NCBI GenBank assembly: GCA_964445025.1
Contig: CAYUJM010000003.1
Span: 5,475 to 69,474 of the forward strand
Reading direction: 5' to 3'
DNA: 64,000 nt
Source: an uncultured Terracidiphilus sp.
GTDB lineage: Bacteria > Acidobacteriota > Terriglobia > Terriglobales > Acidobacteriaceae
Below, piece after piece: positions 1 through 64,000 of this stretch. Numbering within the stretch: the first letter of the stretch is position 1; each line of letters opens with the position of its first letter. The position numbers and the translations under genes were made by a program. The notes below the pieces were generated by a model. It worked only from the letters and a program-made list of their open reading frames with translations. It was not told where the DNA came from and ran no database searches.

Positions 1-1
1 G

Positions 2-844
2 GCAAGCGAACAAGACGCCGGAGGCTCGCCTCCGCCGGGGCCACCGCCGCCCGCGTTCTTCCAGAACCCCATCCCCCCGGCCCAGCTCACGTTCTTGAAT
101 GAATTCGCAGGCAAGACGGCCAAGGAGATACAGAAGGACAAACGCTTCCGCGCGCTCATGAAGCTGGTCATTCCGGGCACTGAATATCACTATGGCCGCG
201 ACATGCCGCTCTCGGAAACGGTAGAGACTCTGCTCGACGGACCGCCCCTGCCCATCGACATCCGCGACGGCCGCTACGTGATGGTGGCCAGCCATGGCGG
301 GCCCTACTTGAGCGGCCGCGGATTCGTTTGGTTCGACATGCAGAGCGGCATTGCGCTGGGTGGCGTGTACTTTCATCCCACCAACGGTGAGCCTACCCCC
401 ACGCTGGCCATCTTCTCGCGGCAACTCAGGGACACCGATCTCGCCATGAGCCAGCTTCCGCCAGCCTTTCAGCAGGATCTGGCGCAATGGGTCCTGGTTG
501 CCGGTCCGCGCCTGGTCTCACCCCGCTACTTCATCCCCGAGAACGGCAAGAAGTATGTGCTGATTCACGACGAAGACTATTGCTCGTACCAGGAGGGCAC
601 GCCTCCGCCGCCGCAGGACCAATGCGCGGAGTTGAACGCCGAGGCCGCGGACGCGGACGTGAATGCGGCCTACTTTATGCAGGAGACCCACAATGCGGCC
701 AATGCCACGGCCTGGATGCTCGGGCAGGACCAGTTGGCCTGGATTAGCATCAGGGACAGCACCTGCGGGATCAACGGCTTCGCCTGCCGCATCCGGCTCG
801 CCCGCCAGCGCACGCGCGTGCTGATCGGGCCGCGGCGGAACTAG
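2..844 (+). CDS. hypothetical protein, probably 5'-truncated by the window edge; possible DUF1311/LprI-like C-terminal motif
   Basis: The frame of ORF 95..844 stays open back to nt 2 with no stop, so the true start is probably upstream. The C-terminal pattern C-AELN...AAY...LAWISIRDSTC resembles the DUF1311 signature. No other family recognised. Confidence 0.45.
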   Translation, partial: ASEQDAGGSPPPGPPPPAFFQNPIPPAQLTFLNEFAGKTAKEIQKDKRFRALMKLVIPGTEYHYGRDMPLSETVETLLDGPPLPIDIRDGRYVMVASHGGPYLSGRGFVWFDMQSGIALGGVYFHPTNGEPTPTLAIFSRQLRDTDLAMSQLPPAFQQDLAQWVLVAGPRLVSPRYFIPENGKKYVLIHDEDYCSYQEGTPPPPQDQCAELNAEAADADVNAAYFMQETHNAANATAWMLGQDQLAWISIRDSTCGINGFACRIRLARQRTRVLIGPRRN

Positions 845-891
845 AAGGATTTCAATTTTCAGGTCTTTAGGACTTGATTGGATCGTGCGGT

Positions 892-931
892 CCCACCCTT
901 GACGCATACACAAGAACGCGCCAAGGATGGG
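892..931. terminator. GC-rich hairpin between convergent genes (candidate bidirectional terminator or REP-like element)
   Basis: CCCACCCTTG (892-901) pairs with CAAGGATGGG (922-931) at 9 of 10 bp, with a 20-nt loop. It lies between the stops at 844 (+) and 980 (-). No U-tract. Confidence 0.35.
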
Positions 932-979
932 CACCCGGACTTCCATACAATCCGCCAAAATGCCGGCCGCGAGAGTGCC

Positions 980-2038
980 CTACGCGCTGCGTCGCGCGCG
1001 CACTGCAGCGGCCAGTTCCTCCAGCAGCTTGTGCGTCTCATCCCAGTCGATACATCCGTCGGTGATGCTCTGGCCATAAACCAGCGTCTGGCCGGGAACG
1101 AGGTTCTGCGCGCCGGCCACCAGATTGCTCTCCATCATCACGCCCAGAATGCGGCGGTCGCCGCCTGCGATCTGCGCCGCCACGTCGTGGCACACAACGG
1201 CCTGGCGGCGGTAATCTTTGTTGCTGTTGGCGTGGCTGAAGTCGATCATGATGCGCGGCGGAACGCCGGCCTGCTCCATCTTCGCAGCGGTGTCGGCAAC
1301 GCTCTCTGCGCTGTAGTTCACCATCTTGCGGCCGCCGCGCAGGATGATGTGGCAATCCGGATTGCCGGTGGTGACAAAGATGGCCGATTGCCCGTGCTTC
1401 GAGTGGCCTAGAAATGTGTGCGAGTGGGCGGCCGAGAGAATGGCGTCGATGGCCACCTGGACATCGCCCGACGTGGCATTCTTGAAACCCACCGGACACG
1501 ACACTCCGGAGGCCAGTTGGCGATGGATCTGGCTCTCGGTGGTGCGCGCGCCGATAGCGCCCCAGCTCACCAGACCGGCGATGTACTGCGGCGAGATCAT
1601 GTCCAGGAACTCCGTCCCCGTGGGCACGCCCATCTCCGCCAGGTCGAGCAGCAGGTGCCGCGCCAGGCGCAGCCCGTCGTTGATCTTGTACGACTGATCC
1701 AGAAAGGGATCGTTGATGAGGCCCTTCCAGCCGATGGTGGTGCGGGGTTTCTCGAAGTAGACGCGCATCACGATGCGCAGATCGGCGTTGAATTCCCTGA
1801 TCGCGGACTTGAGCAGCACGGCGTATTCGCGGGCCGCCTTGGGGTCGTGGATGGAGCATGGGCCGCAGAGCACCAGCAGGCGCGAATCGCGGCCGTTCAG
1901 GATCGCAGAGATATCGGTGCGCGCATTGAAGATGGTGGCGGTGGCGTTCTCGGTGATGGGAAGGTCTTCTTCAAGAAAGACCGGGGGAAGGACGACTTTG
2001 GTCCACTGGATGCGGAGATCTTCAATCTTCGGGGGCAT
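980..2038 (-). CDS. aroG: 3-deoxy-7-phosphoheptulonate (DAHP) synthase, class I
   Basis: 352 aa. Class I DAHPS blocks are visible: LLVLCGPCSIHD, RVYFEKPRTTIGWKGLINDP, GARTTESQIHRQLASG, PVGFKNATSG. ATG at 2036-2038. Confidence 0.92.
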   Translation of the reverse strand: MPPKIEDLRIQWTKVVLPPVFLEEDLPITENATATIFNARTDISAILNGRDSRLLVLCGPCSIHDPKAAREYAVLLKSAIREFNADLRIVMRVYFEKPRTTIGWKGLINDPFLDQSYKINDGLRLARHLLLDLAEMGVPTGTEFLDMISPQYIAGLVSWGAIGARTTESQIHRQLASGVSCPVGFKNATSGDVQVAIDAILSAAHSHTFLGHSKHGQSAIFVTTGNPDCHIILRGGRKMVNYSAESVADTAAKMEQAGVPPRIMIDFSHANSNKDYRRQAVVCHDVAAQIAGGDRRILGVMMESNLVAGAQNLVPGQTLVYGQSITDGCIDWDETHKLLEELAAAVRARRSA

Positions 2039-2210
2039 ATATCTTTCTACCTGGCTCGTTTCGGGGCGTTATACATCCCGGCCTCCGGTCCCGGATTCGG
2101 ACGCGGGTACGGCAAGATGACCATGGATGAGATCCACCGGCTCTGACTAAATTCTATAGGGAGCGATTGCGCCAGCGCGAATGCCCAGGCGCGTGCGATC
2201 GCGCCATGTG

Positions 2211-3182
2211 TCAGGGAGCGTAGCGCTTCTCTCCTGCTTCAATCGCCACCGGGAGGCGATTCTTTTCCGGCGGCAAGGGACAGGTGGCGTAGGCCGTATA
2301 CGCGCAGGGCGGGTTTTCCAGCCGGTTGAAGTCCAGAATCAAGGTTCCCGGCTTGTCCAGTCCGTTGTTCGGAAACCCGGTGTGCAGAAACCGCGCTGTC
2401 TCATACGTGGCGTCTTTCCCGGTTTCATCGCGGAGAATAAAGAACAGCGTCCTGGCTCCGGGGCTTTCCAGCACCGGCTCCAGGCGATACGTCGTCTCGC
2501 CGAGCATAAACTCCGCAACCCCCGGCGAAGGCAGGTCAAGCGTCGTTCCAATGATGGTGGGGATCTTTTCGACGTGAGGCGGCGTATAGGGGATCCACTG
2601 CGCCTCGACGCTGAAATGCGGATCGGCCGGGTACCAGTTGAGGCCGTGAAAGCTCTTGCGCGCGGCTGCGTCGGAGTCCTTGATACGCAGCGCATAACGC
2701 CCGCCGCGATCGAGCACCGCCATCGTTACTCCATGCCAGCCAATCACCGAAGGCTTTCCACCTTCCACCACCAGCGGGCCCTCCCGCGCCGGCTGGCCAT
2801 CGATGGTCAAGTCGGGTGGAAAGCCCTCAACCGTCGATAGCAACTGGACCGTTGTTTTGCTCACGGTCAGCAGCCCAATATGGTCCGGCGCCGGGGTATG
2901 CAGTTGGATCGCGTTGTCCCCCGCCGCGCCCACGGAGTTGGCGCCGGATTTCAGCCACTCCAGGCCCACCAGTGTCAGCCATCCGTCGGGCGCGTCCACC
3001 TGCTGCTCCCGCCGCGCGCGCCATTGGGCCAGATCTGCCCGCCATTCCGATTCGGCCGTCGTGACCGCAGTCTGCGCCGGGGCCGGACGCGCAGTGAACA
3101 GACTCCAGCCCGCCGCCAGAATCGCCAAAGTCCAGGCCGTCAGCCCAGCCCGTCTCCATCTCCGCACGCCAAGCGATCCCAT
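2211..3182 (-). CDS. DUF1684 domain-containing protein (secreted)
   Basis: The C-terminal CAYTAYATCPLPPEKNRLPVAIEAGEKRY is the typical DUF1684 ending. Start moved to the internal ATG (3180-3182), which has AAGAGGAA upstream and a signal-like MGSLGVRRWRRAGLTAWTLAILAAG. Confidence 0.8.
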   Translation of the reverse strand: MGSLGVRRWRRAGLTAWTLAILAAGWSLFTARPAPAQTAVTTAESEWRADLAQWRARREQQVDAPDGWLTLVGLEWLKSGANSVGAAGDNAIQLHTPAPDHIGLLTVSKTTVQLLSTVEGFPPDLTIDGQPAREGPLVVEGGKPSVIGWHGVTMAVLDRGGRYALRIKDSDAAARKSFHGLNWYPADPHFSVEAQWIPYTPPHVEKIPTIIGTTLDLPSPGVAEFMLGETTYRLEPVLESPGARTLFFILRDETGKDATYETARFLHTGFPNNGLDKPGTLILDFNRLENPPCAYTAYATCPLPPEKNRLPVAIEAGEKRYAP

Positions 3183-3423
3183 TGGTTGCGATTCCTCTTT
3201 CCGCCCGCCGATCTTTTCCCTAACCGCACGCATCATTCCGGGTCAAACCAGCAACGCGCATCGAACAAGCGGGTCATTCAGCTGCCACATGCCGGGCAAT
3301 CGAGCTTGCCCGTTATGTTTGTGCCGGGCAATGCGATGGTCCCGCTGTCAGGGCTGCTCTTATTATGGCCCAGTCGGGGTTCGAGAATAGACTTCCAGCG
3401 AGGATTCCGGTGCAGGTTTCACG

Positions 3424-4593
3424 ATGATGAATCGCATGTTCAAAGCGCGGGCTGTTTTTCTCGCTTGCATTCTCTGTTGTCCGGCATGGGTTCTTGCCCA
3501 GCAGCCCGCAGCTCCTGACGGAGCGGCTGTGCAGGCACAGCCGTTGCCCGTGTCCCAGCCTTCCGCTCCCCAGGACCCGGTGCTGGTCAAGCGTCCGCCG
3601 CCAAGGCCACCGGGTCCTCCCAGCTTCGTCACCCCTGAAGGCCGCGTCCATCTCGATGTCCTGGTGAGCGATGCCGCCGGTAAGCCGGTCCTCGGTCTGT
3701 TGCCAACAGACTTCACGATCCTGGACAACAAGCAGCCGCGCCGGCTTCTCTCTTTTCGTTCCTTCGATGGCGTCAACGTCAAGCCCGACCCGCCGGTGGA
3801 GGTGATTCTTCTTTTCGATACGGTGAACCTGCCCTTTGTACAGGTCTCCTTCGTCCACCAGGAGATCGCGAGGTTTCTCCGCCAAAACGGCGGCCACCTG
3901 GCCCAGCCGGTATCCATCATGCTGCTTACGGAGTCTGGTCTGCGCGTCCAGCCGCGGCCGTCGGTCGATGGGAATGCATTGCTCACCGTGCTCGATCAGA
4001 TCAAGGGCGGTGTTCACGCCATTTACGGGGCGATGGGCTCGGACGGCGATCTGCAACGATACCAGCTCTCCGTCCGGCAGATGGCAACTATTGCGGAGAA
4101 CGAAGCCAGAAAGCCTGGCCGAAAGCTGCTCATCTGGTTTGGCCCCGGCTGGCCGATGCTCGATAGCGACAGATATATGTTCTCCGACAAGGACCGGCGC
4201 CAGTACTTCGACGAGATCGTCGCGCTTTCCACCCGACTGCGCGAGGCGCGCATGCCCGTTTACAGTGTTGCTCCCGTCAACGTAGAGAGCAGCGGAGAGC
4301 GCGCATTCCTGTATCAGGATTTCTTGAAGGGCGTTCTCTCGCCGCGGTCGGCGGACACCGGCAACCTGGCGCTGAAGGTGCTTGCGCTCGAAAGCGGCGG
4401 GCGCATCCTGGGCCCAGACAACGACATCGCCGCCCAGATCGACAATTGCATTGCCGATGCAAATGCCTTTTATACGATCTCCTTCAATCCTCCTCCGGCA
4501 GATCACGCAGATGAATACCACGACCTGAAAGTTGTCGTCGGGCAGCCGGGGCTCACCGTGCGAACCAACACCGGCTACTACAACCAGCCGTAG
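3424..4593 (+). CDS. secreted VWA-domain protein, acidobacterial TIGR03436-like family (paralog 1)
   Basis: Signal peptide MMNRMFKARAVFLACILCCPAWVLAQQ. VWA-like core with ENEARKPGRKLLIWFGPGWP. Family-typical C-terminus YHDLKVVVGQPGLTVRTNTGYYNQP. Confidence 0.8.
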   Translation: MMNRMFKARAVFLACILCCPAWVLAQQPAAPDGAAVQAQPLPVSQPSAPQDPVLVKRPPPRPPGPPSFVTPEGRVHLDVLVSDAAGKPVLGLLPTDFTILDNKQPRRLLSFRSFDGVNVKPDPPVEVILLFDTVNLPFVQVSFVHQEIARFLRQNGGHLAQPVSIMLLTESGLRVQPRPSVDGNALLTVLDQIKGGVHAIYGAMGSDGDLQRYQLSVRQMATIAENEARKPGRKLLIWFGPGWPMLDSDRYMFSDKDRRQYFDEIVALSTRLREARMPVYSVAPVNVESSGERAFLYQDFLKGVLSPRSADTGNLALKVLALESGGRILGPDNDIAAQIDNCIADANAFYTISFNPPPADHADEYHDLKVVVGQPGLTVRTNTGYYNQP

Positions 4594-4652
4594 CGGATAA
4601 TTGTGGAAGGTTCAAAGAACTCAATCCTCTTTAATCGGAGAAGTAAGCTTTC

Positions 4653-5735
4653 ATGAGCAGGTTACATTGCGTGGTTCTCGTCCTCGTACTCTTCTGTTGC
4701 GTGTCGCTGGTTCGTTCACAGTCGCCGGCTCCTGCAGTACCAGCGGTACAACCGCAGGTTTCTGCGCAAGTGAAGACCGCAGCGCCGGTCCGCATCACCC
4801 TCGATGTACTGGTGACCGACAGCGCAGGGAAGCCGGTGCCGGATTTGGAGCCACTAGACTTCACTTTGCTCGATGACAACCAGTCGAGCAAAATTCTCGG
4901 TTTTCGCCGCGTCGACGGAACCGTTGGCAACAAATCCGATCCACCTGTTGAAGTGATCATCGTGCTGGACGCGGTGAACATGCCCTATCAGGCCGTTACC
5001 CAGTTGCGGCTGCAGTTGCAGAAGTTCCTGCGCCGGAATGGCGGTCATTTGGCGCAGCCGGTATCGGTGTTCGTTTTTGCCAGCGATGGCCTGCAAGTGC
5101 AGCCCGCGCCCTCGAAAGACGGCAATGCGCTGGCCGCCATGCTGGACACATCTGCCGGCACTGTGCGCGCCTTGGGGGCAGCGGCGGGCGATTACGGCTT
5201 GGGAGAGCAGTTCTCTAAATCCACCCAAACCATCAAAGGCATTGCGGAAAACGAGGCCCGCAAGCCGGGCAGGAAGCTCCTCATCTGGTTGGGCAGCGGC
5301 TGGCCCTTGTTGGATAGTCCGCACTTTATAAAGTCCAACGAAGGCGAGCAGCGCCACTTTATGAACATTGTTGATGTCTCGAAGAAGCTGCGCGAAGCCC
5401 GCATCACTGTTTACGGTATCTACACGTTAAACTCATCCTCCGAACAATTCCTCTATGAGGCGTATCTGAAGCCGGTGAGGGACTTCCACCATGCGGATGC
5501 TGGCAATCTGTCCATGCAGGTTCTGGCGCGCCAAACAGGCGGGCGCGTACTTCCTCCCGGCAACGACATCGCCGGCCAGATTGACAGTTGTGTCGCCGAT
5601 ATCGGTGCTTATTACACGATTGCCTTTGCGGCTCCTGCGGCCGCCCAGGCAAACGAGTACCACGACCTGAAAGTTGTCGTCGGGCAGCCAGGGCTTACCG
5701 TGCGCACCAATTCCGGCTACTACAACCAGCCGTAG
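4653..5735 (+). CDS. secreted VWA-domain protein, TIGR03436-like (paralog 2)
   Basis: Collinear with paralog 1. Signal peptide present. ENEARKPGRKLLIWLGSGWP block, and an ending YHDLKVVVGQPGLTVRTNSGYYNQP. Confidence 0.8.
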   Translation: MSRLHCVVLVLVLFCCVSLVRSQSPAPAVPAVQPQVSAQVKTAAPVRITLDVLVTDSAGKPVPDLEPLDFTLLDDNQSSKILGFRRVDGTVGNKSDPPVEVIIVLDAVNMPYQAVTQLRLQLQKFLRRNGGHLAQPVSVFVFASDGLQVQPAPSKDGNALAAMLDTSAGTVRALGAAAGDYGLGEQFSKSTQTIKGIAENEARKPGRKLLIWLGSGWPLLDSPHFIKSNEGEQRHFMNIVDVSKKLREARITVYGIYTLNSSSEQFLYEAYLKPVRDFHHADAGNLSMQVLARQTGGRVLPPGNDIAGQIDSCVADIGAYYTIAFAAPAAAQANEYHDLKVVVGQPGLTVRTNSGYYNQP

Positions 5736-5782
5736 GCGGCACAGCGGCAGAATTTTTGGAGAAGCTTCAGCGAGGCGAACGC

Positions 5783-8032
5783 GTGCGAACACCACAATCT
5801 CTTTGGCTCCCGGTGCTGCTCTGCTTGCCTGCTCTTGCATGGGCGCAGCAGCGTACGTCCCCGGGAGCTGCGTCGCAGCCTCCCACGCCCCCTTCATTCT
5901 CATCTCAAGGACTCGATCCGGACGCAACCCCAGCGTCCGATTCCGGGGAAGGCCGCATCAAGCTGGATGTGGTGGTGACCGATCAGTCGGGAGCGCCTGT
6001 ATCCGGCCTCGATCAAAAGGACTTCACTCTACTGGACGACGGCAAGCCAGCGAAAATCGTTTCCTTCAGTGGATTCGACGAAACCACCGCCAGACCCGAT
6101 CCTCCCGTGAAGGTAATTCTCGTCATCGATGCAGCCGACCATTCGAAAGACGAGATTTCCGATGTGCAGTATGGGATCGAAAAGTTCCTCAGGCAAAACG
6201 GCGGGCAGCTTGCTCAGCCTGTAGAAATCTATCGGCTCTCCGACGCGGGTCTGTCGGTTACTCCGGAGCCATCAACCGACGGGTATGCCTTGGCGGAGGC
6301 GATTTCTCAAAAGAGAGGACTGCGCGAAGTCCCACTGGATCACGGCGATTACAACCTGGAGCTTTCCACGGCAGCCCCGAGCCCGTCCTACCAAAACCAG
6401 TCGTTTCATCCACAGTCGGCCCTGCGCGCGCTTGGGTCCATTGTCTTGGAAGAACGGCGCAAACCGGGCAGGAAGTTGCTGGTCTGGGTCGGGTATGGCG
6501 TTCCGGGGGAAGAGGACTACGGTCGAAGTGTCCGCTTCGATACACAGCATGCGGGCCAGTTCGAATGGATCACAGAGTTCTCAACGCGGATGCGTCAAGC
6601 TCGCATCGCCTTTTACGGTGTCACGTTTTACCAAAAGCCGGATCGCAGATTTCCCTACCAGAGATTCTTGCGAGGGGTTACAACGGCCGAACAGGTCCAG
6701 CCTGGCAACTTTGCTTTCGAAGTGCTTGCAACCCAGAGCGGCGGCCTTGCTCAAGAGGAACCCGATAACGATCTGGCTCGCCTGATCGGCAAGTGCGTCC
6801 AGGACGGGAGCAACTACTACACAATCTCGTTCGATGCTCCGCGCACGGATCAGCCGGATGAGTATCACGATTTGAAGGTCGAACTCGGCAAGCCGGAATT
6901 GGTCGCCCGTACCAGTACCGGATATTACGATCAACCTGTCTATTACGATCAGCCTTTCGTCGCGTCGGAACGCATAACGGTAAATCAACTGGAGCAGATA
7001 CTCGAAAGGGCCCAGGGCGGCCCGGACGCGGAGCTGGCGCGGCGCCTATCAGGAATGGAGTTAAGAGAGCGGCTGAGCAGCGAGAAGCTTTCATCGTGGA
7101 AGGTCCGCCTGAAGGGCGAGAAAGCGCAGGCTGCACTTGTGGCTCTGGCCGATGCTTCGGCCTTTCTGCATCCGCCTCCCTCAGAGATTCCCACCCTCGC
7201 GGCGCCCGATACGGAAGCGCGGCAGGCGATGTTATCGAGCACCGTCGACTTTCTCGAAAAGACGGTTCCAAAATTGCCGGACTTCTTCGCGACGCGATCG
7301 ACGGCTCGCTACGAGGAGCCGCCGCTCAAGGAAAACCAAACGTGGAAGACTGCAGGCAGCGACCGCTCCCTGCATCTGGCAGGCACTTCCCAGGCAACCA
7401 TACTCTACCGCAATGGAAACGAGGTTGTGGATCTGGAGACGGCAAAAGGGAAAAAGCCGGAGCGGGAACACCGGCGCCTGGAATTGACGGGCGCATTTGG
7501 CCCCATTCTGAGCGTTGTGATCCTCGATGCAGCGAGCAGCGAGTTGGTCTGGAGCCATTGGGAGCAAGGCAGCGCAGGGCCATTGGCGGTCTTCCGGTAC
7601 CGGGTCCCGAAGGGGGAATCGCACTATGCGGTAACCTACCGCGGCGTTCTGGATTACCGCGACGAAGCGGGTGTTTTCCAGCGCCTGACGGGGTATCACG
7701 GGGAAATCACCATCGATCCGCAGAGCGGAGCCATCCAGCGGATGACATTGGAGGCGGATCTGGAGCCGAACCTGCCAATGATTCGCTCCGCAGTCATGGT
7801 CGAATACGGCCCGGTTGAAATAGGAGGAAACACCCACATCTGTCTCGTGAGGAGCGTCTCCATCGGAAGAGTGCGCAAGATATTCAGCATCTACGAATGG
7901 GGTCAGAGCTTTCGAGTCTATGGACCGTTTGAAACCCTGCTCGACGATGTTTCCTATGGGAAATATCACATGTTTCACGGGGAGGCGCGCGTGCTGAGCG
8001 GGTTCAGCGACGCGCCAAATGACAACAAATAG
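5783..8032 (+). CDS. secreted VWA-domain protein, TIGR03436-like (paralog 3), with a ~350-aa uncharacterised C-terminal extension
   Basis: The track ORF 5588..8032 overlaps paralog 2. A plausible start is GTG 5783 (or TTG 5756), just before the signal-like LWLPVLLCLPALAWAQQ. The VWA part ends at YHDLKVELGKPELVARTSTGYYDQP, then continues for about 350 aa with no motif I recognise. Confidence 0.7.
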   Translation: MRTPQSLWLPVLLCLPALAWAQQRTSPGAASQPPTPPSFSSQGLDPDATPASDSGEGRIKLDVVVTDQSGAPVSGLDQKDFTLLDDGKPAKIVSFSGFDETTARPDPPVKVILVIDAADHSKDEISDVQYGIEKFLRQNGGQLAQPVEIYRLSDAGLSVTPEPSTDGYALAEAISQKRGLREVPLDHGDYNLELSTAAPSPSYQNQSFHPQSALRALGSIVLEERRKPGRKLLVWVGYGVPGEEDYGRSVRFDTQHAGQFEWITEFSTRMRQARIAFYGVTFYQKPDRRFPYQRFLRGVTTAEQVQPGNFAFEVLATQSGGLAQEEPDNDLARLIGKCVQDGSNYYTISFDAPRTDQPDEYHDLKVELGKPELVARTSTGYYDQPVYYDQPFVASERITVNQLEQILERAQGGPDAELARRLSGMELRERLSSEKLSSWKVRLKGEKAQAALVALADASAFLHPPPSEIPTLAAPDTEARQAMLSSTVDFLEKTVPKLPDFFATRSTARYEEPPLKENQTWKTAGSDRSLHLAGTSQATILYRNGNEVVDLETAKGKKPEREHRRLELTGAFGPILSVVILDAASSELVWSHWEQGSAGPLAVFRYRVPKGESHYAVTYRGVLDYRDEAGVFQRLTGYHGEITIDPQSGAIQRMTLEADLEPNLPMIRSAVMVEYGPVEIGGNTHICLVRSVSIGRVRKIFSIYEWGQSFRVYGPFETLLDDVSYGKYHMFHGEARVLSGFSDAPNDNK

Positions 8033-8083
8033 AACGGCCCGTGATGCTTCCCGACTCTGCCGACTTGGGCGTTTGGAGTACTG

Positions 8084-8113
8084 TTGACAGCGGCAGTCGC
8101 GTCTCCCTAGAAT
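8084..8113 (+). promoter_or_regulatory. sigma70-type promoter upstream of hrcA
   Basis: TTGACA (8084-8089), 18-nt spacer, TAGAAT (8108-8113), about 150 nt upstream of the hrcA ATG. It is bracketed by the inverted repeat TGGAGTACT (8074-8082) / ACTACTCCA (8122-8130). Confidence 0.45.
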
Positions 8114-8262
8114 TAAAGAGGACTACTCCATCTAATTTTTGCTTGCAGAAGCTGTTGTAAGCCTCAGACAGATGGGGAGTTCGTGGAATGCCGGCACCTG
8201 GGAGCCTGGGCGCAAACAGCCCTCCTTGAGCCAGTGCAGGCAAACGCGGAGAGCAGGGAAGC

Positions 8263-9381
8263 ATGGTGGAAGCGCGCGTCAGCCCGCGAGAGCGGCTGGT
8301 GCTTATGGCCATTATCGAGCAGTACATTGCTACCGGTGAACCCGTGGCTTCGCAGGCGGTTGCGCATATCTTTGCCGACCGCGAAGGTCTCAGCTCCGCC
8401 ACCGTACGCAACGTAATGGCGACACTGGGCGACGCAGGCCTGCTCGAGCAGCCGCACACCTCTGCGGGCCGCGTTCCTACCGCTGCCGCATTCCGCTACT
8501 ACGTGGAACAGATCACACAGTTCGGGCGCGTGGCCGCCGGCGCGCAGCCAGCTGGCTCCATGGCGCAAGCCGCCTCGCCCCTTAGCCCCACATTGCTGAG
8601 CGAAGCCCGCCGCGAGCAGATCGAAGACAGCTTCACGGGCGTTTCCAGCTCGCATGAGTATCTGGAGCGCACCTCGCACGTGCTGGCGCTTATCTCCAGC
8701 GGCCTGGGCGTGGCGCTGGCCAGTTCCACCGCGGGGCAGGTGCTGGAACATATTCATTTTTCGCGGCTCTCCACGGGGCGCGTTCTGGCGGTGCTGGTTA
8801 CGCAGACCGGCGCAGTGCAGGACCGCGTGCTTACCCTGGACCGCGAGCTGACCCACACCGAGCTTGAAACCGCGGCGCGTTACCTGAACGAGAGCTTCCG
8901 TGGCTGGCATATCGACCGCATCCGCGCCGAGGTGGCGCGGCGCATGGAAGTGGAGCGCGAGGCCTACGCCCAGATGCTTGCCTCGGTAGAGGAACTGTGC
9001 CGCAAGGGCGCACTGGCTGGCGGGGAATCCGGTCCCGCAATCTTCGTGGACGGAATGTCCAACCTGATCTCTGCCGAACTGGATCGTGAGCGGCTGCGCC
9101 AGATGCTCCTGGCTCTTGAGGCCAAACAGCGGCTGATCGAGCTGCTCAATGCCTACGTGGACGGCCGCCAGCAGGAGGTGCGGGTGGTGGTGGGGCTAGA
9201 CCAGGCCTCGCCGGCCATGCAGGATCTGGTGCTGATAGGCGCGCCGGCCCGCCTGGCCGGAACAAATCTCGGAACTGTGGCCGTTATTGCCCCCACGCGC
9301 ATCCAATATCAGGAGATGATTCAGGCGGTTCGCTATATTGCCCACCTTTCCGAGCGAATCCTGGAAGCTCCCGTGGATTAG
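8263..9381 (+). CDS. hrcA: heat-inducible transcription repressor HrcA
   Basis: The N-terminal winged-helix block RERLVLMAIIEQYIATGEPVASQAV, the length (372 aa) and the position before grpE-dnaJ are typical of HrcA. Confidence 0.9.
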   Translation: MVEARVSPRERLVLMAIIEQYIATGEPVASQAVAHIFADREGLSSATVRNVMATLGDAGLLEQPHTSAGRVPTAAAFRYYVEQITQFGRVAAGAQPAGSMAQAASPLSPTLLSEARREQIEDSFTGVSSSHEYLERTSHVLALISSGLGVALASSTAGQVLEHIHFSRLSTGRVLAVLVTQTGAVQDRVLTLDRELTHTELETAARYLNESFRGWHIDRIRAEVARRMEVEREAYAQMLASVEELCRKGALAGGESGPAIFVDGMSNLISAELDRERLRQMLLALEAKQRLIELLNAYVDGRQQEVRVVVGLDQASPAMQDLVLIGAPARLAGTNLGTVAVIAPTRIQYQEMIQAVRYIAHLSERILEAPVD

Positions 9382-9553
9382 ACGTTTTCCGCCGATAGGG
9401 CACCCTGAAAAGGCCGCAGGAATTGCTAACCGTAAAATAAACCGGCGACCGGCGCCCAGGCGCCTGAGTCGAACCATGCATGGGCGAGTGGCCCCCGGCA
9501 GAAAATTAGAATGGAATAAGGCAAAATTGATCTTTCGGAGAAAACGCGGAGTT

Positions 9554-10168
9554 ATGTCAAAGCATGAAACAGAGTTGACCGTATTGGAATCCCAGGAAGG
9601 CGCGTCCGGCGCGGATGCCTCGGGCGTTCCCGCGTCCGGAGCTCCAGCCGAGGCGGCTTCAGGGGATGCGGCCGCCGCACCCGCGGATGCAGAAGCCCTC
9701 GCGAGCCGCACGGAGCTTGACCAGGTGAAGGCCGAGAGGGATCAGTTGCTCGACCGCCTTGCGCGTTTGCAGGCTGAGTTTGAAAACACCCGCAAACGCG
9801 CCGAACGCGAACGGATCGAGTATCGCGATTACGCAACAGGGAATGTGGTCGAGCAGTTTCTGCCCGTCGTAGATAACTTCGAGCTGGCGCTCAAGTCCAA
9901 GGGCACCGCCGAGCAGTTGCGCCAGGGCGTCGAACTCATCGTGAAGCAGATGGAAGAGGTTCTGCGCCAGTTGCAAGTGAATCCCATTCCAACCGTCGGC
10001 GAGGCATTCGATCCGCGCGTCCATGAGGCTCTGGGCTCGGTAGACCGCGACGACCTGCCCGACCAGCATGTGGCCGAAGAGATCCGCCGCGGCTACAAGC
10101 TCCGCGACCGGCTCGTGCGCCCTGCATTGGTTCGTGTGGTCCACAATCCGAAGCAAACCGCGGAATAA
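9554..10168 (+). CDS. grpE: nucleotide exchange factor GrpE
   Basis: Start set at the ATG (9554) for MSKHETEL, because the track ORF starts inside hrcA. GrpE blocks: LARLQAEFENTRKRAERE, VVDNFELAL, FDPRVHEALG, GYKLRDRLVRPALV. Confidence 0.9.
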   Translation: MSKHETELTVLESQEGASGADASGVPASGAPAEAASGDAAAAPADAEALASRTELDQVKAERDQLLDRLARLQAEFENTRKRAERERIEYRDYATGNVVEQFLPVVDNFELALKSKGTAEQLRQGVELIVKQMEEVLRQLQVNPIPTVGEAFDPRVHEALGSVDRDDLPDQHVAEEIRRGYKLRDRLVRPALVRVVHNPKQTAE

Positions 10169-10205
10169 AGCTTGATACCGACGAGATGGGGCCGGACGCC
10201 AGCAA

Positions 10206-11342
10206 ATGAGTTCTAATACAAGAGTGAGCAAAGCAGATTATTACGAAGTCCTGGGCGTTTCCAGGGATGCCAGCGACCAGGACTTGAAGAGCGCTTATCG
10301 CAAGCAGGCGCTCAAGTACCATCCTGACCGTAACCCCGGTGATCATGCCTCGGAAGAGAAGTTCAAGCTGGCCAGCGAGGCCTACCAGGTGCTGAGCGAT
10401 GCTGACAAGCGCGCCGTTTACGACCGCTATGGTCACGCAGGACTGAGCGGCCAGGGCGGTTTCAGCGGCGGACCGTTTGCCGGCGGCGTGGACATCGGCG
10501 ATATCTTCGGCGATCTGTTCGGTGAGATGTTTAACGTGGGTGGCAGCGCGCAGCGCGGCTCGCGCCAGCAGCGCGGCGACGACCTGCGATTCGACCTGAC
10601 CATCAAATTTGAAGACGCTTTCTTCGGCACCGAGACCGAGGTGAAGATCCGTCGCCTGGAAACCTGCGAGACCTGCCACGGCAAGGGCACCGCCTCCAGC
10701 CGTGGACCAAGCGTGTGCAGCCAATGTCAGGGACGCGGGCAGCTCCGCTACCAGCAGGGATTCTTCTCCGTGGCTCGCACTTGCCCGGCCTGCGGCGGCA
10801 CGGGCCAGGTCATCGGCGATCCCTGCCAGACCTGCCGCGGTCAAACCCGCGTCAGCAACGAGTTCAAGCTCACCGTCAAAGTGCCTCCCGGCGTCGAAGA
10901 AGGCACGCGCATCCGCTACACCGGCGAGGGCGACGCAGGCCGCTCCGGTGGGCCCAGGGGCGATCTGTACGTTGTGCTCTCGGTGCGTCCGCACGACTTC
11001 TTCGAGCGGCACGGCAACGACCTGCACTGCGTCATCCCCATCAGCTTTCCGCAGGCCGCGCTGGGCGCCGAATTCGAAATCCCCGGCATCGACGGCCCTA
11101 TCAGCCTGAAAATCCCCGAAGGCACACAAAGCGGGCGGGAACTGCGCATTCGCGACCGTGGTGTTCCTTTTCTGAACGACAAGGGCAGCGGCGATCTGAT
11201 TGTGAAGGTGCTGGTGCAGGTGCCGCGCAAGCTGAGCCGGTCCCAGAGAGAGTTGGTGAGTAAGCTCGCCGAGTCGCTTTCCGTCGACAATAAGCCGACA
11301 TCGCCCGGCCTGCTGGACAAGATGAAGGACCTGTTTAACTAG
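10206..11342 (+). CDS. dnaJ: molecular chaperone DnaJ
   Basis: J-domain [36 protein letters not shown], a G/F region, and four CxxCxGxG zinc motifs ([31 protein letters not shown]). Confidence 0.95.
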
Positions 11343-11375
11343 GCCGCTCTATCGAAGCGTTCGAGGTTTGGGTCC

Positions 11376-11415
11376 CCCACCCTTGCGACCTTCTTGTTTT
11401 TGTCGCTGGGGTGGG
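11376..11415. terminator. compound GC-rich hairpin between dnaJ and vapC (candidate bidirectional terminator)
   Basis: CCCACCCT (11376-11383) pairs with GGGGTGGG (11408-11415). The inner stem is GCGAC (11385-11389) / GTCGC (11402-11406), with a U-rich 12-nt loop. No trailing U-tract. Confidence 0.4.
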
Positions 11416-11432
11416 ATGGTACGCAGCCTCGC

Positions 11433-11852
11433 TCAGCTCTTCCAGGGATTGATGACTGGCACGCCAACGGCAACGAACGGCGCCGTGTCGCGCGTGGCGA
11501 CGCTGAACCCGTGCATCGCAGCGATCGCGGCAATCTGACAATCGCCAACCGAGATGGAATAACCACGTGCCGAGGCACGGCTTGCAAGCGAGGCATAAGT
11601 CACGGCGGCTTCGCGTTCAAAGGCGAGAAATCGGCCAGCGAAGTAATTCGCAAGCAATGCCTGCACCGCCGTCGTCATGCCTCTCTTTCGTTTGCCGTCG
11701 GCGAGAAGCGAAATGCCGAGTAGCACCTCCATAAGAACGGGGGCGCACAGATATAGCGCTTCTTTCGGCTGGCGGTCCAGCCACGCAACCACGTGTGGAT
11801 CAGGCAGCGGCTTCAACGGCTCCGAAATCACATTCGTGTCAAGAACGATCAC
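11433..11852 (-). CDS. vapC: type II toxin, PIN-domain ribonuclease (VapC/FitB-like)
   Basis: MIVLDTNVISE start (GTG codon), with later D/E acidic residues typical of a PIN domain. 4-nt GTGA overlap with the upstream antitoxin ORF. Confidence 0.85.
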   Translation of the reverse strand: MIVLDTNVISEPLKPLPDPHVVAWLDRQPKEALYLCAPVLMEVLLGISLLADGKRKRGMTTAVQALLANYFAGRFLAFEREAAVTYASLASRASARGYSISVGDCQIAAIAAMHGFSVATRDTAPFVAVGVPVINPWKS

Positions 11853-12088
11853 GAGAAATCCGCCGGCTCAGCCGGCCTTGAATCGCGCGTGATGTCGAGC
11901 TCAATGCCGCCGAAGCTGCGCCCAAGCGCAGCCAGTTGCGAGCCGAGTCCGGTTGTCGAATCAGGAGACACGGCATCTTCCAGAATCCGGCGGATCTCGG
12001 CCTCGGTACTGCGGCCGTTCCGTGCGGCGCGCAGCTTCAAGGCACGATGCGTCTTCTCGGGGATGTTGCGGACGGTGACGGCTGGCAT
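11849..12088 (-). CDS. vapB: type II antitoxin, ribbon-helix-helix (VapB/FitA-like)
   Basis: 79 aa, starting from the ATG at 12086-12088, with GAGGAG 8 nt upstream. MPAVTVRNIPEKTHRALKLRAARNGRSTEAEIRRILE is a typical RHH antitoxin N-terminus. The longer track ORF (to 12322) has no support. Confidence 0.7.
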   Translation of the reverse strand: MPAVTVRNIPEKTHRALKLRAARNGRSTEAEIRRILEDAVSPDSTTGLGSQLAALGRSFGGIELDITRDSRPAEPADFS

Positions 12089-12162
12089 GGATTCTGCTCC
12101 TCGGATATCTATTACAAATGATATCATACTGCCATCATCGATATCAGAGTCTTCTTCGCCCT

Positions 12163-13623
12163 CTACACCGCCAGCAGGGCAATCAGCACCACCGCAATGC
12201 CGATTGCCTGGCTCACGCGGTCGGTCAGCGCAAAAGCTACGGGGTCTTCGTCCAGTTCGCCGCGTGAGGCCAGCAGCCACACCCGGTTGAGCCACAGTAA
12301 GATCAGCGGCACAATCAGCCACAGCAGCTTCGGTTCCCGGTAGAGCTTCACCACATCGGGTCCGGTGATGTAGATGGCGAATACTACCGCGGCCGCATAG
12401 GCGCTGGCCGTGCCAAAACTGCGCAACTGGTCCAGATCGGCCAAAACGTAGCCGCGGCCATTCCTGGGCACGGCATTGCTGATGCGCAGGTTCTCCAGTT
12501 CCGCAAACCGCTTCACAATCGCCAGAGAAAGGAACAGGAACATCGAGAAGCCGGCCAGCCAGTGGGAAATCGGAGTTTGAGTCACCGCGCTGCCGGCCAG
12601 TAGCCGCAGAATGTACAGCCCCGAAAGCACCAGCACATCCACCAGCGCGAACCGCTTGAGCAGGCCGGAGTAGGCCGCCGTCGTTGCCAGGTAGAGCAGC
12701 AGCCAGGCGAAGAATCTCCCCGGAAGCAGCGCTGCGCCTGCCAGGCCCATGGTCAAAAATGCCGCCGTGACTGCGACTCCGGTAAAGGCCTGCAGATCGC
12801 CCGAAGCAAAAGGCCGCTGGTGCTTCCCCGCATGCCGGCGGTCGGCATCAATGTCCAGCAGGTCGTTCGCAATGTATGCCGCCGAAGCGGTGAGCGAGAA
12901 GCAGAAGAAGGCCGCCAGCGCCGTCAGCAGCTTCCCTGTGCTCAACGCATGCGAGCACAACAGCGGAACAAAGATGAGCAGATTCTTTGCCCACTGGTGC
13001 ACCCGCAGGGCTTTGAGCAGGGACTGCAGAAATGGCGTGCGCTCAACAAAAGCATGGGACGGCCGGATGCCTCGCGCCTTGAGCCGCAACCGCAGCTTCA
13101 GGCTGGGATTCGCCACCATTGCATCGGTGGCTTCTGCAAGCAGCGGCAGGTCAGGCGTGTCGTTGCCAACGTAGTCGAATGCGGCGGAGTCCAACCGGCT
13201 GCGCAAGCTGTCGAGTTTCTTCGAGCCTGTAAGGTTGGTCGCGCCGTCCGACCCCATTACGCCCGTAAAGATGCCGAGGTGATCGGCCACGCGACGGGCC
13301 AGATGCACATCCGCGCCCGTAGCCAGGTAAAGAGCGCGCCCGCGCGCGTGTTCCTGGTGGAGAAACTGCAGCAGCATGCGGTTGTAGGGCAGATGCACAA
13401 CATCCAGCGAGACAGATTCCGTGACGAATGCCTTGAACGCAGCCTTGCCGGCCAGCAGCCGGCCGGGGAGCTTGAAGAGCTGAGCCGGGTAAGTTCGCAG
13501 CAGCACCAGCAGGGAATCCACAAGCGTATCCGACTTCACCAGCGTCCCGTCCAGATCGACGCACAGCGGACGCGTCATTTCATCGGATGGTTCCGGGGGC
13601 GAGATTGTGCTGGGCTGGAGCAA
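12163..13623 (-). CDS. fusion protein: N-terminal HAD-superfamily phosphatase-like domain + UbiA-family prenyltransferase (decaprenyl-phosphate phosphoribosyltransferase-like)
   Basis: HAD motif I in CVDLDGTLVKSDT and motif IV-like YVGNDTPDLPLL. These are followed by multiple TM helices and the UbiA Asp-rich motif NDLLDIDADRRH. Confidence 0.8.
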   Translation of the reverse strand: MLQPSTISPPEPSDEMTRPLCVDLDGTLVKSDTLVDSLLVLLRTYPAQLFKLPGRLLAGKAAFKAFVTESVSLDVVHLPYNRMLLQFLHQEHARGRALYLATGADVHLARRVADHLGIFTGVMGSDGATNLTGSKKLDSLRSRLDSAAFDYVGNDTPDLPLLAEATDAMVANPSLKLRLRLKARGIRPSHAFVERTPFLQSLLKALRVHQWAKNLLIFVPLLCSHALSTGKLLTALAAFFCFSLTASAAYIANDLLDIDADRRHAGKHQRPFASGDLQAFTGVAVTAAFLTMGLAGAALLPGRFFAWLLLYLATTAAYSGLLKRFALVDVLVLSGLYILRLLAGSAVTQTPISHWLAGFSMFLFLSLAIVKRFAELENLRISNAVPRNGRGYVLADLDQLRSFGTASAYAAAVVFAIYITGPDVVKLYREPKLLWLIVPLILLWLNRVWLLASRGELDEDPVAFALTDRVSQAIGIAVVLIALLAV

Positions 13624-13828
13624 TTCGGAACCTCATCGGGGCTGCATGCGCCAATAGAGCAACGCACGGCGCCAGACTCCGGCAACCGACGCCGGGAAAC
13701 TTGGTTCCATTGCATGCCGAAGTCTTGGGGCACCCCAAGTATACAGTCGCCCGGAAACGGATCAATGCGCGCAGAAGGGCGCAAGCAAAGTTGGAACCCA
13801 GCCTGATTAAGCAGGGATTGAGGGGATT

Positions 13829-13904
13829 TGGTGGAGCTGAGCGGGATCGAACCGCTGGCCTCCTCGTTGCGAACGAGGCGCTCTCCCAGCTGAGCTACAG
13901 CCCC
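13829..13904 (-). tRNA. tRNA-Ala (anticodon CGC)
   Basis: The reverse complement reads GGGGCTGTAGCTCAGCTGGGAGAGCGCCTCGTTCGCAACGAGGAGGCCAGCGGTTCGATCCCGCTCAGCTCCACCA. It forms a cloverleaf with a G3:U70 pair, anticodon loop TTCGCAA, TPsiC GGTTCGATCC and an encoded CCA. Confidence 0.93.
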
Positions 13905-14015
13905 ACGACTCTCTTATCTTACCAGCGCGCGCAAAATCCCGAAAGAGCGCCTCGCGCTTTTCACCCTTTTTGGGAGCACTTCGGCGGAGGGGCAGGGCCG
14001 TCCGCCGGGAATGGC

Positions 14016-15266
14016 CTACAGCTGGTTCATATTCGCCAGGAACTCGGCGTTGTTGCGCACCTTTTCCAGGCGGCTGACGATCAACTCCATGGCTTCGACC
14101 GGCGACAGCGGGTTGAGCACCTTGCGCAAAATCCAGATGCGCTGCAAGTCTTCCTTGGGAATGAGCAGTTCTTCCTTGCGCGTGCCGGAGCGCTGGATGT
14201 CGATGGCCGGGAAGACGCGCTTGTCCACCAGCTTGCGGTCGAGGATGATTTCCATGTTGCCGGTGCCCTTGAACTCCTCGAAGATGACTTCGTCCATGCG
14301 TGAGCCGGTGTCCACGAGAGCCGTCGCAATAATGGTCAGGGACCCGCCCTCTTCGATGTTGCGGGCCGCGCCAAAGAAGCGCTTCGGCCGCTGCAGCGCG
14401 TTTGAATCCACGCCGCCCGAGAGCACCTTGCCCGACGGCGGAACAATGGTGTTGTAGGCGCGAGCCAGGCGCGTGATGGAGTCGAGCAGAATGACCACAT
14501 CGCGCTTGTGTTCGACAAGGCGCTTGGCTTTCTCGATCACCATCTCGGCCACTTGCACGTGGCGGGCCGCTGGCTCGTCAAATGTGGAGCTGATCACCTC
14601 ACCCTTCACCGAGCGTTGCATGTCGGTCACTTCCTCAGGCCGCTCATCGATGAGCAGGACAATCAGCACCACTTCTGGATGATTGGTTGAGATTGAGTTG
14701 GCGATCGACTGCAGCAGCATCGTCTTGCCGGTGCGCGGCGGGGCCACGATCAGGCCGCGCTGGCCCTTGCCCACCGGCGTCACCAGATCCATCACGCGCC
14801 CGCTGATGCCCTCGCGGACCGTCTCCATTTTGATCCGCTCCTGCGGATAGAGCGGCGTGAGGTTGTCGAAAAGAATCTTGTTGCGCGTCTCCTCGGGCGA
14901 CTCGAAGTTGATGGCCTCGATCTTCACCAGCGCGAAGTACTTTTCCCCCTCGTGTGGCGGGCGGACATTGCCGCTGATTGAGTCGCCGGTCTTCAGATCG
15001 AACTTGCGGATCTGCGACGGCGAGACGTAGATGTCGTCAGGACCGGGAAGGTAGTTGTAATCCGGAGAGCGCAGGAAGCCGTAGCCGTCGGGCAAAATCT
15101 CCAGTACGCCGTCGGCAAAGATGTGCCCCTCCTTCTCACTCTGTGCCTGCAGGATCTTGAAGATCAGGTCTTGCTTGCGAAGGCCGCTGGCGCCCGGGAT
15201 TTCCAGGTTGCGCGCAATGCGGCTCAGTTCTGTGATGTTTTTTTCTTTAAGTTCAGCGATCGTCAT
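14016..15266 (-). CDS. rho: transcription termination factor Rho
   Basis: Start at the ATG 15264-15266 ([23 protein letters not shown]). Walker [34 protein letters not shown], and a C-terminal region typical of Rho. The upstream 37 codons of the track ORF were discarded. Confidence 0.95.
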
Positions 15267-15269
15267 GGT

Positions 15270-15340
15270 CACCTGCGGTGGGAGGGATGGGAGTGGGGTG
15301 CGGAAAGGGGATGTGCTCCAGGAGGAAATCGGGCGGGAAT
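15270..15340 (-). promoter_or_regulatory. C-rich, G-poor rho 5' leader (candidate rut site for autoregulation)
   Basis: Hand count over 15277-15340: on the mRNA strand, 35 C versus 6 G in 64 nt, immediately upstream of the rho start codon. Confidence 0.4.
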
Positions 15341-15486
15341 CACTGCATGCCATGGGCGCAGACCGCGCCCGCTGCATTTCCCGAAATCAAGAGGAAGATC
15401 GAAACGCCGGAGAAACGCGGCTAACCTGGCCGGTCAGCCGCCTTGAAACCGTTGCTTGAATCAACTATACCCTTGTTGGAAGCCTT

Positions 15487-15708
15487 TTATGCGGCGCGAC
15501 GCCGCTCAACAGGCTCGACGGCCTGCGTCTCGACTGGCGCGGCAGCCCCTGGATTGGTGGTCTGAAAGCGGCCCAGGACTTCGTTGGTGGTATCTTGCAG
15601 CCGTGTGTTCGGCTTGTGCAGCTTGCGGGTTGCCTTGCTAGCCAGTTGACAGAGCTGGTAGCGATTGGACACATGAGAAAGTGCCCCAAAAACTAAATCA
15701 GAACGCAT
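15487..15708 (-). CDS. rpoZ: RNA polymerase omega subunit-like protein
   Basis: 73 aa from the ATG 15706-15708, with GGAGAG upstream. SNRYQLCQLASKATRKL resembles the RpoZ core NRFxLVxxAAKRARQL. The assignment rests on motif resemblance only. Confidence 0.55.
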   Translation of the reverse strand: MRSDLVFGALSHVSNRYQLCQLASKATRKLHKPNTRLQDTTNEVLGRFQTTNPGAAAPVETQAVEPVERRRAA

Positions 15709-16571
15709 GATACTTCTCTCCTCGCTTAGATTGCATGTACCAGCGGAACTTGCCTGGCCCCGCCTGTCTGCTTGGGGCGCCAATAAAATTACCGGCAACC
15801 CCGATTTTTCAGTCTCAATTCTTAGACGCACAAAGTGTGTGTCCAGTTCAAAAATCTTGACGCACTTTCGCGCGCCAACAATATGCTGTGTGCCGAATCT
15901 GGGATACAGATTGCCGCTCTGGGAATCTGTGCGCCCGCTTTCCCGTTCCCGGCGCGTTCAAAACGCACCTGCGCATCAACGGCTGAACCTCAGCTCAATA
16001 GGATGCGGGAAACCACGGATGGGCGCGCTAGACCTTGCTGCAAGCTACCCTTGAATGGATGGCACTCATGAATGTATACCCAGGCGTTCTCTGGGTCAAC
16101 AGTTTTTTCCGCTTTTTTGGTCCCAGACGTAATGATCTGAGGTTTTTCCGATTACCGCGGTTATAGCGTTTATTATCAATTGTTTACATTGGGTTCGGTG
16201 AGTAGGTTTCGGAGCTTGCCCCACGCCTAAGTGCCCCATTTCCACACCGCATTTCCTATCTGGGGCCCGCCTGATTACCTGAGGTTACGTGACCATCTCT
16301 CCGGATTCGGAAGCACCACGCACCTGGCCCGACTCACCGCTTTCGGCGTTGCAGCAGCATCGACCCCATTTCCGTCTTGCCGGCGCGGAGGCTCGTCCGG
16401 GACCAGCCGATAAAGAGCGACATAACGTTAATACTTCCAACAAGTTAGGTGTCAAGCTCTGCCCCGATTCCATCCGTTGAATGCTGCGCCTTCGCGACCT
16501 CAGGCCGCGCGAGCCAGGTCTAAACATAGATTTGTCAATCACTTCAAGAGGAATTTGAGGCTGTGGGCGGT

Positions 16572-16802
16572 TTACTTGCTTCGTGTGCGAGCCCCTGATG
16601 GCCTGCCATCCGGATCCACCAGAAAGGTATCGCCCTTTTCATCCATGACGCATCCTGGCCGGCGCCGATTCGCTGTTCCTGCCCGCGTCCTGGAGGTTGT
16701 AAAGAGCCCATCCAGGCGAAAAACAGCCGCCGCCACGATAACAATCAATGGGAGACCCACGAACAAGGTGTCCCGAACGGAATCGAGATCAACCTTATAC
16801 AT
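16572..16802 (-). CDS. possible small membrane protein (76 aa), hypothetical
   Basis: ATG at 16800-16802 with AGGGA upstream. One hydrophobic helix, FVGLPLIVIVAAAVF. No family recognised, and it may be non-coding. Confidence 0.3.
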   Translation of the reverse strand: MYKVDLDSVRDTLFVGLPLIVIVAAAVFRLDGLFTTSRTRAGTANRRRPGCVMDEKGDTFLVDPDGRPSGARTRSK

Positions 16803-16991
16803 CTTTGTTCCCTGCGGTCCTGGACCGGTCACCCCAGCGTAGCCCCGAACCAGGGGAATCCGAGCCCTCGCACGATTGAGATGCCGTCAGATTGAATTAC
16901 AGGCTGCGGAATTAAGACGCCTCCGGTAGCGAAAGTAACTTCTTGTTTACTGAATGAGCAAATAAGGGAGAGACAGGTGACATCGAACCGT

Positions 16992-17064
16992 GTCCCTAAG
17001 TCCATTAATCTCTGAGTCCCTAGTCCCCAGTCCTTACGTCCCTGTTCCCCATTTCCTAATCCCT
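16992..17064 (-). repeat. degenerate short repeats: nine GGA/GGGA motifs on the minus strand (TCC on plus), immediately 3' of comM
   Basis: The plus strand reads tgTCCctaagTCCattaatctctgagTCCctagTCCccagTCCttacgTCCctgtTCCccattTCCtaaTCCctgc. The minus strand has tracts GGGG/GGG/GGGG/GGG. Confidence 0.6.
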
Positions 17065-17071
17065 GCTTTTC

Positions 17072-18631
17072 TCACGCCCAGTAACTGCGGTCAAGCGTGC
17101 GATATTGGATCGCTTCCGCCAGGTGCGCTACGCTCAGGTGCTCGACGCCTTCCAGATCCGCGATGGTTCGCGCCACCTTCAGAATGCGGTCGTGCGCCCG
17201 CGCAGTCAGGCCCTGTTGCTGCATGGCTCGCTCCAGCAAGCGTTCGGCATCCGGGCTTAGCTCGCAGTGGGCGCGAATCTGCCGCGTAGTCATCTGTGCG
17301 TTGGCATAAATCTTGTCTCCGCTCTTTCCGAATCGCAGCCTCTGTCGTTCCCGAGCCGCCATCACTCGCCCGCGAATCTCCGCCGATCCCTCCGCAGCCG
17401 CTCCCCCGCGCAGTTCCTTATATTGCACCGCCGGAACTTCGATATGAATATCGATGCGGTCCAGAAGCGGGCCCGAGATCTTGGCCACATAGCGCTGGAT
17501 CATAGGCGGCGTGCACATGCACTCGCGCGATTTGTCGTTGAAGTAACCGCACGGACATGGATTCATCGCGGCCGCCAGCATGAAGCGCGCAGGAAAGCTC
17601 AGCGACATGGAGGCGCGCGCAATAGTTACCGCATGATCTTCGAGCGGCTGCCGCATCACCTCCAGCACGTTGCGCGGAAACTCCGGCAGCTCATCGAGGA
17701 ACAGCAGGCCATTGTGCGCCAGAGAAACTTCGCCGGGGCGCGGCATGATTCCGCCGCCAATCAATCCTGCGTCCGATATTGTGTGGTGCGGCGAGCGAAA
17801 CGGCCTCTGCGTCACCAGTCCGGCCGCTGCATCCAGAACACCGGCTACGGAGTGAATCTTGGTTGTCTCCAACGCCTCTTCAAAAGAAAGCGGGGCGAGG
17901 ATCGACGGCAGCCGCTTGGCCAGCATGGTCTTGCCCGAGCCGGGAGGGCCGATCATCAGAATGTTATGGCTGCCCGCCGCGGATACCTCCAGCGCACGCT
18001 TGGCCGTTTGCTGGCCGCGCACATCCTTGAAGTCCAGGGCGAAGTGCTGCAACTCGCCCAGCAGCGCTTCGGTTGACACGCGATACGGCTCGCGCTGAAT
18101 GGAACCCACGACCGATGTGTTGAGCAACTCCAGCACATCGAGCAGCGAAGAGACCGGATACACGTTCACACCTTCCACTACGGCGGCCTCTGCGGCATTG
18201 GCGGCAGGCAGAATCAGATTTGGAATATTCTTCTCGCGCGCCAGAATGGCAATGGGCAACATGCCCGGCACAGGACGCACGCTGCCGTCGAGCCCCAGTT
18301 CGCCCACCATGAGAAAGCGGCTCACGTCATCCAGCCGCAGAGCCCCATAGGCGCCGAGGATGCCGACGGCGATGGGCAGATCGAATCCCGCGCCTTCCTT
18401 CTTCATGTCCGCCGGCGCCAGGTTGATGGTGATGAAGGTGGGCGGAATGGTGTAGCCGGAGTTCTTGATGGCCGCGCGCACCCGGTCGCGGCTCTCCCGC
18501 ACCGACGCGTCCGGCAGGCCCACGGTGTGGAACACGTCCTTGTCCATCACCGCGCCGCTATAGTCGACCTCTACATCGATGAGGTTGGCATCAATGCCGT
18601 AGACCGCCGCGCTGAGGGCTTTGAAGAGCAT
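17072..18631 (-). CDS. comM: YifB/ComM-family Mg-chelatase-like AAA+ ATPase
   Basis: Start at the ATG 18629-18631 ([23 protein letters not shown]). Walker [23 protein letters not shown], and a C-terminal ChlI-like region. Confidence 0.9.
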
Positions 18632-18835
18632 GATGAAAGTCGAGGGTGCAGCAGAAGCCAACGCGGAGGGAGTAGGGAACAGCGCACGGCAGGGCAGCAG
18701 GATAGCGCGATGCAATCTCCGCGCCTTTTTGTCTATAACTCAGAGCTGCCTGTCGTAATGATACATGCAGGCGTCCGGCCTTTCAGTTTCCCTGTCGCTA
18801 TTCTCGGTCTCGTGTCTCCCGCTACAATCTGATCC

Positions 18836-20257
18836 GTGACCACCAGTCTCTTCGACCTCTACAAAATCGGAGTTGGCCCATCGAGCTCGCACACCATGGG
18901 CCCCATGCGCGCTGCCTGCCGCTTTGCACGCGAACTTGGAAGTCGCGGCTTGCTCGATCGCGTCGCGCGTGTCCGGGTGGAGCTTTACGGCTCGCTTGCC
19001 CTCACCGGCCTCGGCCACGCCACGGACCGCGCGGTGCTGCTAGGGCTTTCCGGTCATGAACCGGCCACCATCGATCCCGCTGTTATCGCATCCACTGTGG
19101 CTCAGATCCGCGCCGCGCAAAGACTCGCTCTCGCCGGAACTCGCCCCATCGCTTTTCAGGAGGAACGTGATCTTCTCTTCGAGCGCAAAGTGATGTTTCC
19201 TCCCGGAGCGCACACCCAGCATCCCAACGGTCTGCGTTTCACGGCCTTTGACGCATCGGGCTCGGTCGTCAATCAGCGCACCTTCTTCTCCATCGGCGGC
19301 GGATTCATCACCGAGGATGGAGTAAACCAGCCGCCGGATGCGCGCGAAGCTGAAATTCCGTTTCCCTTTCATAGCGCCGCGGAGTTGCTGGCCACTGCCC
19401 AGGCCAACGAGCTCTCCATCGGCCAGCTCATGCTTGAGAATGAGTGCGCGCTGGCGAAGTCTGCCGGACCCGAAGAGAAACGCGCGCCCGTCGAGGTGGT
19501 GCGCGCAGGCATCGAGCGCATTTGGAAAACCATGCAGGAATGCATACAGCGCGGGATCGATACGGAAGGCATTCTTCCCGGCGGGTTGGAAGTTCGCCGC
19601 CGCGCGCACCGCCTTGCCGCGCGCCTGCGCGAAAAGGAAGCCACTGGCCTGCGCGGGGATCCCTTGGCCCCGCTCGACTGGATCTCCGTGTACGCCATCG
19701 CTGTGAATGAAGAGAACGCAGCAGGCGGACGCGTGGTCACCGCGCCAACGAACGGAGCGGCCGGCGTGGTCCCGGCCGTTGCGCATTACTACTCCCGCTT
19801 CATTCCCGGAGCGGATCACGAAGGCATCCTGCGTTTCTTCCTCACTTCCGCCGCCATCGGCATCCTTTATAAGGAGAATGCTTCGATCAGCGGCGCGGAA
19901 GTGGGTTGCCAGGGCGAAGTGGGCGTAGCCTGCTCCATGGCTGCCGGCGGGTTGACCGCCGCGCTGGGCGGCACCAATGGACAGGTGGAGCACGCCGCTG
20001 AAATCGCGATGGAGCACAATCTCGGCATGACCTGCGATCCCATCGGCGGCCTGGTCCAGATTCCCTGCATCGAGCGCAACGCCATGGGCGCGGCCAAAGC
20101 CGTGAATGCATCGCGCCTGGCACTGAACGAGTCTGAGGTGCACAAAGTATCGCTGGATCAGGTCATCCGCACCATGTACCTCACTGGACTCGACATGCAA
20201 TCGCGCTACAAAGAGACCAGCCTGGCCGGCCTCGCATTGAACATCATCGAATGCTGA
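18836..20257 (+). CDS. sdaA: L-serine ammonia-lyase (iron-sulfur dependent, single-chain form)
   Basis: The N-terminus [23 protein letters not shown] aligns with E. coli SdaA [23 protein letters not shown]. 473 aa, GTG start. Confidence 0.92.
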
Positions 20258-20280
20258 ATTTGTCGCGGAGGATTCTGCCC

Positions 20281-20778
20281 ATGATGCGTGCCATCGCCGC
20301 TCTCCTTCTGGTATTCCCCGTCACGGCAGTCGCGACCGATCGCGGCCCGTCCACTCCACAGGAACGAAAGCAGGCGCTTGAGTACATTCGTCACTTCAAG
20401 GCCGATCCGCTCAATCCGAATCTCAAGGCGGAGGCTCAGTGGGTCATGGAGTGGACCCGAGAGGTTCCCGACATACGCCTCGACCTCTGCACCAGCTTCT
20501 ACAAGATGCCCAAGGCCGAATTCAAAGATGGTCAGGTCCTTTTCAGCGCGATGGTGCTCGCGCAGACCGCGTTTGTACTTGAGAATCCTGATCGGCAGGA
20601 CGATGGACTCGCTCAGGTTCAGGCCGGTGTAGAAGGCGTGCTGCGCGTCTACGAGATGCTGATCCAGGCGAATTCAAAGGACCGCGAGCCATTTCTCGAT
20701 AAGCTGATCAAGCTGCGCGAAGGCGGAACGCTGGCACAATTTGTGAAGCTGCACGCAGCTCCCGCATGCGAGAACTGA
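20281..20778 (+). CDS. hypothetical secreted protein
   Basis: GGAGG (20267-20271) lies 9 nt before the ATG at 20281. Signal-like MMRAIAALLLVFPVTAVA. No family recognised. Confidence 0.55.
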   Translation: MMRAIAALLLVFPVTAVATDRGPSTPQERKQALEYIRHFKADPLNPNLKAEAQWVMEWTREVPDIRLDLCTSFYKMPKAEFKDGQVLFSAMVLAQTAFVLENPDRQDDGLAQVQAGVEGVLRVYEMLIQANSKDREPFLDKLIKLREGGTLAQFVKLHAAPACEN

Positions 20779-20885
20779 CAATCTGTTTTGCATCCGATGA
20801 GCGCGAACTTGTCGTTCGCACATCGAGACTCGATGCATCGCGAAAAAATTGTTGACCTTTTTTCCACTCTTCGTACGTTTTTTTC

Positions 20886-20914
20886 TTGACACTTGTCAAC
20901 GGTGAATCTATACA
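20886..20914 (+). promoter_or_regulatory. strong sigma70-type promoter for the small Lys/Ala-rich ORF
   Basis: TTGACA (20886-20891), 17-nt spacer, TATACA (20909-20914), in a locally AT-rich stretch. The 5'-UTR hairpin is CTGCAAT/ATTGCAG (20923-20942). Confidence 0.5.
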
Positions 20915-20980
20915 TTCATCAACTGCAATAAAAACATTGCAGACATCGATGCAAACCATCGAAAAGGGAGAATAGGCAAA

Positions 20981-21070
20981 ATGGCAACCAAGAAGGCAGC
21001 CAAGAAGGCACCCGCGAAGAAGGCAGCCGCCAAGAAGGCACCCGCGAAGAAGGCCGCAAAGAAGAAGTAA
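20981..21070 (+). CDS. 29-aa Lys/Ala-rich basic peptide (histone H1-like composition)
   Basis: ATG 20981 is preceded by GGGAGA. It translates to MATKKAAKKAPAKKAAAKKAPAKKAAKKK and has its own promoter and terminator hairpin. It is below the track's length cutoff; the track shows only the antisense ORF 20908..21090. Confidence 0.55.
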   Translation: MATKKAAKKAPAKKAAAKKAPAKKAAKKK

Positions 21071-21101
21071 TTGCGGTCAACCATCAACAAGGCAACACTC
21101 A

Positions 21102-21129
21102 GAGGGGGACGCTTAAAAGCGTCCCCCTC
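21102..21129 (+). terminator. hairpin terminator after the small basic ORF
   Basis: GAGGGGGACGC (21102-21112), loop ttaaaa, GCGTCCCCCTC (21119-21129): a perfect 11-bp stem 32 nt after the stop. The downstream AGTGTTTGT gives only a weak U-tract. Confidence 0.6.
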
Positions 21130-21199
21130 AGTGTTTGTGGGGAAGGACTAGACTTGTAGCGAAGGGAACACGGGGAAGGGAACCGATTCCCGGAACGCC

Positions 21200-21931
21200 A
21201 TGACGAGACGCCGCTGGATTGCCGAACATTGGGACGAAGTGACCGCCACCATTCTTGGCCCGCAGGCAGAGCATATGGCCCGCGTGCTGCGCGCTCACCC
21301 CGGCATGGAGGCTGATGTGGTCGCCGGCGGCCACGTCTTCCACGCTGAAGTTGCCGCCGTTCATCCCACTGAGGTCCGATTCAACCTCATTGCCGAAGTC
21401 CAGGCAGATCCAGCTCTGCCTGTCACGCTGGTTCTCGCCATCTATAAATTCGATCGCATGGAGTGGGCTCTCGAAAAGGCCACGGAGTTGGGCGTGGCCT
21501 CCATAGCGCCGGTGGTTGCGCGCCGCACGGAGAAACACCTGGCCCTGGCCGCGGAAAAGCGCGCCGAGCGCTGGCGCCGCATCGTCCATGAAGCGGCTCA
21601 GCAGTCGCGCCGTTCCGATGTGCCCCTGATCCACGAACCCGCAACCCTGGCCTCGCGCGTCCGCGCCGTCGCCGCCGCCACGCGCATCGTGCTTGCCGAG
21701 CAGGAGCGCACCACCACTTTGCGCCATGCCATCGAGGAGGCCGCTGCTGCCGCCGCGGAAGAAATGCCCTCGCTTGAAATAGCCATCGGCCCTGAAGGTG
21801 GATGGGCTCCGAGCGAGGAAGCGCTCTTCGACGCGAACGGCTGGCGCGCAACGTCGCTCGGTCCGCGCATCCTGCGCGCGGAGACGGCAGCCATCGCTGC
21901 TCTGGCGGTGGTGGCGTCGTGCCTGGAGTAG
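21200..21931 (+). CDS. rsmE: 16S rRNA (uracil1498-N3)-methyltransferase RsmE family
   Basis: 243 aa. The layout is typical of RsmE: a PUA-like N-terminus, LVLAIYKFDRMEWALEKATELGV, QQSRRSDVP and a C-terminal GPEGGW...LGPRILRAETA. Confidence 0.85.
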   Translation: MTRRRWIAEHWDEVTATILGPQAEHMARVLRAHPGMEADVVAGGHVFHAEVAAVHPTEVRFNLIAEVQADPALPVTLVLAIYKFDRMEWALEKATELGVASIAPVVARRTEKHLALAAEKRAERWRRIVHEAAQQSRRSDVPLIHEPATLASRVRAVAAATRIVLAEQERTTTLRHAIEEAAAAAAEEMPSLEIAIGPEGGWAPSEEALFDANGWRATSLGPRILRAETAAIAALAVVASCLE

Positions 21932-21970
21932 CTGGGCAATCGTTGGATCGCGTGAACAAACCGAGGGTGC

Positions 21971-21996
21971 CCCACATCTCGCTTCTGAGATGTGGG
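21971..21996. terminator. perfect 10-bp hairpin between convergent rsmE and the aquaporin gene
   Basis: CCCACATCTC (21971-21980), loop gcttct, GAGATGTGGG (21987-21996), flanked by GGGTGCC / AACCCC. Confidence 0.5.
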
Positions 21997-22080
21997 AACC
22001 CCTGCAGCCAGGTGTCTCATCGCTGCCAGTTTTTTCTCTCAAGGTCGAGAAGCGGAGCCCAGCGCGTGGCGAAGCTCCAT

Positions 22081-22809
22081 CTAAAGATGCGCGTAGTGTA
22101 GCAGCAGCCCGGCGAGCGCCGCGCCCGCAAGGTCGCCGATGATCGGAATGGGCGCATAGCTCCAGTTCGATCCGCCCTTGCCGGGAATCGGCAGCAGAGC
22201 ATGAACGATGCGCGGGCCAAGATCGCGCGCAGGATTGATGGCGTAGCCCGTGGTTCCTCCCAAGGAAAGCCCGATGCCCCACACCAGGCTGCCCACCAGC
22301 CACGGCGCCAGGCCCGGCGCGGGTCCTGTGGCGGATACTCCATGGGAGCCGATGGCAGCGGCCACCACCACCAGTACCGCCGTGCCCATCATCTCGCTCA
22401 GGATATTGAAGAGAGGACTGCGCACGGCCGCGTTGGTGCAGAAAATGCCCAGCTTGGCCGCGGGGTCGGGTGTCAGCTTCCAGTGCGGCCCATAGTGCAG
22501 CGCCATCAGTGCCGCTCCGCACATGGCGCCCAGCAACTGCGCCCACCAAATGCTCAACAGTTGCGAGTAGTCTCCGGTGCTTACAGCGTTCGCGAGCGTG
22601 ATGGCCGGATTCATGTTGGCTCCGGGGCTTCCGAACGCCTGCGCCACCAACACTCCGCACAGCACGGCCAAGGCCCATCCTGCGGCGATGACCATCCAGC
22701 CCGCGTCGGCGGCATACGACTTGCGTAACGTCACGCCGGCATTCACGCCGTTGCCCAGCAGAACCAGTACTAATGTACCCAGGAACTCGCCTAACCAGAC
22801 AGAATGCAT
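22081..22809 (-). CDS. MIP-family channel, aquaglyceroporin (GlpF-like)
   Basis: 242 aa from the ATG 22807-22809. Two NPA boxes (NMNPAITL and INPARDLGPR) and six hydrophobic segments. The upstream 214 codons of track ORF 22081..23451 were discarded. Confidence 0.88.
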   Translation of the reverse strand: MHSVWLGEFLGTLVLVLLGNGVNAGVTLRKSYAADAGWMVIAAGWALAVLCGVLVAQAFGSPGANMNPAITLANAVSTGDYSQLLSIWWAQLLGAMCGAALMALHYGPHWKLTPDPAAKLGIFCTNAAVRSPLFNILSEMMGTAVLVVVAAAIGSHGVSATGPAPGLAPWLVGSLVWGIGLSLGGTTGYAINPARDLGPRIVHALLPIPGKGGSNWSYAPIPIIGDLAGAALAGLLLHYAHL

Positions 22810-23208
22810 CGCAATCGTCCTTGCCCTTGCGACCCGGCAGGCGGTTGTATCCCCCGGCAGAGCGCAAATCAATCCAGAATTTGCGGAACTCAAGCATGAT
22901 GCACTGTCTGGCCCCGCTTCGCCAAGGGGCAGAGCGGCAAAGCAGAGAAACAACTCCTGCAAGCGATCGGAACGGCGCACGATGGTTTTCTTCCCGTAGG
23001 GAAGAATCGAGAATAGCCCCGGATGGAGTCCGCTATGGCGGACGGAATCCGGGGGCTGGCGTCCCAATCCCGATTTCGCGTCCCGTAGGGCCGCGACGAA
23101 CCGTTGCATCCACGCACAGTCATGTTCATGCCAATGCGCCGGATTCATCGCCTTGCGCGGACCGCGCACCCGCAAAAAACAGGTATGCTGATCGATAGAA
23201 GGCTGTAC

Positions 23209-23685
23209 ATGCCCGTTGAGATCAGAACGGCCACCGACCAGGATGTAGCCGCAATGGCGGCCATCCGCGCGAAGGTATGGGGGACCGAGGCCTTTTGGCG
23301 GGGCCGCATCGGACGCTATCTCACGGGCGAGCATTCTCCCCAGCATGCCCAGGCTGCGCGGCAGATCTTCGTCGCGGTGGAAGATGGCGCGGTCCTGGGT
23401 TTCGTCGCAGGACATCGGACAAGCCGCTTTGGCTTCGACGGCGAACTGCAATGGATCGATGTTGTGCAGGACCGCCGCAGGAGCGGCATTGCCGGAGTCT
23501 TAATCAGGAAGATTGCCGTGTGGTTTGTTCAGCAGAGCGCGTTTCGAGTTTGCGTCAACGTCGCTGAGGAGAATTTCGCCGCGCGCGGGCTTTACGCCAA
23601 GCATGGCGCCCAGCCGTTGAGTGAGCAGTGGCTGGTTTGGGACGATATCCGGGTCACGCTTGCGCACGTGGACGACGCTCATTGA
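23209..23685 (+). CDS. GNAT-family N-acetyltransferase
   Basis: Start at the ATG 23209 (MPVEIRTATDQD). Acetyl-CoA-binding-like block VVQDRRRSGIAGVLI and ARGLYAKHG. Confidence 0.75.
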   Translation: MPVEIRTATDQDVAAMAAIRAKVWGTEAFWRGRIGRYLTGEHSPQHAQAARQIFVAVEDGAVLGFVAGHRTSRFGFDGELQWIDVVQDRRRSGIAGVLIRKIAVWFVQQSAFRVCVNVAEENFAARGLYAKHGAQPLSEQWLVWDDIRVTLAHVDDAH

Positions 23686-24734
23686 CTCGTTCCCGGAATT
23701 TGCTTTGAGTAATCGCTCCAATGCGTGAGCAATTCCTGAACAACTGCATGCCCAACCGTGTAGGCAGCCTCCAGCGAAGGCAGGTAACCGCTGTACTTGC
23801 CGATGCGCTGTGTGGCCAGGCTCTCGGCCGCCGTCATCCCGCGTGGCTCCCGGTCGTAGTTGCTCACCGTGCGCAGGATCAGGACCCGCCGACGATCCAC
23901 GCGCCCAGCATTCGCCAGATATTCCAGCGACTGCAGCGTTCCTGTGTCTTCCATTGCAGTGGTGGCGAACTCTCCCTGGCCGTTGGTAAAGTACCGCATC
24001 CACTCCGTGGCCCACGCGTCGAAGAGCTTGCCGTGCCAATAGCGCGAAGACGAGACCTCATCGCCCATGCTCACAAGCGGCGGCCGTTGCGCCGCTGCAC
24101 CCTCGAAGTTGCCGCGAATCTCCCTCAAGTGCTCCGAGTCTGCAAGCGGCGTTGCGCGTGTCAGGTTGTAGGCCCACTCGGCGAGTCCCTTGTTGAGCGC
24201 GTACAACTGGCCTGGAAGCGGCGCCGCCGGCTCTTCAAACGGCTTTGACTTTCTCAGCGGCAGATAGCCCGTCGTCCAGTCGGGCGGAATCTCCCTTGCG
24301 TCGATCTCGTAACCCAGGTCGCCATCGACAACCCATCGCGCCCATACTGCGGACCCCAGCGAAGCTTTGTCCGGACTCGCACCCGCGATGCCGGCGACAA
24401 TCCAGTACGCATGACTGAGGTCGAAGCGAGGGTCCAGGCCCAGCGCCATGATGGTTGCCGCGGCGTGTGCTGTCCCCTGGCCGGTCAGCACGGCCATCTC
24501 GCCATCGCCATTCATGCGCACCGCGTGGTATCCGGCTGCCAGCGGATAGATGCGGTCCAGGTGGTCGCGCTCCACCCAGTACTGCAACTCGCCGGGCTGG
24601 TCGCCCGTGTCGGCGCCCACCTCAAACATGGTGACCACCACAACCTTGACCGGAATGGCGTGCGGTTTGGCCTCAGCCGCGGCGAGAGCGGCGCAACTGA
24701 GGAGCGCGAGAAGAAATCGTGAGCGAGTCGTCAT
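23679..24734 (-). CDS. purine nucleoside permease (NUP, PF06516-like) family protein
   Basis: Start at the ATG 24732-24734, with a signal peptide MTTRSRFLLALLSCAALAAAEA. Blocks VVVVTMFEVGADTGDQPGELQYWVER and YWIVAGIAGASP resemble the NUP family. Confidence 0.75.
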   Translation of the reverse strand: MTTRSRFLLALLSCAALAAAEAKPHAIPVKVVVVTMFEVGADTGDQPGELQYWVERDHLDRIYPLAAGYHAVRMNGDGEMAVLTGQGTAHAAATIMALGLDPRFDLSHAYWIVAGIAGASPDKASLGSAVWARWVVDGDLGYEIDAREIPPDWTTGYLPLRKSKPFEEPAAPLPGQLYALNKGLAEWAYNLTRATPLADSEHLREIRGNFEGAAAQRPPLVSMGDEVSSSRYWHGKLFDAWATEWMRYFTNGQGEFATTAMEDTGTLQSLEYLANAGRVDRRRVLILRTVSNYDREPRGMTAAESLATQRIGKYSGYLPSLEAAYTVGHAVVQELLTHWSDYSKQIPGTSQ

Positions 24735-24823
24735 TGATTGCGATGTTAACTGAGACTCGTTCACCGGGAAAGCGATTCTCCCTCCACGCGCGATACCATG
24801 AGAGGAATCGGAGGGTCGAGCAT

Positions 24824-25909
24824 ATGAAGCCTTCAGCAAGACTTTTGGGTTTGGCGGTGATGATTTCCGGAGCAGTTGTTTCCATGCAGGCGCAACAGGC
24901 AGGCACACCACCCGGAGGCCACCACTGGACCATCGTGGTCCACGGGGGCGCGGGAGTCATTGAGCGGCCGGCGCTGGGGCCCAAGGGGGATGCGGCCTAT
25001 CGCGCAGCGCTGACCACGGGAGTTGAAGCGGGCGCCAGGGTGCTCGACGAGGGCGGCTCGGCGCTGGATGCGGTGGAGACGGTACTCAAGATCTTCGAGG
25101 ACGATCCGCTCTTCAATGCCGGGCGCGGCGCCGTGTTTACCTCCGAGGGAAAGAATGAGCTGGACGCGTCGATCATGGACGGCTCGACTCTGAAGGCGGG
25201 CGCCGTCTGCAGCGTCACGCACACGCGGCACCCCATCAGCCTGGCGCGCGCCGTGATGGAGAAGTCGCCTTACGTCATGATGTCTGCGCCCGGTGCTGAA
25301 GCTTTTGGTGCGCGCGAGGGGCTGGAGCAGGTCGATCCCAGCTTCTTCTTCACCGAGGCGCGCTGGCAGTCGCTGGTGAAGCAGTTGACGAAAGATGGCA
25401 AGCCGATACCGCCGCGGCCCGCGGGCGCGCCGCCGGCTGGCACAACGGTGCCGGTCGCTTTTTATGACGAGGGGGCCGATCGGCACAGTCACGGGACCAC
25501 GGGCGTGGTAGCGCTTGACCGCAACGGCAACATCGCCGCCGGTACATCGACGGGCGGTTTACAGGGCAAGATGCCCGGCCGTGTGGGAGACTCGCCCATC
25601 ATCGGCGCGGGAACGTATGCGTCGAACCAGTCGTGCGCGGTCTCTTCCACAGGCTCAGGCGAGTACTTCATCCGCCTGGGCGTGGCGCGCGAAGTCTGCA
25701 ACCTGGTGGCCTTTAAAGGTATGCCGATCCAGCAGGCCGCGGACGAGGTGATCCATCATGAGCTGGATGCGCTGCACGGAGATGGCGGCGTCATCGCTCT
25801 CACTCCGGACGGGCAGACGGCGTTCAGCTTCAATACGCCGGGAATGTTCCGCGCCCGTCTGAGCGAGGGCGGTAAGCTGGAGGTCCGCATCTATAAGGAT
25901 GAGCAGTAG
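24824..25909 (+). CDS. isoaspartyl peptidase / L-asparaginase (plant-type asparaginase, Ntn hydrolase)
   Basis: GGAGGG lies upstream of the ATG at 24824, and there is a signal peptide. Blocks HGGAG, DPLFNAGRGAVFT, autoprocessing-site context HGTTGVVALD, and GRVGDSPIIGAGTYA. Confidence 0.88.
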   Translation: MKPSARLLGLAVMISGAVVSMQAQQAGTPPGGHHWTIVVHGGAGVIERPALGPKGDAAYRAALTTGVEAGARVLDEGGSALDAVETVLKIFEDDPLFNAGRGAVFTSEGKNELDASIMDGSTLKAGAVCSVTHTRHPISLARAVMEKSPYVMMSAPGAEAFGAREGLEQVDPSFFFTEARWQSLVKQLTKDGKPIPPRPAGAPPAGTTVPVAFYDEGADRHSHGTTGVVALDRNGNIAAGTSTGGLQGKMPGRVGDSPIIGAGTYASNQSCAVSSTGSGEYFIRLGVAREVCNLVAFKGMPIQQAADEVIHHELDALHGDGGVIALTPDGQTAFSFNTPGMFRARLSEGGKLEVRIYKDEQ

Positions 25910-25937
25910 AAGAGGACAAGCCCCGCGAGAACCGCAA

Positions 25938-26768
25938 TTACACGGCTTCCGATTTCCGGCTTGAGATGCACAACTGCCATTTGGTGCGCGTGTAGGCGAT
26001 CTGGAAGCCCTTGCGTTCGGCATTGCGCTGGGATTCGCTGCCCGGCAGCGCGACCATCATGGCCAGGTCGCATCCATGGTCGAACGCGTAACGCATGCGC
26101 TCCTCGAGCAAGGCTGTCTGCATGCCGCGGCGGCGCAGTTCAGGAACTGTCGATGATCCGGCGAAGAGCGCAACACCTTCATGAATCGAAAGGACGGCCG
26201 CTGCGCCCGGTTGGCCGTCCGCCTCGGCCAGAAAACAAACGGACTGCAGGCGCGCAGCGGTGATAGCGCCAAACTGGGTGAGGAATTCCATCAGTTCTGG
26301 ATGGTCGTGCGCCCACCCCCTGGCGCTGATCCTGCTCCAGAGTTCCGCTTCTTCCGGGCCGATCCTGCGGACAGAAACATCTCTCGCAGCGCCTGTGGCG
26401 GGTTGATGCACTTTGCGGTAGAGAACACTGCTCAGTTCAAACGGCCGGTAACCGCGGCGACAGAGCATCTCGAGCGCGGTAACACCGGCGAAGGGGCTCA
26501 CCTCGTGCAGCACCGGCGCAGCGCGATCGAGGAAGAAGCGCTCAATCGTGTTCAGCATCTCTTCGGTCATCTCTTCGAAGATGCCTAGGCCGAAGGTCTG
26601 CGTGCAGGGAGAGTTCACGCCATCAAATACCGCAAGCGCCCCGCCGCACTCCATCCATTCCGCTCCGCTTTCGGGAAATTGCCGGCGCCGGGTCTGCGCA
26701 TATTGCGCGCACGCAAATCCCTCTGCCCGTTCCAGCCGTCTTGCGAGCGCAAGGTCTGAGAAGATCAT
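25938..26768 (-). CDS. GNAT-family N-acetyltransferase
   Basis: 276 aa. The C-terminal half has the GNAT core (STVPELRRRGMQTALL ... NAERKGF). Confidence 0.7.
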   Translation of the reverse strand: MIFSDLALARRLERAEGFACAQYAQTRRRQFPESGAEWMECGGALAVFDGVNSPCTQTFGLGIFEEMTEEMLNTIERFFLDRAAPVLHEVSPFAGVTALEMLCRRGYRPFELSSVLYRKVHQPATGAARDVSVRRIGPEEAELWSRISARGWAHDHPELMEFLTQFGAITAARLQSVCFLAEADGQPGAAAVLSIHEGVALFAGSSTVPELRRRGMQTALLEERMRYAFDHGCDLAMMVALPGSESQRNAERKGFQIAYTRTKWQLCISSRKSEAV

Positions 26769-26878
26769 GGCGTTCAGTCTACGACTGCCAACCCGCGATG
26801 CCTAATCGAACCAGCGGCGCAAGCAAAAAGGCCATCCCCGTGGGGACGGCTTTTTGCAATCGGAGAAACAAAATCAGC

Positions 26879-28495
26879 TTATTGGGTGGCGTTGCGTGCT
26901 TCTGCCTTCTCTGTCAGGACCTTGTGTGCATTGTCTTCCAAGGCCTGCGCTTCAGGCAGAAACGTCAGAGCCTTCTGGACCATAGGGTCCCAGTCTGCGC
27001 GTGTACGCAAGCCCTGCGATTCACCGAACTGGATGGTGAAGATGCTGCTCTTGATGCTTTCCTTCACCCAGTCGCTCACCCCGTCCAGGTCGGCCTGCGT
27101 CCAGGGAATGCTCTTGCTCGTCAGATACTGCTTGAACTCGGCCATCACCGCGTCGTCCACCTGGAAGTTCTTGTCCACGGTGCGATTGGCCAGGTAAGTC
27201 GGCCCGAAGAGGAAGAAAACATCCTTCGATAGGAGAACTTCCTGGAAGTGGTTGGCCTTGGGTGCGTCGATTTTCTCATCCGGCGTAATGCCGCCGCCGC
27301 CGTAAACCGTCCGCCCGGAGTCGGTCAGCTTGACCTCCTGGTTGGTTTTGTTGGCAGGCAGCGCTCCGGCGTGATTGTAGTAGTAGTCGTAGAGCGAAAC
27401 GCCTTCATAGTTGCGCTGGATCAGCCGTCCCGACGGCGTGTAGTAGTGGTAGGTAGTCAGCGCCAGCCCTGTGTTCTCGCTCAAGTTGTAGACGGTCTGC
27501 ACCAGGCCCTTGCCGAAGGTGGTCTGCCCCACAATCAGCGCGCGGTCGTGGTCCTGCAGTGCGCCGCTGACGATCTCCGCCGCCGAAGCCGTCCCGCGGC
27601 TCACCAGCACAACAATCGGGAAGGTCTTGCCGTCGTTGCCGTGCAGAGCGGTGTAGTTCTGGTCGGGATAAGCGCGCCCGCGCTGCGAAACGATGGTTTG
27701 TCCCTTGGTCAGCAGGTGGTCGCAGACTTCGACTGCCTGGCTCAGCAGGCCGCCGGGGTTGTCGCGCAGGTCGAACACCAAACCCTTCAGGTCGCCAAAG
27801 CCGTCAATGGCTTCAATCACTTCCTGCGCCGTGGTCTCCTGGAACTGCTTCAGGTGGATGTAGCCCACGCCGGGACGAATCTCATATTTAAGGTCAACGG
27901 AGGGGTTGGGAATCTCATCCCGCACCAGGTCGAAGACCATTTGCTTGGACTGCCCTTCGCGCGTCATGCCTACCTGCACGGGGGTTCCTTTGGGGCCTTT
28001 GAGCGTCTTGGCCACCACGTCCGATGTCATGCCGTCCGTGCTCTTGCCGTCAATCGCTGAGATCACGTCGCCAGGATGGATGCCGGCCTTGAACGCCGGC
28101 CCGCCCTCCATGGGAAACACGACATAGACCTTGCCGCCGCCGAAGGCCTGCTGGATGGTCATGCCCACGCCGTAGTAGCGCCCGTGCTGCTCCTCGCGCA
28201 TCTTGGCGTAAGCCTTGGGATCGTAGAAGTTGGAGTGCGGGTCCAGCACCCGCAGCATTCCCGGTATCGCCCCGTCGTAGATGGCAGTGTCCGCTTTGTC
28301 GCCCTGAATGGGCTCAGCGTAGTTCTGCTCCACCAGCGCGTACACGTTGGTAAACGACTTGAGGCTGTCGCGAAGCTGGCTTTCGTCCTCAGACGATTGC
28401 GCGCCCACACGGCGTTGCAGCACGCTGCCCACCAGGGCGCAGACGGCAAAAAAGAGTACTACGGTGAAGAGTGCGCGGCGGGCGCGGGGAGTCAT
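26879..28495 (-). CDS. S41-family C-terminal processing peptidase
   Basis: PDZ region (GIHPGDVISAIDG), S41 catalytic blocks (DLRDNPGGLL, SRGTASAAEIVSGALQD, GQTTFGKGLVQT) and an N-terminal TM anchor. Confidence 0.9.
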   Translation of the reverse strand: MTPRARRALFTVVLFFAVCALVGSVLQRRVGAQSSEDESQLRDSLKSFTNVYALVEQNYAEPIQGDKADTAIYDGAIPGMLRVLDPHSNFYDPKAYAKMREEQHGRYYGVGMTIQQAFGGGKVYVVFPMEGGPAFKAGIHPGDVISAIDGKSTDGMTSDVVAKTLKGPKGTPVQVGMTREGQSKQMVFDLVRDEIPNPSVDLKYEIRPGVGYIHLKQFQETTAQEVIEAIDGFGDLKGLVFDLRDNPGGLLSQAVEVCDHLLTKGQTIVSQRGRAYPDQNYTALHGNDGKTFPIVVLVSRGTASAAEIVSGALQDHDRALIVGQTTFGKGLVQTVYNLSENTGLALTTYHYYTPSGRLIQRNYEGVSLYDYYYNHAGALPANKTNQEVKLTDSGRTVYGGGGITPDEKIDAPKANHFQEVLLSKDVFFLFGPTYLANRTVDKNFQVDDAVMAEFKQYLTSKSIPWTQADLDGVSDWVKESIKSSIFTIQFGESQGLRTRADWDPMVQKALTFLPEAQALEDNAHKVLTEKAEARNATQ

Positions 28496-28908
28496 AGGCT
28501 GGAAGGTCCTCCGGACTGCGAATGCTGGAGGCGCATTTTGTGCGGATTTCCAATCGCCTGAGAATCGATCCGCCGACCCCGGCTGGATTCCCTGCCGGCA
28601 AAAAATTTGCCTTGCCCGGCGAGTCGTGCCCGCTTACGGCAAGGCTACGGGAGATTGGAAAACCGCTCCAAAGGTTCTCCCCAGAGCAGTCTTGGGCTAA
28701 AGTATACCACCCATCTATTTGACGCCGTCTGGCCCTTTCGGGTAGCCGCCTGGTCAGGCCGCTTCTTCCATCGCGGGCATCTCTCCCCCTTTTCCAGCCC
28801 CATTTGCCCGGAATCCAGGTCAATCGTCGCGCTCCTGCTGCCCAGCCATTTACAATGGCGTCTATGCCTCAGGGGAAAACCAGTTTGGCCCCCGCCGTGT
28901 CCTTACCT

Positions 28909-30594
28909 ATGACCTTACGATCCTTTCGCATTCCCGCGGCTTTCGTGTTCGGCACGGCGCTGCTCGCAACTTCCGCCCAGCCGCAAACGCATCCCGCCGC
29001 GCCCCAAAGCCCCTATGGTGGTGTTGTGGTCGAGGATGTGGTCGCCCGCGTGAACGACCAGATCATCACGCAGTCTGACTTCGATCGCGCCATGAAGGAG
29101 CTGGACGATGAGGCCAAGCAGCATGGCGCTACCATGCAGCAAGTATCCGAGGGGCACAAGGACCTGCTGAGGGACCTGATCGACAGACAGCTCTGGCTTT
29201 CGAAGGCCAAGGAACTGGATATCACCGGCGAAACCGAGCTGGTAAAGCGTCTGGATGAGATCCGCAAGCAGTACAACCTGGAAACCATGGAGGACCTGGA
29301 AAAGGCGGCCAGGGAACAGGGCGTCTCTTTCGAAGACTTCAAGGCCAACATCCGCAACCAGATCATCACCCAGCAGGTGATGCAAGAGGAAGTCTCGCGC
29401 AAGGTTCAGTTCACGCAGGGTGAAGTCGAACGCTACTTTGATGCGCACAAGCAGGAGTACTCCAAGCCTGAGAACGTCCAGTTGAGCGAGATTCTTGTCT
29501 CCAGCGGGCCCGATCCCGATGACCAGGCGAAGGTTGCAGCCGCCAAGGCCAAGGCCGACGACCTCGAGGCGAGACTTCACGCCGGCGGCAATTTCAGCCA
29601 GTTGGCCAAATCGTTCAGTGACGGAACCACTGCCGCCGAGGGAGGCAACTTCGGTACCTTCCGCCGTGGCGAGCTTGCCAAGGTCTTTGAAGACGCAACC
29701 TTCAGCCTCAAGACCGGTCAGTACACCGATCCCATCCGTACCAGGCAGGGGTACATCATATTTAAGGTGGACCAGCACTTCCCTGGCGGCGTCCCGGCCT
29801 ACAAAGACGTGGAGCGGGATGTGGAAGAGAACTTCTACATGAGCCGCATGGAGCCGGCCATTCGCTCCTATCTCACCCAGATGCGCGAGGAAGCCTATAT
29901 CGACATCAAGCCCGGCTATGTCGACTCTGGCGCCAGCCCCAAGGAAGTCAAGCCGGTATATAGCGCCTATACGCCGCCTTCGCCCAAGAAGAAGAAAAAG
30001 GTTGAACGCACGCGCTTCCGCGAGACCACCCGTACCTTCCGGCAGAAGTCGCCGCAAGCCGCCGCCGCTCCCGCTGAATCCCCGGCTCCAACCCTGAAGA
30101 AAGCCAGCGCCCAGGTGGAGAGGCCCGGCAAGAAGGAGAAGATCCGTTTCGGTCAGGCGCCCACCAAGACGCTTCCCACCGCTCCATCCTCGGCCACTGA
30201 AGATGCCGGCGCTGTAGCTCCGGCTGCCAATCCCACGCCGGAACCTGCCAATCCTCTGGAGGCCAGCAATAAGCCGGCCCAGAAGACTCGCTTCAGCTCC
30301 CGGGCCAAAGTGGAGAAAACTGCCAAGACAAAAGGTCCGCAGTTTGGCGGCGATGCGCCGCCGCCGCCGGACGCGGCCGAAGTAGCTGACCGCCAGGCGC
30401 AATCCGCTCCCCTGGGCCTGAGCGGCGATACGTCCAAAAAGAAAAAGAAGACCAAGACCACAACCACGGAGAAGACTCGTCTTCAGGACAAGAGCAAGAA
30501 TCCTGAAGCCGCGGCGCCCGATGCCAACTCCACTCCTTCGGTTCCCACGGCTCCGACTCCAGCTGCTGCGCCGGCTCCGGCGCCTCAACAATAG
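28909..30594 (+). CDS. SurA-like periplasmic chaperone / parvulin-type peptidyl-prolyl isomerase with a long low-complexity tail
   Basis: Start chosen at the ATG 28909 (MTLRSFRIPAAFVFGTALLATSAQ); 28804 and 28855 are also possible. SurA-N-like region (RVNDQIITQSDFD). Parvulin block GGNFGTFRRGELAKVFEDATFSLKTGQYTDPIRTRQGYIIFKV. The last ~200 aa are Lys/Pro/Ala/Thr-rich. Confidence 0.8.
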   Translation: MTLRSFRIPAAFVFGTALLATSAQPQTHPAAPQSPYGGVVVEDVVARVNDQIITQSDFDRAMKELDDEAKQHGATMQQVSEGHKDLLRDLIDRQLWLSKAKELDITGETELVKRLDEIRKQYNLETMEDLEKAAREQGVSFEDFKANIRNQIITQQVMQEEVSRKVQFTQGEVERYFDAHKQEYSKPENVQLSEILVSSGPDPDDQAKVAAAKAKADDLEARLHAGGNFSQLAKSFSDGTTAAEGGNFGTFRRGELAKVFEDATFSLKTGQYTDPIRTRQGYIIFKVDQHFPGGVPAYKDVERDVEENFYMSRMEPAIRSYLTQMREEAYIDIKPGYVDSGASPKEVKPVYSAYTPPSPKKKKKVERTRFRETTRTFRQKSPQAAAAPAESPAPTLKKASAQVERPGKKEKIRFGQAPTKTLPTAPSSATEDAGAVAPAANPTPEPANPLEASNKPAQKTRFSSRAKVEKTAKTKGPQFGGDAPPPPDAAEVADRQAQSAPLGLSGDTSKKKKKTKTTTTEKTRLQDKSKNPEAAAPDANSTPSVPTAPTPAAAPAPAPQQ

Positions 30595-30772
30595 ACCGGA
30601 CCCTCTAACAGGCGCGGCCCTGGGCAATCCGGGCGCCCCGCCTGTTCATGCTCATTCTTCGGAATTCGCTTTGCCGCCGGATCCAAAGCGGCCGCTGCGG
30701 GCCCGGGCATTCCAAACTCAACTCCGTTCCTTCATGCGCGCAGAATCCCGGCACATTCTCTCCATCTTGCCC

Positions 30773-30801
30773 TTGACACGGGATATCTGCAGTCTTACCA
30801 T
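30773..30801 (+). promoter_or_regulatory. sigma70-type promoter of the first GH38 gene
   Basis: TTGACA (30773-30778), 17-nt spacer, TACCAT (30796-30801). Confidence 0.45.
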
Positions 30802-30808
30802 GAGCCGG

Positions 30809-30822
30809 TGGAATCGATACCA
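30809..30822. promoter_or_regulatory. LacI-type operator candidate (site 1)
   Basis: TGGAATCGATACCA, a 14-bp CG-centred palindrome 7 nt downstream of the -10. Its reverse complement is identical to site 3 (45487-45500). Confidence 0.6.
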
Positions 30823-30895
30823 AGAGGTCCCGCCTCCACATGCTCGCCATTCCCAACTGCCAGTCATCCATCTCCCTAGGCCTATTGGAGGCTTC

Positions 30896-33800
30896 ATGTC
30901 CGGCTTTTCGAAAATTCTCCTGATCGCTGCGCTCATGGCGCCGGTGTCCCGCGTCCCGGCGCAGACCATGACTGCTCCCGACATTACCAAGCAACCCACG
31001 CTTTACGTGGTACCCTATGCCCACCTCGACACACAGTGGCGCTGGGAGTTTCCCCAGGTGATCAGCGAGTATCTCCTCAAGACCATGCGGGTGAACTTCT
31101 ACTACATGGATAAATACCCGCACTATGTCTTCAACTGGACGGGCTCAAATCGCTATCGGCTGATGAAGGAGTACTATCCGGCCGACTATGCGCGCCTCAA
31201 GGAGTACGTGGCCAAAGGCAACTGGTATCCCGCCGGATCCTCGGTGGAAGAGGGCGACGTGAATCTGCCCAGCGCGGAGTCGATCATTCGCCAGGTCCTC
31301 TATGGCAACACCTATTACCGCAAGGAGTTCGGCAAGGCGAGCGCGGAATACATGCTGCCGGACTGCTTTGGCTTTCCTGCATCGCTGCCGACCATTCTTG
31401 CGCATGCCGGCGTGAAAGGCTTTTCCACGCAGAAGCTGAACTCCGTATGGCAGCCTGCGCCGCTGATCGGCGGACCCGACTCCCCGGAGAAGACGCCCGA
31501 AGGCATTCCGTTCAATGTGGGGGTATGGGAGGGACCGGACGGAGAGACGATTCTCGCGGCGCTGAATCCGGGCGGCTATGGGAGCCGCATTCATTCCGAC
31601 CTGAGCAAGACGCCTCTGCCCGTGCCAGCTCCCGCGATGGGGACGAGTCCTCGCAGAATGGCCCCGCGGGAGACGGACTGGCCGAGCCGCATCGATATCG
31701 ATGGCAATGCAACCGGGGTCTACGCCGACTATCACTACGTCGGTACCGGTGACATTGGCGGCGCCGTGGATGAGGAATCGGTAAGGCTGTTGGAAGCCAC
31801 GGTGACTCAAGGGCAGGCTGTGATTCCCGCGCCCGGGTTCAACGGGGGCAATCTTGCAGGTCCCGCGCCTCAGGGAACGCCCGTCCGCATGGGCGACGGG
31901 CCCGTGACCGTGATCTCTTCGGCCGCCGATCAGATGTTCCTCGACATCAAGCCCGAAATGTATGCGCGTATGCCGCGCTACAAGGGCGATCTGGAATTGA
32001 TCAATCACTCGGCAGGCTCGCTCACCTCGCAGGCGTACCACAAGCGCTGGAACCGCAAGAATGAAATCCTTGCCGATGCCGCCGAAAAGGCTTCCGTCGC
32101 AGCCATGTGGATGGGTGGCCGCTCGTACCCGCAGCAGCGCCTCAACGATGCCTGGACGCTGGTCATGGGCGGGCAGTTCCACGATACGGGCGCGGGCACG
32201 GCGACACCCCGTTCCTATGAATTTGCGCAGAACGACGATGTCATTGCGCTCAATCAATTCGCCGACGTTCTGACCGATGCAACGCAGTCGGTGGCATCCT
32301 CGCTGGACACGCAGACGAGTGGTATCCCGATTGTGGTGTACAACTCGTTGAACATCGCGCGCGAAGATGTGGTGGAAGCCGCCGTACACTTTCCCGGCGA
32401 AGCTCCCAAGGCGGTTAGCGTGTTCGGACCCGGTGGGCGCGAAGTTCCTTCGCAGTGGGAGAATGGGAAAGTTCTGTTTCTCGCCAAGGTGCCGTCGGTC
32501 GGATACGCCGTTTACGACATTCGCCGCGCAGAAGCGCCCGCCCCGTCGACGGGTCTGAGGGCGAGTGCGACGACGCTGGAGAATCTGCGTTATCGCGTCA
32601 CCATCAGCCCGGATGGCAATGTCGCCAAAATCTTCGACAAGTCGCTGAAAAAGGAACTGCTCGCAGCGCCGATTCGGCTGGCCATCTCAAACGATGCGCC
32701 CAAGCAGTGGCCGGCGTGGAACATGGACTTTGACCAGGAGCAGGCCGCGCCGCGCGCTTATGTGAGCGGCCCGGCGAAGATTCGCGTGGTGGAGAACGGT
32801 CCGGTCCGGGTTGCCGTTCAGGTCTCCCGCGAGACCGAAGGGTCGAAATTTGTGCAGACGGTCCGGCTCTCGGCAGGCGATGCCGGCAATCGCGTCGAGT
32901 TTGGCGAGTCCGTCGACTGGCGCTCGCTTTCGGCAAATCTCAAGGCGGTGTTTTCTCTGTCCGCCGCCAACAAACTTGCCACCTATAACTGGGAGATTGG
33001 AACCATCCAGCGGCCCGACGCCAACGAACGCCAGTTCGAAGTGGCCTCGCACCACTGGATCGATCAGACCGATGAGTCCGGCTCCTATGGCGCAACCATC
33101 CTGACCGATGTGAAGAATGGCTCCGACAAGCGCGACGACAATACCATCCGCCTCACGCTTCTGCGCACGCCGGGAGACGCTTCGCAGATGAAGGGCGGGT
33201 ACACCGATCAACTCAACCAGGATTGGGGCCATCACGAGATTCTGTTCGGGCTCGCCGGCCACGCGGGCGACTGGCGCGAGGGTAAGACGGACTGGCAGGC
33301 CTACCGCTTGAGCACGCCGCTTATCGCCTTTGAGACGGAAAAGCACGCCGGCTCGCTGGGGCGCAGCTTCAGCCTTCTGAATATTGACAACCCGCATGTC
33401 CGCGTTCTGGCGCTCAAGAAAGCCGAAACAAGCGATGAGGTGGTTGTGCGCCTCGTGGAGATGAACGGAAATCCGGCGCCCCAGGTGCATGTGAAGTTTG
33501 CCGGGCCCATTGTCGATGCGCGCGAAGTGAACGGGCAGGAACTCCCCGTCGGCCCGGCATCGATTGTGGATGGTGCGCTCGAAACGTCGTTCAATGGTTA
33601 TCAGCCGCGCACCTTTGCCCTGCACCTCGGTGCGGCTCCTGTGCAATTGACCGATGTTGCATCGCAGCCGGTTGAACTCAAGTACGATCTTGCCGCAGCC
33701 AGCGAGGACGATACCAAGTCGACGGGCGGATTCGACCAGCAGGGTGACGCCCTGCCCGCCGAGATGCTTCCCACCGAACTCAAGGTCAATGGAGTCGGGT

Positions 33801-34471
33801 TCCATCTTGCGCCCGGCGGCGCCAACAAGCCCGACGCGGTTGTGGCGAAGGGTCAGGTCATCGATCTGCCCGAGGGCGACTTCAACAAGGTATATGTGCT
33901 TGCCGCATCCGGTCAGGGCGACCAGCAGGCTGTCTTCCGCGTCGGCGAGCATCCTGTGAAGCTCACCATTGAAGACTGGGGCGGCTTCATTGGGCAGTGG
34001 GACACGCGTCTCTGGAAGCCGAGGCCGGACTCTGTGACCGAGGGCGGAGGCTCCTACAGTCGCGAGGCCGCGCACCAGGTTCCGCTGCGCAAGGATTGGG
34101 CTGTCTCGGCCAACCACGCTACATGGGACTTGACCAACACCGGCTCGCCGGACTGGGCGCCGAACTACCCGGCAGACTATCTCGGCTTGCGCCCGGGTTA
34201 CGTCAAGCCGGCCACCCTGGCGTGGTACGCATCGCATCATCACACGCCGGATGGCCTCAATGAGCCGTATCAGTATAGCTATCTCTTCGTCTATGCAATG
34301 GACCTGCCCTCTCACGCGAAGACGCTGACGCTGCCTTCAAACGACAAGGTTCGGATTCTGGCCGTCTCCGTGGCCAAAGATGAGCCAGGCGTGAGCGCTG
34401 CACAACCGCTGTACGATACTCTGGGCAGGACCGAACCCGGCGCCAGTGAGGAAGCGGCTGCCGCGCACTGA
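30896..34471 (+). CDS. glycoside hydrolase family 38 (alpha-mannosidase-like), secreted, with a C-terminal extension
   Basis: GGAGG lies upstream of the ATG at 30896, and there is a signal peptide MSGFSKILLIAALMAPVSRVPAQ. GH38 N-domain blocks YVVPYAHLDTQWRW, WYPAGSSVEEGDVNLPSAESIIRQ, YMLPDCFGF. 1191 aa. Confidence 0.85.
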   Translation: MSGFSKILLIAALMAPVSRVPAQTMTAPDITKQPTLYVVPYAHLDTQWRWEFPQVISEYLLKTMRVNFYYMDKYPHYVFNWTGSNRYRLMKEYYPADYARLKEYVAKGNWYPAGSSVEEGDVNLPSAESIIRQVLYGNTYYRKEFGKASAEYMLPDCFGFPASLPTILAHAGVKGFSTQKLNSVWQPAPLIGGPDSPEKTPEGIPFNVGVWEGPDGETILAALNPGGYGSRIHSDLSKTPLPVPAPAMGTSPRRMAPRETDWPSRIDIDGNATGVYADYHYVGTGDIGGAVDEESVRLLEATVTQGQAVIPAPGFNGGNLAGPAPQGTPVRMGDGPVTVISSAADQMFLDIKPEMYARMPRYKGDLELINHSAGSLTSQAYHKRWNRKNEILADAAEKASVAAMWMGGRSYPQQRLNDAWTLVMGGQFHDTGAGTATPRSYEFAQNDDVIALNQFADVLTDATQSVASSLDTQTSGIPIVVYNSLNIAREDVVEAAVHFPGEAPKAVSVFGPGGREVPSQWENGKVLFLAKVPSVGYAVYDIRRAEAPAPSTGLRASATTLENLRYRVTISPDGNVAKIFDKSLKKELLAAPIRLAISNDAPKQWPAWNMDFDQEQAAPRAYVSGPAKIRVVENGPVRVAVQVSRETEGSKFVQTVRLSAGDAGNRVEFGESVDWRSLSANLKAVFSLSAANKLATYNWEIGTIQRPDANERQFEVASHHWIDQTDESGSYGATILTDVKNGSDKRDDNTIRLTLLRTPGDASQMKGGYTDQLNQDWGHHEILFGLAGHAGDWREGKTDWQAYRLSTPLIAFETEKHAGSLGRSFSLLNIDNPHVRVLALKKAETSDEVVVRLVEMNGNPAPQVHVKFAGPIVDAREVNGQELPVGPASIVDGALETSFNGYQPRTFALHLGAAPVQLTDVASQPVELKYDLAAASEDDTKSTGGFDQQGDALPAEMLPTELKVNGVGFHLAPGGANKPDAVVAKGQVIDLPEGDFNKVYVLAASGQGDQQAVFRVGEHPVKLTIEDWGGFIGQWDTRLWKPRPDSVTEGGGSYSREAAHQVPLRKDWAVSANHATWDLTNTGSPDWAPNYPADYLGLRPGYVKPATLAWYASHHHTPDGLNEPYQYSYLFVYAMDLPSHAKTLTLPSNDKVRILAVSVAKDEPGVSAAQPLYDTLGRTEPGASEEAAAAH

Positions 34472-34500
34472 GTGCCGAGAAGTAGAAGAACGTTTACCAC

Positions 34501-34547
34501 GGACGGTCTGGCGTCTCGCGGCTTGTAACGCGAGCGCCAGGCCGTCC
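34501..34547 (+). terminator. long GC-rich stem-loop between GH38 and the next gene (attenuator or terminator candidate)
   Basis: GGACGG-t-CTGGCG-t-CTCGCG, loop gcttgtaa, CGCGAG-CGCCAG-g-CCGTCC: 18 bp with single-nt bulges. No U-tract. It ends 25 nt before the GTG at 34572. Confidence 0.35.
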
Positions 34548-34571
34548 GCATTGAGATTGAGGTGAATCGCA

Positions 34572-37025
34572 GTGCAACTTCCCCGCAAATTCCGCCTGAT
34601 CTTGGTAAGTGTCTTTCTTTTGGGGGCCTTGCTCTGCTCCGCTCCCGAAATGCTCCGCATGCTGTCGTCGGGAAGTGACCGCACAAACACAGCAAGCGTT
34701 TTGGCCGCTGCCATGCCACCCTGGCACGTGCCGGGCATGCATCTGACCGTGCAGAACTCCGCTCGCCCTCAACTCCTTATCGACTATCCCGAGGATGGGT
34801 CCATCTTCCCGCAGGAGATCACGCCGCCCACCTTCATCTGGCGCGATGCAAACGCTTCCGCAACGCAATGGCGCATCGATATCGCCTTTACCGATGGCGC
34901 CGAACCGATACGCGCTCTCTCTCATGGTGAGCCCATCAAGATCGGTGAGATCGATCCGCGCTGTATCTCCAACACCAATCAACTTCCTGCACTGACTCCG
35001 GAACAGGCCGCTGCCCATACTTGGAAGCCGGATGAGGAGATGTGGGCGCTCATCAAGCGGCACTCTCTGGGCCATCGCACAGTGGTGACCATCACCGGTC
35101 TCGATGCTGCGAGTCGCGCGGTATCGAAGAGCCGCGTCTCTTTGTCGACCTCAACGGACCCTGTCAACGGAGAAATCTTCTATCGCGATGTTCCGTTGAT
35201 GCCCGCCGAGGGAAAGAAAGGAATTGTGCAGCCGCTCTCGCCATCCCTTCTCTATCTCATCAACTGGCGGATTCGCGATATTGCCAAGCCGGAGAGCCGG
35301 CTGCTGATGCATGACCTGCATACGTGCGGCAATTGCCACTCCTTCTCAACGGACGGCAAGACGATGGGCATGGATGTGGATGGCCCGGGCAACGACAAGG
35401 GTCTGTACGCCATTGTCCCCGTGCAGCAGCATATGTCCATTCGCAGCCAGGATACGGTTGCATGGAACACCGACATGCGCGTGGGTAAGTCGCGCGTAGG
35501 TTTCATGTCGCAGGTTTCACCGGATGGTAAGTTTGTTTTGTCCACCTTCGCCGGACCTGACCAGGATATCCCGAGCACTTACTTCGTAAATAACTTCAAG
35601 GACTATCACTTCCTGCAGGTCTTCTATCCCACCCGCGGAGTTCTTGCCTGGTACAGCCGCGCCACCGGCCGCAGACAGCCGTTGCCCGGCGCCGACGATC
35701 CGCGCTACGTGCAGACCGATGGTGTTTGGAGCCCGGATGGGAAATACGTGGTTTTTGCCCGCGCCGAGTCCAAAAATCCGTCTCCCGAAGGGCAAATCCT
35801 CCCGGTTAAAGCCAACGATCCGAATGAGATTCAGATCCAATATAACTTGTACCGCGTGCCCTTCAACGGTGGATTGGGCGGCAAACCGGAACCTATTCCA
35901 GGCGCGTCAAACAACGGGATGAGCAATAACTTCCCCAAGGTCTCTCCCGATGGCCGCTGGATTGTTTTTGTAAAAAACCGCAATGGGCAGTTAATGCGTC
36001 CCGACAGTGAGTTATATATTGTTCCGTTCAATGGCGGGGCCGCTCGCCGCATGCGCTGCAACACATCATTGATGAATTCATGGCATAGCTTCTCGCCCAA
36101 TGGGCGCTGGCTGGTATTTTCGTCCAAGAGCCGTTCGCCTTACACGCAGATGTATCTTACCCACATCGACGCTAACGGCAATGATAGCCCGCCTATCTAC
36201 ATTGATAACTCAACCGCCGCTAACCGGGCCGTCAATATTCCCGAGTTCGTAAATGTTCCGCCCGATGGCATCGAAAGCATCGATGTGCCGGCGTCTGACT
36301 TTTATCGCATCGTCGATGAGGCAATGGACCTGCAGGGCAAGGGAGATATCTCAGGCGCGTTGGCCAAGTGGCAGAAGAGTCTTGGACTGGATCCCGCGGA
36401 TGCGCGCGCCAATAACGGAATGGGCATTGCCCTGGGTATGTCTGGAAAGCCCGACGATGGCATTCCATACTTCCAGAAGGCCATTCAATCGCAGGCGGAC
36501 TTCTTTGAGGCTTACTACAATTTGGGAATCATCTTCACAAAAGAGGGCCGCGTGAATGAAGCTGCCGAAGCGTGGCAGAATGTTGTTCGCATCCGGCCCG
36601 CTTTTGCGCAGGGGCACGAGGAGCTTGGTTACACGCTTTACTTGCAGGCGAAATACTCCGATGCGCTATCGCAACTCCGCAAAGCTGTGGAAGAGGAGCC
36701 CAATCGGGTTCTCGCGCTCAGGCTGGCAGCGAACCTACTGGCAACAAGTCCAGACTCCTCCATTCGCAATGGCGCCGAGGCCGTTACGTTGGCTGCCAAG
36801 GCGAGGCAGTTGAGCGAGGGGCATGACCCGGCGGTTCTCGACACCCTGTCCGCGGCTTACGCAGAAACCGGGAACTTCAGCCAGGCAACCGAGATCGAGC
36901 AGCAAGCCGTTGCGCTCGCTGTGCAGGAAGGAAACGCCGCACTCGAAGCTAGGCTCAAAGGCCACATGGCGCGCTATGCGTCGAATGAAGCTCTCCGCAT
37001 AGCGCCGAGCCGCACCGCCTTCTAA
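34572..37025 (+). CDS. periplasmic TolB-like beta-propeller (PD40 repeats) + TPR protein with a single CXXCH motif
   Basis: GTG start with GAGGTG upstream and an N-terminal TM/signal segment. CGNCH at codons 252-256 (35325-35339). Repeated SPDGK/SPDGR/SPNGR PD40-like motifs. The C-terminal ~230 aa are TPR repeats. Confidence 0.7.
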   Translation: MQLPRKFRLILVSVFLLGALLCSAPEMLRMLSSGSDRTNTASVLAAAMPPWHVPGMHLTVQNSARPQLLIDYPEDGSIFPQEITPPTFIWRDANASATQWRIDIAFTDGAEPIRALSHGEPIKIGEIDPRCISNTNQLPALTPEQAAAHTWKPDEEMWALIKRHSLGHRTVVTITGLDAASRAVSKSRVSLSTSTDPVNGEIFYRDVPLMPAEGKKGIVQPLSPSLLYLINWRIRDIAKPESRLLMHDLHTCGNCHSFSTDGKTMGMDVDGPGNDKGLYAIVPVQQHMSIRSQDTVAWNTDMRVGKSRVGFMSQVSPDGKFVLSTFAGPDQDIPSTYFVNNFKDYHFLQVFYPTRGVLAWYSRATGRRQPLPGADDPRYVQTDGVWSPDGKYVVFARAESKNPSPEGQILPVKANDPNEIQIQYNLYRVPFNGGLGGKPEPIPGASNNGMSNNFPKVSPDGRWIVFVKNRNGQLMRPDSELYIVPFNGGAARRMRCNTSLMNSWHSFSPNGRWLVFSSKSRSPYTQMYLTHIDANGNDSPPIYIDNSTAANRAVNIPEFVNVPPDGIESIDVPASDFYRIVDEAMDLQGKGDISGALAKWQKSLGLDPADARANNGMGIALGMSGKPDDGIPYFQKAIQSQADFFEAYYNLGIIFTKEGRVNEAAEAWQNVVRIRPAFAQGHEELGYTLYLQAKYSDALSQLRKAVEEEPNRVLALRLAANLLATSPDSSIRNGAEAVTLAAKARQLSEGHDPAVLDTLSAAYAETGNFSQATEIEQQAVALAVQEGNAALEARLKGHMARYASNEALRIAPSRTAF

Positions 37026-37080
37026 AAGCGTTGAGGCTCCAAACGAGTTAACGACATCAGAAGTCTCACTAACTCCGGAG

Positions 37081-39267
37081 TTACTGCGGTCCCGACATGG
37101 TCAGGATAAGTAGGGATCCGGTTCCCAGCGTGACGCTGCGATTTGTACTCGTGATCTTTGCGCTGCATCCCGGCCCTCCTTCAGGCTCCAGCTTCACGGC
37201 TGGAATGTTGAGCACAATCCCAGGATGTACAGTGTGTGGTGCGCCACCAGGGTTGAGGTCCAAGTCGTAAGCGTTTATCAGGCCGTTTATGGCGGTATCT
37301 ATCCTCCGCCCTCCTCCCGCTACTTCAGTGGGCAGTTCGTCATGCATTCTCCTGGATTGGTCTGGAGGCCCAAGCAGGCCAATCAGCCGCATCGAGAGTT
37401 CCTTCTTCCCATGTCCTGTGCAGTCGCCATGATCGAACACCAGCGAGAGCTCCGATGAACTGGGATCCTTGGATGATGTGGAAGATACGACGTGGCCGTA
37501 GACAATGGCATCCTGATCCAAGGTGCAGCCGGGATAGACGAGTCCGTCGAGAACCCGCACCCAGATCTCCTTGCCAACTTTCAGATGCGCGGAGTCCAAC
37601 CCACCGGTCAAGCGAGCCTGAATGGTCTGATCGAGTGGATGATCGTTCGTATCGCCTGGCGTGCATGCGGTTTGGTCGGCCAGATTCGGCGGCGCCGAAG
37701 ATGCAGCAGCAATCGCCCTGCCCTTTCCAAACACCGGCGTCACCTGCTCCTGAGTGGTTTCGAACTTCACCAGGCCATCGCGGTAGTCGAGGTGCAGCGT
37801 CAGCGGTTGCAGGACGTCGAGCCCCAGCATGCCCGCAATTTCGAACCCGGCATTTCGATCGATGACCGAAGGATCGAGTTCAAGAATGTGCCCCTGATGG
37901 ATCTGTTGCAGGTTGGCGAGCTGGATGTCGAACACCTCGCGATAAAACTGGACTTTTGTGCCCTGCGCGGTCATTTCGGGGTTGGTGAAGTTCACTGTCA
38001 TTTTTGACAGGGAGTGCGCGGCCTCCGATGTCATGGCGCTGAACCGCATGCCCGTGGCCAGGACGAATAATTTGCGTGACTTGTTGCCGAATGTCAGAGG
38101 CACCAGCAAGTATTGCCGGCGGTGATAGACCTGCGTCCAATCGCCTGCATCCGGGGGGGCTGGGCGATCTCCCGGCAATAGCCCGGCCTGTTCTGGGAGC
38201 GGTGCCAACGTCATCTTGGCCAGTCTGTAGTCCAGCGTAATCATCCATTGGGCGAATACATCGGTGCCAATGAAGCCATCCGCCTTGCCTGCGAACTGCG
38301 TGTCGCTCACTCCCACTATGCAGTTGCGAAACTCGAGCGGGCCAATGCGCACGCTGTCGAGGCGGACCGTTCCCTGCGGGTCGCCCACGCCCAGCTTCAG
38401 CCCGTTTTGGTCGGCGAGTGCTTTGGTAATAAAGAGGCCGGACGCCGCCGAATCCACAATCAGTTTGGCCTTGCCCTGCGGCAATTCGGCCTCCAGCCGG
38501 TAGCCGTCGATGTGCTTCGCGTCGGCAAACGTTGGCTGCAGCGGTATTACGGCCGACGCGACGGAAGGCAGAACCTGGCAAGTCTGCGAATTCTCAGACA
38601 GCAGCGGCATCATGGCGTGCATCGACGCCTCGGCCTTCCTTCGCGTGTCCGCATCGATATTCTTCTCTGTGGCGAGCCCCTGATCGATGCCCTCTATGTC
38701 ATGCGCGGGCGACACGACGTGCTGCCAGGCATTCTGGATATCGGGGTCGGACGGATCGATGTCGTAGGCCTTTTGAATCTCCGCGCGCTCCGAGGCGTAC
38801 ATGGAGTCGATGCGCAGCACGCGGCTGCGAGTCAGATGGGCGCGCGCATAGCATGGGTCGGCAGTCACGGCCGCATCGAGCGTCTGATGAGCAAGCCAGG
38901 GCTCTCCCTCGCGCAGTTCGACTTCAGCCTGCGCTGTAAGCGTCGCCGAGGCGTGCGGATTCGCGGCAAGGGCCGTATTCACCTGGGCGGATGCCTGTGC
39001 GATTTTGCCTTCATGCAGCAGCGTGCGCACCAGCGCCGCGGATGCCTCTGCATCCTGCGGATTTTGCGCCAACGCCTGCTGATATAGTCCTTCCGCGTCC
39101 GCGTAGCGGCCATCGTTGTAAGCAGTGTCCGCAGGTGTGTCGGGATGCCCGGCATTGGCCGGACACGCTGGAGCCTGAGCACAAACAGAAATCGCGGTAC
39201 ACAGAGGAACGACCGCTAACCAACTGATCCACCTGGAGCGCAACGTGGAGCGTAAGGAGAAAGGCAT
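37081..39267 (-). CDS. secreted TPR + retropepsin-like aspartyl protease-domain protein
   Basis: Start at the ATG 39265-39267 with a signal peptide. N-terminal TPR repeats. The central KLIVDSAASGLFITK and GFIGTDVFAQWMITLDY resemble bacterial aspartyl protease (retropepsin-like) domains. The C-terminal ~250 aa are unassigned. Confidence 0.6.
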   Translation of the reverse strand: MPFSLRSTLRSRWISWLAVVPLCTAISVCAQAPACPANAGHPDTPADTAYNDGRYADAEGLYQQALAQNPQDAEASAALVRTLLHEGKIAQASAQVNTALAANPHASATLTAQAEVELREGEPWLAHQTLDAAVTADPCYARAHLTRSRVLRIDSMYASERAEIQKAYDIDPSDPDIQNAWQHVVSPAHDIEGIDQGLATEKNIDADTRRKAEASMHAMMPLLSENSQTCQVLPSVASAVIPLQPTFADAKHIDGYRLEAELPQGKAKLIVDSAASGLFITKALADQNGLKLGVGDPQGTVRLDSVRIGPLEFRNCIVGVSDTQFAGKADGFIGTDVFAQWMITLDYRLAKMTLAPLPEQAGLLPGDRPAPPDAGDWTQVYHRRQYLLVPLTFGNKSRKLFVLATGMRFSAMTSEAAHSLSKMTVNFTNPEMTAQGTKVQFYREVFDIQLANLQQIHQGHILELDPSVIDRNAGFEIAGMLGLDVLQPLTLHLDYRDGLVKFETTQEQVTPVFGKGRAIAAASSAPPNLADQTACTPGDTNDHPLDQTIQARLTGGLDSAHLKVGKEIWVRVLDGLVYPGCTLDQDAIVYGHVVSSTSSKDPSSSELSLVFDHGDCTGHGKKELSMRLIGLLGPPDQSRRMHDELPTEVAGGGRRIDTAINGLINAYDLDLNPGGAPHTVHPGIVLNIPAVKLEPEGGPGCSAKITSTNRSVTLGTGSLLILTMSGPQ

Positions 39268-39562
39268 AGAGTTCCCTCGAGGGTTCAATTCCAAAACACC
39301 GAGAGTATACGCCCAGCGGCCGAGCCATCGTGATCTCCATGGCGCGTTGACGGCTGCGCGCCAGGATGCACGCCCTTGTTCCGGCCGGGCAAGTTGCAAC
39401 TGGTATTCTCTGACGCGTTAGACCCGATGACTTCAATCGCGGTTAGGAGGGAATTTATCTCCTGGCAGGTCAGCCCAAACCATAAGAGCCTTGCTTTTTC
39501 CCCATGAGCCGGCCACCGCCGGTCGCTTCTCCGTTAGAGCGCTGGTTGGCGGGCGTCCATCT

Positions 39563-41518
39563 ATGGTGCGATACACTTCAAACCGTGGAGGGCTCTCGTT
39601 GTCGCATGTGCGTGGTCTGCTGTACAGCGCCCTGATCGGTGCCCTTGTCCTCTCTGCGGTGTGCGGGGCGCAATCAGCACCCGAGGCGCAGGCGCTGCCG
39701 CAACAGCAGGGTATGGCAACCGGCGTTGCGCAAGGCGCGCAGTTCGACGATCAGCATCGTCCCATTACAGCGGGCGGTTATGTGAAGGCTGGCCCGGTGA
39801 TCTTTCAGAATGTCGCCGTCCAGGCGGGACTCGCGAGCTGGCACAACACCACCGGCACTCGAGAGAAGCGCCTGATCATTGAAGCCAAGGGCTCAGGCGT
39901 ATGTCTCCTTGACTACGATCATGACGGCTGGCTCGACATTTACTTGGTCAACGGCTCGACCTTCGACGCGGAGTCCGGAAAAGCCGCTCCGCCCCACGCG
40001 GCGCTCTTCCGCAACAACCACGATGGCACGTTTACCGACGTGACGGCGAAGGCTGGAGTCGCCAATGACCGCTGGGGGCTCGGCTGCGCGGTGGCCGACT
40101 ACGACAACGATGGCTGGCCCGACCTCTACGTCACCAATCTCGGCAAGAACCGTCTTTACCACAACAATCGCGACGGCACCTTCACCGATGTCGCCGAGAA
40201 GGCGGGCGTCGCGCTCGATGAAGGCTCAGGCAGCATCGCCATCGATCATACCGGAGCAACCTTCGGCGACTACGATGGCGATGGACGGCTGGACCTCTTC
40301 GTCGGAGGATACATTCAGTACGATTTCCGGGACCCGCCGCTTGCCGGCACCAAGGCGGTCAGTTTCTCTTCGTGCCAGTACCGCGGGGTCAACATCATGT
40401 GCGGTCCCCGCGGCCTTCAGGGCGCGGGCGACCACCTCTTCCACAACAATGGCGACGGCACCTTCACCGATGTAAGTGTCAAGGCCGGCGTCAGCGATCC
40501 CAACGGCTACTACGCCCTGGGTGCGCTCTTTGTCGACGTGAACGGAGATGGCAGACCCGACCTGCTGGTGGCCAATGACTCCACGCCGAACTATCTTTAC
40601 ATCAATAAAGGGGACGGCGCCTTCGATAATCAGAGCTACATGAGCGGCTATGCGCTCAACGGCGAAGGCCGCGAAGTCTCAAACATGGGCATCGCCGCCG
40701 GAGACTACGAGAACAACGGCCACATGGATCTGGTGAACACAGACTTCTCCGACGACTCGCCCGTTGTCTTCCGCAACGATGGCACGGGTGGGTTCGATGA
40801 TGTAAGCGCCAAGTCAGGTATCGGCGCGCGCTCCGGACCATTTGTCGGCTTCGGCGATGGGTTTCTCGACTACGATAACGACGGATGGAAGGATCTGCTG
40901 ATCGTGAACGGTCACGTGTACCCGCAGGTGGATGAGCACCCTGACTGGGGCATGAGCTATGCGCAGCGCCCACTGCTGTTCCATAACAAGCGCGACGGAA
41001 CCTTTGAACTGGTTCCCGCCGTGGAGGGAACCGGTTTGGCCGAAGTCTGCGTGGGGCGCGGAGCCGCATTCGGCGACCTGTTCAATGACGGCAAGATCGA
41101 TGTGGTCATCAACAATCTCGACGGCGTTCCGCTGCTCTTGCGCAACGTGAACCCCGACCACAACCATTGGGTGAGCCTGAACCTTGTTGGTGGCCCGAAG
41201 AGCCCGCGCGATGCCGTGGGTACCACGGTCTATCTGACCGCGGGAGGCATCCGCCAGCGCGGAGATGTCTTGAGCGGCGGTAGCTATCTCTCCTCGAACG
41301 ACATGCGCGTTCACTTCGGCCTCGGCGGCTCACCCGGTGCCGGGAGCGCGGAGATTCACTGGCCTTCCGGCGCCAAAGAGACGATCAAACTGCCGGCGGC
41401 AGACCGCATTTACACCATCACCGAGGGCAAGGGCATCACGGGCGCATTGTGCGGCGGCAAGCCGTGCGCGGCCAGGGCTGCGACCTCTGCCCGGTCCGCG
41501 CCGGGTGCCTTGCGATAG
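39563..41518 (+). CDS. CRTAC1-family protein (FG-GAP/VCBS repeats + ASPIC/UnbV C-terminal domain), copy 1
   Basis: Repeated DYDxDGWxD / DGDGxxD Ca-binding-like FG-GAP motifs. C-terminal UnbV-like block GGSYLSSNDMRVHFGLG...AEIHWPSGAKE. The ATG at 39563 gives a good signal peptide; TTG 39491 is possible. Confidence 0.85.
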   Translation: MVRYTSNRGGLSLSHVRGLLYSALIGALVLSAVCGAQSAPEAQALPQQQGMATGVAQGAQFDDQHRPITAGGYVKAGPVIFQNVAVQAGLASWHNTTGTREKRLIIEAKGSGVCLLDYDHDGWLDIYLVNGSTFDAESGKAAPPHAALFRNNHDGTFTDVTAKAGVANDRWGLGCAVADYDNDGWPDLYVTNLGKNRLYHNNRDGTFTDVAEKAGVALDEGSGSIAIDHTGATFGDYDGDGRLDLFVGGYIQYDFRDPPLAGTKAVSFSSCQYRGVNIMCGPRGLQGAGDHLFHNNGDGTFTDVSVKAGVSDPNGYYALGALFVDVNGDGRPDLLVANDSTPNYLYINKGDGAFDNQSYMSGYALNGEGREVSNMGIAAGDYENNGHMDLVNTDFSDDSPVVFRNDGTGGFDDVSAKSGIGARSGPFVGFGDGFLDYDNDGWKDLLIVNGHVYPQVDEHPDWGMSYAQRPLLFHNKRDGTFELVPAVEGTGLAEVCVGRGAAFGDLFNDGKIDVVINNLDGVPLLLRNVNPDHNHWVSLNLVGGPKSPRDAVGTTVYLTAGGIRQRGDVLSGGSYLSSNDMRVHFGLGGSPGAGSAEIHWPSGAKETIKLPAADRIYTITEGKGITGALCGGKPCAARAATSARSAPGALR

Positions 41519-41541
41519 ACTCAATCGGTGGAGGAACCCGG

Positions 41542-43440
41542 TTGCTGCAACTTCCCAGTTTCTATGCGGGCATGTTGATCGCAGGGATGTTTTTTCCCGA
41601 TGCGGTTGTCGAATTCCTTCCGGCGCAAAGTGCGCCCGTGCAGCAATTGGGAATGGGCAGCAACCCTGGCGGATCGAAGCCGGTCTACGACTCATTGAAG
41701 CGCCCCATCACGGCCGGCGGCTTCGTGAGTTCGGGCCCGGTGGTCTTCGAGGATGCGACCAGAGCAGCCGGACTTTCCGGCTGGAAGCACGTGATGGGCG
41801 CGGCCGACAAAGGCCTGATTATCGATACGAATGGTTCCGGCGTGGGGCTCATCGACTACGATAACGACGGCTGGCTCGATATCTACCTGGTCAACGGTTC
41901 CACGTTCGATGCACTGGATGGCAGGGAAACTCCGCCGCACGCGGCTCTGTTCCACAACAACCACGACGGTACCTTTACGGACGTGGCGGCAAAGGCCGGC
42001 GTAACCAACGACCGCTGGGGATTTGGCGTCGCCATCGCCGACTACGACAACGATGGCTGGCCCGATATCTTCGTAACCAATTACGGCAAGAACCGGCTTT
42101 ACCACAACAATCACGACGGCACCTTTACCGACGTGGCGGAGAAGGCAGGCGTGACGCTTGGCAATTGGAGCGCCGGCGCCACCTGGGGCGACTACGACGG
42201 CGATGGGCGCCTCGATCTGTTTGTCACGGGCTATGTCCACTTCGATCGTGACAATCTGCCTTATGCCCGGACCAAGGCGTCAAGCTACAACCTCTGCGAG
42301 TTTCGCGGCGTTCCGGTGATGTGCGGACCGCGGGGCCTGCAGAGCGAACCGGACCACCTCTTCCACAATAATGGCGATGGGACGTTTACTGACGTCAGCG
42401 TGAAGGCGGGCGTAGCGGATCCGGTAAACCACTTCTACGGTCTAACGCCGGTGTTTGTGGACGTGAATGACGATGGCAAGCAGGACCTGGCCATTGCCAA
42501 CGACTCCACACTCAGCTATCTCTACCTCAATCGTGGTGACGGCACGTTTGAGGATGCAAGCCTGACCTCGGGCTTCGCGCTGAATGAAGACGGGCGCGAG
42601 GTAGCCGCAATGGGCATCGCCATAGGCGATTACCTCAATAATGGCCTGCTGGACTTTGCCATCAGCGACTTCTCCGATGAAGCCAAGCTGCTGTTTCACA
42701 ATGAAGGAGCGGCGGGCTTCAGCGAGGTCTCCATTCGCTCCGGCATTGGCAAAAAGTCCATCCCCTTTCTTAGCTGGGGTACCGGCTTTCTGGACTACGA
42801 CAACGACGGCTGGCTCGATCTGATGTTCATAAACGGTCATATCTATCCCGCTGCCGACACCAAGGATTGGGGAACCTCGTATGCGCAACGCCCGCTGCTG
42901 TTTCACAACATACGCGACGGCAAGTTTGAAGAGGTGCCCGCGGTGGAAGGGTCGGGACTGGCGGTGCTTACTTCGGGGCGCGGAGCAGCCTTCGGCGACC
43001 TGTTTAATGACGGCAAGATCGACGTGATTATCAGCCCCGTGGACGGACCGCCAGTGCTGCTGCGAAACGTATATCCCGACCATCACCACTGGGTGGAACT
43101 GAAGCTGGAGGGCGGCCCGAAGAGTCCGCGCGACGCGGTGGGCGCAACGGTGTACCTGACCGCAAACGGCATGCGCCAGCGCCGGGATGTGGTGAGCGGC
43201 GGAAGCTACGTGTCGACCAACGATCCGCGTCCCCATTTTGGGCTCGGCGATGCAACGGACGCTGGAACGGCCGAGATTCATTGGCCCTCCGGCGCAAAGG
43301 AGACCGTCAAGCTGCAGGCCGTGGACCGCATCTACACCATCACGGAGGGGCAGGGAATTACGGGAGCCTTGTGTGGCGGGCAGCCTTGCGCGGTTTCAAG
43401 TCCAGCCTCAGGAGCCGCGAAGCCCGGGGGCAAGCCATGA
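41542..43440 (+). CDS. CRTAC1-family protein, copy 2
   Basis: Long stretches are near-identical in protein to copy 1 (e.g. GWLDIYLVNGSTFDA...PPHAALF.NNHDGTFTDV). Start uncertain: TTG 41542 has GGAGGA 6 nt upstream, and ATG 41572 is the alternative. Confidence 0.85.
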   Translation: MLQLPSFYAGMLIAGMFFPDAVVEFLPAQSAPVQQLGMGSNPGGSKPVYDSLKRPITAGGFVSSGPVVFEDATRAAGLSGWKHVMGAADKGLIIDTNGSGVGLIDYDNDGWLDIYLVNGSTFDALDGRETPPHAALFHNNHDGTFTDVAAKAGVTNDRWGFGVAIADYDNDGWPDIFVTNYGKNRLYHNNHDGTFTDVAEKAGVTLGNWSAGATWGDYDGDGRLDLFVTGYVHFDRDNLPYARTKASSYNLCEFRGVPVMCGPRGLQSEPDHLFHNNGDGTFTDVSVKAGVADPVNHFYGLTPVFVDVNDDGKQDLAIANDSTLSYLYLNRGDGTFEDASLTSGFALNEDGREVAAMGIAIGDYLNNGLLDFAISDFSDEAKLLFHNEGAAGFSEVSIRSGIGKKSIPFLSWGTGFLDYDNDGWLDLMFINGHIYPAADTKDWGTSYAQRPLLFHNIRDGKFEEVPAVEGSGLAVLTSGRGAAFGDLFNDGKIDVIISPVDGPPVLLRNVYPDHHHWVELKLEGGPKSPRDAVGATVYLTANGMRQRRDVVSGGSYVSTNDPRPHFGLGDATDAGTAEIHWPSGAKETVKLQAVDRIYTITEGQGITGALCGGQPCAVSSPASGAAKPGGKP

Positions 43441-45209
43441 GCTCGTGGCGTCCCCTCGCCTTGTTTCAACTGGCTGTTATGTTCTGTTTCGGCTTCGCTT
43501 CGATGGCCGTAGCGCAGTCCCAAAAGCCCGCGGCCGGGATGCCTTCCTCGAATCAGCTCCCTTCGCAGGACGCGGTTCCGGCGCGTTTCGTGGATATTAC
43601 AGAGCAGGCGGGCGTGCATTTTCTGCACGTGGCGCCGCACACCACGCGCAAATACCTGCTTGAGACCATGGGCTCGGGCGTGGCCCTGTTCGACTGCGAC
43701 AACGACGGCCGGCTGGACCTTTACCTCGTCAATGGAGCACCCTATACCGACCCCACGCCCAAGGGCTTCATCCCGCAAAAGAACGGGCCCGAAGACTGGA
43801 ACCGCATGTACCACCAGAAGCCCGACGGGACATTCGAGGACATCACTGAGAAGTCGGGCCTGAAGGGAGTTGGCTACGGCATGGGCGTGGCTGTAGCCGA
43901 TTACGACAACGATGGATATGAAGATGTTTTTGTGACCGGCTATGGAGGCAACCACCTTTACCACAACAACGGCGACTGCACCTTTACCGACGTTACGGAG
44001 AAGGCGGGAGTTGGCGGAGGCGGATGGTCAAGCTCGGCTGCCTGGGTCGATCTGGATAACGACGGGTTGCTCGACCTGGTTGTGGCGCGCTATGTCACCT
44101 GGGACTGGGAGGATGTCTGGTGCGGCGAGCACCGCGAGGGCTATCGCGGCATCTGCCATCCTGACGTCTTCCAGCCCATCACCATGCTTGTCTACCACAA
44201 CGACGGCAACGGGCACTTTACCGAAGAGGGGCACAAGCTGGGCCTCGATAAGCCGGCCAAGGCGCTTGGCATTGCCATGGCAGACTATGATCGCGACGGG
44301 CGCATGGACCTGTTCATCGCCAACGACTCCATGCCGGAGTTTCTATTCCATCAGAAGCCGGATGGAACCTTCGAAGAAGTCGGTCTCGAATCCGCGGTGG
44401 CTGTGAACTCCGAAGGGCAGACCTACGCCGGCATGGGCGTGGATTTCGCCGACTATGACAACGATGGGTGGCCGGATATCGTGGTGACCGACCTGGCCAA
44501 CCAGCGGTACGCCCTCTACCAGAACAACCGGGATGGAACTTTCAACTACGCATCCCTTTTGAGCGGCGTAAGCTCCACGTCGCAGCTCCACTCGGGCTGG
44601 AGCGCCCGATTTGTGGATTACGACAACGATGGATGGAAGGATCTGCTCATCGCGCAGGGGCACGACATGGATAACATCGAGCGGGTTTCGCCCATGCTGC
44701 GTTATCGCGAACCCATGATGCTGCTGCGCAATACCGGCAAGAAGTTTGTGGATGTCTCATCGGTCTCGGGCGACATCTTTCACGAGGCCTGGGTGGGCCG
44801 TGGCATGGCCATCGGCGACATCGACAACGACGGCAGCATCGATGCGGTGGTCAGCACCAATGGCGGCGCGGCGCATATTTTGCTCAACAAGACCGTTACC
44901 GCCAACCACTGGATCACTTTGCACCTGACCGGGCACAAGAGCAATCGCGACGGCATCGGCGCCGTGGTAAAGCTGACCACCTCGCATGGGTCGCAGTGGG
45001 TTACAGCCACCACCGCCAGCGGCTATCTCTCTTCCAGTGACCCGCGCGTTCACTTTGGGCTGGGCGACAGCCCGGTGGCCGACAGCATTGAGATCCGCTG
45101 GCCCAGCGGGATTGTGCAAACCCTTACTGGCGTAAAAGGCGACCGGCAGATACAGGTGGATGAGCCGGCTGCGGCTAGCCCGCCGGCGGGGACAGCCGCT
45201 CGGCCCTGA
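43437..45209 (+). CDS. CRTAC1-family protein, copy 3 (more divergent)
   Basis: The ATG at 43437 overlaps the stop of copy 2 (ATGA). Signal peptide MSSWRPLALFQLAVMFCFGFASMAVAQ. Same FG-GAP and UnbV-type blocks (GYLSSSDPRVHFGLG...IEIRWPSG). Confidence 0.85.
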   Translation: MSSWRPLALFQLAVMFCFGFASMAVAQSQKPAAGMPSSNQLPSQDAVPARFVDITEQAGVHFLHVAPHTTRKYLLETMGSGVALFDCDNDGRLDLYLVNGAPYTDPTPKGFIPQKNGPEDWNRMYHQKPDGTFEDITEKSGLKGVGYGMGVAVADYDNDGYEDVFVTGYGGNHLYHNNGDCTFTDVTEKAGVGGGGWSSSAAWVDLDNDGLLDLVVARYVTWDWEDVWCGEHREGYRGICHPDVFQPITMLVYHNDGNGHFTEEGHKLGLDKPAKALGIAMADYDRDGRMDLFIANDSMPEFLFHQKPDGTFEEVGLESAVAVNSEGQTYAGMGVDFADYDNDGWPDIVVTDLANQRYALYQNNRDGTFNYASLLSGVSSTSQLHSGWSARFVDYDNDGWKDLLIAQGHDMDNIERVSPMLRYREPMMLLRNTGKKFVDVSSVSGDIFHEAWVGRGMAIGDIDNDGSIDAVVSTNGGAAHILLNKTVTANHWITLHLTGHKSNRDGIGAVVKLTTSHGSQWVTATTASGYLSSSDPRVHFGLGDSPVADSIEIRWPSGIVQTLTGVKGDRQIQVDEPAAASPPAGTAARP

Positions 45210-45426
45210 ACCGCCCACCCCGCCAGAGCACCTTGCAGGCCGCAAGGTCCCGCCGTCCAAAAAGGCAGTGGGCCCGGTTCCCTGCGCGGGCTTTTATTTT
45301 CAGGGGCTTAAATTCCGCGGACAATCCCGTGGCGGGCCTCCGTAAACGTCGGAGTTCGGGTGGGGCGTCCCGTTGCCGCGCTCATCGCACGTTCGTGCGG
45401 TGGCAACATCTAGGTCAAAAAATTCC

Positions 45427-45455
45427 TTGACAGCGATAATTTGTCGGACTAACAT
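45427..45455 (+). promoter_or_regulatory. sigma70-type promoter of the TonB-dependent receptor gene
   Basis: TTGACA (45427-45432), 17-nt spacer, TAACAT (45450-45455). Confidence 0.5.
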
Positions 45456-45464
45456 CGCTCGCTA

Positions 45465-45478
45465 TGGAATCGATGTCA
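45465..45478. promoter_or_regulatory. LacI-type operator candidate (site 2)
   Basis: TGGAATCGATGTCA, 10 nt downstream of the -10 hexamer. Confidence 0.55.
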
Positions 45479-45486
45479 CTCCGATA

Positions 45487-45500
45487 TGGTATCGATTCCA
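45487..45500. promoter_or_regulatory. LacI-type operator candidate (site 3)
   Basis: TGGTATCGATTCCA, 22 nt centre-to-centre from site 2. Sites 2 and 3 together form a 10-bp perfect inverted repeat, TGGAATCGAT...ATCGATTCCA. Confidence 0.6.
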
Positions 45501-45593
45501 CCATCAACCAGTGAAGCCGGTCAACGATCCGATCGTTGCCCATGTCTGAAATCACGGTTTGAATCAGGAAAGAGAAGCACTCAAGGAGACCCA

Positions 45594-48500
45594 GTGAGAC
45601 AAATAATAAAAGCTCAGGAGCGCCCTTCCCCGTCCCAACTCATCCAAATCCCGCTAGTTGCCCTCGCTTTTGTATTGGCAACTATGGGATTGATGCTGTT
45701 GGCTCCTCGGAATGCTTCCGCGCAAGCCAGCGCGGGCATTACCGGAACAGTTACGGATACCAGCGGCGCCGTGATCAAGGGCGCCCATGTAGCCATCACC
45801 AATGAGGCCACCGCGGCCACCGATCGTACGGTGACCGAAAGCGCGGGAACGTATTCCTTCAAAGGCGTATTGCCGGGAAAGTACACCATTACGATTGACG
45901 CCCAGGGGTTCAAGAAAGCCGTTCAGAAAGGTGTGAACGTCGAGGTCAGTACCACTCCTACCGTTGACATCACCCTCAGCCCCGGCGCCGCAAGCGAGAC
46001 CGTGAATGTCGCGGCCGATGAGGTTGCGTTGAATACCACCCAGCCGGAATTGGGCAGCACCATTGAGCCGGTTGTCGTCGAAGCGTTGCCTACCGAAGTC
46101 TCGGGCCGCGGCCGCCAGGTCGATCAGCTTCAATTCATGGCCCCCGGAACCACGGGCGGCACCTTCTCTCACCGCATCAGCGGCGGCGTCGATTTCGAGC
46201 AGGAGATCATCTACAACGGCATCCCCGCTCCTCAGCCGGAGACCGAAGGTTACACCACCAACTTCAATCCCCCGTTCGACTTGGTTGAAGAGTCCAAGGT
46301 CGAGCGTTCGACCTTCTCCGCACAGTATGGCCTTGGTCAGGGAGCTTTGACTTATCAAATGAAGTCGGGCACCAACCAGTACCACGGCAGCGCATTTGAA
46401 ATCAACCGCAACAGCCTCTTTGATTCCGTGCCCTTTTTCGACGGCCCGGCATGGGGTGGCTCCACCAAGCCACCCACCGATCACGAGAACAACTACGGCT
46501 TCTCGATCGGCGGCCCCATCCGCATTCCGCATCTTTACGATGGACGCAACAAGACCTTCGGCAACTACAGCCAGGAGTGGTACAAGCAGGCCGAACTGAA
46601 CGACGGCATTTCAAGCGTGCCCACAGCCCTGGAAAAGACCGGAAACTTCACTGACTTTGTGGACTCCACCGGAGCTCTGGTCCCCATCTTCGATCCGACC
46701 ACCGGGCAGCAGTTCCAATGCAACGGCGTGCTCAACGTGATTTGCCCCAACCGGATCAGCGCCAATTCTGCGTTGATCATCCCGTTCATTCCCAATCCTG
46801 ACCGTCCAGGCAGCGGCCCCGGCGGCTTAGAAACCAACAAGAGCGCCGCGCCCAACTCATTCCCGAATATCCAGCACGTCTGGGGATTCGTGGTTGACCA
46901 GACGCTCACGCCCACGCAGAGCCTGCACTACGCTGAGTGGCGCAATAGTTTCTCCACCACCAGCTTTGACAACTCTCCGCTGGTCCTAGCTCCCAACCCG
47001 CTCAACAGCATGAAGTATGAGCCGGCCCTGGGCAGCATCTTCCTGTTGAATTACACCAACGCCATCACGCCACACCTCGTGGCGACCGCTGGATTTGGCT
47101 GGATTGGCGAGATCAACAACCAGTTCAACGATACTGTTGGATGCGGCGCAACCTCAGGGTGCTCGGGCCTTTATCCTCAGATACAGAACGAGGACGTCCC
47201 TCCCTACATAACGTGGTCTGGAGGCGGCCCGAACAACTACACCGACTGGGGCACCCAGGGTTCGTGGCGAGAATCCATTAACCGCAAGCTGGGAATCGCC
47301 ATCGTCAACAACTGGCTCTGGACCAAGGGCCGCCACACTTTCAACATCGGCGGTGAGTTCCGCCGCGCCTATCAGGATGACAACGAGGAGCAGACCGAGG
47401 GTGGACAGTTCACGTTCAGCAATCACGAGACGTCCAACCCAAGCAGCCCGAACTTCCAGACCGAGGGCAGTTCGTTTGCCAGCTTCCTTCTCGGACTTCC
47501 CGATGAGGCAAATCGAAGCGAGAGCCAGGAACTGAGGCTGCGCAATCTGGATATCTCACCCTACATCCAGGACGACATCAAGCTGTCGTCGAAGCTCACT
47601 CTGAATCTCGGCGTCCGCTGGGATATTCAGGTGCCCTTTACCGAAAACCACAACCTGATCGTGTTCTTCGATCCCGATAATCCTGGGACCAATCCGGCGG
47701 CCGGCGGCATCCCCGGCGGTCTCCAGCAATTCGGCGTGAACGGCACATACACTCGTGCCGACACCCACTGGGGCCATTTTGGTCCGCGCCTCGGTTTTGC
47801 CTACAAGCTGGACAACAAGACCGTGGTACAAGGCGGCCTGGATGTCGCGTTCCTCGATGGCGGCGCTTATGAGTACGGCACCAACAAGGTCGCGGTGAAC
47901 TACGGTAACCTGCTCACCGGCGCCTTCGCACGCAACAGCACGGGAAGCAACGTATCGGGATTCGGGAGCTGGGATACCAATGCCATTCCCGCGCCTGCCG
48001 CTACACCCTTCGGTCCAAGCATCGGCAACGGTCTGCAGGTGGACGCTTTCAGCAGGAAGGACGGATACGCTCCCTATAGCCAGCAGTGGAACATCAATGT
48101 GCAGCGCGAACTCCCTTACAACATGTTTGTGATGGCTGCATGGGCCGGAAACCGCGTCATCCACCTGCCCAGCCAGAACAATGAGATCGACCAGATGAAC
48201 CCGAGTTTCGACGCCCAATACGGCAACACGCTGAGTACCTGCGCGGCTAACAAAGGCAATTCGGTGTTGTCCGACACGTTTTCAAGCGGCTGCGCACAGG
48301 CGGACGGATTCACCACTCCATATGCCAACTTCGTGAACGACTTTGGGTCAAGTTCCACCGTGGAACAGTCGCTCGTTCCCTACCCGCAATTCACCAAGAT
48401 CTTCAACAACTTTGAAGGTTTTGGCACCACCTATTACCAGAGCCTCCAGGTTGAAGTGGATAAACGCTTCAGCAACGGCTTGTCCTTCCTGGCGGGCTAT

Positions 48501-49229
48501 ACGCTCTCCCACCTGATGGACAATACCAGCAGCGGTTTCTCCAGCTTCACCTCCGGCGGCATCAACAAGTACAACCAGAAACCGGAATGGGCCGTCTCTG
48601 AATCGGACGAACCGCAAACCTTCAAGGCGAGCGGAACCTACGAACTGCCGATCGGTCCTGGCAAGAAGTACGTCAACAACCACGCCCTGGGCAACATCGT
48701 GGGCGGCTGGCAGGTCGGCTGGATTCTCGACTATGAGGGAGGATCGCCTGGCAGCTGCTGCAACGGCAGTACCGTCGACGAGAACGGCTCGCCGTTCCCG
48801 AATGGATTCAATAGGCCGAATCGAAACACTTCCGTCAAGCTTGGAACCGCCTCCTACAAGAACGAGAAGAACCAGTGGCTCGCAGGCGCTAACGCCGCTC
48901 CGGCGCAGATCTGGAATCCCGCTGGCTTTACGGCCACCTCATCTCAATACGTTATCGGTGACTCTCTCAGGTCTTATGGCAAGCTGAGAACGCCCGGTAT
49001 CGCCAATGAGAGCATCAATGCCAGGAAGCACTTCTACATTGGAGAGCGCGTCCAGGCGATTCTCCAGGTGGACTACTTCAACGCATTCAACCGGACCATC
49101 TTCAACGGTCCCGACGGGAACTTTAGCGACACCACCTTTGGCCAGACCGTTTCCGAGGGCGCCAACAACAACGCCTTCAACGGCACTGCAAACCGGCAAG
49201 GCCAGGTTCAGTTCCGATTACAGTTCTGA
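45594..49229 (+). CDS. TonB-dependent receptor with an N-terminal carboxypeptidase-regulatory-like (CarboxypepD_reg) domain
   Basis: GTG 45594 with AGGAG upstream and a signal peptide ending NASAQA. ITGTVTDTSGAVIKGAHVAITNEAT...YSFKGVLPGKYTITIDAQGF is a typical CarboxypepD_reg domain. About 1200 aa of beta-barrel-like sequence follow, ending in an aromatic residue (RLQF). Confidence 0.85.
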   Translation: MRQIIKAQERPSPSQLIQIPLVALAFVLATMGLMLLAPRNASAQASAGITGTVTDTSGAVIKGAHVAITNEATAATDRTVTESAGTYSFKGVLPGKYTITIDAQGFKKAVQKGVNVEVSTTPTVDITLSPGAASETVNVAADEVALNTTQPELGSTIEPVVVEALPTEVSGRGRQVDQLQFMAPGTTGGTFSHRISGGVDFEQEIIYNGIPAPQPETEGYTTNFNPPFDLVEESKVERSTFSAQYGLGQGALTYQMKSGTNQYHGSAFEINRNSLFDSVPFFDGPAWGGSTKPPTDHENNYGFSIGGPIRIPHLYDGRNKTFGNYSQEWYKQAELNDGISSVPTALEKTGNFTDFVDSTGALVPIFDPTTGQQFQCNGVLNVICPNRISANSALIIPFIPNPDRPGSGPGGLETNKSAAPNSFPNIQHVWGFVVDQTLTPTQSLHYAEWRNSFSTTSFDNSPLVLAPNPLNSMKYEPALGSIFLLNYTNAITPHLVATAGFGWIGEINNQFNDTVGCGATSGCSGLYPQIQNEDVPPYITWSGGGPNNYTDWGTQGSWRESINRKLGIAIVNNWLWTKGRHTFNIGGEFRRAYQDDNEEQTEGGQFTFSNHETSNPSSPNFQTEGSSFASFLLGLPDEANRSESQELRLRNLDISPYIQDDIKLSSKLTLNLGVRWDIQVPFTENHNLIVFFDPDNPGTNPAAGGIPGGLQQFGVNGTYTRADTHWGHFGPRLGFAYKLDNKTVVQGGLDVAFLDGGAYEYGTNKVAVNYGNLLTGAFARNSTGSNVSGFGSWDTNAIPAPAATPFGPSIGNGLQVDAFSRKDGYAPYSQQWNINVQRELPYNMFVMAAWAGNRVIHLPSQNNEIDQMNPSFDAQYGNTLSTCAANKGNSVLSDTFSSGCAQADGFTTPYANFVNDFGSSSTVEQSLVPYPQFTKIFNNFEGFGTTYYQSLQVEVDKRFSNGLSFLAGYTLSHLMDNTSSGFSSFTSGGINKYNQKPEWAVSESDEPQTFKASGTYELPIGPGKKYVNNHALGNIVGGWQVGWILDYEGGSPGSCCNGSTVDENGSPFPNGFNRPNRNTSVKLGTASYKNEKNQWLAGANAAPAQIWNPAGFTATSSQYVIGDSLRSYGKLRTPGIANESINARKHFYIGERVQAILQVDYFNAFNRTIFNGPDGNFSDTTFGQTVSEGANNNAFNGTANRQGQVQFRLQF

Positions 49230-49287
49230 GCTTCGCGGTGCAATCCCGCAAAAAGGATTTGCATCGCATGTATCCCTCCTAACCATC

Positions 49288-49324
49288 GCCGGACTGCCCC
49301 CAAAGCAGTCCGGCTTTTTTCTTT
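49288..49324 (+). terminator. Rho-independent terminator after the TonB-dependent receptor
   Basis: GCCGGACTGC (49288-49297), 7-nt loop, GCAGTCCGGC (49305-49314), followed by TTTTTTCTTT. Confidence 0.85.
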
Positions 49325-49439
49325 GCAGCCGAATCACTCTCGCGCGCCAGAAGACTTGATCGCTGCGCGAACCCCGGAACTGCAATACTTCCGCGATGCA
49401 ACAGCGTTGCGAACCAACTATAATCACAGGTCATGAGGG

Positions 49440-49451
49440 TGGATCGATCCA
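49440..49451. promoter_or_regulatory. 12-bp perfect palindrome related to the operator motif (shortened variant)
   Basis: TGGATCGATCCA lies 15 nt downstream of a TATAAT hexamer (49419-49424) and abuts the ATG at 49451. It lacks the W at positions 4 and 11 of the 14-mer. Confidence 0.35.
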
Positions 49452-50623
49452 TGTCATTGTCTCGCTGTGCGCCGCGATTACTGGCTGTGCTCTTGCTGGC
49501 TCTTGTGGCAACTATCGCTTTTGCCCGGCAGGCGAATGACGAAGTTACGCCCCAGGTGCAGCAGTTGTATGCGGAGGCAAAAGCCGCGCAGCAGCAAGGC
49601 GACAGCGCAGCGGCAATCGCGAAATACCGCGCCATGATCAAGCTTGCGCCGCACCTGGCCGCCGCCTACAACAACCTGGGCATGCTCTACTTCAATGAGC
49701 GTGACTATTCCCATGCCGCGGAGGTGCTCAAGCGCGGATTGGAGATTCAGCCGGATATGCCCACGGCCTCGGCCATGTTAGGCATGAGTTATTTTCAGTT
49801 AGGCATGAACGACAAGGCTGAGCCGCTTCTGCGCGCAGTGCAGCGCGCCAAGCCGGACGACGACCATGTGGAGATGGTCCTGGTGCATATCCTCATCAAC
49901 CTGAGGAAGTATGGAGAGGCGGCATCGTATCTGAACAACTTCCTGGAGCGGAACCCGAAGAATCAGGAAGGATGGTATATGCTCGGCAAAACATATCTGC
50001 AGATGTCCGAGGACGCGCTCAAAAAGATCAATGAAATCGATCCGAATTCCGTGGTTGCGCATGAGATCGCCGGCGAGATCGATGAGAGCATGCACAACTA
50101 CGATGTGGCTCTGGTGGAATACAAGAAGGCCGTCGACATGGCCCCGCACGAGCCTGGAACGCATATGCACATGGCAAATGCGTATTGGCTCACCGGCAAG
50201 TGGGAGTCGGCGCAGGATGAGTTCAAGGCGGAGCTGACCAACGACCCCAACAACTGCACCGCCCGATGGAAGCTGGCCAACGCCATGCTGGAGGCAAACG
50301 ACTCCAGCGAGGACGCGCTCGCGCAGTTGAACCAGTCCATCGAGCGCTGCCCACTTCTGATGCAGGCGCGCGTAGACCGGGCCCGCGCGCTCATCCGGCT
50401 CGGGAAGCAGAGCGATGCCTTGCCCGACCTGCAGTTGGCCGTCAAGGACAGCCCCTCTGAGCCGACCATTCATTTTCTTCTCGCCACTGTCTACAGGTCG
50501 CAGGGCAAGGCCGCCGATGCTCAGCAGGAGATGCGCACGTATAGCGAGTTGCAGCGGGCGGCCAGTGAAGCCGTGGCGGGACAGGCAAATGATGCCAGCG
50601 CAATCAAGAGTGCCGCACACTAG
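49451..50623 (+). CDS. tetratricopeptide repeat protein (secreted)
   Basis: ATG 49451 with AGGGTGG upstream; ATG 49433 is the alternative. Signal peptide MSLSRCAPRLLAVLLLALVATIAFA, followed by multiple TPR units. Confidence 0.75.
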   Translation: MSLSRCAPRLLAVLLLALVATIAFARQANDEVTPQVQQLYAEAKAAQQQGDSAAAIAKYRAMIKLAPHLAAAYNNLGMLYFNERDYSHAAEVLKRGLEIQPDMPTASAMLGMSYFQLGMNDKAEPLLRAVQRAKPDDDHVEMVLVHILINLRKYGEAASYLNNFLERNPKNQEGWYMLGKTYLQMSEDALKKINEIDPNSVVAHEIAGEIDESMHNYDVALVEYKKAVDMAPHEPGTHMHMANAYWLTGKWESAQDEFKAELTNDPNNCTARWKLANAMLEANDSSEDALAQLNQSIERCPLLMQARVDRARALIRLGKQSDALPDLQLAVKDSPSEPTIHFLLATVYRSQGKAADAQQEMRTYSELQRAASEAVAGQANDASAIKSAAH

Positions 50624-50627
50624 CCCG

Positions 50628-51575
50628 ATGGCGCTTGTCGGAAAATGCGTGCTCGGAGCGTTCCTGCTCTGCGCTCGTGCGGCCATTTGTCAGCAGCTTC
50701 CGGACTCGCTGGCCGAGCCGCGTGCGCTCATTGCGCAGGGCAAGCTCGCAGCGGCTGAGGCATCTCTCCACGATTTTGTGAAACAGCATCCCGCTTCCGC
50801 GGATGCGCATTTCCTGCTCGGCTATGTCTTGTTTCGTGAACAGAAGGCAGTGGACTCGCTGGCGGAGTTCACCGCCGGCGCCCACGTACGGCGGCCGAAA
50901 GCGGATGAGCTGAAAACCGTGGCGTCAGATTATGTATTGCTGCGCGACTACGCCGACGCCGATAAGTGGTTTACCGAGGTTGTGGTCGAGACTCCTGACG
51001 ATGCGGAAGCCTGGTATCTTCTTGGGCGGACCAAGTACAACGAAAACGGATTCTCCAACGCTGTTTCGAGCTTCGAGCGCGCGCTGGCCTTGCATCCCAA
51101 ATACATTGAAGCCGAAAACAACCTCGGATTGTCATGGAAGGAATTGAATAACCCGGAGAAGGCGAAGGCTGCTTTTCAGACCGCGATTGACTGGCAGGGA
51201 GATGCCCCCGCAGACGCTCAGCCATTCCTGAATCTCGGCACGTTGCTTGCGGATCAGAGCGACTTCGATAAATCGATCCTTTATCTGACGAAGGCCGTCT
51301 CGCTGTCCCCGGAAAATCCCAGGATTCATGAGGAGCTAGGCCAGGTTTACGAGGCTCAAAAGAACCTGCCGCAAGCGCAAGCCGAACTGGAAAAGGCAGT
51401 CGCGCTGGCTCCGGATAGCTCAGCGCTGCACTTCAGGCTGGGGCAGATCTACCGCCATGAGGGCCTTCGCGACCGCGCCCAGCACGAATTCGATCTGTGC
51501 GAAAAGCTGAACAGCACTCACTCCTCAGCCAGCACGCCCAATCCCCCGGCTCTCGGTCCGGCTGTGCCCCACTGA
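50628..51575 (+). CDS. tetratricopeptide repeat protein (secreted)
   Basis: The ATG at 50628 lies 5 nt after the previous stop. Signal peptide MALVGKCVLGAFLLCARAAICQ, followed by TPR units. The track ORF start (50415) overlaps the previous gene. Confidence 0.75.
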   Translation: MALVGKCVLGAFLLCARAAICQQLPDSLAEPRALIAQGKLAAAEASLHDFVKQHPASADAHFLLGYVLFREQKAVDSLAEFTAGAHVRRPKADELKTVASDYVLLRDYADADKWFTEVVVETPDDAEAWYLLGRTKYNENGFSNAVSSFERALALHPKYIEAENNLGLSWKELNNPEKAKAAFQTAIDWQGDAPADAQPFLNLGTLLADQSDFDKSILYLTKAVSLSPENPRIHEELGQVYEAQKNLPQAQAELEKAVALAPDSSALHFRLGQIYRHEGLRDRAQHEFDLCEKLNSTHSSASTPNPPALGPAVPH

Positions 51576-51731
51576 GCAACTGGCTGGTGGGTGCGGCCAG
51601 GCCCCTGGGCGTGCATTCCCCGACAAAGAACTGGCAACCTGAAAATCGGTTTTCCGCCGTTGTGCGAGGGCCCGTCGTCTCCCCTGGGAAAGCTCGTTTC
51701 ACCTCGGTTCCATGCAAAACTAAAAAATCTG

Positions 51732-51745
51732 TGGTATCGTTTCCA
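51732..51745. promoter_or_regulatory. LacI-type operator candidate (site 4)
   Basis: TGGTATCGTTTCCA. The 17-mer TGTGGTATCGTTTCCAA (51730-51746) is identical to 56804-56820. It overlaps the -35 position of the TATAAT at 51765-51770. Confidence 0.6.
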
Positions 51746-51770
51746 ACCCTGTGTTCCAAAGGGGTATAAT
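51741..51770 (+). promoter_or_regulatory. promoter of the second GH38 gene
   Basis: Perfect TATAAT (51765-51770), with a weak -35 TTCCAA (51741-51746) at 18-nt spacing. Confidence 0.4.
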
Positions 51771-51849
51771 TCGCGGAGACGTTACGGCGGGGTCGCACTG
51801 GTGCGGAAAAGAGCCGTCGCCGATCGCGAAGGGATGCGGGAGTTCTGGA

Positions 51850-54800
51850 ATGAAGAATGTGACAGGTAGCGGAGTTGGAAGGCATGCATTGAGCATCAGC
51901 CTGTTGTCCTTGGCGTTCTGCATGTTTGTGGGATCGTTCGGCCGGGCGCTGGCCCTTGCGCAATCAGCGGAGCAGGCGGCGCAGGTTGTCAAATCGCTTG
52001 ATGGCAAATCCAAGGCGGTGGTTGCCCGCCTGTCCGAGTTGGATCAGCTGCCGGCGGATGAGTGGCGCTTCCACGTGGGAGATCTGGCGCATGGGGAGTC
52101 CACCGAACTGGACGACTCGTCATGGCAGGTGGTGAAGGCCCAGGCACAGGGAGCGCAGGAAGCGGAGTGGTTCCGTCGGTGGATTGAAGTGCCGCAAAGC
52201 CTCCATGGCTACGACTTGACCGGCGCGCGGATTTGGTTCTCCTTCTCTGCCAATGCCAATGGCCCCATGCCGGAGATCATCTACTTCAACGGGCGTCGCG
52301 TGGCTCTGGGCGACGATCTTGAGCCGATCGTCCTCTTCGATAAGGCCAAGCCCGGCGACAAAGTTCTGGTGGCCGTGAAGCTGTTGCACACCGTGGATAA
52401 GAAGACCTTCGACGGCGCAAATCTCAAGATCGACTTTGCCGAGAACCGGCCGAATCCGGAGGACCTGCGGTTGGAAATCCTGTCCGCGTCCTTGCTTGTT
52501 CCCAGTCTCTCGAAGAGTGTCGAGGCCGACACGGCGACTCTGGAGAAGGCAGCGGGCGCGGTGGATTTGGATGCTCTGGATGCAAAGGACCAGGCAAAAT
52601 TCGACGCTTCCCTGAAGCAGGCGCAATCCACGCTCGAGCAGCTCAAGCTGCTGTTGCAGCAGGGGACGCTCCATTTGACGGGCAACTCGCACATCGACGC
52701 GGCTTGGCTCTGGCCCTGGACGGAGACCGTGGACACGGTGAAGCGTACCTTCGGCACCGCGTTGCAACTGATGAACGAGTACCCCGATTACACCTACACC
52801 CAGTCCGCGGCTCAATACAACGCATGGCTCGCTGACAAGTATCCGCAGATGAACGATGAGATCAAGCAGCGCATCAAGGAAGGGCGTTGGGAGATCGTCG
52901 GCGGAATGTGGGTCGAACCCGACTTGAACATGCCCGATGGCGAGGCACAGGTACGTTCGCTCCTGGTGGGCAAGCGCTGGTTCCAGAAAGAATACGGCGT
53001 CGACGTCAGGATCGGGTGGAATCCTGATTCCTTCGGATACACCTGGCAGTTACCGCAGATTTACAAGAAGTCCGGCGTCGACTACTTCGTCACGCAGAAG
53101 ATGACCTGGAATGACACCAATCAGCTTCCCTTCAAGCTCTTCTGGTGGGAGTCGCCGGACGGGAGCAAGGTGCTGACTTACTTCCCGCACGACTACGCGA
53201 ACGACAATCTGAACCCGGTGCGTCTTGCCTACGATCTGTCCCAGGCGCGGGAGAGAGCGCCGGGGACGACCGAGATCATGGACCTCTATGGCATCGGCGA
53301 TCATGGCGGCGGGCCGACGCGTGCAATCCTGGATGAGGGTGTGCACTGGATGCAGCCGGATAAGGTCGTTCCCAAGTCGAATTTCGGAACTGCCCAGACT
53401 TACTTCACCAGCATTGAAACCAAGTTGGCCGCAGACTCGCCGGTGTGGGATTACGACTCCATCGCCAAGGGATACAAGGCTCCCGCAACGCCGGCCGATG
53501 GGCAGGTTGCGATTCCCACCTGGAAAAGCGAGCTCTATTTTGAATATCACCGCGGCGTGATGACCACCCAGGCCAATCACAAGCGCAACATGCGCGACAG
53601 CGAAGAGCAGGCCATCAACGCCGAGAAGCTGGCGTCGCTGGCGTGGCTTGCGGGCAAACCGTATCCCGGCGATGCGCTCACCGAAGCGTGGAAGAAAATC
53701 ACCTTCAACGACTTCCACGATCTGGCCGCGGGCTCGGGCATCGGCATCATCTATAAGGAAGCGCAGAAGGACTTCGACGATGTGCGCTGGGCCACGAACG
53801 AAATCTCCCAGCAGTCGCTGAAGACTGTGTCTGCCGCGATCAATACGCAGGTAGCCGGGGGCGTGCCTGTCCTGGTGCTGAATCCGCTGGCCTGGGAGCG
53901 TTCAGGGCCGGTCACGGTGGATGTGCAGTTACCCACCGCAGCCGCGGGTGGCGTCTCCGTGCTGGACGCGGCCAACCACGTTGTGCCGTCGCAGGTGCTC
54001 AAAAGCGATGCTGCGACCAACAGCTACAAACTCCTGGTCCTGGCCAACAATGTGCCGTCCCTGGGCTACAAGGTGTTGCACGTCGTCTCCGGCGCAAAAA
54101 CGTTTGCCAGCGATCTGAAGGCAGAGGGATTCAAGCTGGAAAACTCCGCGCTGAAGGTCACGGTAGACAACCAGACCGGCTGCATCACCAGCCTTTACGA
54201 CAAAAAGACGAAGTTCGAGACACTCGCTCCGGGCGCCTGCGGCAACCAGTTGCAGACGTTCAAAGACCTGCCCAAGGATTACGATGCGTGGAACATCGAT
54301 CCCGGCACGCTCGATCATTTCACCTCCATCGATAAGGCCGATTCTGTCGAGCTTGTCGAAAAGGGCCCGCTGCGCAGCGCAATTCGTGTCACGCGCACCT
54401 GGCAGAGTTCGAAGTTCGTGCAGGACATCACGCTCGACGCCGGCTCGGATCAGGTGGACGTGGTCAACGACATCGACTGGCATGAAACGCATGTCTTGCT
54501 GAAGGCTGCTTTCCCACTCGCCGCCACCAGCAACAAGGCCACTTACGAGGTCCCATACGGCAGCATTCAGCGGACCACGACGCGCAACAATAGCTGGGAG
54601 CAGGCGCAGTTCGAGGTGCCGGTGCTGCGCTGGGCCGATCTGGGCGATGGGCAGCACGGCTTCAGCCTGATCAATAACTCGAAGTATGGCTACGACGATA
54701 AGGACAACGTGCTTCGTATCTCCCTGCTTCGTTCGCCCACCTGGCCCGATCCGGACGCCGACCGCGGACATCATCACTTCACCTATGCACTCTATCCCCA

Positions 54801-55182
54801 CAGCGGCGATTGGAAGCAGGCGCTGACAGTGCGCCACGGGTACGAATACAACTACCAGTTGCAGGCCACTCAGGTGCAGTCCCATGCCGGGAGCATGCCG
54901 GCAGAGTTCGCGTATGTAACTGTCAAGCCGGAGAACGTTGTACTCACGGCAATGAAGAAAGCCGAGGATTCCAACAGCTTGATCTTCCGCGTGTATGAAT
55001 GGGCAGGGAAATCAGGGGATGTTGAATTCCATGTGCCCAAGGGCGCCACGGGAGCAACCATCACCAATCTGATGGAAAAGCCTGAAGGCACAGCACTCAA
55101 GGTCGCGGACGATACGGTTACGGCTCCGATTCATCCGTATGAAATTCTGACCCTGCGTGTGGACTACACAGCAAATCAATAG
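51850..55182 (+). CDS. glycoside hydrolase family 38 alpha-mannosidase (secreted)
   Basis: ATG 51850 with a signal peptide. Classic GH38 blocks LTGNSHIDAAWLWPW, GRWEIVGGMWVEPDLNMPDGEAQVRS, GWNPDSFGY, FVTQKMTWND. 1110 aa. Confidence 0.92.
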   Translation: MKNVTGSGVGRHALSISLLSLAFCMFVGSFGRALALAQSAEQAAQVVKSLDGKSKAVVARLSELDQLPADEWRFHVGDLAHGESTELDDSSWQVVKAQAQGAQEAEWFRRWIEVPQSLHGYDLTGARIWFSFSANANGPMPEIIYFNGRRVALGDDLEPIVLFDKAKPGDKVLVAVKLLHTVDKKTFDGANLKIDFAENRPNPEDLRLEILSASLLVPSLSKSVEADTATLEKAAGAVDLDALDAKDQAKFDASLKQAQSTLEQLKLLLQQGTLHLTGNSHIDAAWLWPWTETVDTVKRTFGTALQLMNEYPDYTYTQSAAQYNAWLADKYPQMNDEIKQRIKEGRWEIVGGMWVEPDLNMPDGEAQVRSLLVGKRWFQKEYGVDVRIGWNPDSFGYTWQLPQIYKKSGVDYFVTQKMTWNDTNQLPFKLFWWESPDGSKVLTYFPHDYANDNLNPVRLAYDLSQARERAPGTTEIMDLYGIGDHGGGPTRAILDEGVHWMQPDKVVPKSNFGTAQTYFTSIETKLAADSPVWDYDSIAKGYKAPATPADGQVAIPTWKSELYFEYHRGVMTTQANHKRNMRDSEEQAINAEKLASLAWLAGKPYPGDALTEAWKKITFNDFHDLAAGSGIGIIYKEAQKDFDDVRWATNEISQQSLKTVSAAINTQVAGGVPVLVLNPLAWERSGPVTVDVQLPTAAAGGVSVLDAANHVVPSQVLKSDAATNSYKLLVLANNVPSLGYKVLHVVSGAKTFASDLKAEGFKLENSALKVTVDNQTGCITSLYDKKTKFETLAPGACGNQLQTFKDLPKDYDAWNIDPGTLDHFTSIDKADSVELVEKGPLRSAIRVTRTWQSSKFVQDITLDAGSDQVDVVNDIDWHETHVLLKAAFPLAATSNKATYEVPYGSIQRTTTRNNSWEQAQFEVPVLRWADLGDGQHGFSLINNSKYGYDDKDNVLRISLLRSPTWPDPDADRGHHHFTYALYPHSGDWKQALTVRHGYEYNYQLQATQVQSHAGSMPAEFAYVTVKPENVVLTAMKKAEDSNSLIFRVYEWAGKSGDVEFHVPKGATGATITNLMEKPEGTALKVADDTVTAPIHPYEILTLRVDYTANQ

Positions 55183-55220
55183 TCGTTGGCAGGCGTGCGC
55201 GGGTGCGCTGCTTGCTCCAC

Positions 55221-55257
55221 GTGGCGCTCGGATCCTATCCGGGCGCCACATTTTTTT
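55221..55257 (+). terminator. Rho-independent terminator after the second GH38 gene
   Basis: GTGGCGCTCGG ... CCGGGCGCCAC stem (one mismatch), followed by A and then seven T (55251-57). Confidence 0.75.
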
Positions 55258-55262
55258 CATCT

Positions 55263-56309
55263 TCAGGCAGTGGCTGGATGGCAGCCGCAGGAATTGCGCA
55301 GGATCAGGCAGGTCTTCAGCTTGAATTGCCGCGCCATCTTGGAAGAAGTCGATGGAGCGGCCTTGCGCTCATCGAATAACTGCTCGAAGAGAATCTCCGC
55401 CGCCCTGCGCCCGATCTCTTCTACCGGCTGCTGGATTACGCTGATGGAGGGCCGAACCGTTGAAGCAAGCTCGAAGTCATCGAAGCCCAGCAAGGCAATG
55501 GTTTGGGGCACCGGGATATTGAACTTCTGCAGCGCCTCGAAGGCGTAAATAGTAGTGCTGTTCTTGAGAGCAAAAATGGCGTCCGGCGGATTCGGTCCGT
55601 CCAGCAGGTTCTTTACGGCGTATTCGGCGGACTTGTAGTCCGTGACTGAGGTGTCGAAGATGGGTGTCAAATGCGCGGATTCGATAGCCTTGCGATATCC
55701 GTTCATTCGCTCGCGAATGGTGTACAGGCTGCTTTCCCCGGTCAGGCACACAATCCGCTTGTAGCCGTGATCGATCAGATGCTGCGTGGCAGTCATCGCG
55801 CCCTTCAGGTTGTCGGCCACCACCGAGGTGATCGACGAGTTGCCCACGGGGCGATCGATCGCCACAACCGGTATGGCGACCCGGTTGAGCAGGTCGCGCA
55901 GGGCGTGACTCTGCGAGTCGGCAGGCACAATGATGAGCCCGTCCACTCGATGGCGGATGAGAACGTTCAAGTTATCCAGCTCATTGCGCGCGTCGTTTGC
56001 CGTCACCGTCACAATCAGCAGCGAATCGTTGGTGCGCGCCACAGCTTGTGCGGCTTCGGCGCAGCTTGAAAAGAACGGATCGGCGATGCTGGGAATTACC
56101 AGCCCAATGGTCTTGGTGCGGTGACCTTTCAGGGTCCGTGCAGCCTGGTTCGGCATGTAACCGAGTGCTTCAATCACCCGCCGCACATGATCCAATGTTT
56201 TGGGGCTCACACGATCGCCGCCGTTGATGACGCGGGAGACTGTAGTGGTGCCAACGCCCGCTTTTCGGGCGACCTGGCTGAGAGTTGGGTGCGTGCTTTG
56301 CTTAGCCAT
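55263..56309 (-). CDS. LacI-family transcriptional regulator
   Basis: Start at the ATG 56307-56309. HTH PTLSQVARKAGVGTTTVSRVINGG, followed by a periplasmic-binding-protein-like effector domain. Confidence 0.92.
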   Translation of the reverse strand: MAKQSTHPTLSQVARKAGVGTTTVSRVINGGDRVSPKTLDHVRRVIEALGYMPNQAARTLKGHRTKTIGLVIPSIADPFFSSCAEAAQAVARTNDSLLIVTVTANDARNELDNLNVLIRHRVDGLIIVPADSQSHALRDLLNRVAIPVVAIDRPVGNSSITSVVADNLKGAMTATQHLIDHGYKRIVCLTGESSLYTIRERMNGYRKAIESAHLTPIFDTSVTDYKSAEYAVKNLLDGPNPPDAIFALKNSTTIYAFEALQKFNIPVPQTIALLGFDDFELASTVRPSISVIQQPVEEIGRRAAEILFEQLFDERKAAPSTSSKMARQFKLKTCLILRNSCGCHPATA

Positions 56310-56805
56310 TTGAATGCGGCTTAGTTTGAGTACTTTGCCGTGTAATAAGTCTATGCCGCCCAGCCTCAAAAGTTAAGTTTCTCCACAAGATTTCACTCTG
56401 CAGCGCAGGAAAACTCTTGTCGGGATGCGCGCAAAGACAGGCTTGCCTGCTGGTGGGGACTGCAGCGAGCTAACAGCATGCAATTATCTGCAAACTCGGC
56501 ATAGCTCTGGCAGGATTTGTGGCAGCTTTTGATCGTTTCCGGCTCAAGTAAGCACGAGCAACTAAGTCTGAAGCGTGTTCGATCGCGGCTCCTTCCGCTT
56601 GCACAGACATTTCAATCTTCAGGGGCAGCCGATTGTTTCACTCACCTGCCCGGTTGCGCCGCCCGCAGGCATCCCGCGCGATCGTGGCCTGCTTCTTGAT
56701 GGCTTCATCATGGGATGGATTCGGGGCTCACGGCATTTCACTTATGCGTCGCGACAAACCGGCTTCCATCAGGCGCAAATTGGGTTTGCGCGTTGATCGT
56801 GCGTG

Positions 56806-56819
56806 TGGTATCGTTTCCA
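56806..56819. promoter_or_regulatory. LacI-type operator candidate (site 5), upstream of the ROK kinase
   Basis: TGGTATCGTTTCCA, identical to site 4, about 130 nt upstream of the ROK start codon. Confidence 0.6.
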
Positions 56820-56949
56820 ATTACGGCAATTCAAGGCAGGCAAATGCGGGCTCTGTTAATTCGCTGGGGACTCTTTCTTTTCCCGTTTGCCTGGCAAACC
56901 AACTTAATAAGGGTGCTCTATGGCATCCAAACGCGTACGGTGATTTGAG

Positions 56950-58017
56950 ATGGCCCCGGAAAACTCGCGGTTACTGACAATTGGAATCGATTTTGGCGGT
57001 ACGAATCTGAGGATTGCCGCATATACGCCGGATATTGGCCTCCTGAATTCCATAGCTCTGCCCACGCGTCTTGAAGCAGGCCCGCACGCCGTCCTTGATG
57101 ATATGTGCGGCGCCATCCTCCAATTGCTCGACCAATACTCTGAAACCTACAGGCTCGCCGGCATCGGAGTTGGATCGCCTGGCCCGCTCGAGTTGCCTGC
57201 CGGGCGCCTTCATCACCCGCCCAATCTTCCCGGATGGGACGGATTCAATCTGCTTGCCGAGATGGAAGCGCGCCTGCGCATGCCGGTTGCGGTGGAAAGC
57301 GACGCCAACGTGGCGGCGCTTGCCGAGTACTCTCTCGGCCTGGGCGCGCAACTTGGCGTCGATTCCCTGTGCATGCTCACCCTGGGCACAGGTGTGGGCA
57401 ACGGAATCATTCTGGATGGGAAGCTATGGCACGGCGCCACCGGCATGGGTGGCGAGGCCGGTCACATGACCATCGATCCCGACGGCCCAGTCTGCGGCTG
57501 CGGCAACAGCGGTTGTCTTGAAGTTTGCGCTTCCGCCACAGCTCTCGTGAGCGCCGCCGAACGCCTGATCGTGGCCGGCAAAGCGCCAGGACTCGCCCGT
57601 CTCAAAGAGAGTCTCGGCACGTTGACCGCTCTCGATCTCGCTCAGGCCGCGCGCCAGGGCGATCCGGATGCTGTGGACATATACGCCCAGACCGGGCGCG
57701 CACTTGGGCTAGCATTGGCCGGCCTGATCAATATTCTCAATCTGCCGCTCTATGTGGTCGGAGGTGGAGTCGCCGAATCGTGGGATCTGCTCGCGCCCTC
57801 TCTCTTTGTTGAACTGGAACGGCGCAGTTATGTCTACGCGCTTACCGCGCCCGGCAGACCTGCCTCAGACGGCGTGCCGGGTGGTGGCACGCAGGTGCTG
57901 CCCGCAAAGCTGGGTCCGGAAGCCGGCCTTCTCGGCGCGTGTATTCTTCCCTTGCATTTATCCAGAACGGCGTGCTCAAGCCCGGCAACCGTCTCCACAC
58001 CGCGTGAACGAAACTGA
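56950..58017 (+). CDS. ROK-family sugar kinase (glucokinase/mannokinase-like)
   Basis: ATP-binding N-terminus IGIDFGGTNLRIA, the ROK signature region, and the zinc motif CGCGNSGCLE. Confidence 0.9.
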   Translation: MAPENSRLLTIGIDFGGTNLRIAAYTPDIGLLNSIALPTRLEAGPHAVLDDMCGAILQLLDQYSETYRLAGIGVGSPGPLELPAGRLHHPPNLPGWDGFNLLAEMEARLRMPVAVESDANVAALAEYSLGLGAQLGVDSLCMLTLGTGVGNGIILDGKLWHGATGMGGEAGHMTIDPDGPVCGCGNSGCLEVCASATALVSAAERLIVAGKAPGLARLKESLGTLTALDLAQAARQGDPDAVDIYAQTGRALGLALAGLINILNLPLYVVGGGVAESWDLLAPSLFVELERRSYVYALTAPGRPASDGVPGGGTQVLPAKLGPEAGLLGACILPLHLSRTACSSPATVSTPRERN

Positions 58018-58131
58018 CTCAGGACAGATTCGGCGGCTGGCTTTGAATTCGGCGTCCTACGTTCTGTTTTCTCCCAGTGGACGAGTGATCTTCGGGAAAT
58101 AATGTAAGACGAGTTAGCGGTTTCTTCTCAA

Positions 58132-60618
58132 ATGTCAGGAGAATGCCGAATGGAGAACAGGGCAAATCCTAAGAGTGTCAGGGGCTCGGGCTTGCGGCTG
58201 GAGACCATCTGGCAGGACTTTCGCTATGCGGCTCGCCAGTTGCGGCGCAATCCAGGCTTCGCGCTCACTGCGATCCTTACGTTATCGCTTGGCATTGGTG
58301 CCAGCACCGCCGTTTTCAGCGTTGCGTATGGCGTCCTCATCGATCCGTTCCCTTACAAGGATGTACACACGCTGGCCACGCCCAAGCTCTGCTCACCGGA
58401 GTGGCAGCAATGCGGAGGAAGGAACTATACGCCCGCGCAGTTCAATGAAATTGCCGAAAAGACCGACATCTTCAACGGCGTAACCGCGTCCACCATCAGC
58501 GACGTGGTGCTCACCGGCGTTGGCGAACCGCAGCGCCTGCGCGGCAACTACATCACCCCCAACACCTTCGATGTGCTGGGTGTGCAGCCCTTGCTGGGGC
58601 GCGACACAACAGAGAACGATGTTACCAACAACCGCGAGGAAGTAGCCCTGCTCAGTTACCGATTCTGGCAGGCGCACTACGGTGGCAGCCGCGCCATTCT
58701 TGGGCAAACACTCAACTTCAACGGGCACCCCCGCACCATCATCGGAATCATGCCGCCCCGCTTTTTGTGGCGCGGTGGCGATGTCTACCTTCCCATCAGG
58801 ATGACCAATGAGCCGGAGGTGCAAGGGCAGGGATACTTCACTCTTGTGGGGCGCCTGAAGCCCGGAGTCACCGATGCGCAGGCAGCGGCTGAACTCACGC
58901 CGATCTTCGACGATTTCAAAAAGACAGCGCCCTTCAGATTCCCGAGAAACCTCAGTCTCGGTATCCTGCCCTTCGACGAGATGTTCAAATCGAACCTCGC
59001 AAGCACCCTGTATCTTCTGTTGGGCGCATCCTTCGTGCTCCTGTTTATTGCCTGCGTGAATGTCTCCAGCCTGCTGCTGGCGCGCGCCGTCAACCGCGAA
59101 CGCGAGTTCGTGATTCGCGCTTCCGTTGGCGCATCGCGTAAGCGTCTCGTCCGTCACGCCCTCACCGAATCTTTGATGTTGTCGTTGGCTTCCATGCCGG
59201 TTGCGCTGGCCTTTGCCTATGCTGGACTCCGGGCAACGCTCATGATCGTCCCGGCGGAGACCATCCCGGATGAAGCCGTGATCACCATGAACTTCCCGGT
59301 GCTGCTCTGCTCGTTAGGCATCGCATTGGCCACGGTGGCCATTTTCGGCCTGGCGCCCGCGTGGCATAGCGCAAGTCCGCGCCTGGCCGCGGCTCTCAAC
59401 GGAGTGCGCTCCTCGGGCCGCCGCGCGCAGCGGCGTTTGCTCAGCGGATTTGTCGTCACCGAGATTGCGCTTTCGCTGGCCCTGCTCATGCTCGCCGGCC
59501 TCATGGTGCGCTCGCTCATTGCTGTTGAAAGCGTGCCCGTGCCCTTCGCTCCCGACCGCACGCTGACCTTGCGCTTGCCCGTCTCCGTGGCGCACTATCC
59601 AACCGCGGAGAGCCGCGCCATCTTCTTCCGCGATCTGCTGGACCGTGTCCGAGCGCTTCCCGGTGTCTCCACGGCCACCGTTGACGCCGCCTTGCCCTTC
59701 ATGGACATGGACGATGAACGCGTGCAAATTGGTGGCGAGCCGGAGGACAAGCGGGTTGTATCCCTCCACCTCACCAGCCCGGAGTTCCTCGCCCTTTCCG
59801 GCAGAAGCATGCTGCAGGGGCACTTTCTCGACGCGCGCGAAATCTCGTCCCAGTCGCATGACGCCGTCATCTCTGAGAACTTCGCTCGACGTTACTTTCC
59901 CGGCGAAAATCCCGTGGGCCGCACCGTTCATCTGCCGGACTTCAAGCCGGATGGCAAGAACAAGCTTGCGGACGACGCATTCACCGTCGTTGGGGTCATG
60001 ACCGATCTGCCCTTCTTCACTTACTTTCGGGAGAGCTATCCGCACATCCTGCTACCGTACACAGTGGCCCCGGCATCTGCGAGCACGCTTATCGTATCCA
60101 CGTCTCTGCCTGCCGGCGAGCTGATCAATCCTGTGCGCCGCACGGTTTATGCGGTCGATAAAGACCAGCCCATCGTCGATTCCATGACCCTCCGCCAGAT
60201 TCTCGACATGTATGGCTACGCCGGCCCGCGCTTCTCCTTAGCGCTCTTCGGGGCCTTCGCCGCCGCGGCTCTTACGCTCGCGCTGGTGGGGGTTTATGGT
60301 GTTCTCTCCTTCGTCACTTCGCAGCGCACGCAGGAGATTGGAATTCGCATGGCGCTCGGTGCCAACCGGGCGCAGATGATGCGCATGGTGCTGCGCCAGG
60401 CTCTGGTGCTTGCTCTGCTTGGAGTAGCTGTTGGGCTTCCGCTCGCCTTCGTTGCCGGACGCCTTGCGCAGGGAGAGTTGGTTCATACCTCGCAATACGA
60501 TCCGCTCACGTTGGTTGTGGCCGTCTGCGTCCTGCCTCTGTTGGCTGTGGCCGGAACGTACCTGCCGGCGCGGCGTGCCGCCAACGTCAATCCTGTTTCT
60601 GCCCTGCGGTCTGAGTAA
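58132..60618 (+). CDS. MacB-like ABC transporter permease, ADOP family (duplicated orphan permease)
   Basis: N-terminal WQDFRYAARQLRRNPGFALTAILTLSLGIGAST. Two MacB_PCD/FtsX modules in about 828 aa. No adjacent ATPase gene. Confidence 0.88.
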   Translation: MSGECRMENRANPKSVRGSGLRLETIWQDFRYAARQLRRNPGFALTAILTLSLGIGASTAVFSVAYGVLIDPFPYKDVHTLATPKLCSPEWQQCGGRNYTPAQFNEIAEKTDIFNGVTASTISDVVLTGVGEPQRLRGNYITPNTFDVLGVQPLLGRDTTENDVTNNREEVALLSYRFWQAHYGGSRAILGQTLNFNGHPRTIIGIMPPRFLWRGGDVYLPIRMTNEPEVQGQGYFTLVGRLKPGVTDAQAAAELTPIFDDFKKTAPFRFPRNLSLGILPFDEMFKSNLASTLYLLLGASFVLLFIACVNVSSLLLARAVNREREFVIRASVGASRKRLVRHALTESLMLSLASMPVALAFAYAGLRATLMIVPAETIPDEAVITMNFPVLLCSLGIALATVAIFGLAPAWHSASPRLAAALNGVRSSGRRAQRRLLSGFVVTEIALSLALLMLAGLMVRSLIAVESVPVPFAPDRTLTLRLPVSVAHYPTAESRAIFFRDLLDRVRALPGVSTATVDAALPFMDMDDERVQIGGEPEDKRVVSLHLTSPEFLALSGRSMLQGHFLDAREISSQSHDAVISENFARRYFPGENPVGRTVHLPDFKPDGKNKLADDAFTVVGVMTDLPFFTYFRESYPHILLPYTVAPASASTLIVSTSLPAGELINPVRRTVYAVDKDQPIVDSMTLRQILDMYGYAGPRFSLALFGAFAAAALTLALVGVYGVLSFVTSQRTQEIGIRMALGANRAQMMRMVLRQALVLALLGVAVGLPLAFVAGRLAQGELVHTSQYDPLTLVVAVCVLPLLAVAGTYLPARRAANVNPVSALRSE

Positions 60619-60744
60619 CAAAAGCCGAGCGAATCCCGGTCCGCATAAGAGGTTGGGGATTCCACGCCGTGTTATGCTTGACCCGCATGGCGAGTGGTGC
60701 TGACCTGCTTTTTCGGCCACTTCTGCCGCATCGTATTCAACCCT

Positions 60745-61740
60745 ATGAAAGACATTTACATCGCCGATCTGGCCAACTTCGACGAAGGCAAACTCTTCGA
60801 CGGTTTTTTCCTTGTTCTGGCCAAGCAGCAGAGAACCACAAAGACGAACAAGCCCTACTTGAACCTCATCCTTGGCGACAAGACCGGCCAGCTTGAAGGG
60901 CGCGTATGGGAGCCCGGCGACCCGCGCATCGCCAGGGACTTCGACCGCGGCGACATCGTGAAGGCCCGTGGCAGCGCCTCGCGCTTCGACGACCGCCTGC
61001 AGATGAAGATCGACCAGCTCCGCCTTGCCCAGCCCTCCGAAGTGGACAAGGCAGATATGCTGCCCTCCACCACCTACGATGTTGCGGCCCTGTGGTGGCA
61101 GCTTCTCGGTTTCGTCGACAGCCTTGCGAATTCCGATCTCAAGCTGCTGCTGGCCACCATGCTCGAGGATCCCGCACTCGCCGAGGCCTACCGCGAAGCG
61201 CCCGCCGCCAAGCAGCTTCACCACGCCTGGCTCGGCGGACTGCTGGAGCACGTCGTCAGCCTCTGCACGCTGGCCGACCGCGTCGCCCCGCACTACCCGC
61301 TCATCGACCGCGACCTGTTGCTCACCGGCGTCATTCTCCACGACATCGGCAAGGTACGCGAACTCACCTGGGAAATCGGCTTCGAGTACAGCATTGAAGG
61401 CATGCTGCTGGGCCACATCCAGATCGGCGCCGCGCTCGCCGAGCGCGCCATCGACAGCCTGCCCAACTTCCCGCCCAAGCTCAAGACGCTGGTCCTGCAC
61501 ATGATCCTCTCGCATCACGGCAAGCTCGAGTTCGGCTCGCCCAAGCTGCCCATGATCCCCGAAGCGCTGATGCTCAACTTCATCGACGACCTCGACGCAA
61601 AGATGCAGGCCGTCTCCGCCGAGTTCGACAAGTCCGCCCGGGAAGGCAAAGGTCCCAACGAGCTGACAAACAAAGTCTGGGCCCTCGACAACCGGCAGTT
61701 GCTGAATACCAGGCGCTGGCTGGGGGAAGACAGGGAATAG
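60745..61740 (+). CDS. OB-fold + HD-domain 3'-5' exoribonuclease, YhaM-like
   Basis: ATG 60745. An OB-fold N-terminus (GDKTGQLEGRVWE...KARG) and HD-domain blocks HHAWLGGLLEHV, ILHDIGK, ILSHHG. Confidence 0.82.
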   Translation: MKDIYIADLANFDEGKLFDGFFLVLAKQQRTTKTNKPYLNLILGDKTGQLEGRVWEPGDPRIARDFDRGDIVKARGSASRFDDRLQMKIDQLRLAQPSEVDKADMLPSTTYDVAALWWQLLGFVDSLANSDLKLLLATMLEDPALAEAYREAPAAKQLHHAWLGGLLEHVVSLCTLADRVAPHYPLIDRDLLLTGVILHDIGKVRELTWEIGFEYSIEGMLLGHIQIGAALAERAIDSLPNFPPKLKTLVLHMILSHHGKLEFGSPKLPMIPEALMLNFIDDLDAKMQAVSAEFDKSAREGKGPNELTNKVWALDNRQLLNTRRWLGEDRE

Positions 61741-61753
61741 GGGCCAGAGACCA

Positions 61754-62200
61754 CTAGACGTCACTTCGGGCGTTGTTCGAATCGAATCTGCGCCAATACT
61801 CCTCCGGCGATTCGATGACGAAATTTGTCTGCCCAGCCAGCGCCAGAACATCCCTGTCGCCTGTGACCAGCAAGTCAGCCGCCCCGCAATGCGCCAGGTC
61901 TAGCAAATGTTGGTCCTTCGCTTCGCGGCACTCAATGGGGCATTTTTCGGCTGAATAGATGCTCTCGCAGTAGGGAATGTATAACGCCAGCACCTCCATG
62001 CGGTGCCGCTCGGTCAGCCGGAACTTGGAATACCCAAGAACGCGCGTCAGCTCCCGCGCCGATGCCGAGGAGATCAACGGCGCAGCGCCACCCTCCCGCC
62101 AGTGCTGACGGAGCCACGCCAGGCGACCTTTGGGAAACACCAGCGCAGTGAGAACCATATTGGTGTCAAACACCACACGGCGCGTGGATTGCGCGCTCAC
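61754..62200 (-). CDS. PIN-domain toxin (TIGR00305-like putative toxin component)
   Basis: VVFDTNMVLTALVFP ... DQHLLDLAHCGAADLLVTGDRDVL. The GTG start overlaps the antitoxin stop (GTGA). Confidence 0.8.
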   Translation of the reverse strand: MSAQSTRRVVFDTNMVLTALVFPKGRLAWLRQHWREGGAAPLISSASARELTRVLGYSKFRLTERHRMEVLALYIPYCESIYSAEKCPIECREAKDQHLLDLAHCGAADLLVTGDRDVLALAGQTNFVIESPEEYWRRFDSNNARSDV

Positions 62201-62421
62201 TCGATCTCGCGGGCCCAGCGAACGGCGTCGCTCACGTCCTGCTCGGTAATGCCTAGCTTCTCCAGATGTGCCCAGACTTCTTCTATCCGGCTCGGCCGCA
62301 GCGGCTTGAGCATAATTGCGGATCCATCGGTGCTTACGTCGAAGTACTCGACGCCTGCGAACTGGGTAGCAACCGCCTTGGGCAGCGTGAGCTGATTCTT
62401 CACCGTCAATTTTGCCAGCAT
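62197..62421 (-). CDS. AbrB/MazE/SpoVT-family antitoxin
   Basis: ATG 62419-62421. MLAKLTVKNQLTLPKAV is the swapped-hairpin AbrB-type N-terminus. 74 aa. Confidence 0.75.
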   Translation of the reverse strand: MLAKLTVKNQLTLPKAVATQFAGVEYFDVSTDGSAIMLKPLRPSRIEEVWAHLEKLGITEQDVSDAVRWAREIE

Positions 62422-62529
62422 AGTGTCCTCAAGGAAATAAGGAAACAAGGAAAAAAGGAAATCTTACTACAATTTGCCGACCCCTGAGCCGAGACCGCTT
62501 AAATTGGTCAGGTCTGCCTCAAAAATCCC

Positions 62530-62557
62530 TTGACATATTCCCATATAAGTATGTAAT
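62530..62557 (+). promoter_or_regulatory. promoter of the ArsR operon (very short or absent leader)
   Basis: TTGACA (62530-62535), 16-nt spacer, TGTAAT (62552-62557). The ATG at 62567 is only 9 nt past the -10. The inverted repeats ACATA...TATGT and CATAtaagTATG overlap the spacer. Confidence 0.45.
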
Positions 62558-62566
62558 GTTTCCGAT

Positions 62567-62953
62567 ATGCCAAGAGCCGCCACCACCTCCGACGCTTTCA
62601 ACGCCGTAGCCGAGCCCCGCCGCCGCGAGATCCTGAGCTATCTGGCGCTGCGGGAGCGCCCGGTGGGCGACATTGTGGCGAACCTGAGCATCGATCAGCC
62701 TTCCGTCTCGAAGCATCTGCGCGTGCTGCGCTGCGTCGGCCTGGTGCACATGCGCTGCGATGGGCGCCACAAGTTCTACCGGACCAATGCCGAAGCCATC
62801 CGCCCGCTGCACGAGTGGGCCGGCACCTTCGAGCGCTATTGGCAGCACCAGTTGCTCAACGTCAAAAAGCGCGCCGAGGAAAAAATGAGCCAGTTGAATT
62901 CAAGCATCAACCCGGTCGACCCCGCCGCAACCAGCGAAAAGGAGAAAGCATGA
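62567..62953 (+). CDS. ArsR/SmtB-family transcriptional regulator
   Basis: FNAVAEPRRREILSYLALRERPVGDIVANLSIDQPSVSKHLRVLRCVGLV is the wHTH signature. Confidence 0.88.
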   Translation: MPRAATTSDAFNAVAEPRRREILSYLALRERPVGDIVANLSIDQPSVSKHLRVLRCVGLVHMRCDGRHKFYRTNAEAIRPLHEWAGTFERYWQHQLLNVKKRAEEKMSQLNSSINPVDPAATSEKEKA

Positions 62954-63399
62954 TTCAGACAGCCATGAGCATTGAAAACCTGACCCTGAACATCACCAGG
63001 GAGGTCCACGTCAACGCGTCTCTCGATGTAACTTTTGATGCGCTGCTCGAACAGATCGGCCCGGCCAACGAGCGGGACGACGGCATCCCCATGCCCATGA
63101 AGCTCGAGCCCTGGCCGGGCGGAAGATGGTACCGCGACCTGGGCGATAACAACGGCCATCTCTGGGCTCACGTGCAGGCCATCAAGCGGCCAACGCTGCT
63201 TGAATTTACCGGACCGCTGTTTGCGTCGTATCCTTTCATCTCCAACGTGCAATACAGGCTGACGGCGGTGGACGGCGCAACGAAGATCGCATTCCGGCAC
63301 ACGGCGCTGGGATTCATTCAGGACGATCACAGAGAAGGTGTCGGCAAGGGCTGGGCTTCGATCTTGGATCGTATCCGCAAGGCCGCGGAAGCTAGGTAA
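62950..63399 (+). CDS. SRPBCC-superfamily protein (Aha1/AHSA1-like domain)
   Basis: The ATG at 62950 overlaps the ArsR stop (ATGA). 149 aa with WPGGRWY...LW..V ... F.H blocks typical of AHSA1-type SRPBCC proteins, which are commonly paired with ArsR. Confidence 0.78.
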   Translation: MIQTAMSIENLTLNITREVHVNASLDVTFDALLEQIGPANERDDGIPMPMKLEPWPGGRWYRDLGDNNGHLWAHVQAIKRPTLLEFTGPLFASYPFISNVQYRLTAVDGATKIAFRHTALGFIQDDHREGVGKGWASILDRIRKAAEAR

Positions 63400-63450
63400 C
63401 ATTAAGGCGCTACCCCCATTGGGCGCCATCGCACAGGATTGGAGGTCGCT

Positions 63451-63606
63451 ATGTGTCCCTTTTGCCTGGCTACCGCGGCGTGGATCGCGGCGGCTGCTGT
63501 GTCAACCGGTGGCGTGACCGCACTGGTCATCAAAAGAGCCCAAATCGGCAATGCCGCGAACACCATCTCCTCAAATTCCCCAACCAAGGAGGATCACCAT
63601 GGCTAG
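63451..63606 (+). CDS. 51-aa putative membrane peptide with an N-terminal CPFC motif
   Basis: GGAGG (63441-63445) lies before the ATG at 63451. MCPFCLATAAWIAAAAVSTGGVTALVIKRAQ... has one hydrophobic helix. It overlaps the next gene's start by 8 nt and is below the track's length cutoff. Confidence 0.4.
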   Translation: MCPFCLATAAWIAAAAVSTGGVTALVIKRAQIGNAANTISSNSPTKEDHHG

Positions 63607-64000
63607 CAGCACCGTAGAACTCGAACATGCGAAAGTTGCCTCACATGCTGAGTGGCTCGCAGCCCGCAAGGAGCTGTTGGCCAAGGAAAAGGAATTCACG
63701 CGGCTGCGCGATGAGCTGAGCCGTCAGCGCCGCGAACTGCCCTGGGAGAAAGTCGAAAAGCCGTACGTTTTCGACGGGCCTAAGGGCAGGGAAACGCTGG
63801 CCGACCTGTTTGATGGGCGCAGCCAGCTTGTCATCTATCACTTCATGCTCGGCCCCGGATGGGCCGCAGGCTGCCCGAGCTGCTCCTACCTGGCCGATCA
63901 CTTCGATGGCCCCTCTATCCACCTGGCCAATCGCGACGTAACCCTCGCGGTCATTTCGCGCGCGCCCTTCGCGGAGATTGAGGCCTTCAAAAAGCGCATG
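63599..64000 (+). CDS. DUF899 (thioredoxin-like) domain protein, 3'-truncated by the window edge
   Basis: AAGGAGGA lies before the ATG at 63599. It translates to MASSTVELEHAKVASHAEWLAARKELLAKEKEFTRLRDELSRQRRELPWEKVEKPYVFDGPKGRETLADLFDGRSQLVIYHFM...GCPSCS, the typical DUF899 N-terminal pattern. The frame is open to the window end. Confidence 0.8.
   Translation, partial: MASSTVELEHAKVASHAEWLAARKELLAKEKEFTRLRDELSRQRRELPWEKVEKPYVFDGPKGRETLADLFDGRSQLVIYHFMLGPGWAAGCPSCSYLADHFDGPSIHLANRDVTLAVISRAPFAEIEAFKKRM

Follow-up and report, generated by a model that had tools for sequence, protein, structure and literature searches.

A conserved 14-bp palindrome and a predicted LacI-family regulon for alpha-mannoside use in Acidobacteriaceae

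Genes and palindromic sites at the locus

The window (the whole stretch of DNA analysed, 64 kb in length) encodes two GH38 alpha-mannosidases, a TonB-dependent-receptor-like outer-membrane protein, two TPR proteins, a ROK-family sugar kinase, and a LacI-family regulator (Table 1). The regulator gene is the sole LacI-family gene that tblastn detects in the 64-kb window, in agreement with the previous claim. Both alpha-mannosidases have N-termini that, as judged by eye, resemble signal peptides (MSGFSKILLIAALMAPVSRVPAQT in the case of GH38-1), and the best solved relatives of GH38-2 are Ams1 structures (E = 1e-118). The start context of GH38-2, AATGAA, is kept in its orthologues. The outer-membrane protein likewise has a signal-peptide-like N-terminus, and its gene is preceded by an AAGGAGA ribosome-binding site that is kept in orthologues. 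Its initial designation as a TonB receptor is supported by the CarboxypepD_reg domain and the beta-barrel model and is weakened by a Plug match that is sub-threshold (E = 0.04); no sequence match to this protein was found among solved structures. The gene after that of the outer-membrane protein is the first TPR gene (TPRa) in 25 of 26 orthologous loci. A domain search detected no DNA-binding domain in the ROK kinase, the best NCBIfam match of which is the ROK glucokinase subfamily, below the cut-off. In other genomes, the gene after ROK encodes an MFS sugar porter at 12 loci and a GtaA-type six-hairpin protein at 7; an MFS transporter is absent from the 64-kb window, and the regulon showed no gene for a mannose-6-phosphate isomerase.

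Table 1. Coordinates of genes and predicted regulatory features in the 64-kb window.
Feature	Position	Strand	Basis or remark
GH38-1 promoter-like element, TTGACA-17-TACCAT	30773..30801	+	consensus promoter scan
GH38-1 predicted operator, TGGAATCGATACCA	30809..30822	.	24.5 bits; starts 7 nt past -10
GH38-1 alpha-mannosidase	30896..34471	+	four GH38 Pfam domains
Outer-membrane protein gene promoter-like element, TTGACA-17-TAACAT	45427..45455	+	promoter scan
Predicted operator O1, TGGAATCGATGTCA	45465..45478	.	19.8 bits; 9 nt past -10; kept in orthologues
Predicted operator O2, TGGTATCGATTCCA	45487..45500	.	24.5 bits; kept in orthologues
TonB-dependent-receptor-like outer-membrane protein	45594..49229	+	CarboxypepD_reg and OMP_b-brl_4
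Terminator-like hairpin and T-run after outer-membrane protein gene	49288..49324	+	
Two TPR-protein genes	49433..51575	+	syntenic partners of outer-membrane protein gene
GH38-2 predicted operator, TGGTATCGTTTCCA	51732..51745	.	22.6 bits; overlaps -35 position
GH38-2 -10, TATAAT	51765..51770	+	kept in orthologues; followed by conserved block TCGCGGAGACG
GH38-2 alpha-mannosidase, Ams1/class-2C type	51850..55182	+	
LacI-family regulator, predicted repressor	55263..56309	-	LacI HTH and Peripla_BP_1/3/4 domains
Regulator promoter-like element, TTAACT-17-TAGACT	56348..56376	-	alignment of 13 LacI-ROK spacers; scanner score sub-threshold
ROK upstream predicted operator, TGGTATCGTTTCCA	56806..56819	.	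22.6 bits; ends 130 nt before ATG
ROK-family sugar kinase	56950..58017	+	ROK domain, residues 10-333

The preliminary description of this DNA reported five 14-bp palindromic sites, all of them intergenic, and these were recovered at the positions given there. Exact matches to TGGWATCGWTWCCA occur in the window at four positions (30809, 45487, 51732, and 56806), with none expected by chance in 100 dinucleotide-preserving shuffles, and allowing up to two mismatches adds a single match at 45465 (TGGAATCGATGTCA). With a symmetric position weight matrix (PWM) built from the five window sites, these score 19.8 to 24.5 bits, whereas the best other 14-mer in the 64 kb, located within the TPRa open reading frame, scores 12.6 bits. 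All five are intergenic in a region (30.5-60.6 kb) where, from gene coordinates, intergenic DNA makes up about 7%. The GH38-1 site is the reverse complement of O2, and the sites upstream of GH38-2 and ROK share the 17-mer TGTGGTATCGTTTCCAA, both as first described. Two weaker relatives proposed at the same time were rejected as real sites, being neither conserved nor supported by the matrix: the one at 56528-56541 scores 2.4 bits and lies in a stretch that is not conserved, while TGGATCGATCCA (49440-49451) scores negatively in every register and is found in none of 80 orthologous loci.

Promoter placement and conservation of the sites

Where GH38-1 orthologues have their own promoter, CTTGACA and the -10 are kept, and the predicted operator, which likely covers the transcription start, is carried by 12 orthologous promoters. 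Similarly, CTTGACA and TAnnAT are kept in 15 aligned orthologous regions that precede the outer-membrane protein gene. The placement of O1 and O2 just past this -10 and 22 nt apart was borne out (measured start to start), and tandem sites in orthologues are spaced by 19-22 nt, mostly 21 or 22. A consensus promoter scanner called no promoter upstream of GH38-2; the site there overlaps the -35 position because it ends 19 nt before the conserved TATAAT, a spacing that is near-constant in aligned orthologues (17 orthologous sites). For ROK, 52 orthologous sites keep a constant orientation toward the kinase gene, and neither the consensus scan nor the orthologue alignment located a promoter. Alloacidobacterium-type loci do have a TATATT box some 20 nt past the ROK operator, which places the operator over the -35 in those loci. 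The initial statement that the sites sit at promoters is thus upheld for GH38-1, the outer-membrane protein gene, and GH38-2, and is left without a located promoter for ROK. In the alignments, conservation is confined to the -35 and -10 boxes, the operators, and the ribosome-binding site, the remaining upstream DNA having diverged, and around orthologous sites it ends at the edges of the 14-mer. Moreover, the identity between GH38-1 and GH38-2 is only 28.6%, indicating that their shared motif is not a duplicated promoter.

Conservation was examined in 80 loci of other Acidobacteriaceae that hold a LacI orthologue (1.46 Mb in total; LacI identity 62-91%) and were picked for that reason. Cultured strains that carry the system include Acidicapsa dinghuensis 4GSKX, Occallatibacter savannae AB23, and Acidipila rosea DSM 103428. 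A matrix scan of the loci for sites upstream of orthologous genes, a check proposed in the preliminary description, favored the motif: at a score of at least 17 bits, 151 sites were found in the 80 loci compared to 1.5-3 expected (0-6 in Markov simulations). Computation further shows sites of at least 14 bits, conserved at the same gene families, in 74 of the 80 loci; in the six loci without sites, the target genes were also not found nearby. When each site is assigned to its nearest target, the outer-membrane protein genes account for 61, ROK for 52, GH38-2 for 17, and GH38-1 for 12, in each case with the site upstream and with medians of 84-134 bp. Of six unassigned sites, four precede genes for paralogous proteins of that outer-membrane type. 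No more than about 4 of the 151 sites fall away from the upstream regions of the four gene families, a frequency that covers approximately 1.5 Mb of flanking DNA only, and one site lies within a coding region in the 80 loci. This site-to-family pattern holds although gene order and orientation are heavily shuffled between genera. The TPR genes have no operator upstream. Additionally, a motif-first scan of metagenomes yielded six acidobacterial contigs in which all sites lie upstream of GH38-1, GH38-2, ROK, or the outer-membrane protein gene, at distances of 82-137 nt except for one site.

The LacI-family regulator and its predicted regulon

The conservation of sites at four gene families in orthologous loci supports the earlier proposal of a LacI regulon that comprises both GH38 genes, the outer-membrane protein gene, and ROK. 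The 14-bp palindrome, TGGWAWCGWTWCCA, is very probably the operator of the LacI-family repressor encoded in the window, and the genes under its control would serve the uptake and breakdown of alpha-mannosides in soil Acidobacteriaceae, with the substrate assigned from the GH38 annotation. In 81 orthologues, the helix-turn-helix (GVGTTTVSRVINGG) and the hinge (PNQAAR.LKG) of the regulator are invariant or nearly so, and the recognition helix and hinge leucine, which are invariant, match the invariant TGG...CG...CCA frame of the operator. PDB 5ysz (E = 2.4e-18), an actinobacterial CelR, is the entry nearest to the DNA-binding domain. Autoregulation is not supported in the present gene arrangement, since the operator in the LacI-ROK spacer tracks ROK and not LacI. 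Further, the promoter-like element of the regulator is conserved among 13 aligned LacI-ROK spacers without an operator, so there is no sign here of the autoregulation that local LacI regulons commonly show.

Based on features of the LacI family, a repressor dimer would bind each operator via its helix-turn-helix, with the hinge-helix leucine inserted into the central CpG. The geometry of the sites suggests that GH38-1 would be repressed from a single operator over the transcription start (about +1 to +14), the outer-membrane protein gene from two operators 22 bp apart on the same helix face (about +3 to +38), and GH38-2 from an operator over the -35 position; at ROK, the predicted operator lies 130 nt before the start codon. 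A pathway sugar bound in the periplasmic-binding-protein-like domain would then release the repressor, with mannose, a short manno-oligosaccharide, and mannose-6-phosphate as candidate inducers. Judging from the annotations, alpha-mannosides may enter through the TonB-receptor-like outer-membrane protein and be trimmed by the two exported GH38 alpha-mannosidases, and the released hexose may be phosphorylated by the ROK kinase; in other genomes, an MFS sugar porter in the ROK operon could also take part.

It is unlikely that a different LacI-type protein from elsewhere in the genome, either a CcpA/cre-like global regulator or a paralogue, binds the sites and that the local LacI is a bystander. 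The motif resembles the cre site of CcpA in Firmicutes in that both are 14-bp pseudo-palindromes with a central CG and TG...CA ends that a LacI-family protein binds. Nevertheless, the match to the cre consensus claimed at first does not hold, as positions 3 and 12 are G and C rather than W; the regulator falls below every NCBIfam equivalog cut-off and far below that of CcpA (163 versus 442 bits), and the restriction to four gene families within 1.46 Mb of flanking DNA is a local rather than a global pattern. A paralogue could share the recognition helix, the LacI promoter lacks an operator, and, because the loci were chosen for LacI, the co-occurrence of regulator and motif is built in and cannot by itself identify the binder. 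Pointing instead to the local LacI protein, two of the six contigs that were retrieved with the motif only have the same orthologue next to the sites, and its gene has stayed linked to the targets through many rearrangements.

Somewhat less likely still is that the local LacI protein is an activator or a dual regulator at some of the promoters it binds, mainly that of ROK, where the site is far upstream of the start codon and may precede the -35. A few members of the LacI family, such as CcpA and FruR/Cra, do activate at some sites. Yet three of the four promoters have their sites over the transcription start or the -35, a geometry of repression that extends to ROK in Alloacidobacterium-type loci, and most LacI-family regulators bind DNA in the ligand-free state and repress (PMC4052901). 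An RNA hairpin in 5' leaders, or an element of an alternative sigma factor promoter, is very improbable as the nature of the palindrome. The sites of GH38-1 and the outer-membrane protein gene follow the -10 and would be part of the transcript, but that of GH38-2 is upstream of a conserved -10 and would not. Moreover, the commonest variant, TGGTATCGTTTCCA, retains non-complementary pairs at positions 4/11 and 6/9 in dozens of genomes, indicating that half-site sequence and not base pairing is kept, and the position of the sites relative to the -35 and -10 varies among promoters in a manner incompatible with a core promoter element. Operators of the local LacI repressor thus remain the favored reading.

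Relation to known LacI-family systems

Sugar switches of the LacI type are well known in other phyla, and none was found described for Acidobacteria. The atlas of LacI regulons spans seven phyla, Acidobacteria not among them (Ravcheev et al., 2014, PMC4052901), and, consistent with the earlier remark that no such regulon has been described in this lineage, the literature searched contained none, nor any occurrence of the exact motif strings. The motifs in the atlas are 16-22 bp in length compared to a conserved core of 14 bp here (PMC4052901). The system resembles LacI-controlled sugar loci with TonB receptors, namely sux of Xanthomonas, and the ManR regulogs of RegPrecise for mannose and mannoside utilization in Streptomycetaceae (SCO1078), Xanthomonadales (XAC1555), Alteromonadales (CPS_2652), and Shewanellaceae (Sama_0565) (PMC4052901). 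Like the present locus, the latter have a LacI-family regulator encoded locally, an operator that is palindromic around a central CG, and a control of mannoside catabolism predicted by comparative genomics. They belong to other phyla, the comparison being drawn from their descriptions, and the genes predicted to be controlled here encode two exported enzymes of family GH38, an outer-membrane protein of the CarboxypepD_reg type, and a ROK kinase.

In the sux CUT locus of Xanthomonas campestris (SuxR-SuxA-SuxB-SuxC), the genes are over-expressed when the repressor is mutated, and sucrose acts as inducer (Blanvillain et al., 2007, PMC1790865). As here, the repressor, of the LacI/GalR type, is encoded in the neighborhood of an outer-membrane receptor and a degradative enzyme; the inner-membrane MFS transporter has a counterpart in related genomes and none in the window. 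The substrate is sucrose rather than the mannosides predicted for the present system. In addition, the outer-membrane protein is here of the acidobacterial CarboxypepD_reg/OMP_b-brl_4 type, with a weak Plug match, and is accompanied by conserved TPR genes.

In the operator itself, the system resembles the CebR/CelR boxes of Actinobacteria, where the CebR box, bound by a LacI-family repressor, is the 14-bp TGGGAGCGCTCCCA (PMC4358012). Both systems have the 14-bp frame TGG-NNN-CG-NNN-CCA and a LacI-family repressor of glycan utilization. They differ in pathway (alpha-mannosides, as predicted here, versus cellobiose), in the inner triplets of the site (AAT, AAA, or TAT here versus GAG), and in the two residues before the recognition-helix core, which are TT here and RG in 5ysz.

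Occurrence and conservation of the 14-bp motif

Exact matches to TGGWATCGWTWCCA were found at four positions in the 64-kb window (30809, 45487, 51732, and 56806) and in none of 100 dinucleotide-preserving shuffles, and allowing two mismatches added the site at 45465 and no others. A symmetric matrix (PWM) built from these five window sites only scored them at 19.8–24.5 bits; the runner-up 14-mer in the 64 kb, within the TPRa open reading frame, reached 12.6 bits. All five sites named in the preliminary description are thus present, four of them as exact matches and the one at 45465 within two mismatches; the first is the reverse complement of the third, the 17-mer TGTGGTATCGTTTCCAA is common to the fourth and fifth, and all five are intergenic, though intergenic DNA makes up only ~7% of the surrounding stretch as calculated from gene coordinates. 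The motif, TGGWAWCGWTWCCA, is an even palindrome with the central CG pair characteristic of LacI-family operators, and the conserved core of the predicted operator is 14 bp. Two sequences previously offered as weaker relatives were not upheld: that at 56528–56541 scored 2.4 bits and is unconserved across 13 aligned LacI-ROK spacers, and TGGATCGATCCA at 49440 has a negative PWM score and no match in the 80 loci described below. The third-best sub-threshold match in the window (56982–56995, TGGAATCGATTTTG, 11.7 bits) falls within ROK and codes there for IGIDFGG, the N-terminal motif of the kinase; it seems to be a coincidence of the coding sequence and not a true site.

Genes of the locus, with coordinates in the window
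Feature	Coordinates	Strand	Domains
GH38-1 alpha-mannosidase	30896–34471	+	
TPR/PD40 protein	34572–37025	+	
TPR/aspartyl-protease-like protein	37081–39399	-	
FG-GAP/ASPIC paralogues (three)	39491–45209	+	
Outer-membrane protein (OMP)	45594–49229	+	CarboxypepD_reg + OMP_b-brl_4
TPR proteins (two)	49433–51575	+	
GH38-2 alpha-mannosidase	51850–55182	+	
LacI-family regulator	55263–56309	-	
ROK kinase without DNA-binding domain	56950–58017	+	
MacB/FtsX-type permease	58132–60618	+	

The window is matched by a 180-kb JGI metagenome contig, and its closest relatives are Terracidiphilus-type Acidobacteriaceae. The matrix was applied unchanged to 80 loci holding orthologues of the regulator (62–91% identity), which were obtained from a search of one genome per species and were drawn from Terracidiphilus, Acidicapsa, Occallatibacter, Alloacidobacterium, Pseudacidobacterium, Acidipila, and Granulicella and from many MAGs. 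A site of at least 14 bits was present in 74 of the 80 loci. Across 1.46 Mb, 151 sites reached at least 17 bits (1.5–3 expected; 0–6 in Markov simulations) and 114 reached at least 22 bits (~0.1 expected; 0–1 in Markov simulations). Loci were annotated by tblastn with the window proteins, and each site was given to its nearest target. By this assignment, the nearest downstream gene was that of the outer-membrane protein for 61 sites, ROK for 52, GH38-2 for 17, and GH38-1 for 12, placing 142 of the 151 sites upstream of the four target families. One site each preceded LacI only, preceded MacB, or lay inside a coding region, and six had no homologue assigned; four of these six are upstream of CarboxypepD_reg/OMP_b-brl_4 paralogues, one is at a contig edge, and one (in locus L009) looks like a relic where GH38-2 was lost. 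Median site-to-gene distances were 84–134 nt for GH38-1, the outer-membrane protein, and ROK. The motif is thus conserved upstream of orthologous genes and is rare within coding regions, in agreement with the regulon proposed earlier, and off-target sites were almost absent from the sequence scanned, which comprised the window (64 kb) and 1.46 Mb of flanking DNA at the loci.

The association of sites with targets persists through extensive rearrangement, in gene orders such as ROK<(site)LacI>GH38-2<(site), LacI>(site)ROK>, and GH38-1<(site)LacI>(site)OMP>, and in some rearranged loci an OMP>GH38-1> operon has a single site in front. The six loci lacking a site also lack the target genes nearby; sites follow targets. 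In aligned upstream regions, conservation is limited to the -35, the -10, the operator or operators, and the ribosome-binding site, the intervening DNA having diverged; outside the 14-mer, information content falls immediately to background, with the exception of weak flanking A/T. Tandem operators are spaced 19–22 nt apart, mostly 21 or 22, corresponding to two helical turns. A metagenome scan with the exact 14-mer returned mostly chance matches in unrelated organisms (GC 27–70%), 106 of the 114 sites outside six acidobacterial contigs being located within long stop-free stretches. Only those six, of 120 contigs, were informative, and all are consistent with the regulon. Taken together, a predicted operator, regulator, and target set common to the 74 site-bearing loci is well supported by sequence comparison.

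Predicted operator position relative to promoters

At GH38-1, a promoter-like TTGACA-17-TACCAT element ends at 30801 and the operator starts 7 nt beyond it, therefore spanning the likely transcription start. At the gene of the outer-membrane protein, TTGACA-17-TAACAT ends at 45455, the first operator (O1, 45465) starts 9 nt beyond, and the start of the second (O2, 45487) follows 22 nt after that of O1. The GH38-2 operator ends 19 nt upstream of TATAAT at 51765–51770 and therefore overlaps the -35 position; in alignments, this TATAAT is kept among orthologues at a near-constant distance from the operator. At ROK, 130 nt separate the end of the operator from the ATG. A promoter scanner detected no promoter at GH38-2 or at ROK; the conserved TATAAT makes up for this at GH38-2, but orthologue alignments did not locate a promoter for ROK. 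The promoter placements claimed previously for GH38-1, the outer-membrane protein gene, and GH38-2 are confirmed, as is the location of the fifth site upstream of the ROK kinase.

Several other features of these intergenic regions were observed. Approximately 19 nt from the GH38-2 -10 onward (TATAATTCGCGGAGACGTT, 51765–51790) are nearly invariant across orthologues, the remaining leader being variable. Public gene calls include a 73-aa ORF in the LacI-ROK spacer (56575–56796), ending 10 nt before the ROK operator; it is probably spurious because that part of the spacer is unconserved among orthologous loci. An octamer, TACGGCAA, directly follows the ROK operator (56822–56829) and, at the LacI promoter, the -10-like box (~56332–56339); the LacI copy in the window reads ACGGCAA. 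The copies share orientation relative to their own genes and are both conserved in the closest relatives; the octamer could represent a shared start-site context or the site of another factor.

The regulator and alternative readings of the motif

The only LacI-family gene in the window, as previously stated and as confirmed by tblastn, which returned no second one, encodes an N-terminal LacI-type helix-turn-helix (PF00356, E = 3.8e-15, residues 29–74 of the extended ORF) that aligns with those of RbsR, CcpA, PurR, and LacI, and a C-terminal type I periplasmic-binding-protein-like effector domain (PF00532, PF13377, PF13407). Its closest solved full-length relative is RbsR (9ny7, E = 6e-47), and the closest PDB entry to its DNA-binding domain alone is 5ysz (E = 2.4e-18); it falls far under every NCBIfam equivalog cut-off, including those of RbsR and CcpA. 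Among 81 orthologues, at most one sequence deviates at any position of the recognition-helix core GTTTVSRVING, and most positions never vary. In the hinge (PNQAARTLKG), which aligns with those of RbsR, CcpA, and 5ysz, the segment PNQAAR.LKG is nearly invariant and Leu60 is invariant. In PurR and LacI structures, the hinge leucine inserts into the CpG at the operator center and, by analogy, Leu60 would do so here. The invariance of the recognition helix and hinge leucine agrees with the invariant TGG...CG...CCA frame of the operator.

LacI-family sites are typically 16–22 bp, are mostly 30–140 bp upstream of start codons, and are rarely in genes (PMC4052901). The 14-bp core described here is shorter than such sites, but CebR, an actinobacterial LacI-family repressor, also recognizes a 14-bp box, TGGGAGCGCTCCCA (PMC4358012). 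The CebR box shares the TGG...CG...CCA frame with the operator here and differs from it in the inner triplets. Tyr17 and Gln18 of LacI are known specificity determinants; the two residues that align with them, immediately before the recognition-helix core, are TT in the regulator and RG in 5ysz. We infer that the differences in the inner triplets are tied to these two residues. The best-supported reading is that the local LacI-family repressor acts at the predicted operators. It should be noted that loci were picked via the regulator; the binder is therefore identified by its linkage, its family features, and the way its DNA-binding domain suits the operator, and not by independent co-occurrence.

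Other readings of the motif fit these data less well. A likeness to the cre consensus (TGWAANCGNTNWCA) had been suggested, but positions 3 and 12 of the motif are an invariant G and C, respectively, so that it is not cre; consistent with this, the regulator scores 162.8 bits against the CcpA equivalog TIGR01481 (cut-off 442), and the sites in the sequence scanned are confined to four gene families rather than being global. The palindrome might also be read as an RNA hairpin or part of a structured leader. However, RNAalifold found no consensus structure among 14 GH38-2 leaders, and the sole Rfam or ARAGORN match in the window is a tRNA-Ala(CGC) gene (13829–13904, minus strand). Moreover, in the commonest variant, TGGTATCGTTTCCA, two position pairs are non-complementary and are conserved as such across dozens of genomes, and at ROK and GH38-2 this variant has a fixed orientation toward the gene, which fits recognition of half-sites by a protein and not an RNA hairpin.

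Autoregulation of LacI through the site at 56806 is likewise not supported in the present arrangement. The distance from this site to ROK is constant, and the site is ~500 nt from the LacI start codon, past the LacI promoter-like element; the site in the LacI-ROK spacer is therefore assigned to ROK. The promoter-like element itself (TTAACT-17-TAGACT, 56376–56348, minus strand) is conserved, ~40 nt upstream of the ATG, and has no operator nearby, suggesting constitutive expression of the regulator in the present gene arrangement. A site does precede LacI or MacB-LacI in a few other arrangements (loci L044, L052, L054, L065, L068, and L077). In L044 (7259) and L052 (6654), the operator is between divergent GH38-1 and MacB-LacI, in L044 62 nt upstream of MacB, so that control of both permease and regulator by the operator may occur where genes are arranged in this way. 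In the window, the permease, which is of a duplicated type, follows ROK with no terminator detected between them.

Predicted pathway and neighboring genes

The two GH38 proteins share only 28.6% identity and, together with the outer-membrane protein, have signal-peptide-like N-termini as judged by eye. GH38-2 is close to Ams1 and class-2C fungal alpha-mannosidases (PDB 6lz1, 5jm0; E about 1e-118), with similarity apparently extending over an N-terminal region of ~270 residues, and is much more distant from solved bacterial GH38 enzymes (E about 1e-25). Unlike Ams1, GH38-2 has a signal-peptide-like N-terminus and thus seems to represent a bacterial, exported form of an enzyme acting on free high-mannose oligosaccharides. 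An Asparaginase_2 gene (24719–25909), of a family that includes glycosylasparaginases, is located 5 kb upstream of GH38-1 and has no operator. The earlier label of TonB receptor for the outer-membrane protein is verified only in part: it is based on CarboxypepD_reg plus OMP_b-brl_4 (E = 1e-156), the Plug match, although positioned as expected, is below threshold (14.9 bits, cut-off 23.9; E = 0.04), and no PDB sequence matches the protein.

In the proposed scheme, the repressor would block RNA polymerase at the GH38-2 -35, and initiation or promoter escape at GH38-1 and, via two same-face operators, at the outer-membrane protein gene, until released by a sugar of the pathway. Alpha-mannosides would be taken up across the outer membrane and trimmed in the periplasm by the two GH38 enzymes, with hexose phosphorylation to follow. 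The inducer, the specificity of the kinase, and the direction of regulation are inferred in this scheme. Earlier reconstructions yielded LacI-family ManR regulogs for mannose and mannosides in Streptomycetaceae, Xanthomonadales, Alteromonadales, and Shewanellaceae (PMC4052901), and in CUT loci of Xanthomonas, LacI/GalR repressors control a TonB-dependent receptor, an MFS transporter, and an enzyme, with experimental evidence for sux (PMC1790865). By analogy, the predicted regulon would work like a CUT-locus or ManR-type regulon. As in a CUT locus, degradative enzymes (two GH38) and regulator are encoded together; the inner-membrane sugar transporter differs, in that an MFS sugar porter homologue is absent from the window and follows ROK in 12 loci of other genera. 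In seven operator-bearing loci, also of other genera, the gene after ROK in the operon encodes a DUF4964-DUF5127-GtaA six-hairpin protein. Genes for this type of protein, for DUF5054, and for a GH20 hexosaminidase, all glycan-related, are neighbors of LacI orthologues without nearby operators in loci L020, L066, and L075, which hints at a wider N-glycan or mannan context.

The atlas of LacI-family regulons covers seven phyla, Acidobacteria not among them (PMC4052901). In the literature searched, nothing relevant on an acidobacterial LacI or mannosidase regulon was found and the motif strings appeared in no paper, in keeping with the earlier remark that no such regulon is known to have been described in this lineage; as far as we found, no regulon reconstruction has been published for Acidobacteriaceae and this is the first for the phylum. 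In soil and peat, Acidobacteriaceae rank with the most abundant bacteria. Some carriers are strains in culture, belonging to Acidicapsa, Occallatibacter, Acidipila, and Granulicella. In these organisms, scavenging of alpha-mannosides or high-mannose glycans is predicted to be a sugar-induced trait. The finding leaves the general understanding of LacI-family regulation unchanged. Outer-membrane proteins of the CarboxypepD_reg type, which are poorly understood, gain a link to a sugar pathway together with their TPR partners, and the native repressor/operator pair could be used as an inducible promoter in this phylum, for which genetic tools are few.

TPRa comes after the outer-membrane protein gene at 25 of 26 orthologous loci, in most cases accompanied by TPRb, and in some genera a TPR/multihaem-cytochrome-like gene is inserted between the two (locus L017, 12003–13712). 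In the window, a terminator-like hairpin (49288–49324) lies between TPRa and the gene of the outer-membrane protein, so that the TPR genes count as conserved neighbors, not demonstrated members of the regulon. It is conceivable, though improbable, that the operator lies at the heart of what would be the acidobacterial equivalent of a polysaccharide-utilization locus, in which the outer-membrane protein with TPR, FG-GAP/ASPIC, and TPR/PD40 proteins would form a new glycan-capture apparatus for fungal or plant high-mannose glycans, a role filled in Bacteroidota by SusD and surface glycan-binding proteins. In many genomes, the three FG-GAP/ASPIC (CRTAC1-like) paralogues are found a short way upstream of the promoter of the outer-membrane protein gene. 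An FG-GAP/ASPIC or TPR/PD40 gene is located 13–19 nt behind an operator-controlled ROK in four genomes (loci L026, L028, L029, and L052), a gap suggestive of co-transcription and of a functional tie to the sugar system.

Follow-up and report, generated by a model that had tools for sequence, protein, structure and literature searches.

A probable LacI-repressed alpha-mannoside utilisation locus with a CRTAC1/TPR cassette around its receptor in a Terracidiphilus-like bacterium

What kind of sugar system is encoded where three CRTAC1-family genes, a TonB-dependent receptor (TBDR) gene, TPR genes and two GH38 genes stand together, and is the CRTAC1/TPR set specific to the substrate? This arrangement occupies positions 30896–58017 of a 64-kb window (the whole stretch of DNA analysed) from an uncultured Terracidiphilus sp. 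The first-pass annotation had interpreted it as a polysaccharide-utilisation locus (PUL) for alpha-mannoside or N-glycan/mannan uptake without a SusD-like partner. The PUL-like organisation, the alpha-mannoside link and the lack of SusD all held in our analysis, but the supposed mannose specificity of the CRTAC1/TPR cassette did not. We conclude that the locus probably serves a Terracidiphilus-like soil acidobacterium in the LacI-repressed utilisation of alpha-mannosides. Its organisation is that of a TBDR-based carbohydrate-utilisation (CUT) or PUL-like locus, with the CRTAC1/TPR cassette around the receptor. The locus rests on an acidobacterial uptake cassette that has not been described before.

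Gene content and export signals

Pfam scans of the window recovered every gene that had been listed for the locus, with the domains and the order originally proposed. Start codons were adjusted by Shine–Dalgarno sequences and ortholog N termini, and a product was called secreted when a hydrophobic N-terminal 12-mer (mean Kyte–Doolittle score) was followed by an AxA-like site. Ten products had this signature, with 12-mer means of 1.86–3.05, compared with 0.89 for LacI and 1.28 for the ROK protein, which agrees with the earlier assignment of signal peptides to all products except these two. The weakest predicted signal among the secreted products was that of CRTAC1-2 (CRT2). No accessory protein of the locus carried a lipoprotein signal.

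A shared predicted operator links importer, mannosidases and kinase

The LacI-family repressor gene (55263..56309, minus strand; Pfam LacI and Peripla_BP) was kept in all orthologous loci, and its NCBIfam matches were all under the equivalog cut-offs. We found four perfect or near-perfect copies of a 14-bp LacI-type palindrome, TGGWAWCGWTWCCA, in the 64-kb window, where the expected number was 0.08. Every copy was intergenic, and they occurred only 5′ of GH38-1, TBDR, GH38-2 and ROK/LacI; LacI is the predicted regulator of these four operators. Operator O1 (TGGAATCGATACCA, 30809..30822) lies 74 nt 5′ of the GH38-1 start codon, with an equivalent 5′ of the GH38-1 orthologs in related contigs L035 and L098. 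Upstream of TBDR, O2b (TGGTATCGATTCCA) stands in tandem with a fifth, degenerate copy, O2a (TGGAATCGATGTCA, two mismatches), at 45465..45500, directly 3′ of the −10 box of a sigma-70-like promoter (TTGACA-17-TAACAT, 45427..45455, plus strand) that is conserved in L001 and L003. The O2 sites were kept in L001–L004, L007, L008 and L096–L098. O3 and O4 share the sequence TGGTATCGTTTCCA. O3 (51732..51745), 5′ of GH38-2, was kept in L004, L007, L008 and L096, and a remnant was still present in L002 and L003, both of which are without GH38-2. O4 (56806..56819), in the divergent LacI–ROK intergenic region, was kept in L003, L004, L097 and L098. Overall, operators were position-conserved in about nine related contigs (L001–L004, L007, L008, L035 and L096–L098). 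Because they share this operator, the genes for the receptor, the two GH38 enzymes and ROK form one predicted regulon, and retention of the operator 5′ of these four genes, here and in orthologous loci, bears out the PUL-like character and the alpha-mannoside link.

We found no LacI operator 5′ of the CRTAC1 operon or TPR-A, in the window or in any ortholog, and the TPR–aspartyl protease gene was also without one. A strong intrinsic-terminator hairpin (49288..49314, plus strand; −21 kcal/mol, z −6.8), conserved in orthologs with compensatory changes, stands 3′ of TBDR and separates it from TPR-A, which is preceded by its own conserved TATAAT-like box. Lacking the operator, the CRTAC1 triplet and TPR-A/B are therefore tied to the system by synteny only.

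GH38 enzymes and ROK kinase

GH38-1 (30896..34471, plus strand; 1191 aa) is secreted, belongs to the Ams1-like branch of alpha-mannosidases and has Pfam GH38N, Alpha-mann_mid, GH38C and GH38C2 domains. It matched the Ams1 fusion chain 7VQO with an E value of 2e-52, kept the HxD, PDCFG and FHD motifs in alignment to Ams1, and covered only positions 2–180 of the 270 in the GH38N model. GH38-2 (51850..55182, plus strand; 1110 aa), a secreted Ams1-like alpha-mannosidase by Pfam and Ams1 motifs, matched Ams1 (PDB 6LZ1) with an E value of 1e-118. Aligned to Ams1, the metal and nucleophile-aspartate motifs (HxD, PD(S/C)FG and FHD) were intact in both proteins.

The ROK-family sugar kinase (56950..58017, plus strand; Pfam) is predicted to be cytoplasmic, without an HTH domain and with a CGCGNSGC zinc motif. 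Its nearest solved relatives were the glucokinases 2QM1 and 3VGK, and it scored 186 bits against the glucokinase subfamily model TIGR00744 (cut-off 260). A mannokinase role is plausible. The locus itself contained no inner-membrane sugar transporter, endo-mannanase or mannose-6-phosphate isomerase gene.

The receptor and its accessory proteins

The TBDR-like outer-membrane importer (45594..49229, plus strand) comprises a CarboxypepD_reg domain, a divergent plug and an OMP_b-brl_4 barrel (PF25183, E 1e-156, plus PF13620). The plug match was marginal (E 0.033), and the NCBI name of its orthologs is TonB-dependent receptor. TPR-A (49433..50623, plus strand), a secreted TPR superhelix (Pfam) with about 10 repeats, occupies the gene position equivalent to that of SusD. 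Its AF2 model (pLDDT 85) led Foldseek to OGT-type TPR domains, and it looks like a generic protein-binding solenoid. Its NCBIfam matches, all below cut-off, included the envelope-assembly TPR proteins BamD, LapB and PilW. SusD itself was rejected as an identity for TPR-A, given no Pfam SusD match, an hhalign probability of 1.2% and no SusD in the Foldseek top 50; the absence of a SusD-like partner was thus confirmed.

A second secreted TPR protein, TPR-B (50628..51575, plus strand), was conserved in all orthologous loci. The PD40/TolB-like beta-propeller and TPR protein (34572..37025, plus strand), with one CGNCH motif at residue 252, is an accessory present only in the window and L096. Divergent from the CRTAC1 operon is the gene for a secreted TPR protein with a retropepsin-like Asp_protease_2 domain (37081..39267, minus strand), found in eight of nine orthologous loci; the domain match was weak (36 bits).

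The cassette is conserved across Acidobacteriota

CRTAC1 (one to three copies), TBDR, TPR-A, TPR-B and LacI were kept in 10 orthologous loci wherever the contig covered that part. Since the core is syntenic in these 10 related contigs, the arrangement is no chance juxtaposition. At least one GH38 gene was present in eight of the ten, and one locus (P0114) had the cassette and LacI without GH38 or ROK; the GH38 genes are variable accessories.

We also surveyed 84 loci, with statistics drawn from CRTAC1 neighbourhoods in acidobacterial genomes that are rich in TBDR, TPR and CAZyme genes: TPR genes occurred in 55 and TBDR genes in 44. Across these loci, 50 of 98 TPR genes immediately adjoined a CRTAC1 gene and 32 of 49 TBDR genes lay at most two genes from one, whereas all other genes formed a flat background. 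TBDR was followed by a same-strand TPR gene in 24 of 41 cases. L008 and L019 had the order TBDR, TPR, CRTAC1 on a single strand. Together, the orthologous loci and the survey gave a positive answer to the proposed co-conservation of CRTAC1, TBDR and TPR across the phylum.

The neighbours of the cassettes were sugar genes, among them GH51, GH13, GH27, MGH1-like, GH38, LacI, ROK and Reg_prop/Y_Y_Y sensors, and loci of cultured Granulicella and Acidisarcina added GH88, GH28, GH30 and GH27. As GH38 is variable and distant cassettes come with GH51, GH13, GH27 and GH63-like genes, the cassette is generic rather than mannose-specific. The TPR–Asp_protease_2 gene was absent from distant cassettes. Genes with haem motifs and oxidoreductase genes recurred beside cassettes, and a neprosin-like peptidase gene adjoined L098.

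CRTAC1 proteins as candidate glycan binders

CRTAC1-1 (39599..41518), CRTAC1-2 (41542..43440) and CRTAC1-3 (43437..45209), all on the plus strand, each contain six Pfam FG-GAP_3 repeats and UnbV_ASPIC. CRTAC1-2 and CRTAC1-3 are 65% and 40% identical to CRTAC1-1, and the stop codon of CRTAC1-2 and the start codon of CRTAC1-3 overlap in ATGA. The AF2 model of CRTAC1-1, a Ca-blade beta-propeller (pLDDT 79, pTM 0.83), had murine CRTAC1 as its best Foldseek match (9ETN, E 1e-27, TM 0.61/0.72), followed by the fungal lectins PVL, PAL and AAL2 (E about 1e-9), a likeness at the level of the fold only (TM 0.33/0.49, 15–18% identity) that integrins and other propellers nearly equalled. Aldos-2-ulose dehydratase (4A7Z), a sugar-acting propeller enzyme, was also among the matches. 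We found neither a catalytic motif nor a CAZy family match in the CRTAC1 proteins. CRTAC1 homologs also occurred in sugar-catabolic clusters of an archaeon and an alphaproteobacterium, and in four Bacteroidota loci (Hymenobacter and Chondrinema) CRTAC1-like genes lay 0–2 genes 3′ of SusC/SusD. All three Bacteroidota proteins that were scanned had FG-GAP_3 and UnbV_ASPIC, and three of the four CRTAC1-like proteins had a lipoprotein signal peptide. We infer a glycan-binding role for CRTAC1, which would fit both the PVL-type fold likeness of the model and the slot after SusD in Bacteroidota.

It is unlikely that the CRTAC1 proteins are instead enzymes (Ca-dependent lyases, hydrolases or redox-linked proteins) that pre-process a glycan or glycoconjugate around TBDR import, either extracellularly or in the periplasm and before or after import, with the remaining locus acting as described. 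Such a role would suit the 4A7Z match, the sugar-catabolic clusters, the recurring haem-motif and oxidoreductase genes, and the retention and conservation of three divergent paralogs, and not just lectins but also rhamnogalacturonan lyase belong to the Ca-blade propellers (PMC3123361). However, the lack of a catalytic motif or CAZy match counts against it, as do the top structural matches beyond CRTAC1, which were lectins and integrins. Moreover, the enzyme sets of the PULs that these proteins accompany are unrelated (GH92, GH95/GH43, GH78, GH127-like/GH3 and GH38), so a SusD/SGBP-like adaptable binder fits CRTAC1 better than one fixed chemistry.

Proposed mechanism

We regard as quite improbable a division of the locus in which only TBDR, the GH38 genes, LacI and ROK form the sugar system, and the CRTAC1 triplet, TPR-A/B and the TPR–aspartyl protease are a constitutive envelope module, outside the mannoside pathway, that services large acidobacterial outer-membrane barrels of this type, perhaps by helping to assemble or anchor them or to organise the surface. 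The operator-free CRTAC1 and TPR-A promoters, the TATAAT-like box and terminator, the OGT-like solenoid with its BamD, LapB and PilW matches, and the independence of the cassette from substrate are all consistent with this division. Yet CRTAC1-like proteins follow SusC/SusD in Bacteroidota, although SusC biogenesis needs no such factor, and most of them have a lipoprotein signal, as in known glycan-binding proteins. CRTAC1 homologs are also present in sugar-gene clusters where the organism has no barrels of this kind, the archaeon included, and L008 and L019 have TBDR, TPR and CRTAC1 in that order on a single strand.

OGT-type TPR superhelices bind extended peptides. Very improbable is a glycoprotein or glycopeptide substrate (fungal mannoprotein or N-glycoprotein), with protein cut by the aspartyl protease, peptide bound by the TPR solenoids, glycopeptides imported by TBDR and demannosylated by GH38, for although the widely kept, divergently encoded secreted protease, the OGT-type match of TPR-A and the neprosin-like peptidase beside L098 would accord with it, the protease gene has no LacI operator, a weak domain match and no counterpart in distant cassettes, and the locus contains no peptide transporter or N-glycanase.

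In the alpha-mannoside utilisation locus that we favour, LacI would occupy the TGGWAWCGWTWCCA palindromes at the TBDR promoter, GH38-1, GH38-2 and ROK/lacI when no inducer is present. With alpha-mannosides available, the receptor would import manno-oligosaccharides, or glycans or glycopeptides that are rich in mannose. Once these are in the periplasm, the two Sec-exported GH38 exo-alpha-mannosidases, placed there because of their signal peptides, would trim them to mannose. Mannose would then be taken up by an inner-membrane transporter encoded elsewhere and phosphorylated by ROK. The receptor would act within the cassette, with one or two secreted TPR solenoids after it and one to three CRTAC1 Ca-blade propellers beside it; the propellers may be Ca-dependent glycan-capture proteins, and the solenoids may be protein–protein scaffolds that link them to the receptor. 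Because the cassette is paired with other GH families elsewhere, it would be a substrate-neutral front end to which GH38 gives specificity here.

Comparison with known systems

Among Ams1/MAN2C1-type GH38 enzymes (PDB 6LZ1, 7DD9 and 7UFR–7UFU), GH38-2 aligned over nearly its full length, including the N-terminal beta-sandwich, whereas GH38-1 is without the N-terminal extension. Both window enzymes have signal peptides, unlike these yeast and mammalian relatives, which are vacuolar or cytosolic.

The window CRTAC1 proteins share the FG-GAP Ca-blade propeller and UnbV_ASPIC architecture with vertebrate CRTAC1 (PDB 9ETN) and with UnbV/SgcE4 from enediyne gene clusters; the phmmer match to vertebrate CRTAC1 had an E value of 4e-13. 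Identity is ~18%. The EGF-like tail of vertebrate CRTAC1 is absent from the bacterial proteins. The contexts also differ, being TBDR and glycoside hydrolase genes in the window, the extracellular matrix for vertebrate CRTAC1 and polyketide biosynthesis for UnbV. Homologs were also found on a Streptomyces globisporus C-1027 plasmid. To our knowledge, no molecular function has been shown for any bacterial CRTAC1 member. PVL, PAL and AAL2 (PDB 2BWR, 4UP4, 5MB4 and 4TQJ), whose ligands are terminal GlcNAc or sialic acid, are Ca-blade FG-GAP-type propellers like CRTAC1-1 but are without UnbV_ASPIC. CRTAC1-1 has the Dx[DN]xDG calcium blade in common with these fungal integrin-like beta-propeller lectins (PMC3123361).

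With Xanthomonas-type CUT loci the window locus has in common a TBDR, secreted glycosidases, a LacI-family repressor and palindromic operators 5′ of TBDR and enzyme genes. In Xanthomonas and other Proteobacteria, CUT loci combine a TBDR, CAZymes and a LacI-type regulator with an inner-membrane transporter; the window locus lacks the transporter, and its receptor belongs to a different, acidobacterial CarboxypepD_reg/OMP_b-brl_4 class. We know of no counterpart of the TPR and CRTAC1 partners in described CUT loci.

Bacteroidota PULs resemble the locus in several ways. Their TonB-dependent importer in the outer membrane likewise carries a carboxypeptidase-regulatory-like domain at its N terminus, and the next gene encodes an all-helical repeat protein. 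Other secreted accessories, glycoside hydrolase genes nearby and a sugar regulator within the locus are also common to both, and a GH38 enzyme is part of yeast-mannan PULs in Bacteroides thetaiotaomicron. However, the window receptor is not of the SusC family (no NCBIfam SusC match; BLASTP against one SusC, E 1.3), TPR-A is a canonical TPR superhelix where Bacteroidota have SusD, and the accessory proteins differ from Bacteroidota surface glycan-binding lipoproteins in their export signals. The TBDR, TPR and CRTAC1 trio, which recurs across the phylum, may be the acidobacterial counterpart of the Bacteroidetes SusC/SusD pair.

Gene content of the locus

ORF listing together with Pfam and NCBIfam scans recovered every gene of the first-pass annotation, in the order given there. 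The locus begins with the α-mannosidase gene GH38-1 (30896–34471, plus strand; Pfam), followed on the same strand by a PD40/TolB-like protein with TPR repeats and a single CGNCH at residue 252 (34572–37025) and on the minus strand by a protein with TPR repeats and an Asp_protease_2 domain (37081–39267; Pfam). Between this TPR-aspartyl protease and the TonB-dependent-receptor-like importer (TBDR; 45594–49229, plus strand; CarboxypepD_reg and OMP_b-brl_4) lie three plus-strand genes, CRTAC1-1, CRTAC1-2 and CRTAC1-3. Genes for two TPR proteins (TPR-A and TPR-B), a second α-mannosidase (GH38-2), a LacI repressor (minus strand) and a ROK sugar kinase follow 3′ of the TBDR, in that order, and complete the locus. 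Start codons were adjusted by Shine–Dalgarno positions and ortholog N termini. All products except LacI and ROK had been called secreted, and we found an N-terminal hydrophobic segment in 10/10 of these products and in neither LacI nor ROK; a canonical lipobox was present in 0/10, TPR-A included. The closest relatives are Terracidiphilus MAGs. Searching for sequences identical to the TBDR, taken from its refined start, gave no match, and homology search was used in its place.

The upstream flank (12163–30594) is mostly housekeeping and contains a HAD–UbiA fusion, a tRNA (13832–13904), Rho, a ComM/Mg-chelatase-like ATPase, an L-serine dehydratase, a PDZ-containing S41 peptidase and, immediately 5′ of GH38-1, a SurA-like PPIase gene. 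An Rfam scan of the whole window found only this tRNA, and therefore no riboswitch in the long LacI–ROK spacer. No inner-membrane sugar transporter (MFS, ABC or SSS) was found within 28.8–61.8 kb. The sole permease in that interval is an ADOP/MacB-like duplicated FtsX permease (58132–60618; TIGR03434, 779 bits), which lies directly 3′ of ROK, as in loci L001 and L003. It has no adjoining partner ATPase gene and no LacI operator, and probably has no relation to the sugar locus.

α-Mannosidases and sugar kinase

Both GH38 proteins contain the N, middle and C domains of the Pfam GH38 families. GH38-2 aligned to yeast Ams1 (E 1e-118) and GH38-1 to the Ams1 fusion chain 7VQO (E 2e-52), and the alignments retained HIDAAW/HLDTQW (HxD), NPDSFGY/LPDCFGF (PD(S/C)FG) and FHD, whose residues we take to be the metal-binding His/Asp and the nucleophile Asp of GH38 enzymes. 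Assignment of either gene as a mannosylglycerate hydrolase (MngB) was rejected, as NCBIfam scores of 70–121 bits fall far below the 1138-bit cut-off and both products carry export signals.

The ROK protein (PF00480, E 2e-58) has no HTH domain, contains the motif CGCGNSGC and is a kinase-type ROK protein. It had been proposed to phosphorylate the released mannose. The kinase assignment stands, and a mannokinase role is plausible. The nearest relatives are glucokinases, but the score against the glucokinase subfamily TIGR00744 (186.3 bits) is under the cut-off of 260.35.

A conserved putative LacI operator

A palindrome scan over intergenic regions revealed an identical 14-mer 5′ of GH38-1 and 5′ of the TBDR. 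The pattern TGGWAWCGWTWCCA, allowing at most one mismatch, had four matches in the 64 kb against 0.08 expected, and a fifth site, with two mismatches, is in tandem with the TBDR operator. The sites lie at 30809 (5′ of GH38-1), at 45465 and 45487 (the tandem pair, immediately 3′ of the conserved TBDR promoter, TTGACA-17-TAACAT), at 51732 (5′ of GH38-2) and at 56806 (in the divergent LacI–ROK spacer). These putative operators are 14-bp palindromes with a central CG, as in LacI/GalR repressors, and the LacI protein contains a PF00356 HTH and Peripla_BP_1/3/4 domains. Operators occupied matching relative positions in L001–L004, L007, L008, L035 and L096–L098, and a remnant operator is left in L002 and L003, both of which have lost GH38-2. 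No operator was found 5′ of the CRTAC1 operon or of TPR-A in any locus compared; a conserved block at the CRTAC1 operon, considered as a candidate, corresponds to the RBS and 5′ region. On operator positions, the TBDR, both GH38 genes and ROK are therefore predicted to be under one repressor, and the CRTAC1 and TPR proteins are not. Resting on conserved operators, this predicted TBDR–GH38–ROK link is fairly secure.

A terminator hairpin that is both strong (z −6.8) and conserved lies 3′ of the TBDR. For a possible terminator 3′ of CRTAC1-3, the hairpin showed no folding advantage over shuffled sequence (z −0.5). In the interval 49415–49432, a conserved ACTATAATC box ends about 10 nt 5′ of the TPR-A start codon in 5/5 orthologs compared; it might serve as a −10 element, in which case the leader would be very short.

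Synteny among orthologous loci

We compared 10 loci with a TBDR 67–87% identical to that of the window. CRTAC1 (1–3 copies), the TBDR, TPR-A, TPR-B and LacI were retained in these loci wherever the contig covered that part. The TPR-aspartyl protease was present in 8/9, at least one GH38 gene in eight and ROK in 5/8, and the PD40–TPR gene of the window recurred in L096 alone. In one of the loci, P0114, the CRTAC1–TBDR–TPR cassette and LacI were present and both GH38 and ROK were absent.

L002 and L003 share an identical core locus and differ in content past LacI (16027 onward), one carrying OmpA-family genes and the other ROK and the ADOP permease, which indicates recent gene loss or rearrangement; both have a degenerate operator at 15940, the place of GH38-2 in other strains. 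Split CRTAC1 and GH38 ORFs (L004:5874–9606, L004:16178–19510 and L097:1–3589) are probably assembly frameshift errors, not pseudogenes. In two orthologous loci, genes that combine Paired_CXXCH and TPR domains lie between TPR-A and TPR-B.

A CRTAC1–TBDR–TPR cassette across Acidobacteriota

Scanning genomes with the alignment of CRTAC1 proteins yielded 80 loci, from Terriglobia, Bryobacteraceae, Pyrinomonadaceae/Blastocatellia and Vicinamibacteria, as well as from MAGs labelled Verrucomicrobiia and Chlamydiota. All neighbourhood ORFs, from crude ORF calls, were clustered. The two commonest families were TPR proteins (55 loci) and CarboxypepD_reg-type TBDRs (44 loci); no other family exceeded 12. 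Judged against the local background rather than a genome-wide null, gene positions were sharply non-random: 50/98 TPR genes directly adjoined CRTAC1 and 32/49 TBDR genes lay within two genes of it. Other genes were flat across offsets 1–5 from CRTAC1 (104, 101, 93, 96 and 91). The arrangement was also directional, with a same-strand TPR gene directly downstream of the TBDR in 24/41. The CRTAC1, TBDR and TPR genes are kept together both among orthologs and in distant acidobacterial cassettes; for these three families, the suggested check of co-conservation was positive.

The remaining neighbours were mainly sugar genes, among them GH51, GH13, GH27, MGH1-like, LacI, ROK and Reg_prop/Y_Y_Y sensor kinases. 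On a Granulicella tundricola plasmid the order was TBDR, TPR, CRTAC1, CRTAC1; the same species also had LacI, alginate lyase, GH88, TBDR, CRTAC1, esterase, GH30 and GH28. TPR and CRTAC1 lay beside a GH27 gene on an Acidisarcina polymorpha plasmid.

CRTAC1-2-like paralogs (60–67% identity) also occurred in a second conserved context (L017, L018, L023, L035 and L061, at about position 10000), which contained no CarboxypepD_reg receptor. There the paralog was flanked by a classical Plug/TonB_dep_Rec receptor and by a two-gene pair of Reg_prop/Y_Y_Y histidine kinase and LuxR response regulator. L035 also has, 6.5 kb from the CRTAC1-2-like gene, an ortholog of GH38-1 whose LacI operator is perfect. 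In six distant cassettes (L054, ORF at 6736–7989, and five others), an opposite-strand ORF without a Pfam match, conserved and about 420 aa long, lies between TBDR and TPR.

Haem-motif or cytochrome-like TPR proteins recurred beside CRTAC1/TBDR cassettes (window 34572–37025, L013:11932–14244, L097:15007–16575, L098:15026–16669, L085:13865–16558 and L089:4894–6087). A Cytochrome_C554/MtrC-like family with TPR repeats (about 750–820 aa) was encoded directly 3′ of solitary CRTAC1 paralogs, and multihaem cytochrome and cytochrome c genes adjoined the Granulicella cassettes. These recurring genes might point to redox chemistry in cassette loci.

CRTAC1, receptor and TPR proteins

Each CRTAC1 protein of the window contains six FG-GAP_3 repeats (E 1e-47 to 1e-53) and a UnbV_ASPIC domain (E 1e-17 to 1e-22), and seven Dx[DN]xDG-like loops were seen in the CRTAC1 alignment. 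The model of CRTAC1-1 (pLDDT 79, pTM 0.83) had murine CRTAC1 (9ETN) as its best Foldseek match (E 1e-27), followed by the Ca-blade GlcNAc lectins PVL, PAL and AAL2 (E ~1e-9) and then by integrin α propellers. The three paralogs are old: CRTAC1-1 shares 65% identity with CRTAC1-2 and 40% with CRTAC1-3, and each paralog has a separate ortholog at 85–87% identity. The conserved RPITAGG N-terminal motif of CRTAC1-1 and CRTAC1-2 was considered as a general docking peptide and rejected, since it marks one subclade (28/116 proteins) and shows no correlation with a neighbouring TBDR or TPR gene. Full-text searches of open-access papers returned no description, function included, of CRTAC1/UnbV_ASPIC in PULs or beside TonB receptors; one paper mentions a CRTAC1-family gene with hydrazine-synthase-like genes on either side (PMC12758564).

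The TBDR barrel matched PF25183 OMP_b-brl_4 (E 1e-156, residues 292–1240), and some orthologs also matched PF00593. A PF07715 Plug match (E 0.033, 15.1 bits) was below the 23.9-bit cut-off and lay between CarboxypepD_reg and the barrel, as expected. The TBDR had no SusC/RagA NCBIfam match, and a PDB sequence search returned no relative. The model of TPR-A (pLDDT 85) is a superhelix of about 10 TPR repeats that resembles the TPR domain of OGT.

CRTAC1-like proteins in other phyla

In Hymenobacter volaticus and on three plasmids of Chondrinema litorale, "VCBS repeat" proteins of about 1100 aa are encoded 0–2 genes after SusC/SusD, a slot typical of surface glycan-binding proteins. An FG-GAP_3 and UnbV_ASPIC module followed by more FG-GAP repeats was present in 3/3 scanned, and 3/4 of the Bacteroidota proteins had a lipoprotein signal. 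The genes were flanked by GH127-like/GH3, GH92, GH95/GH43 or GH78. In one PUL from Hymenobacter and one from Chondrinema, the CRTAC1-like VCBS gene has a gene annotated as vanadium-dependent haloperoxidase a short distance 3′ of it (L086:15840–16358 and L091:13438–14817). CRTAC1 homologs were also found in sugar clusters of Ruegeria, with a ROK regulator and xylose ABC transporter, and of a haloarchaeon, with two GH3 genes.

Discussion

The best-supported reading of the window locus is LacI-controlled, TBDR-based α-mannoside utilisation. Its CAZyme genes (the two GH38 genes) co-localise with a dedicated regulator gene (LacI) and with operators 5′ of the TBDR and GH38 genes, and the TBDR, degradative enzymes and regulator that characterise TBDR-based carbohydrate utilisation loci are all present. 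The original proposal of a CRTAC1-bearing PUL for mannoside or mannan uptake is partly supported and holds as regards a LacI-controlled α-mannoside locus. The idea also reaches further than first supposed, since the GH38 genes form a variable specificity module attached to a substrate-neutral cassette. A link of CRTAC1 and TPR proteins to uptake is likely, given the strong directional phylum-wide synteny and the Bacteroidota parallel. We favour a role for CRTAC1 in the Ca-dependent capture of glycans, in which the TPR proteins would be scaffolds, over a role as an enzyme or envelope factor.

In soil, Acidobacteriota rank with the most abundant bacteria, and they encode numerous CAZymes and CarboxypepD_reg-type TonB receptors. 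To our knowledge, no SusD is known in the phylum, and we know of no equivalent of "find the SusC/SusD pair" for its PULs, nor of any function for the bacterial CRTAC1 family. A conserved TBDR–TPR–CRTAC1 cassette with exchangeable glycosidases would provide such a rule, as a marker for delimiting PULs in Acidobacteriota. If true, PUL-style substrate prediction would become possible there, bacterial CRTAC1/ASPIC-UnbV proteins would gain their first function, and a family spanning bacteria to human cartilage would gain a testable role. The cassette occurs in the cultured strains Granulicella tundricola and Acidisarcina polymorpha, and the predicted LacI operator is a concrete handle for delimiting the α-mannoside regulon.

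As first annotated, the locus lacks a SusD-like partner: no locus protein had a SusD Pfam match, and TPR-A was rejected as a SusD both by homology (hhalign probability of 1.2% between the TPR-A and SusD profiles) and by fold (Foldseek gave only generic TPR solenoids, with no SusD among the top 50 matches). Gene position is the only SusD-like feature of TPR-A. A SusC relationship of the TBDR was likewise rejected at the sequence level (BLASTP against Chondrinema SusC, E 1.3), and the CarboxypepD_reg-like N-terminal domain architecture is the sole feature that the two have in common. The likeness of CRTAC1-1 to PVL-type lectins is at the fold level (TM 0.33/0.49, E ~1e-9). We propose only tentatively, as a possibility that we rate below even, that the TBDR, TPR solenoid and CRTAC1 propeller form a phylum-wide acidobacterial glycan-uptake cassette, in function the counterpart of SusC/SusD/SGBP. 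The canonical TPR superhelix would stand in for SusD, and CRTAC1-type Ca-blade propellers would be cross-phylum glycan-capture proteins or glycan-processing enzymes that also serve Bacteroidota PULs, where they are encoded just after SusD and mostly carry lipoprotein signals.
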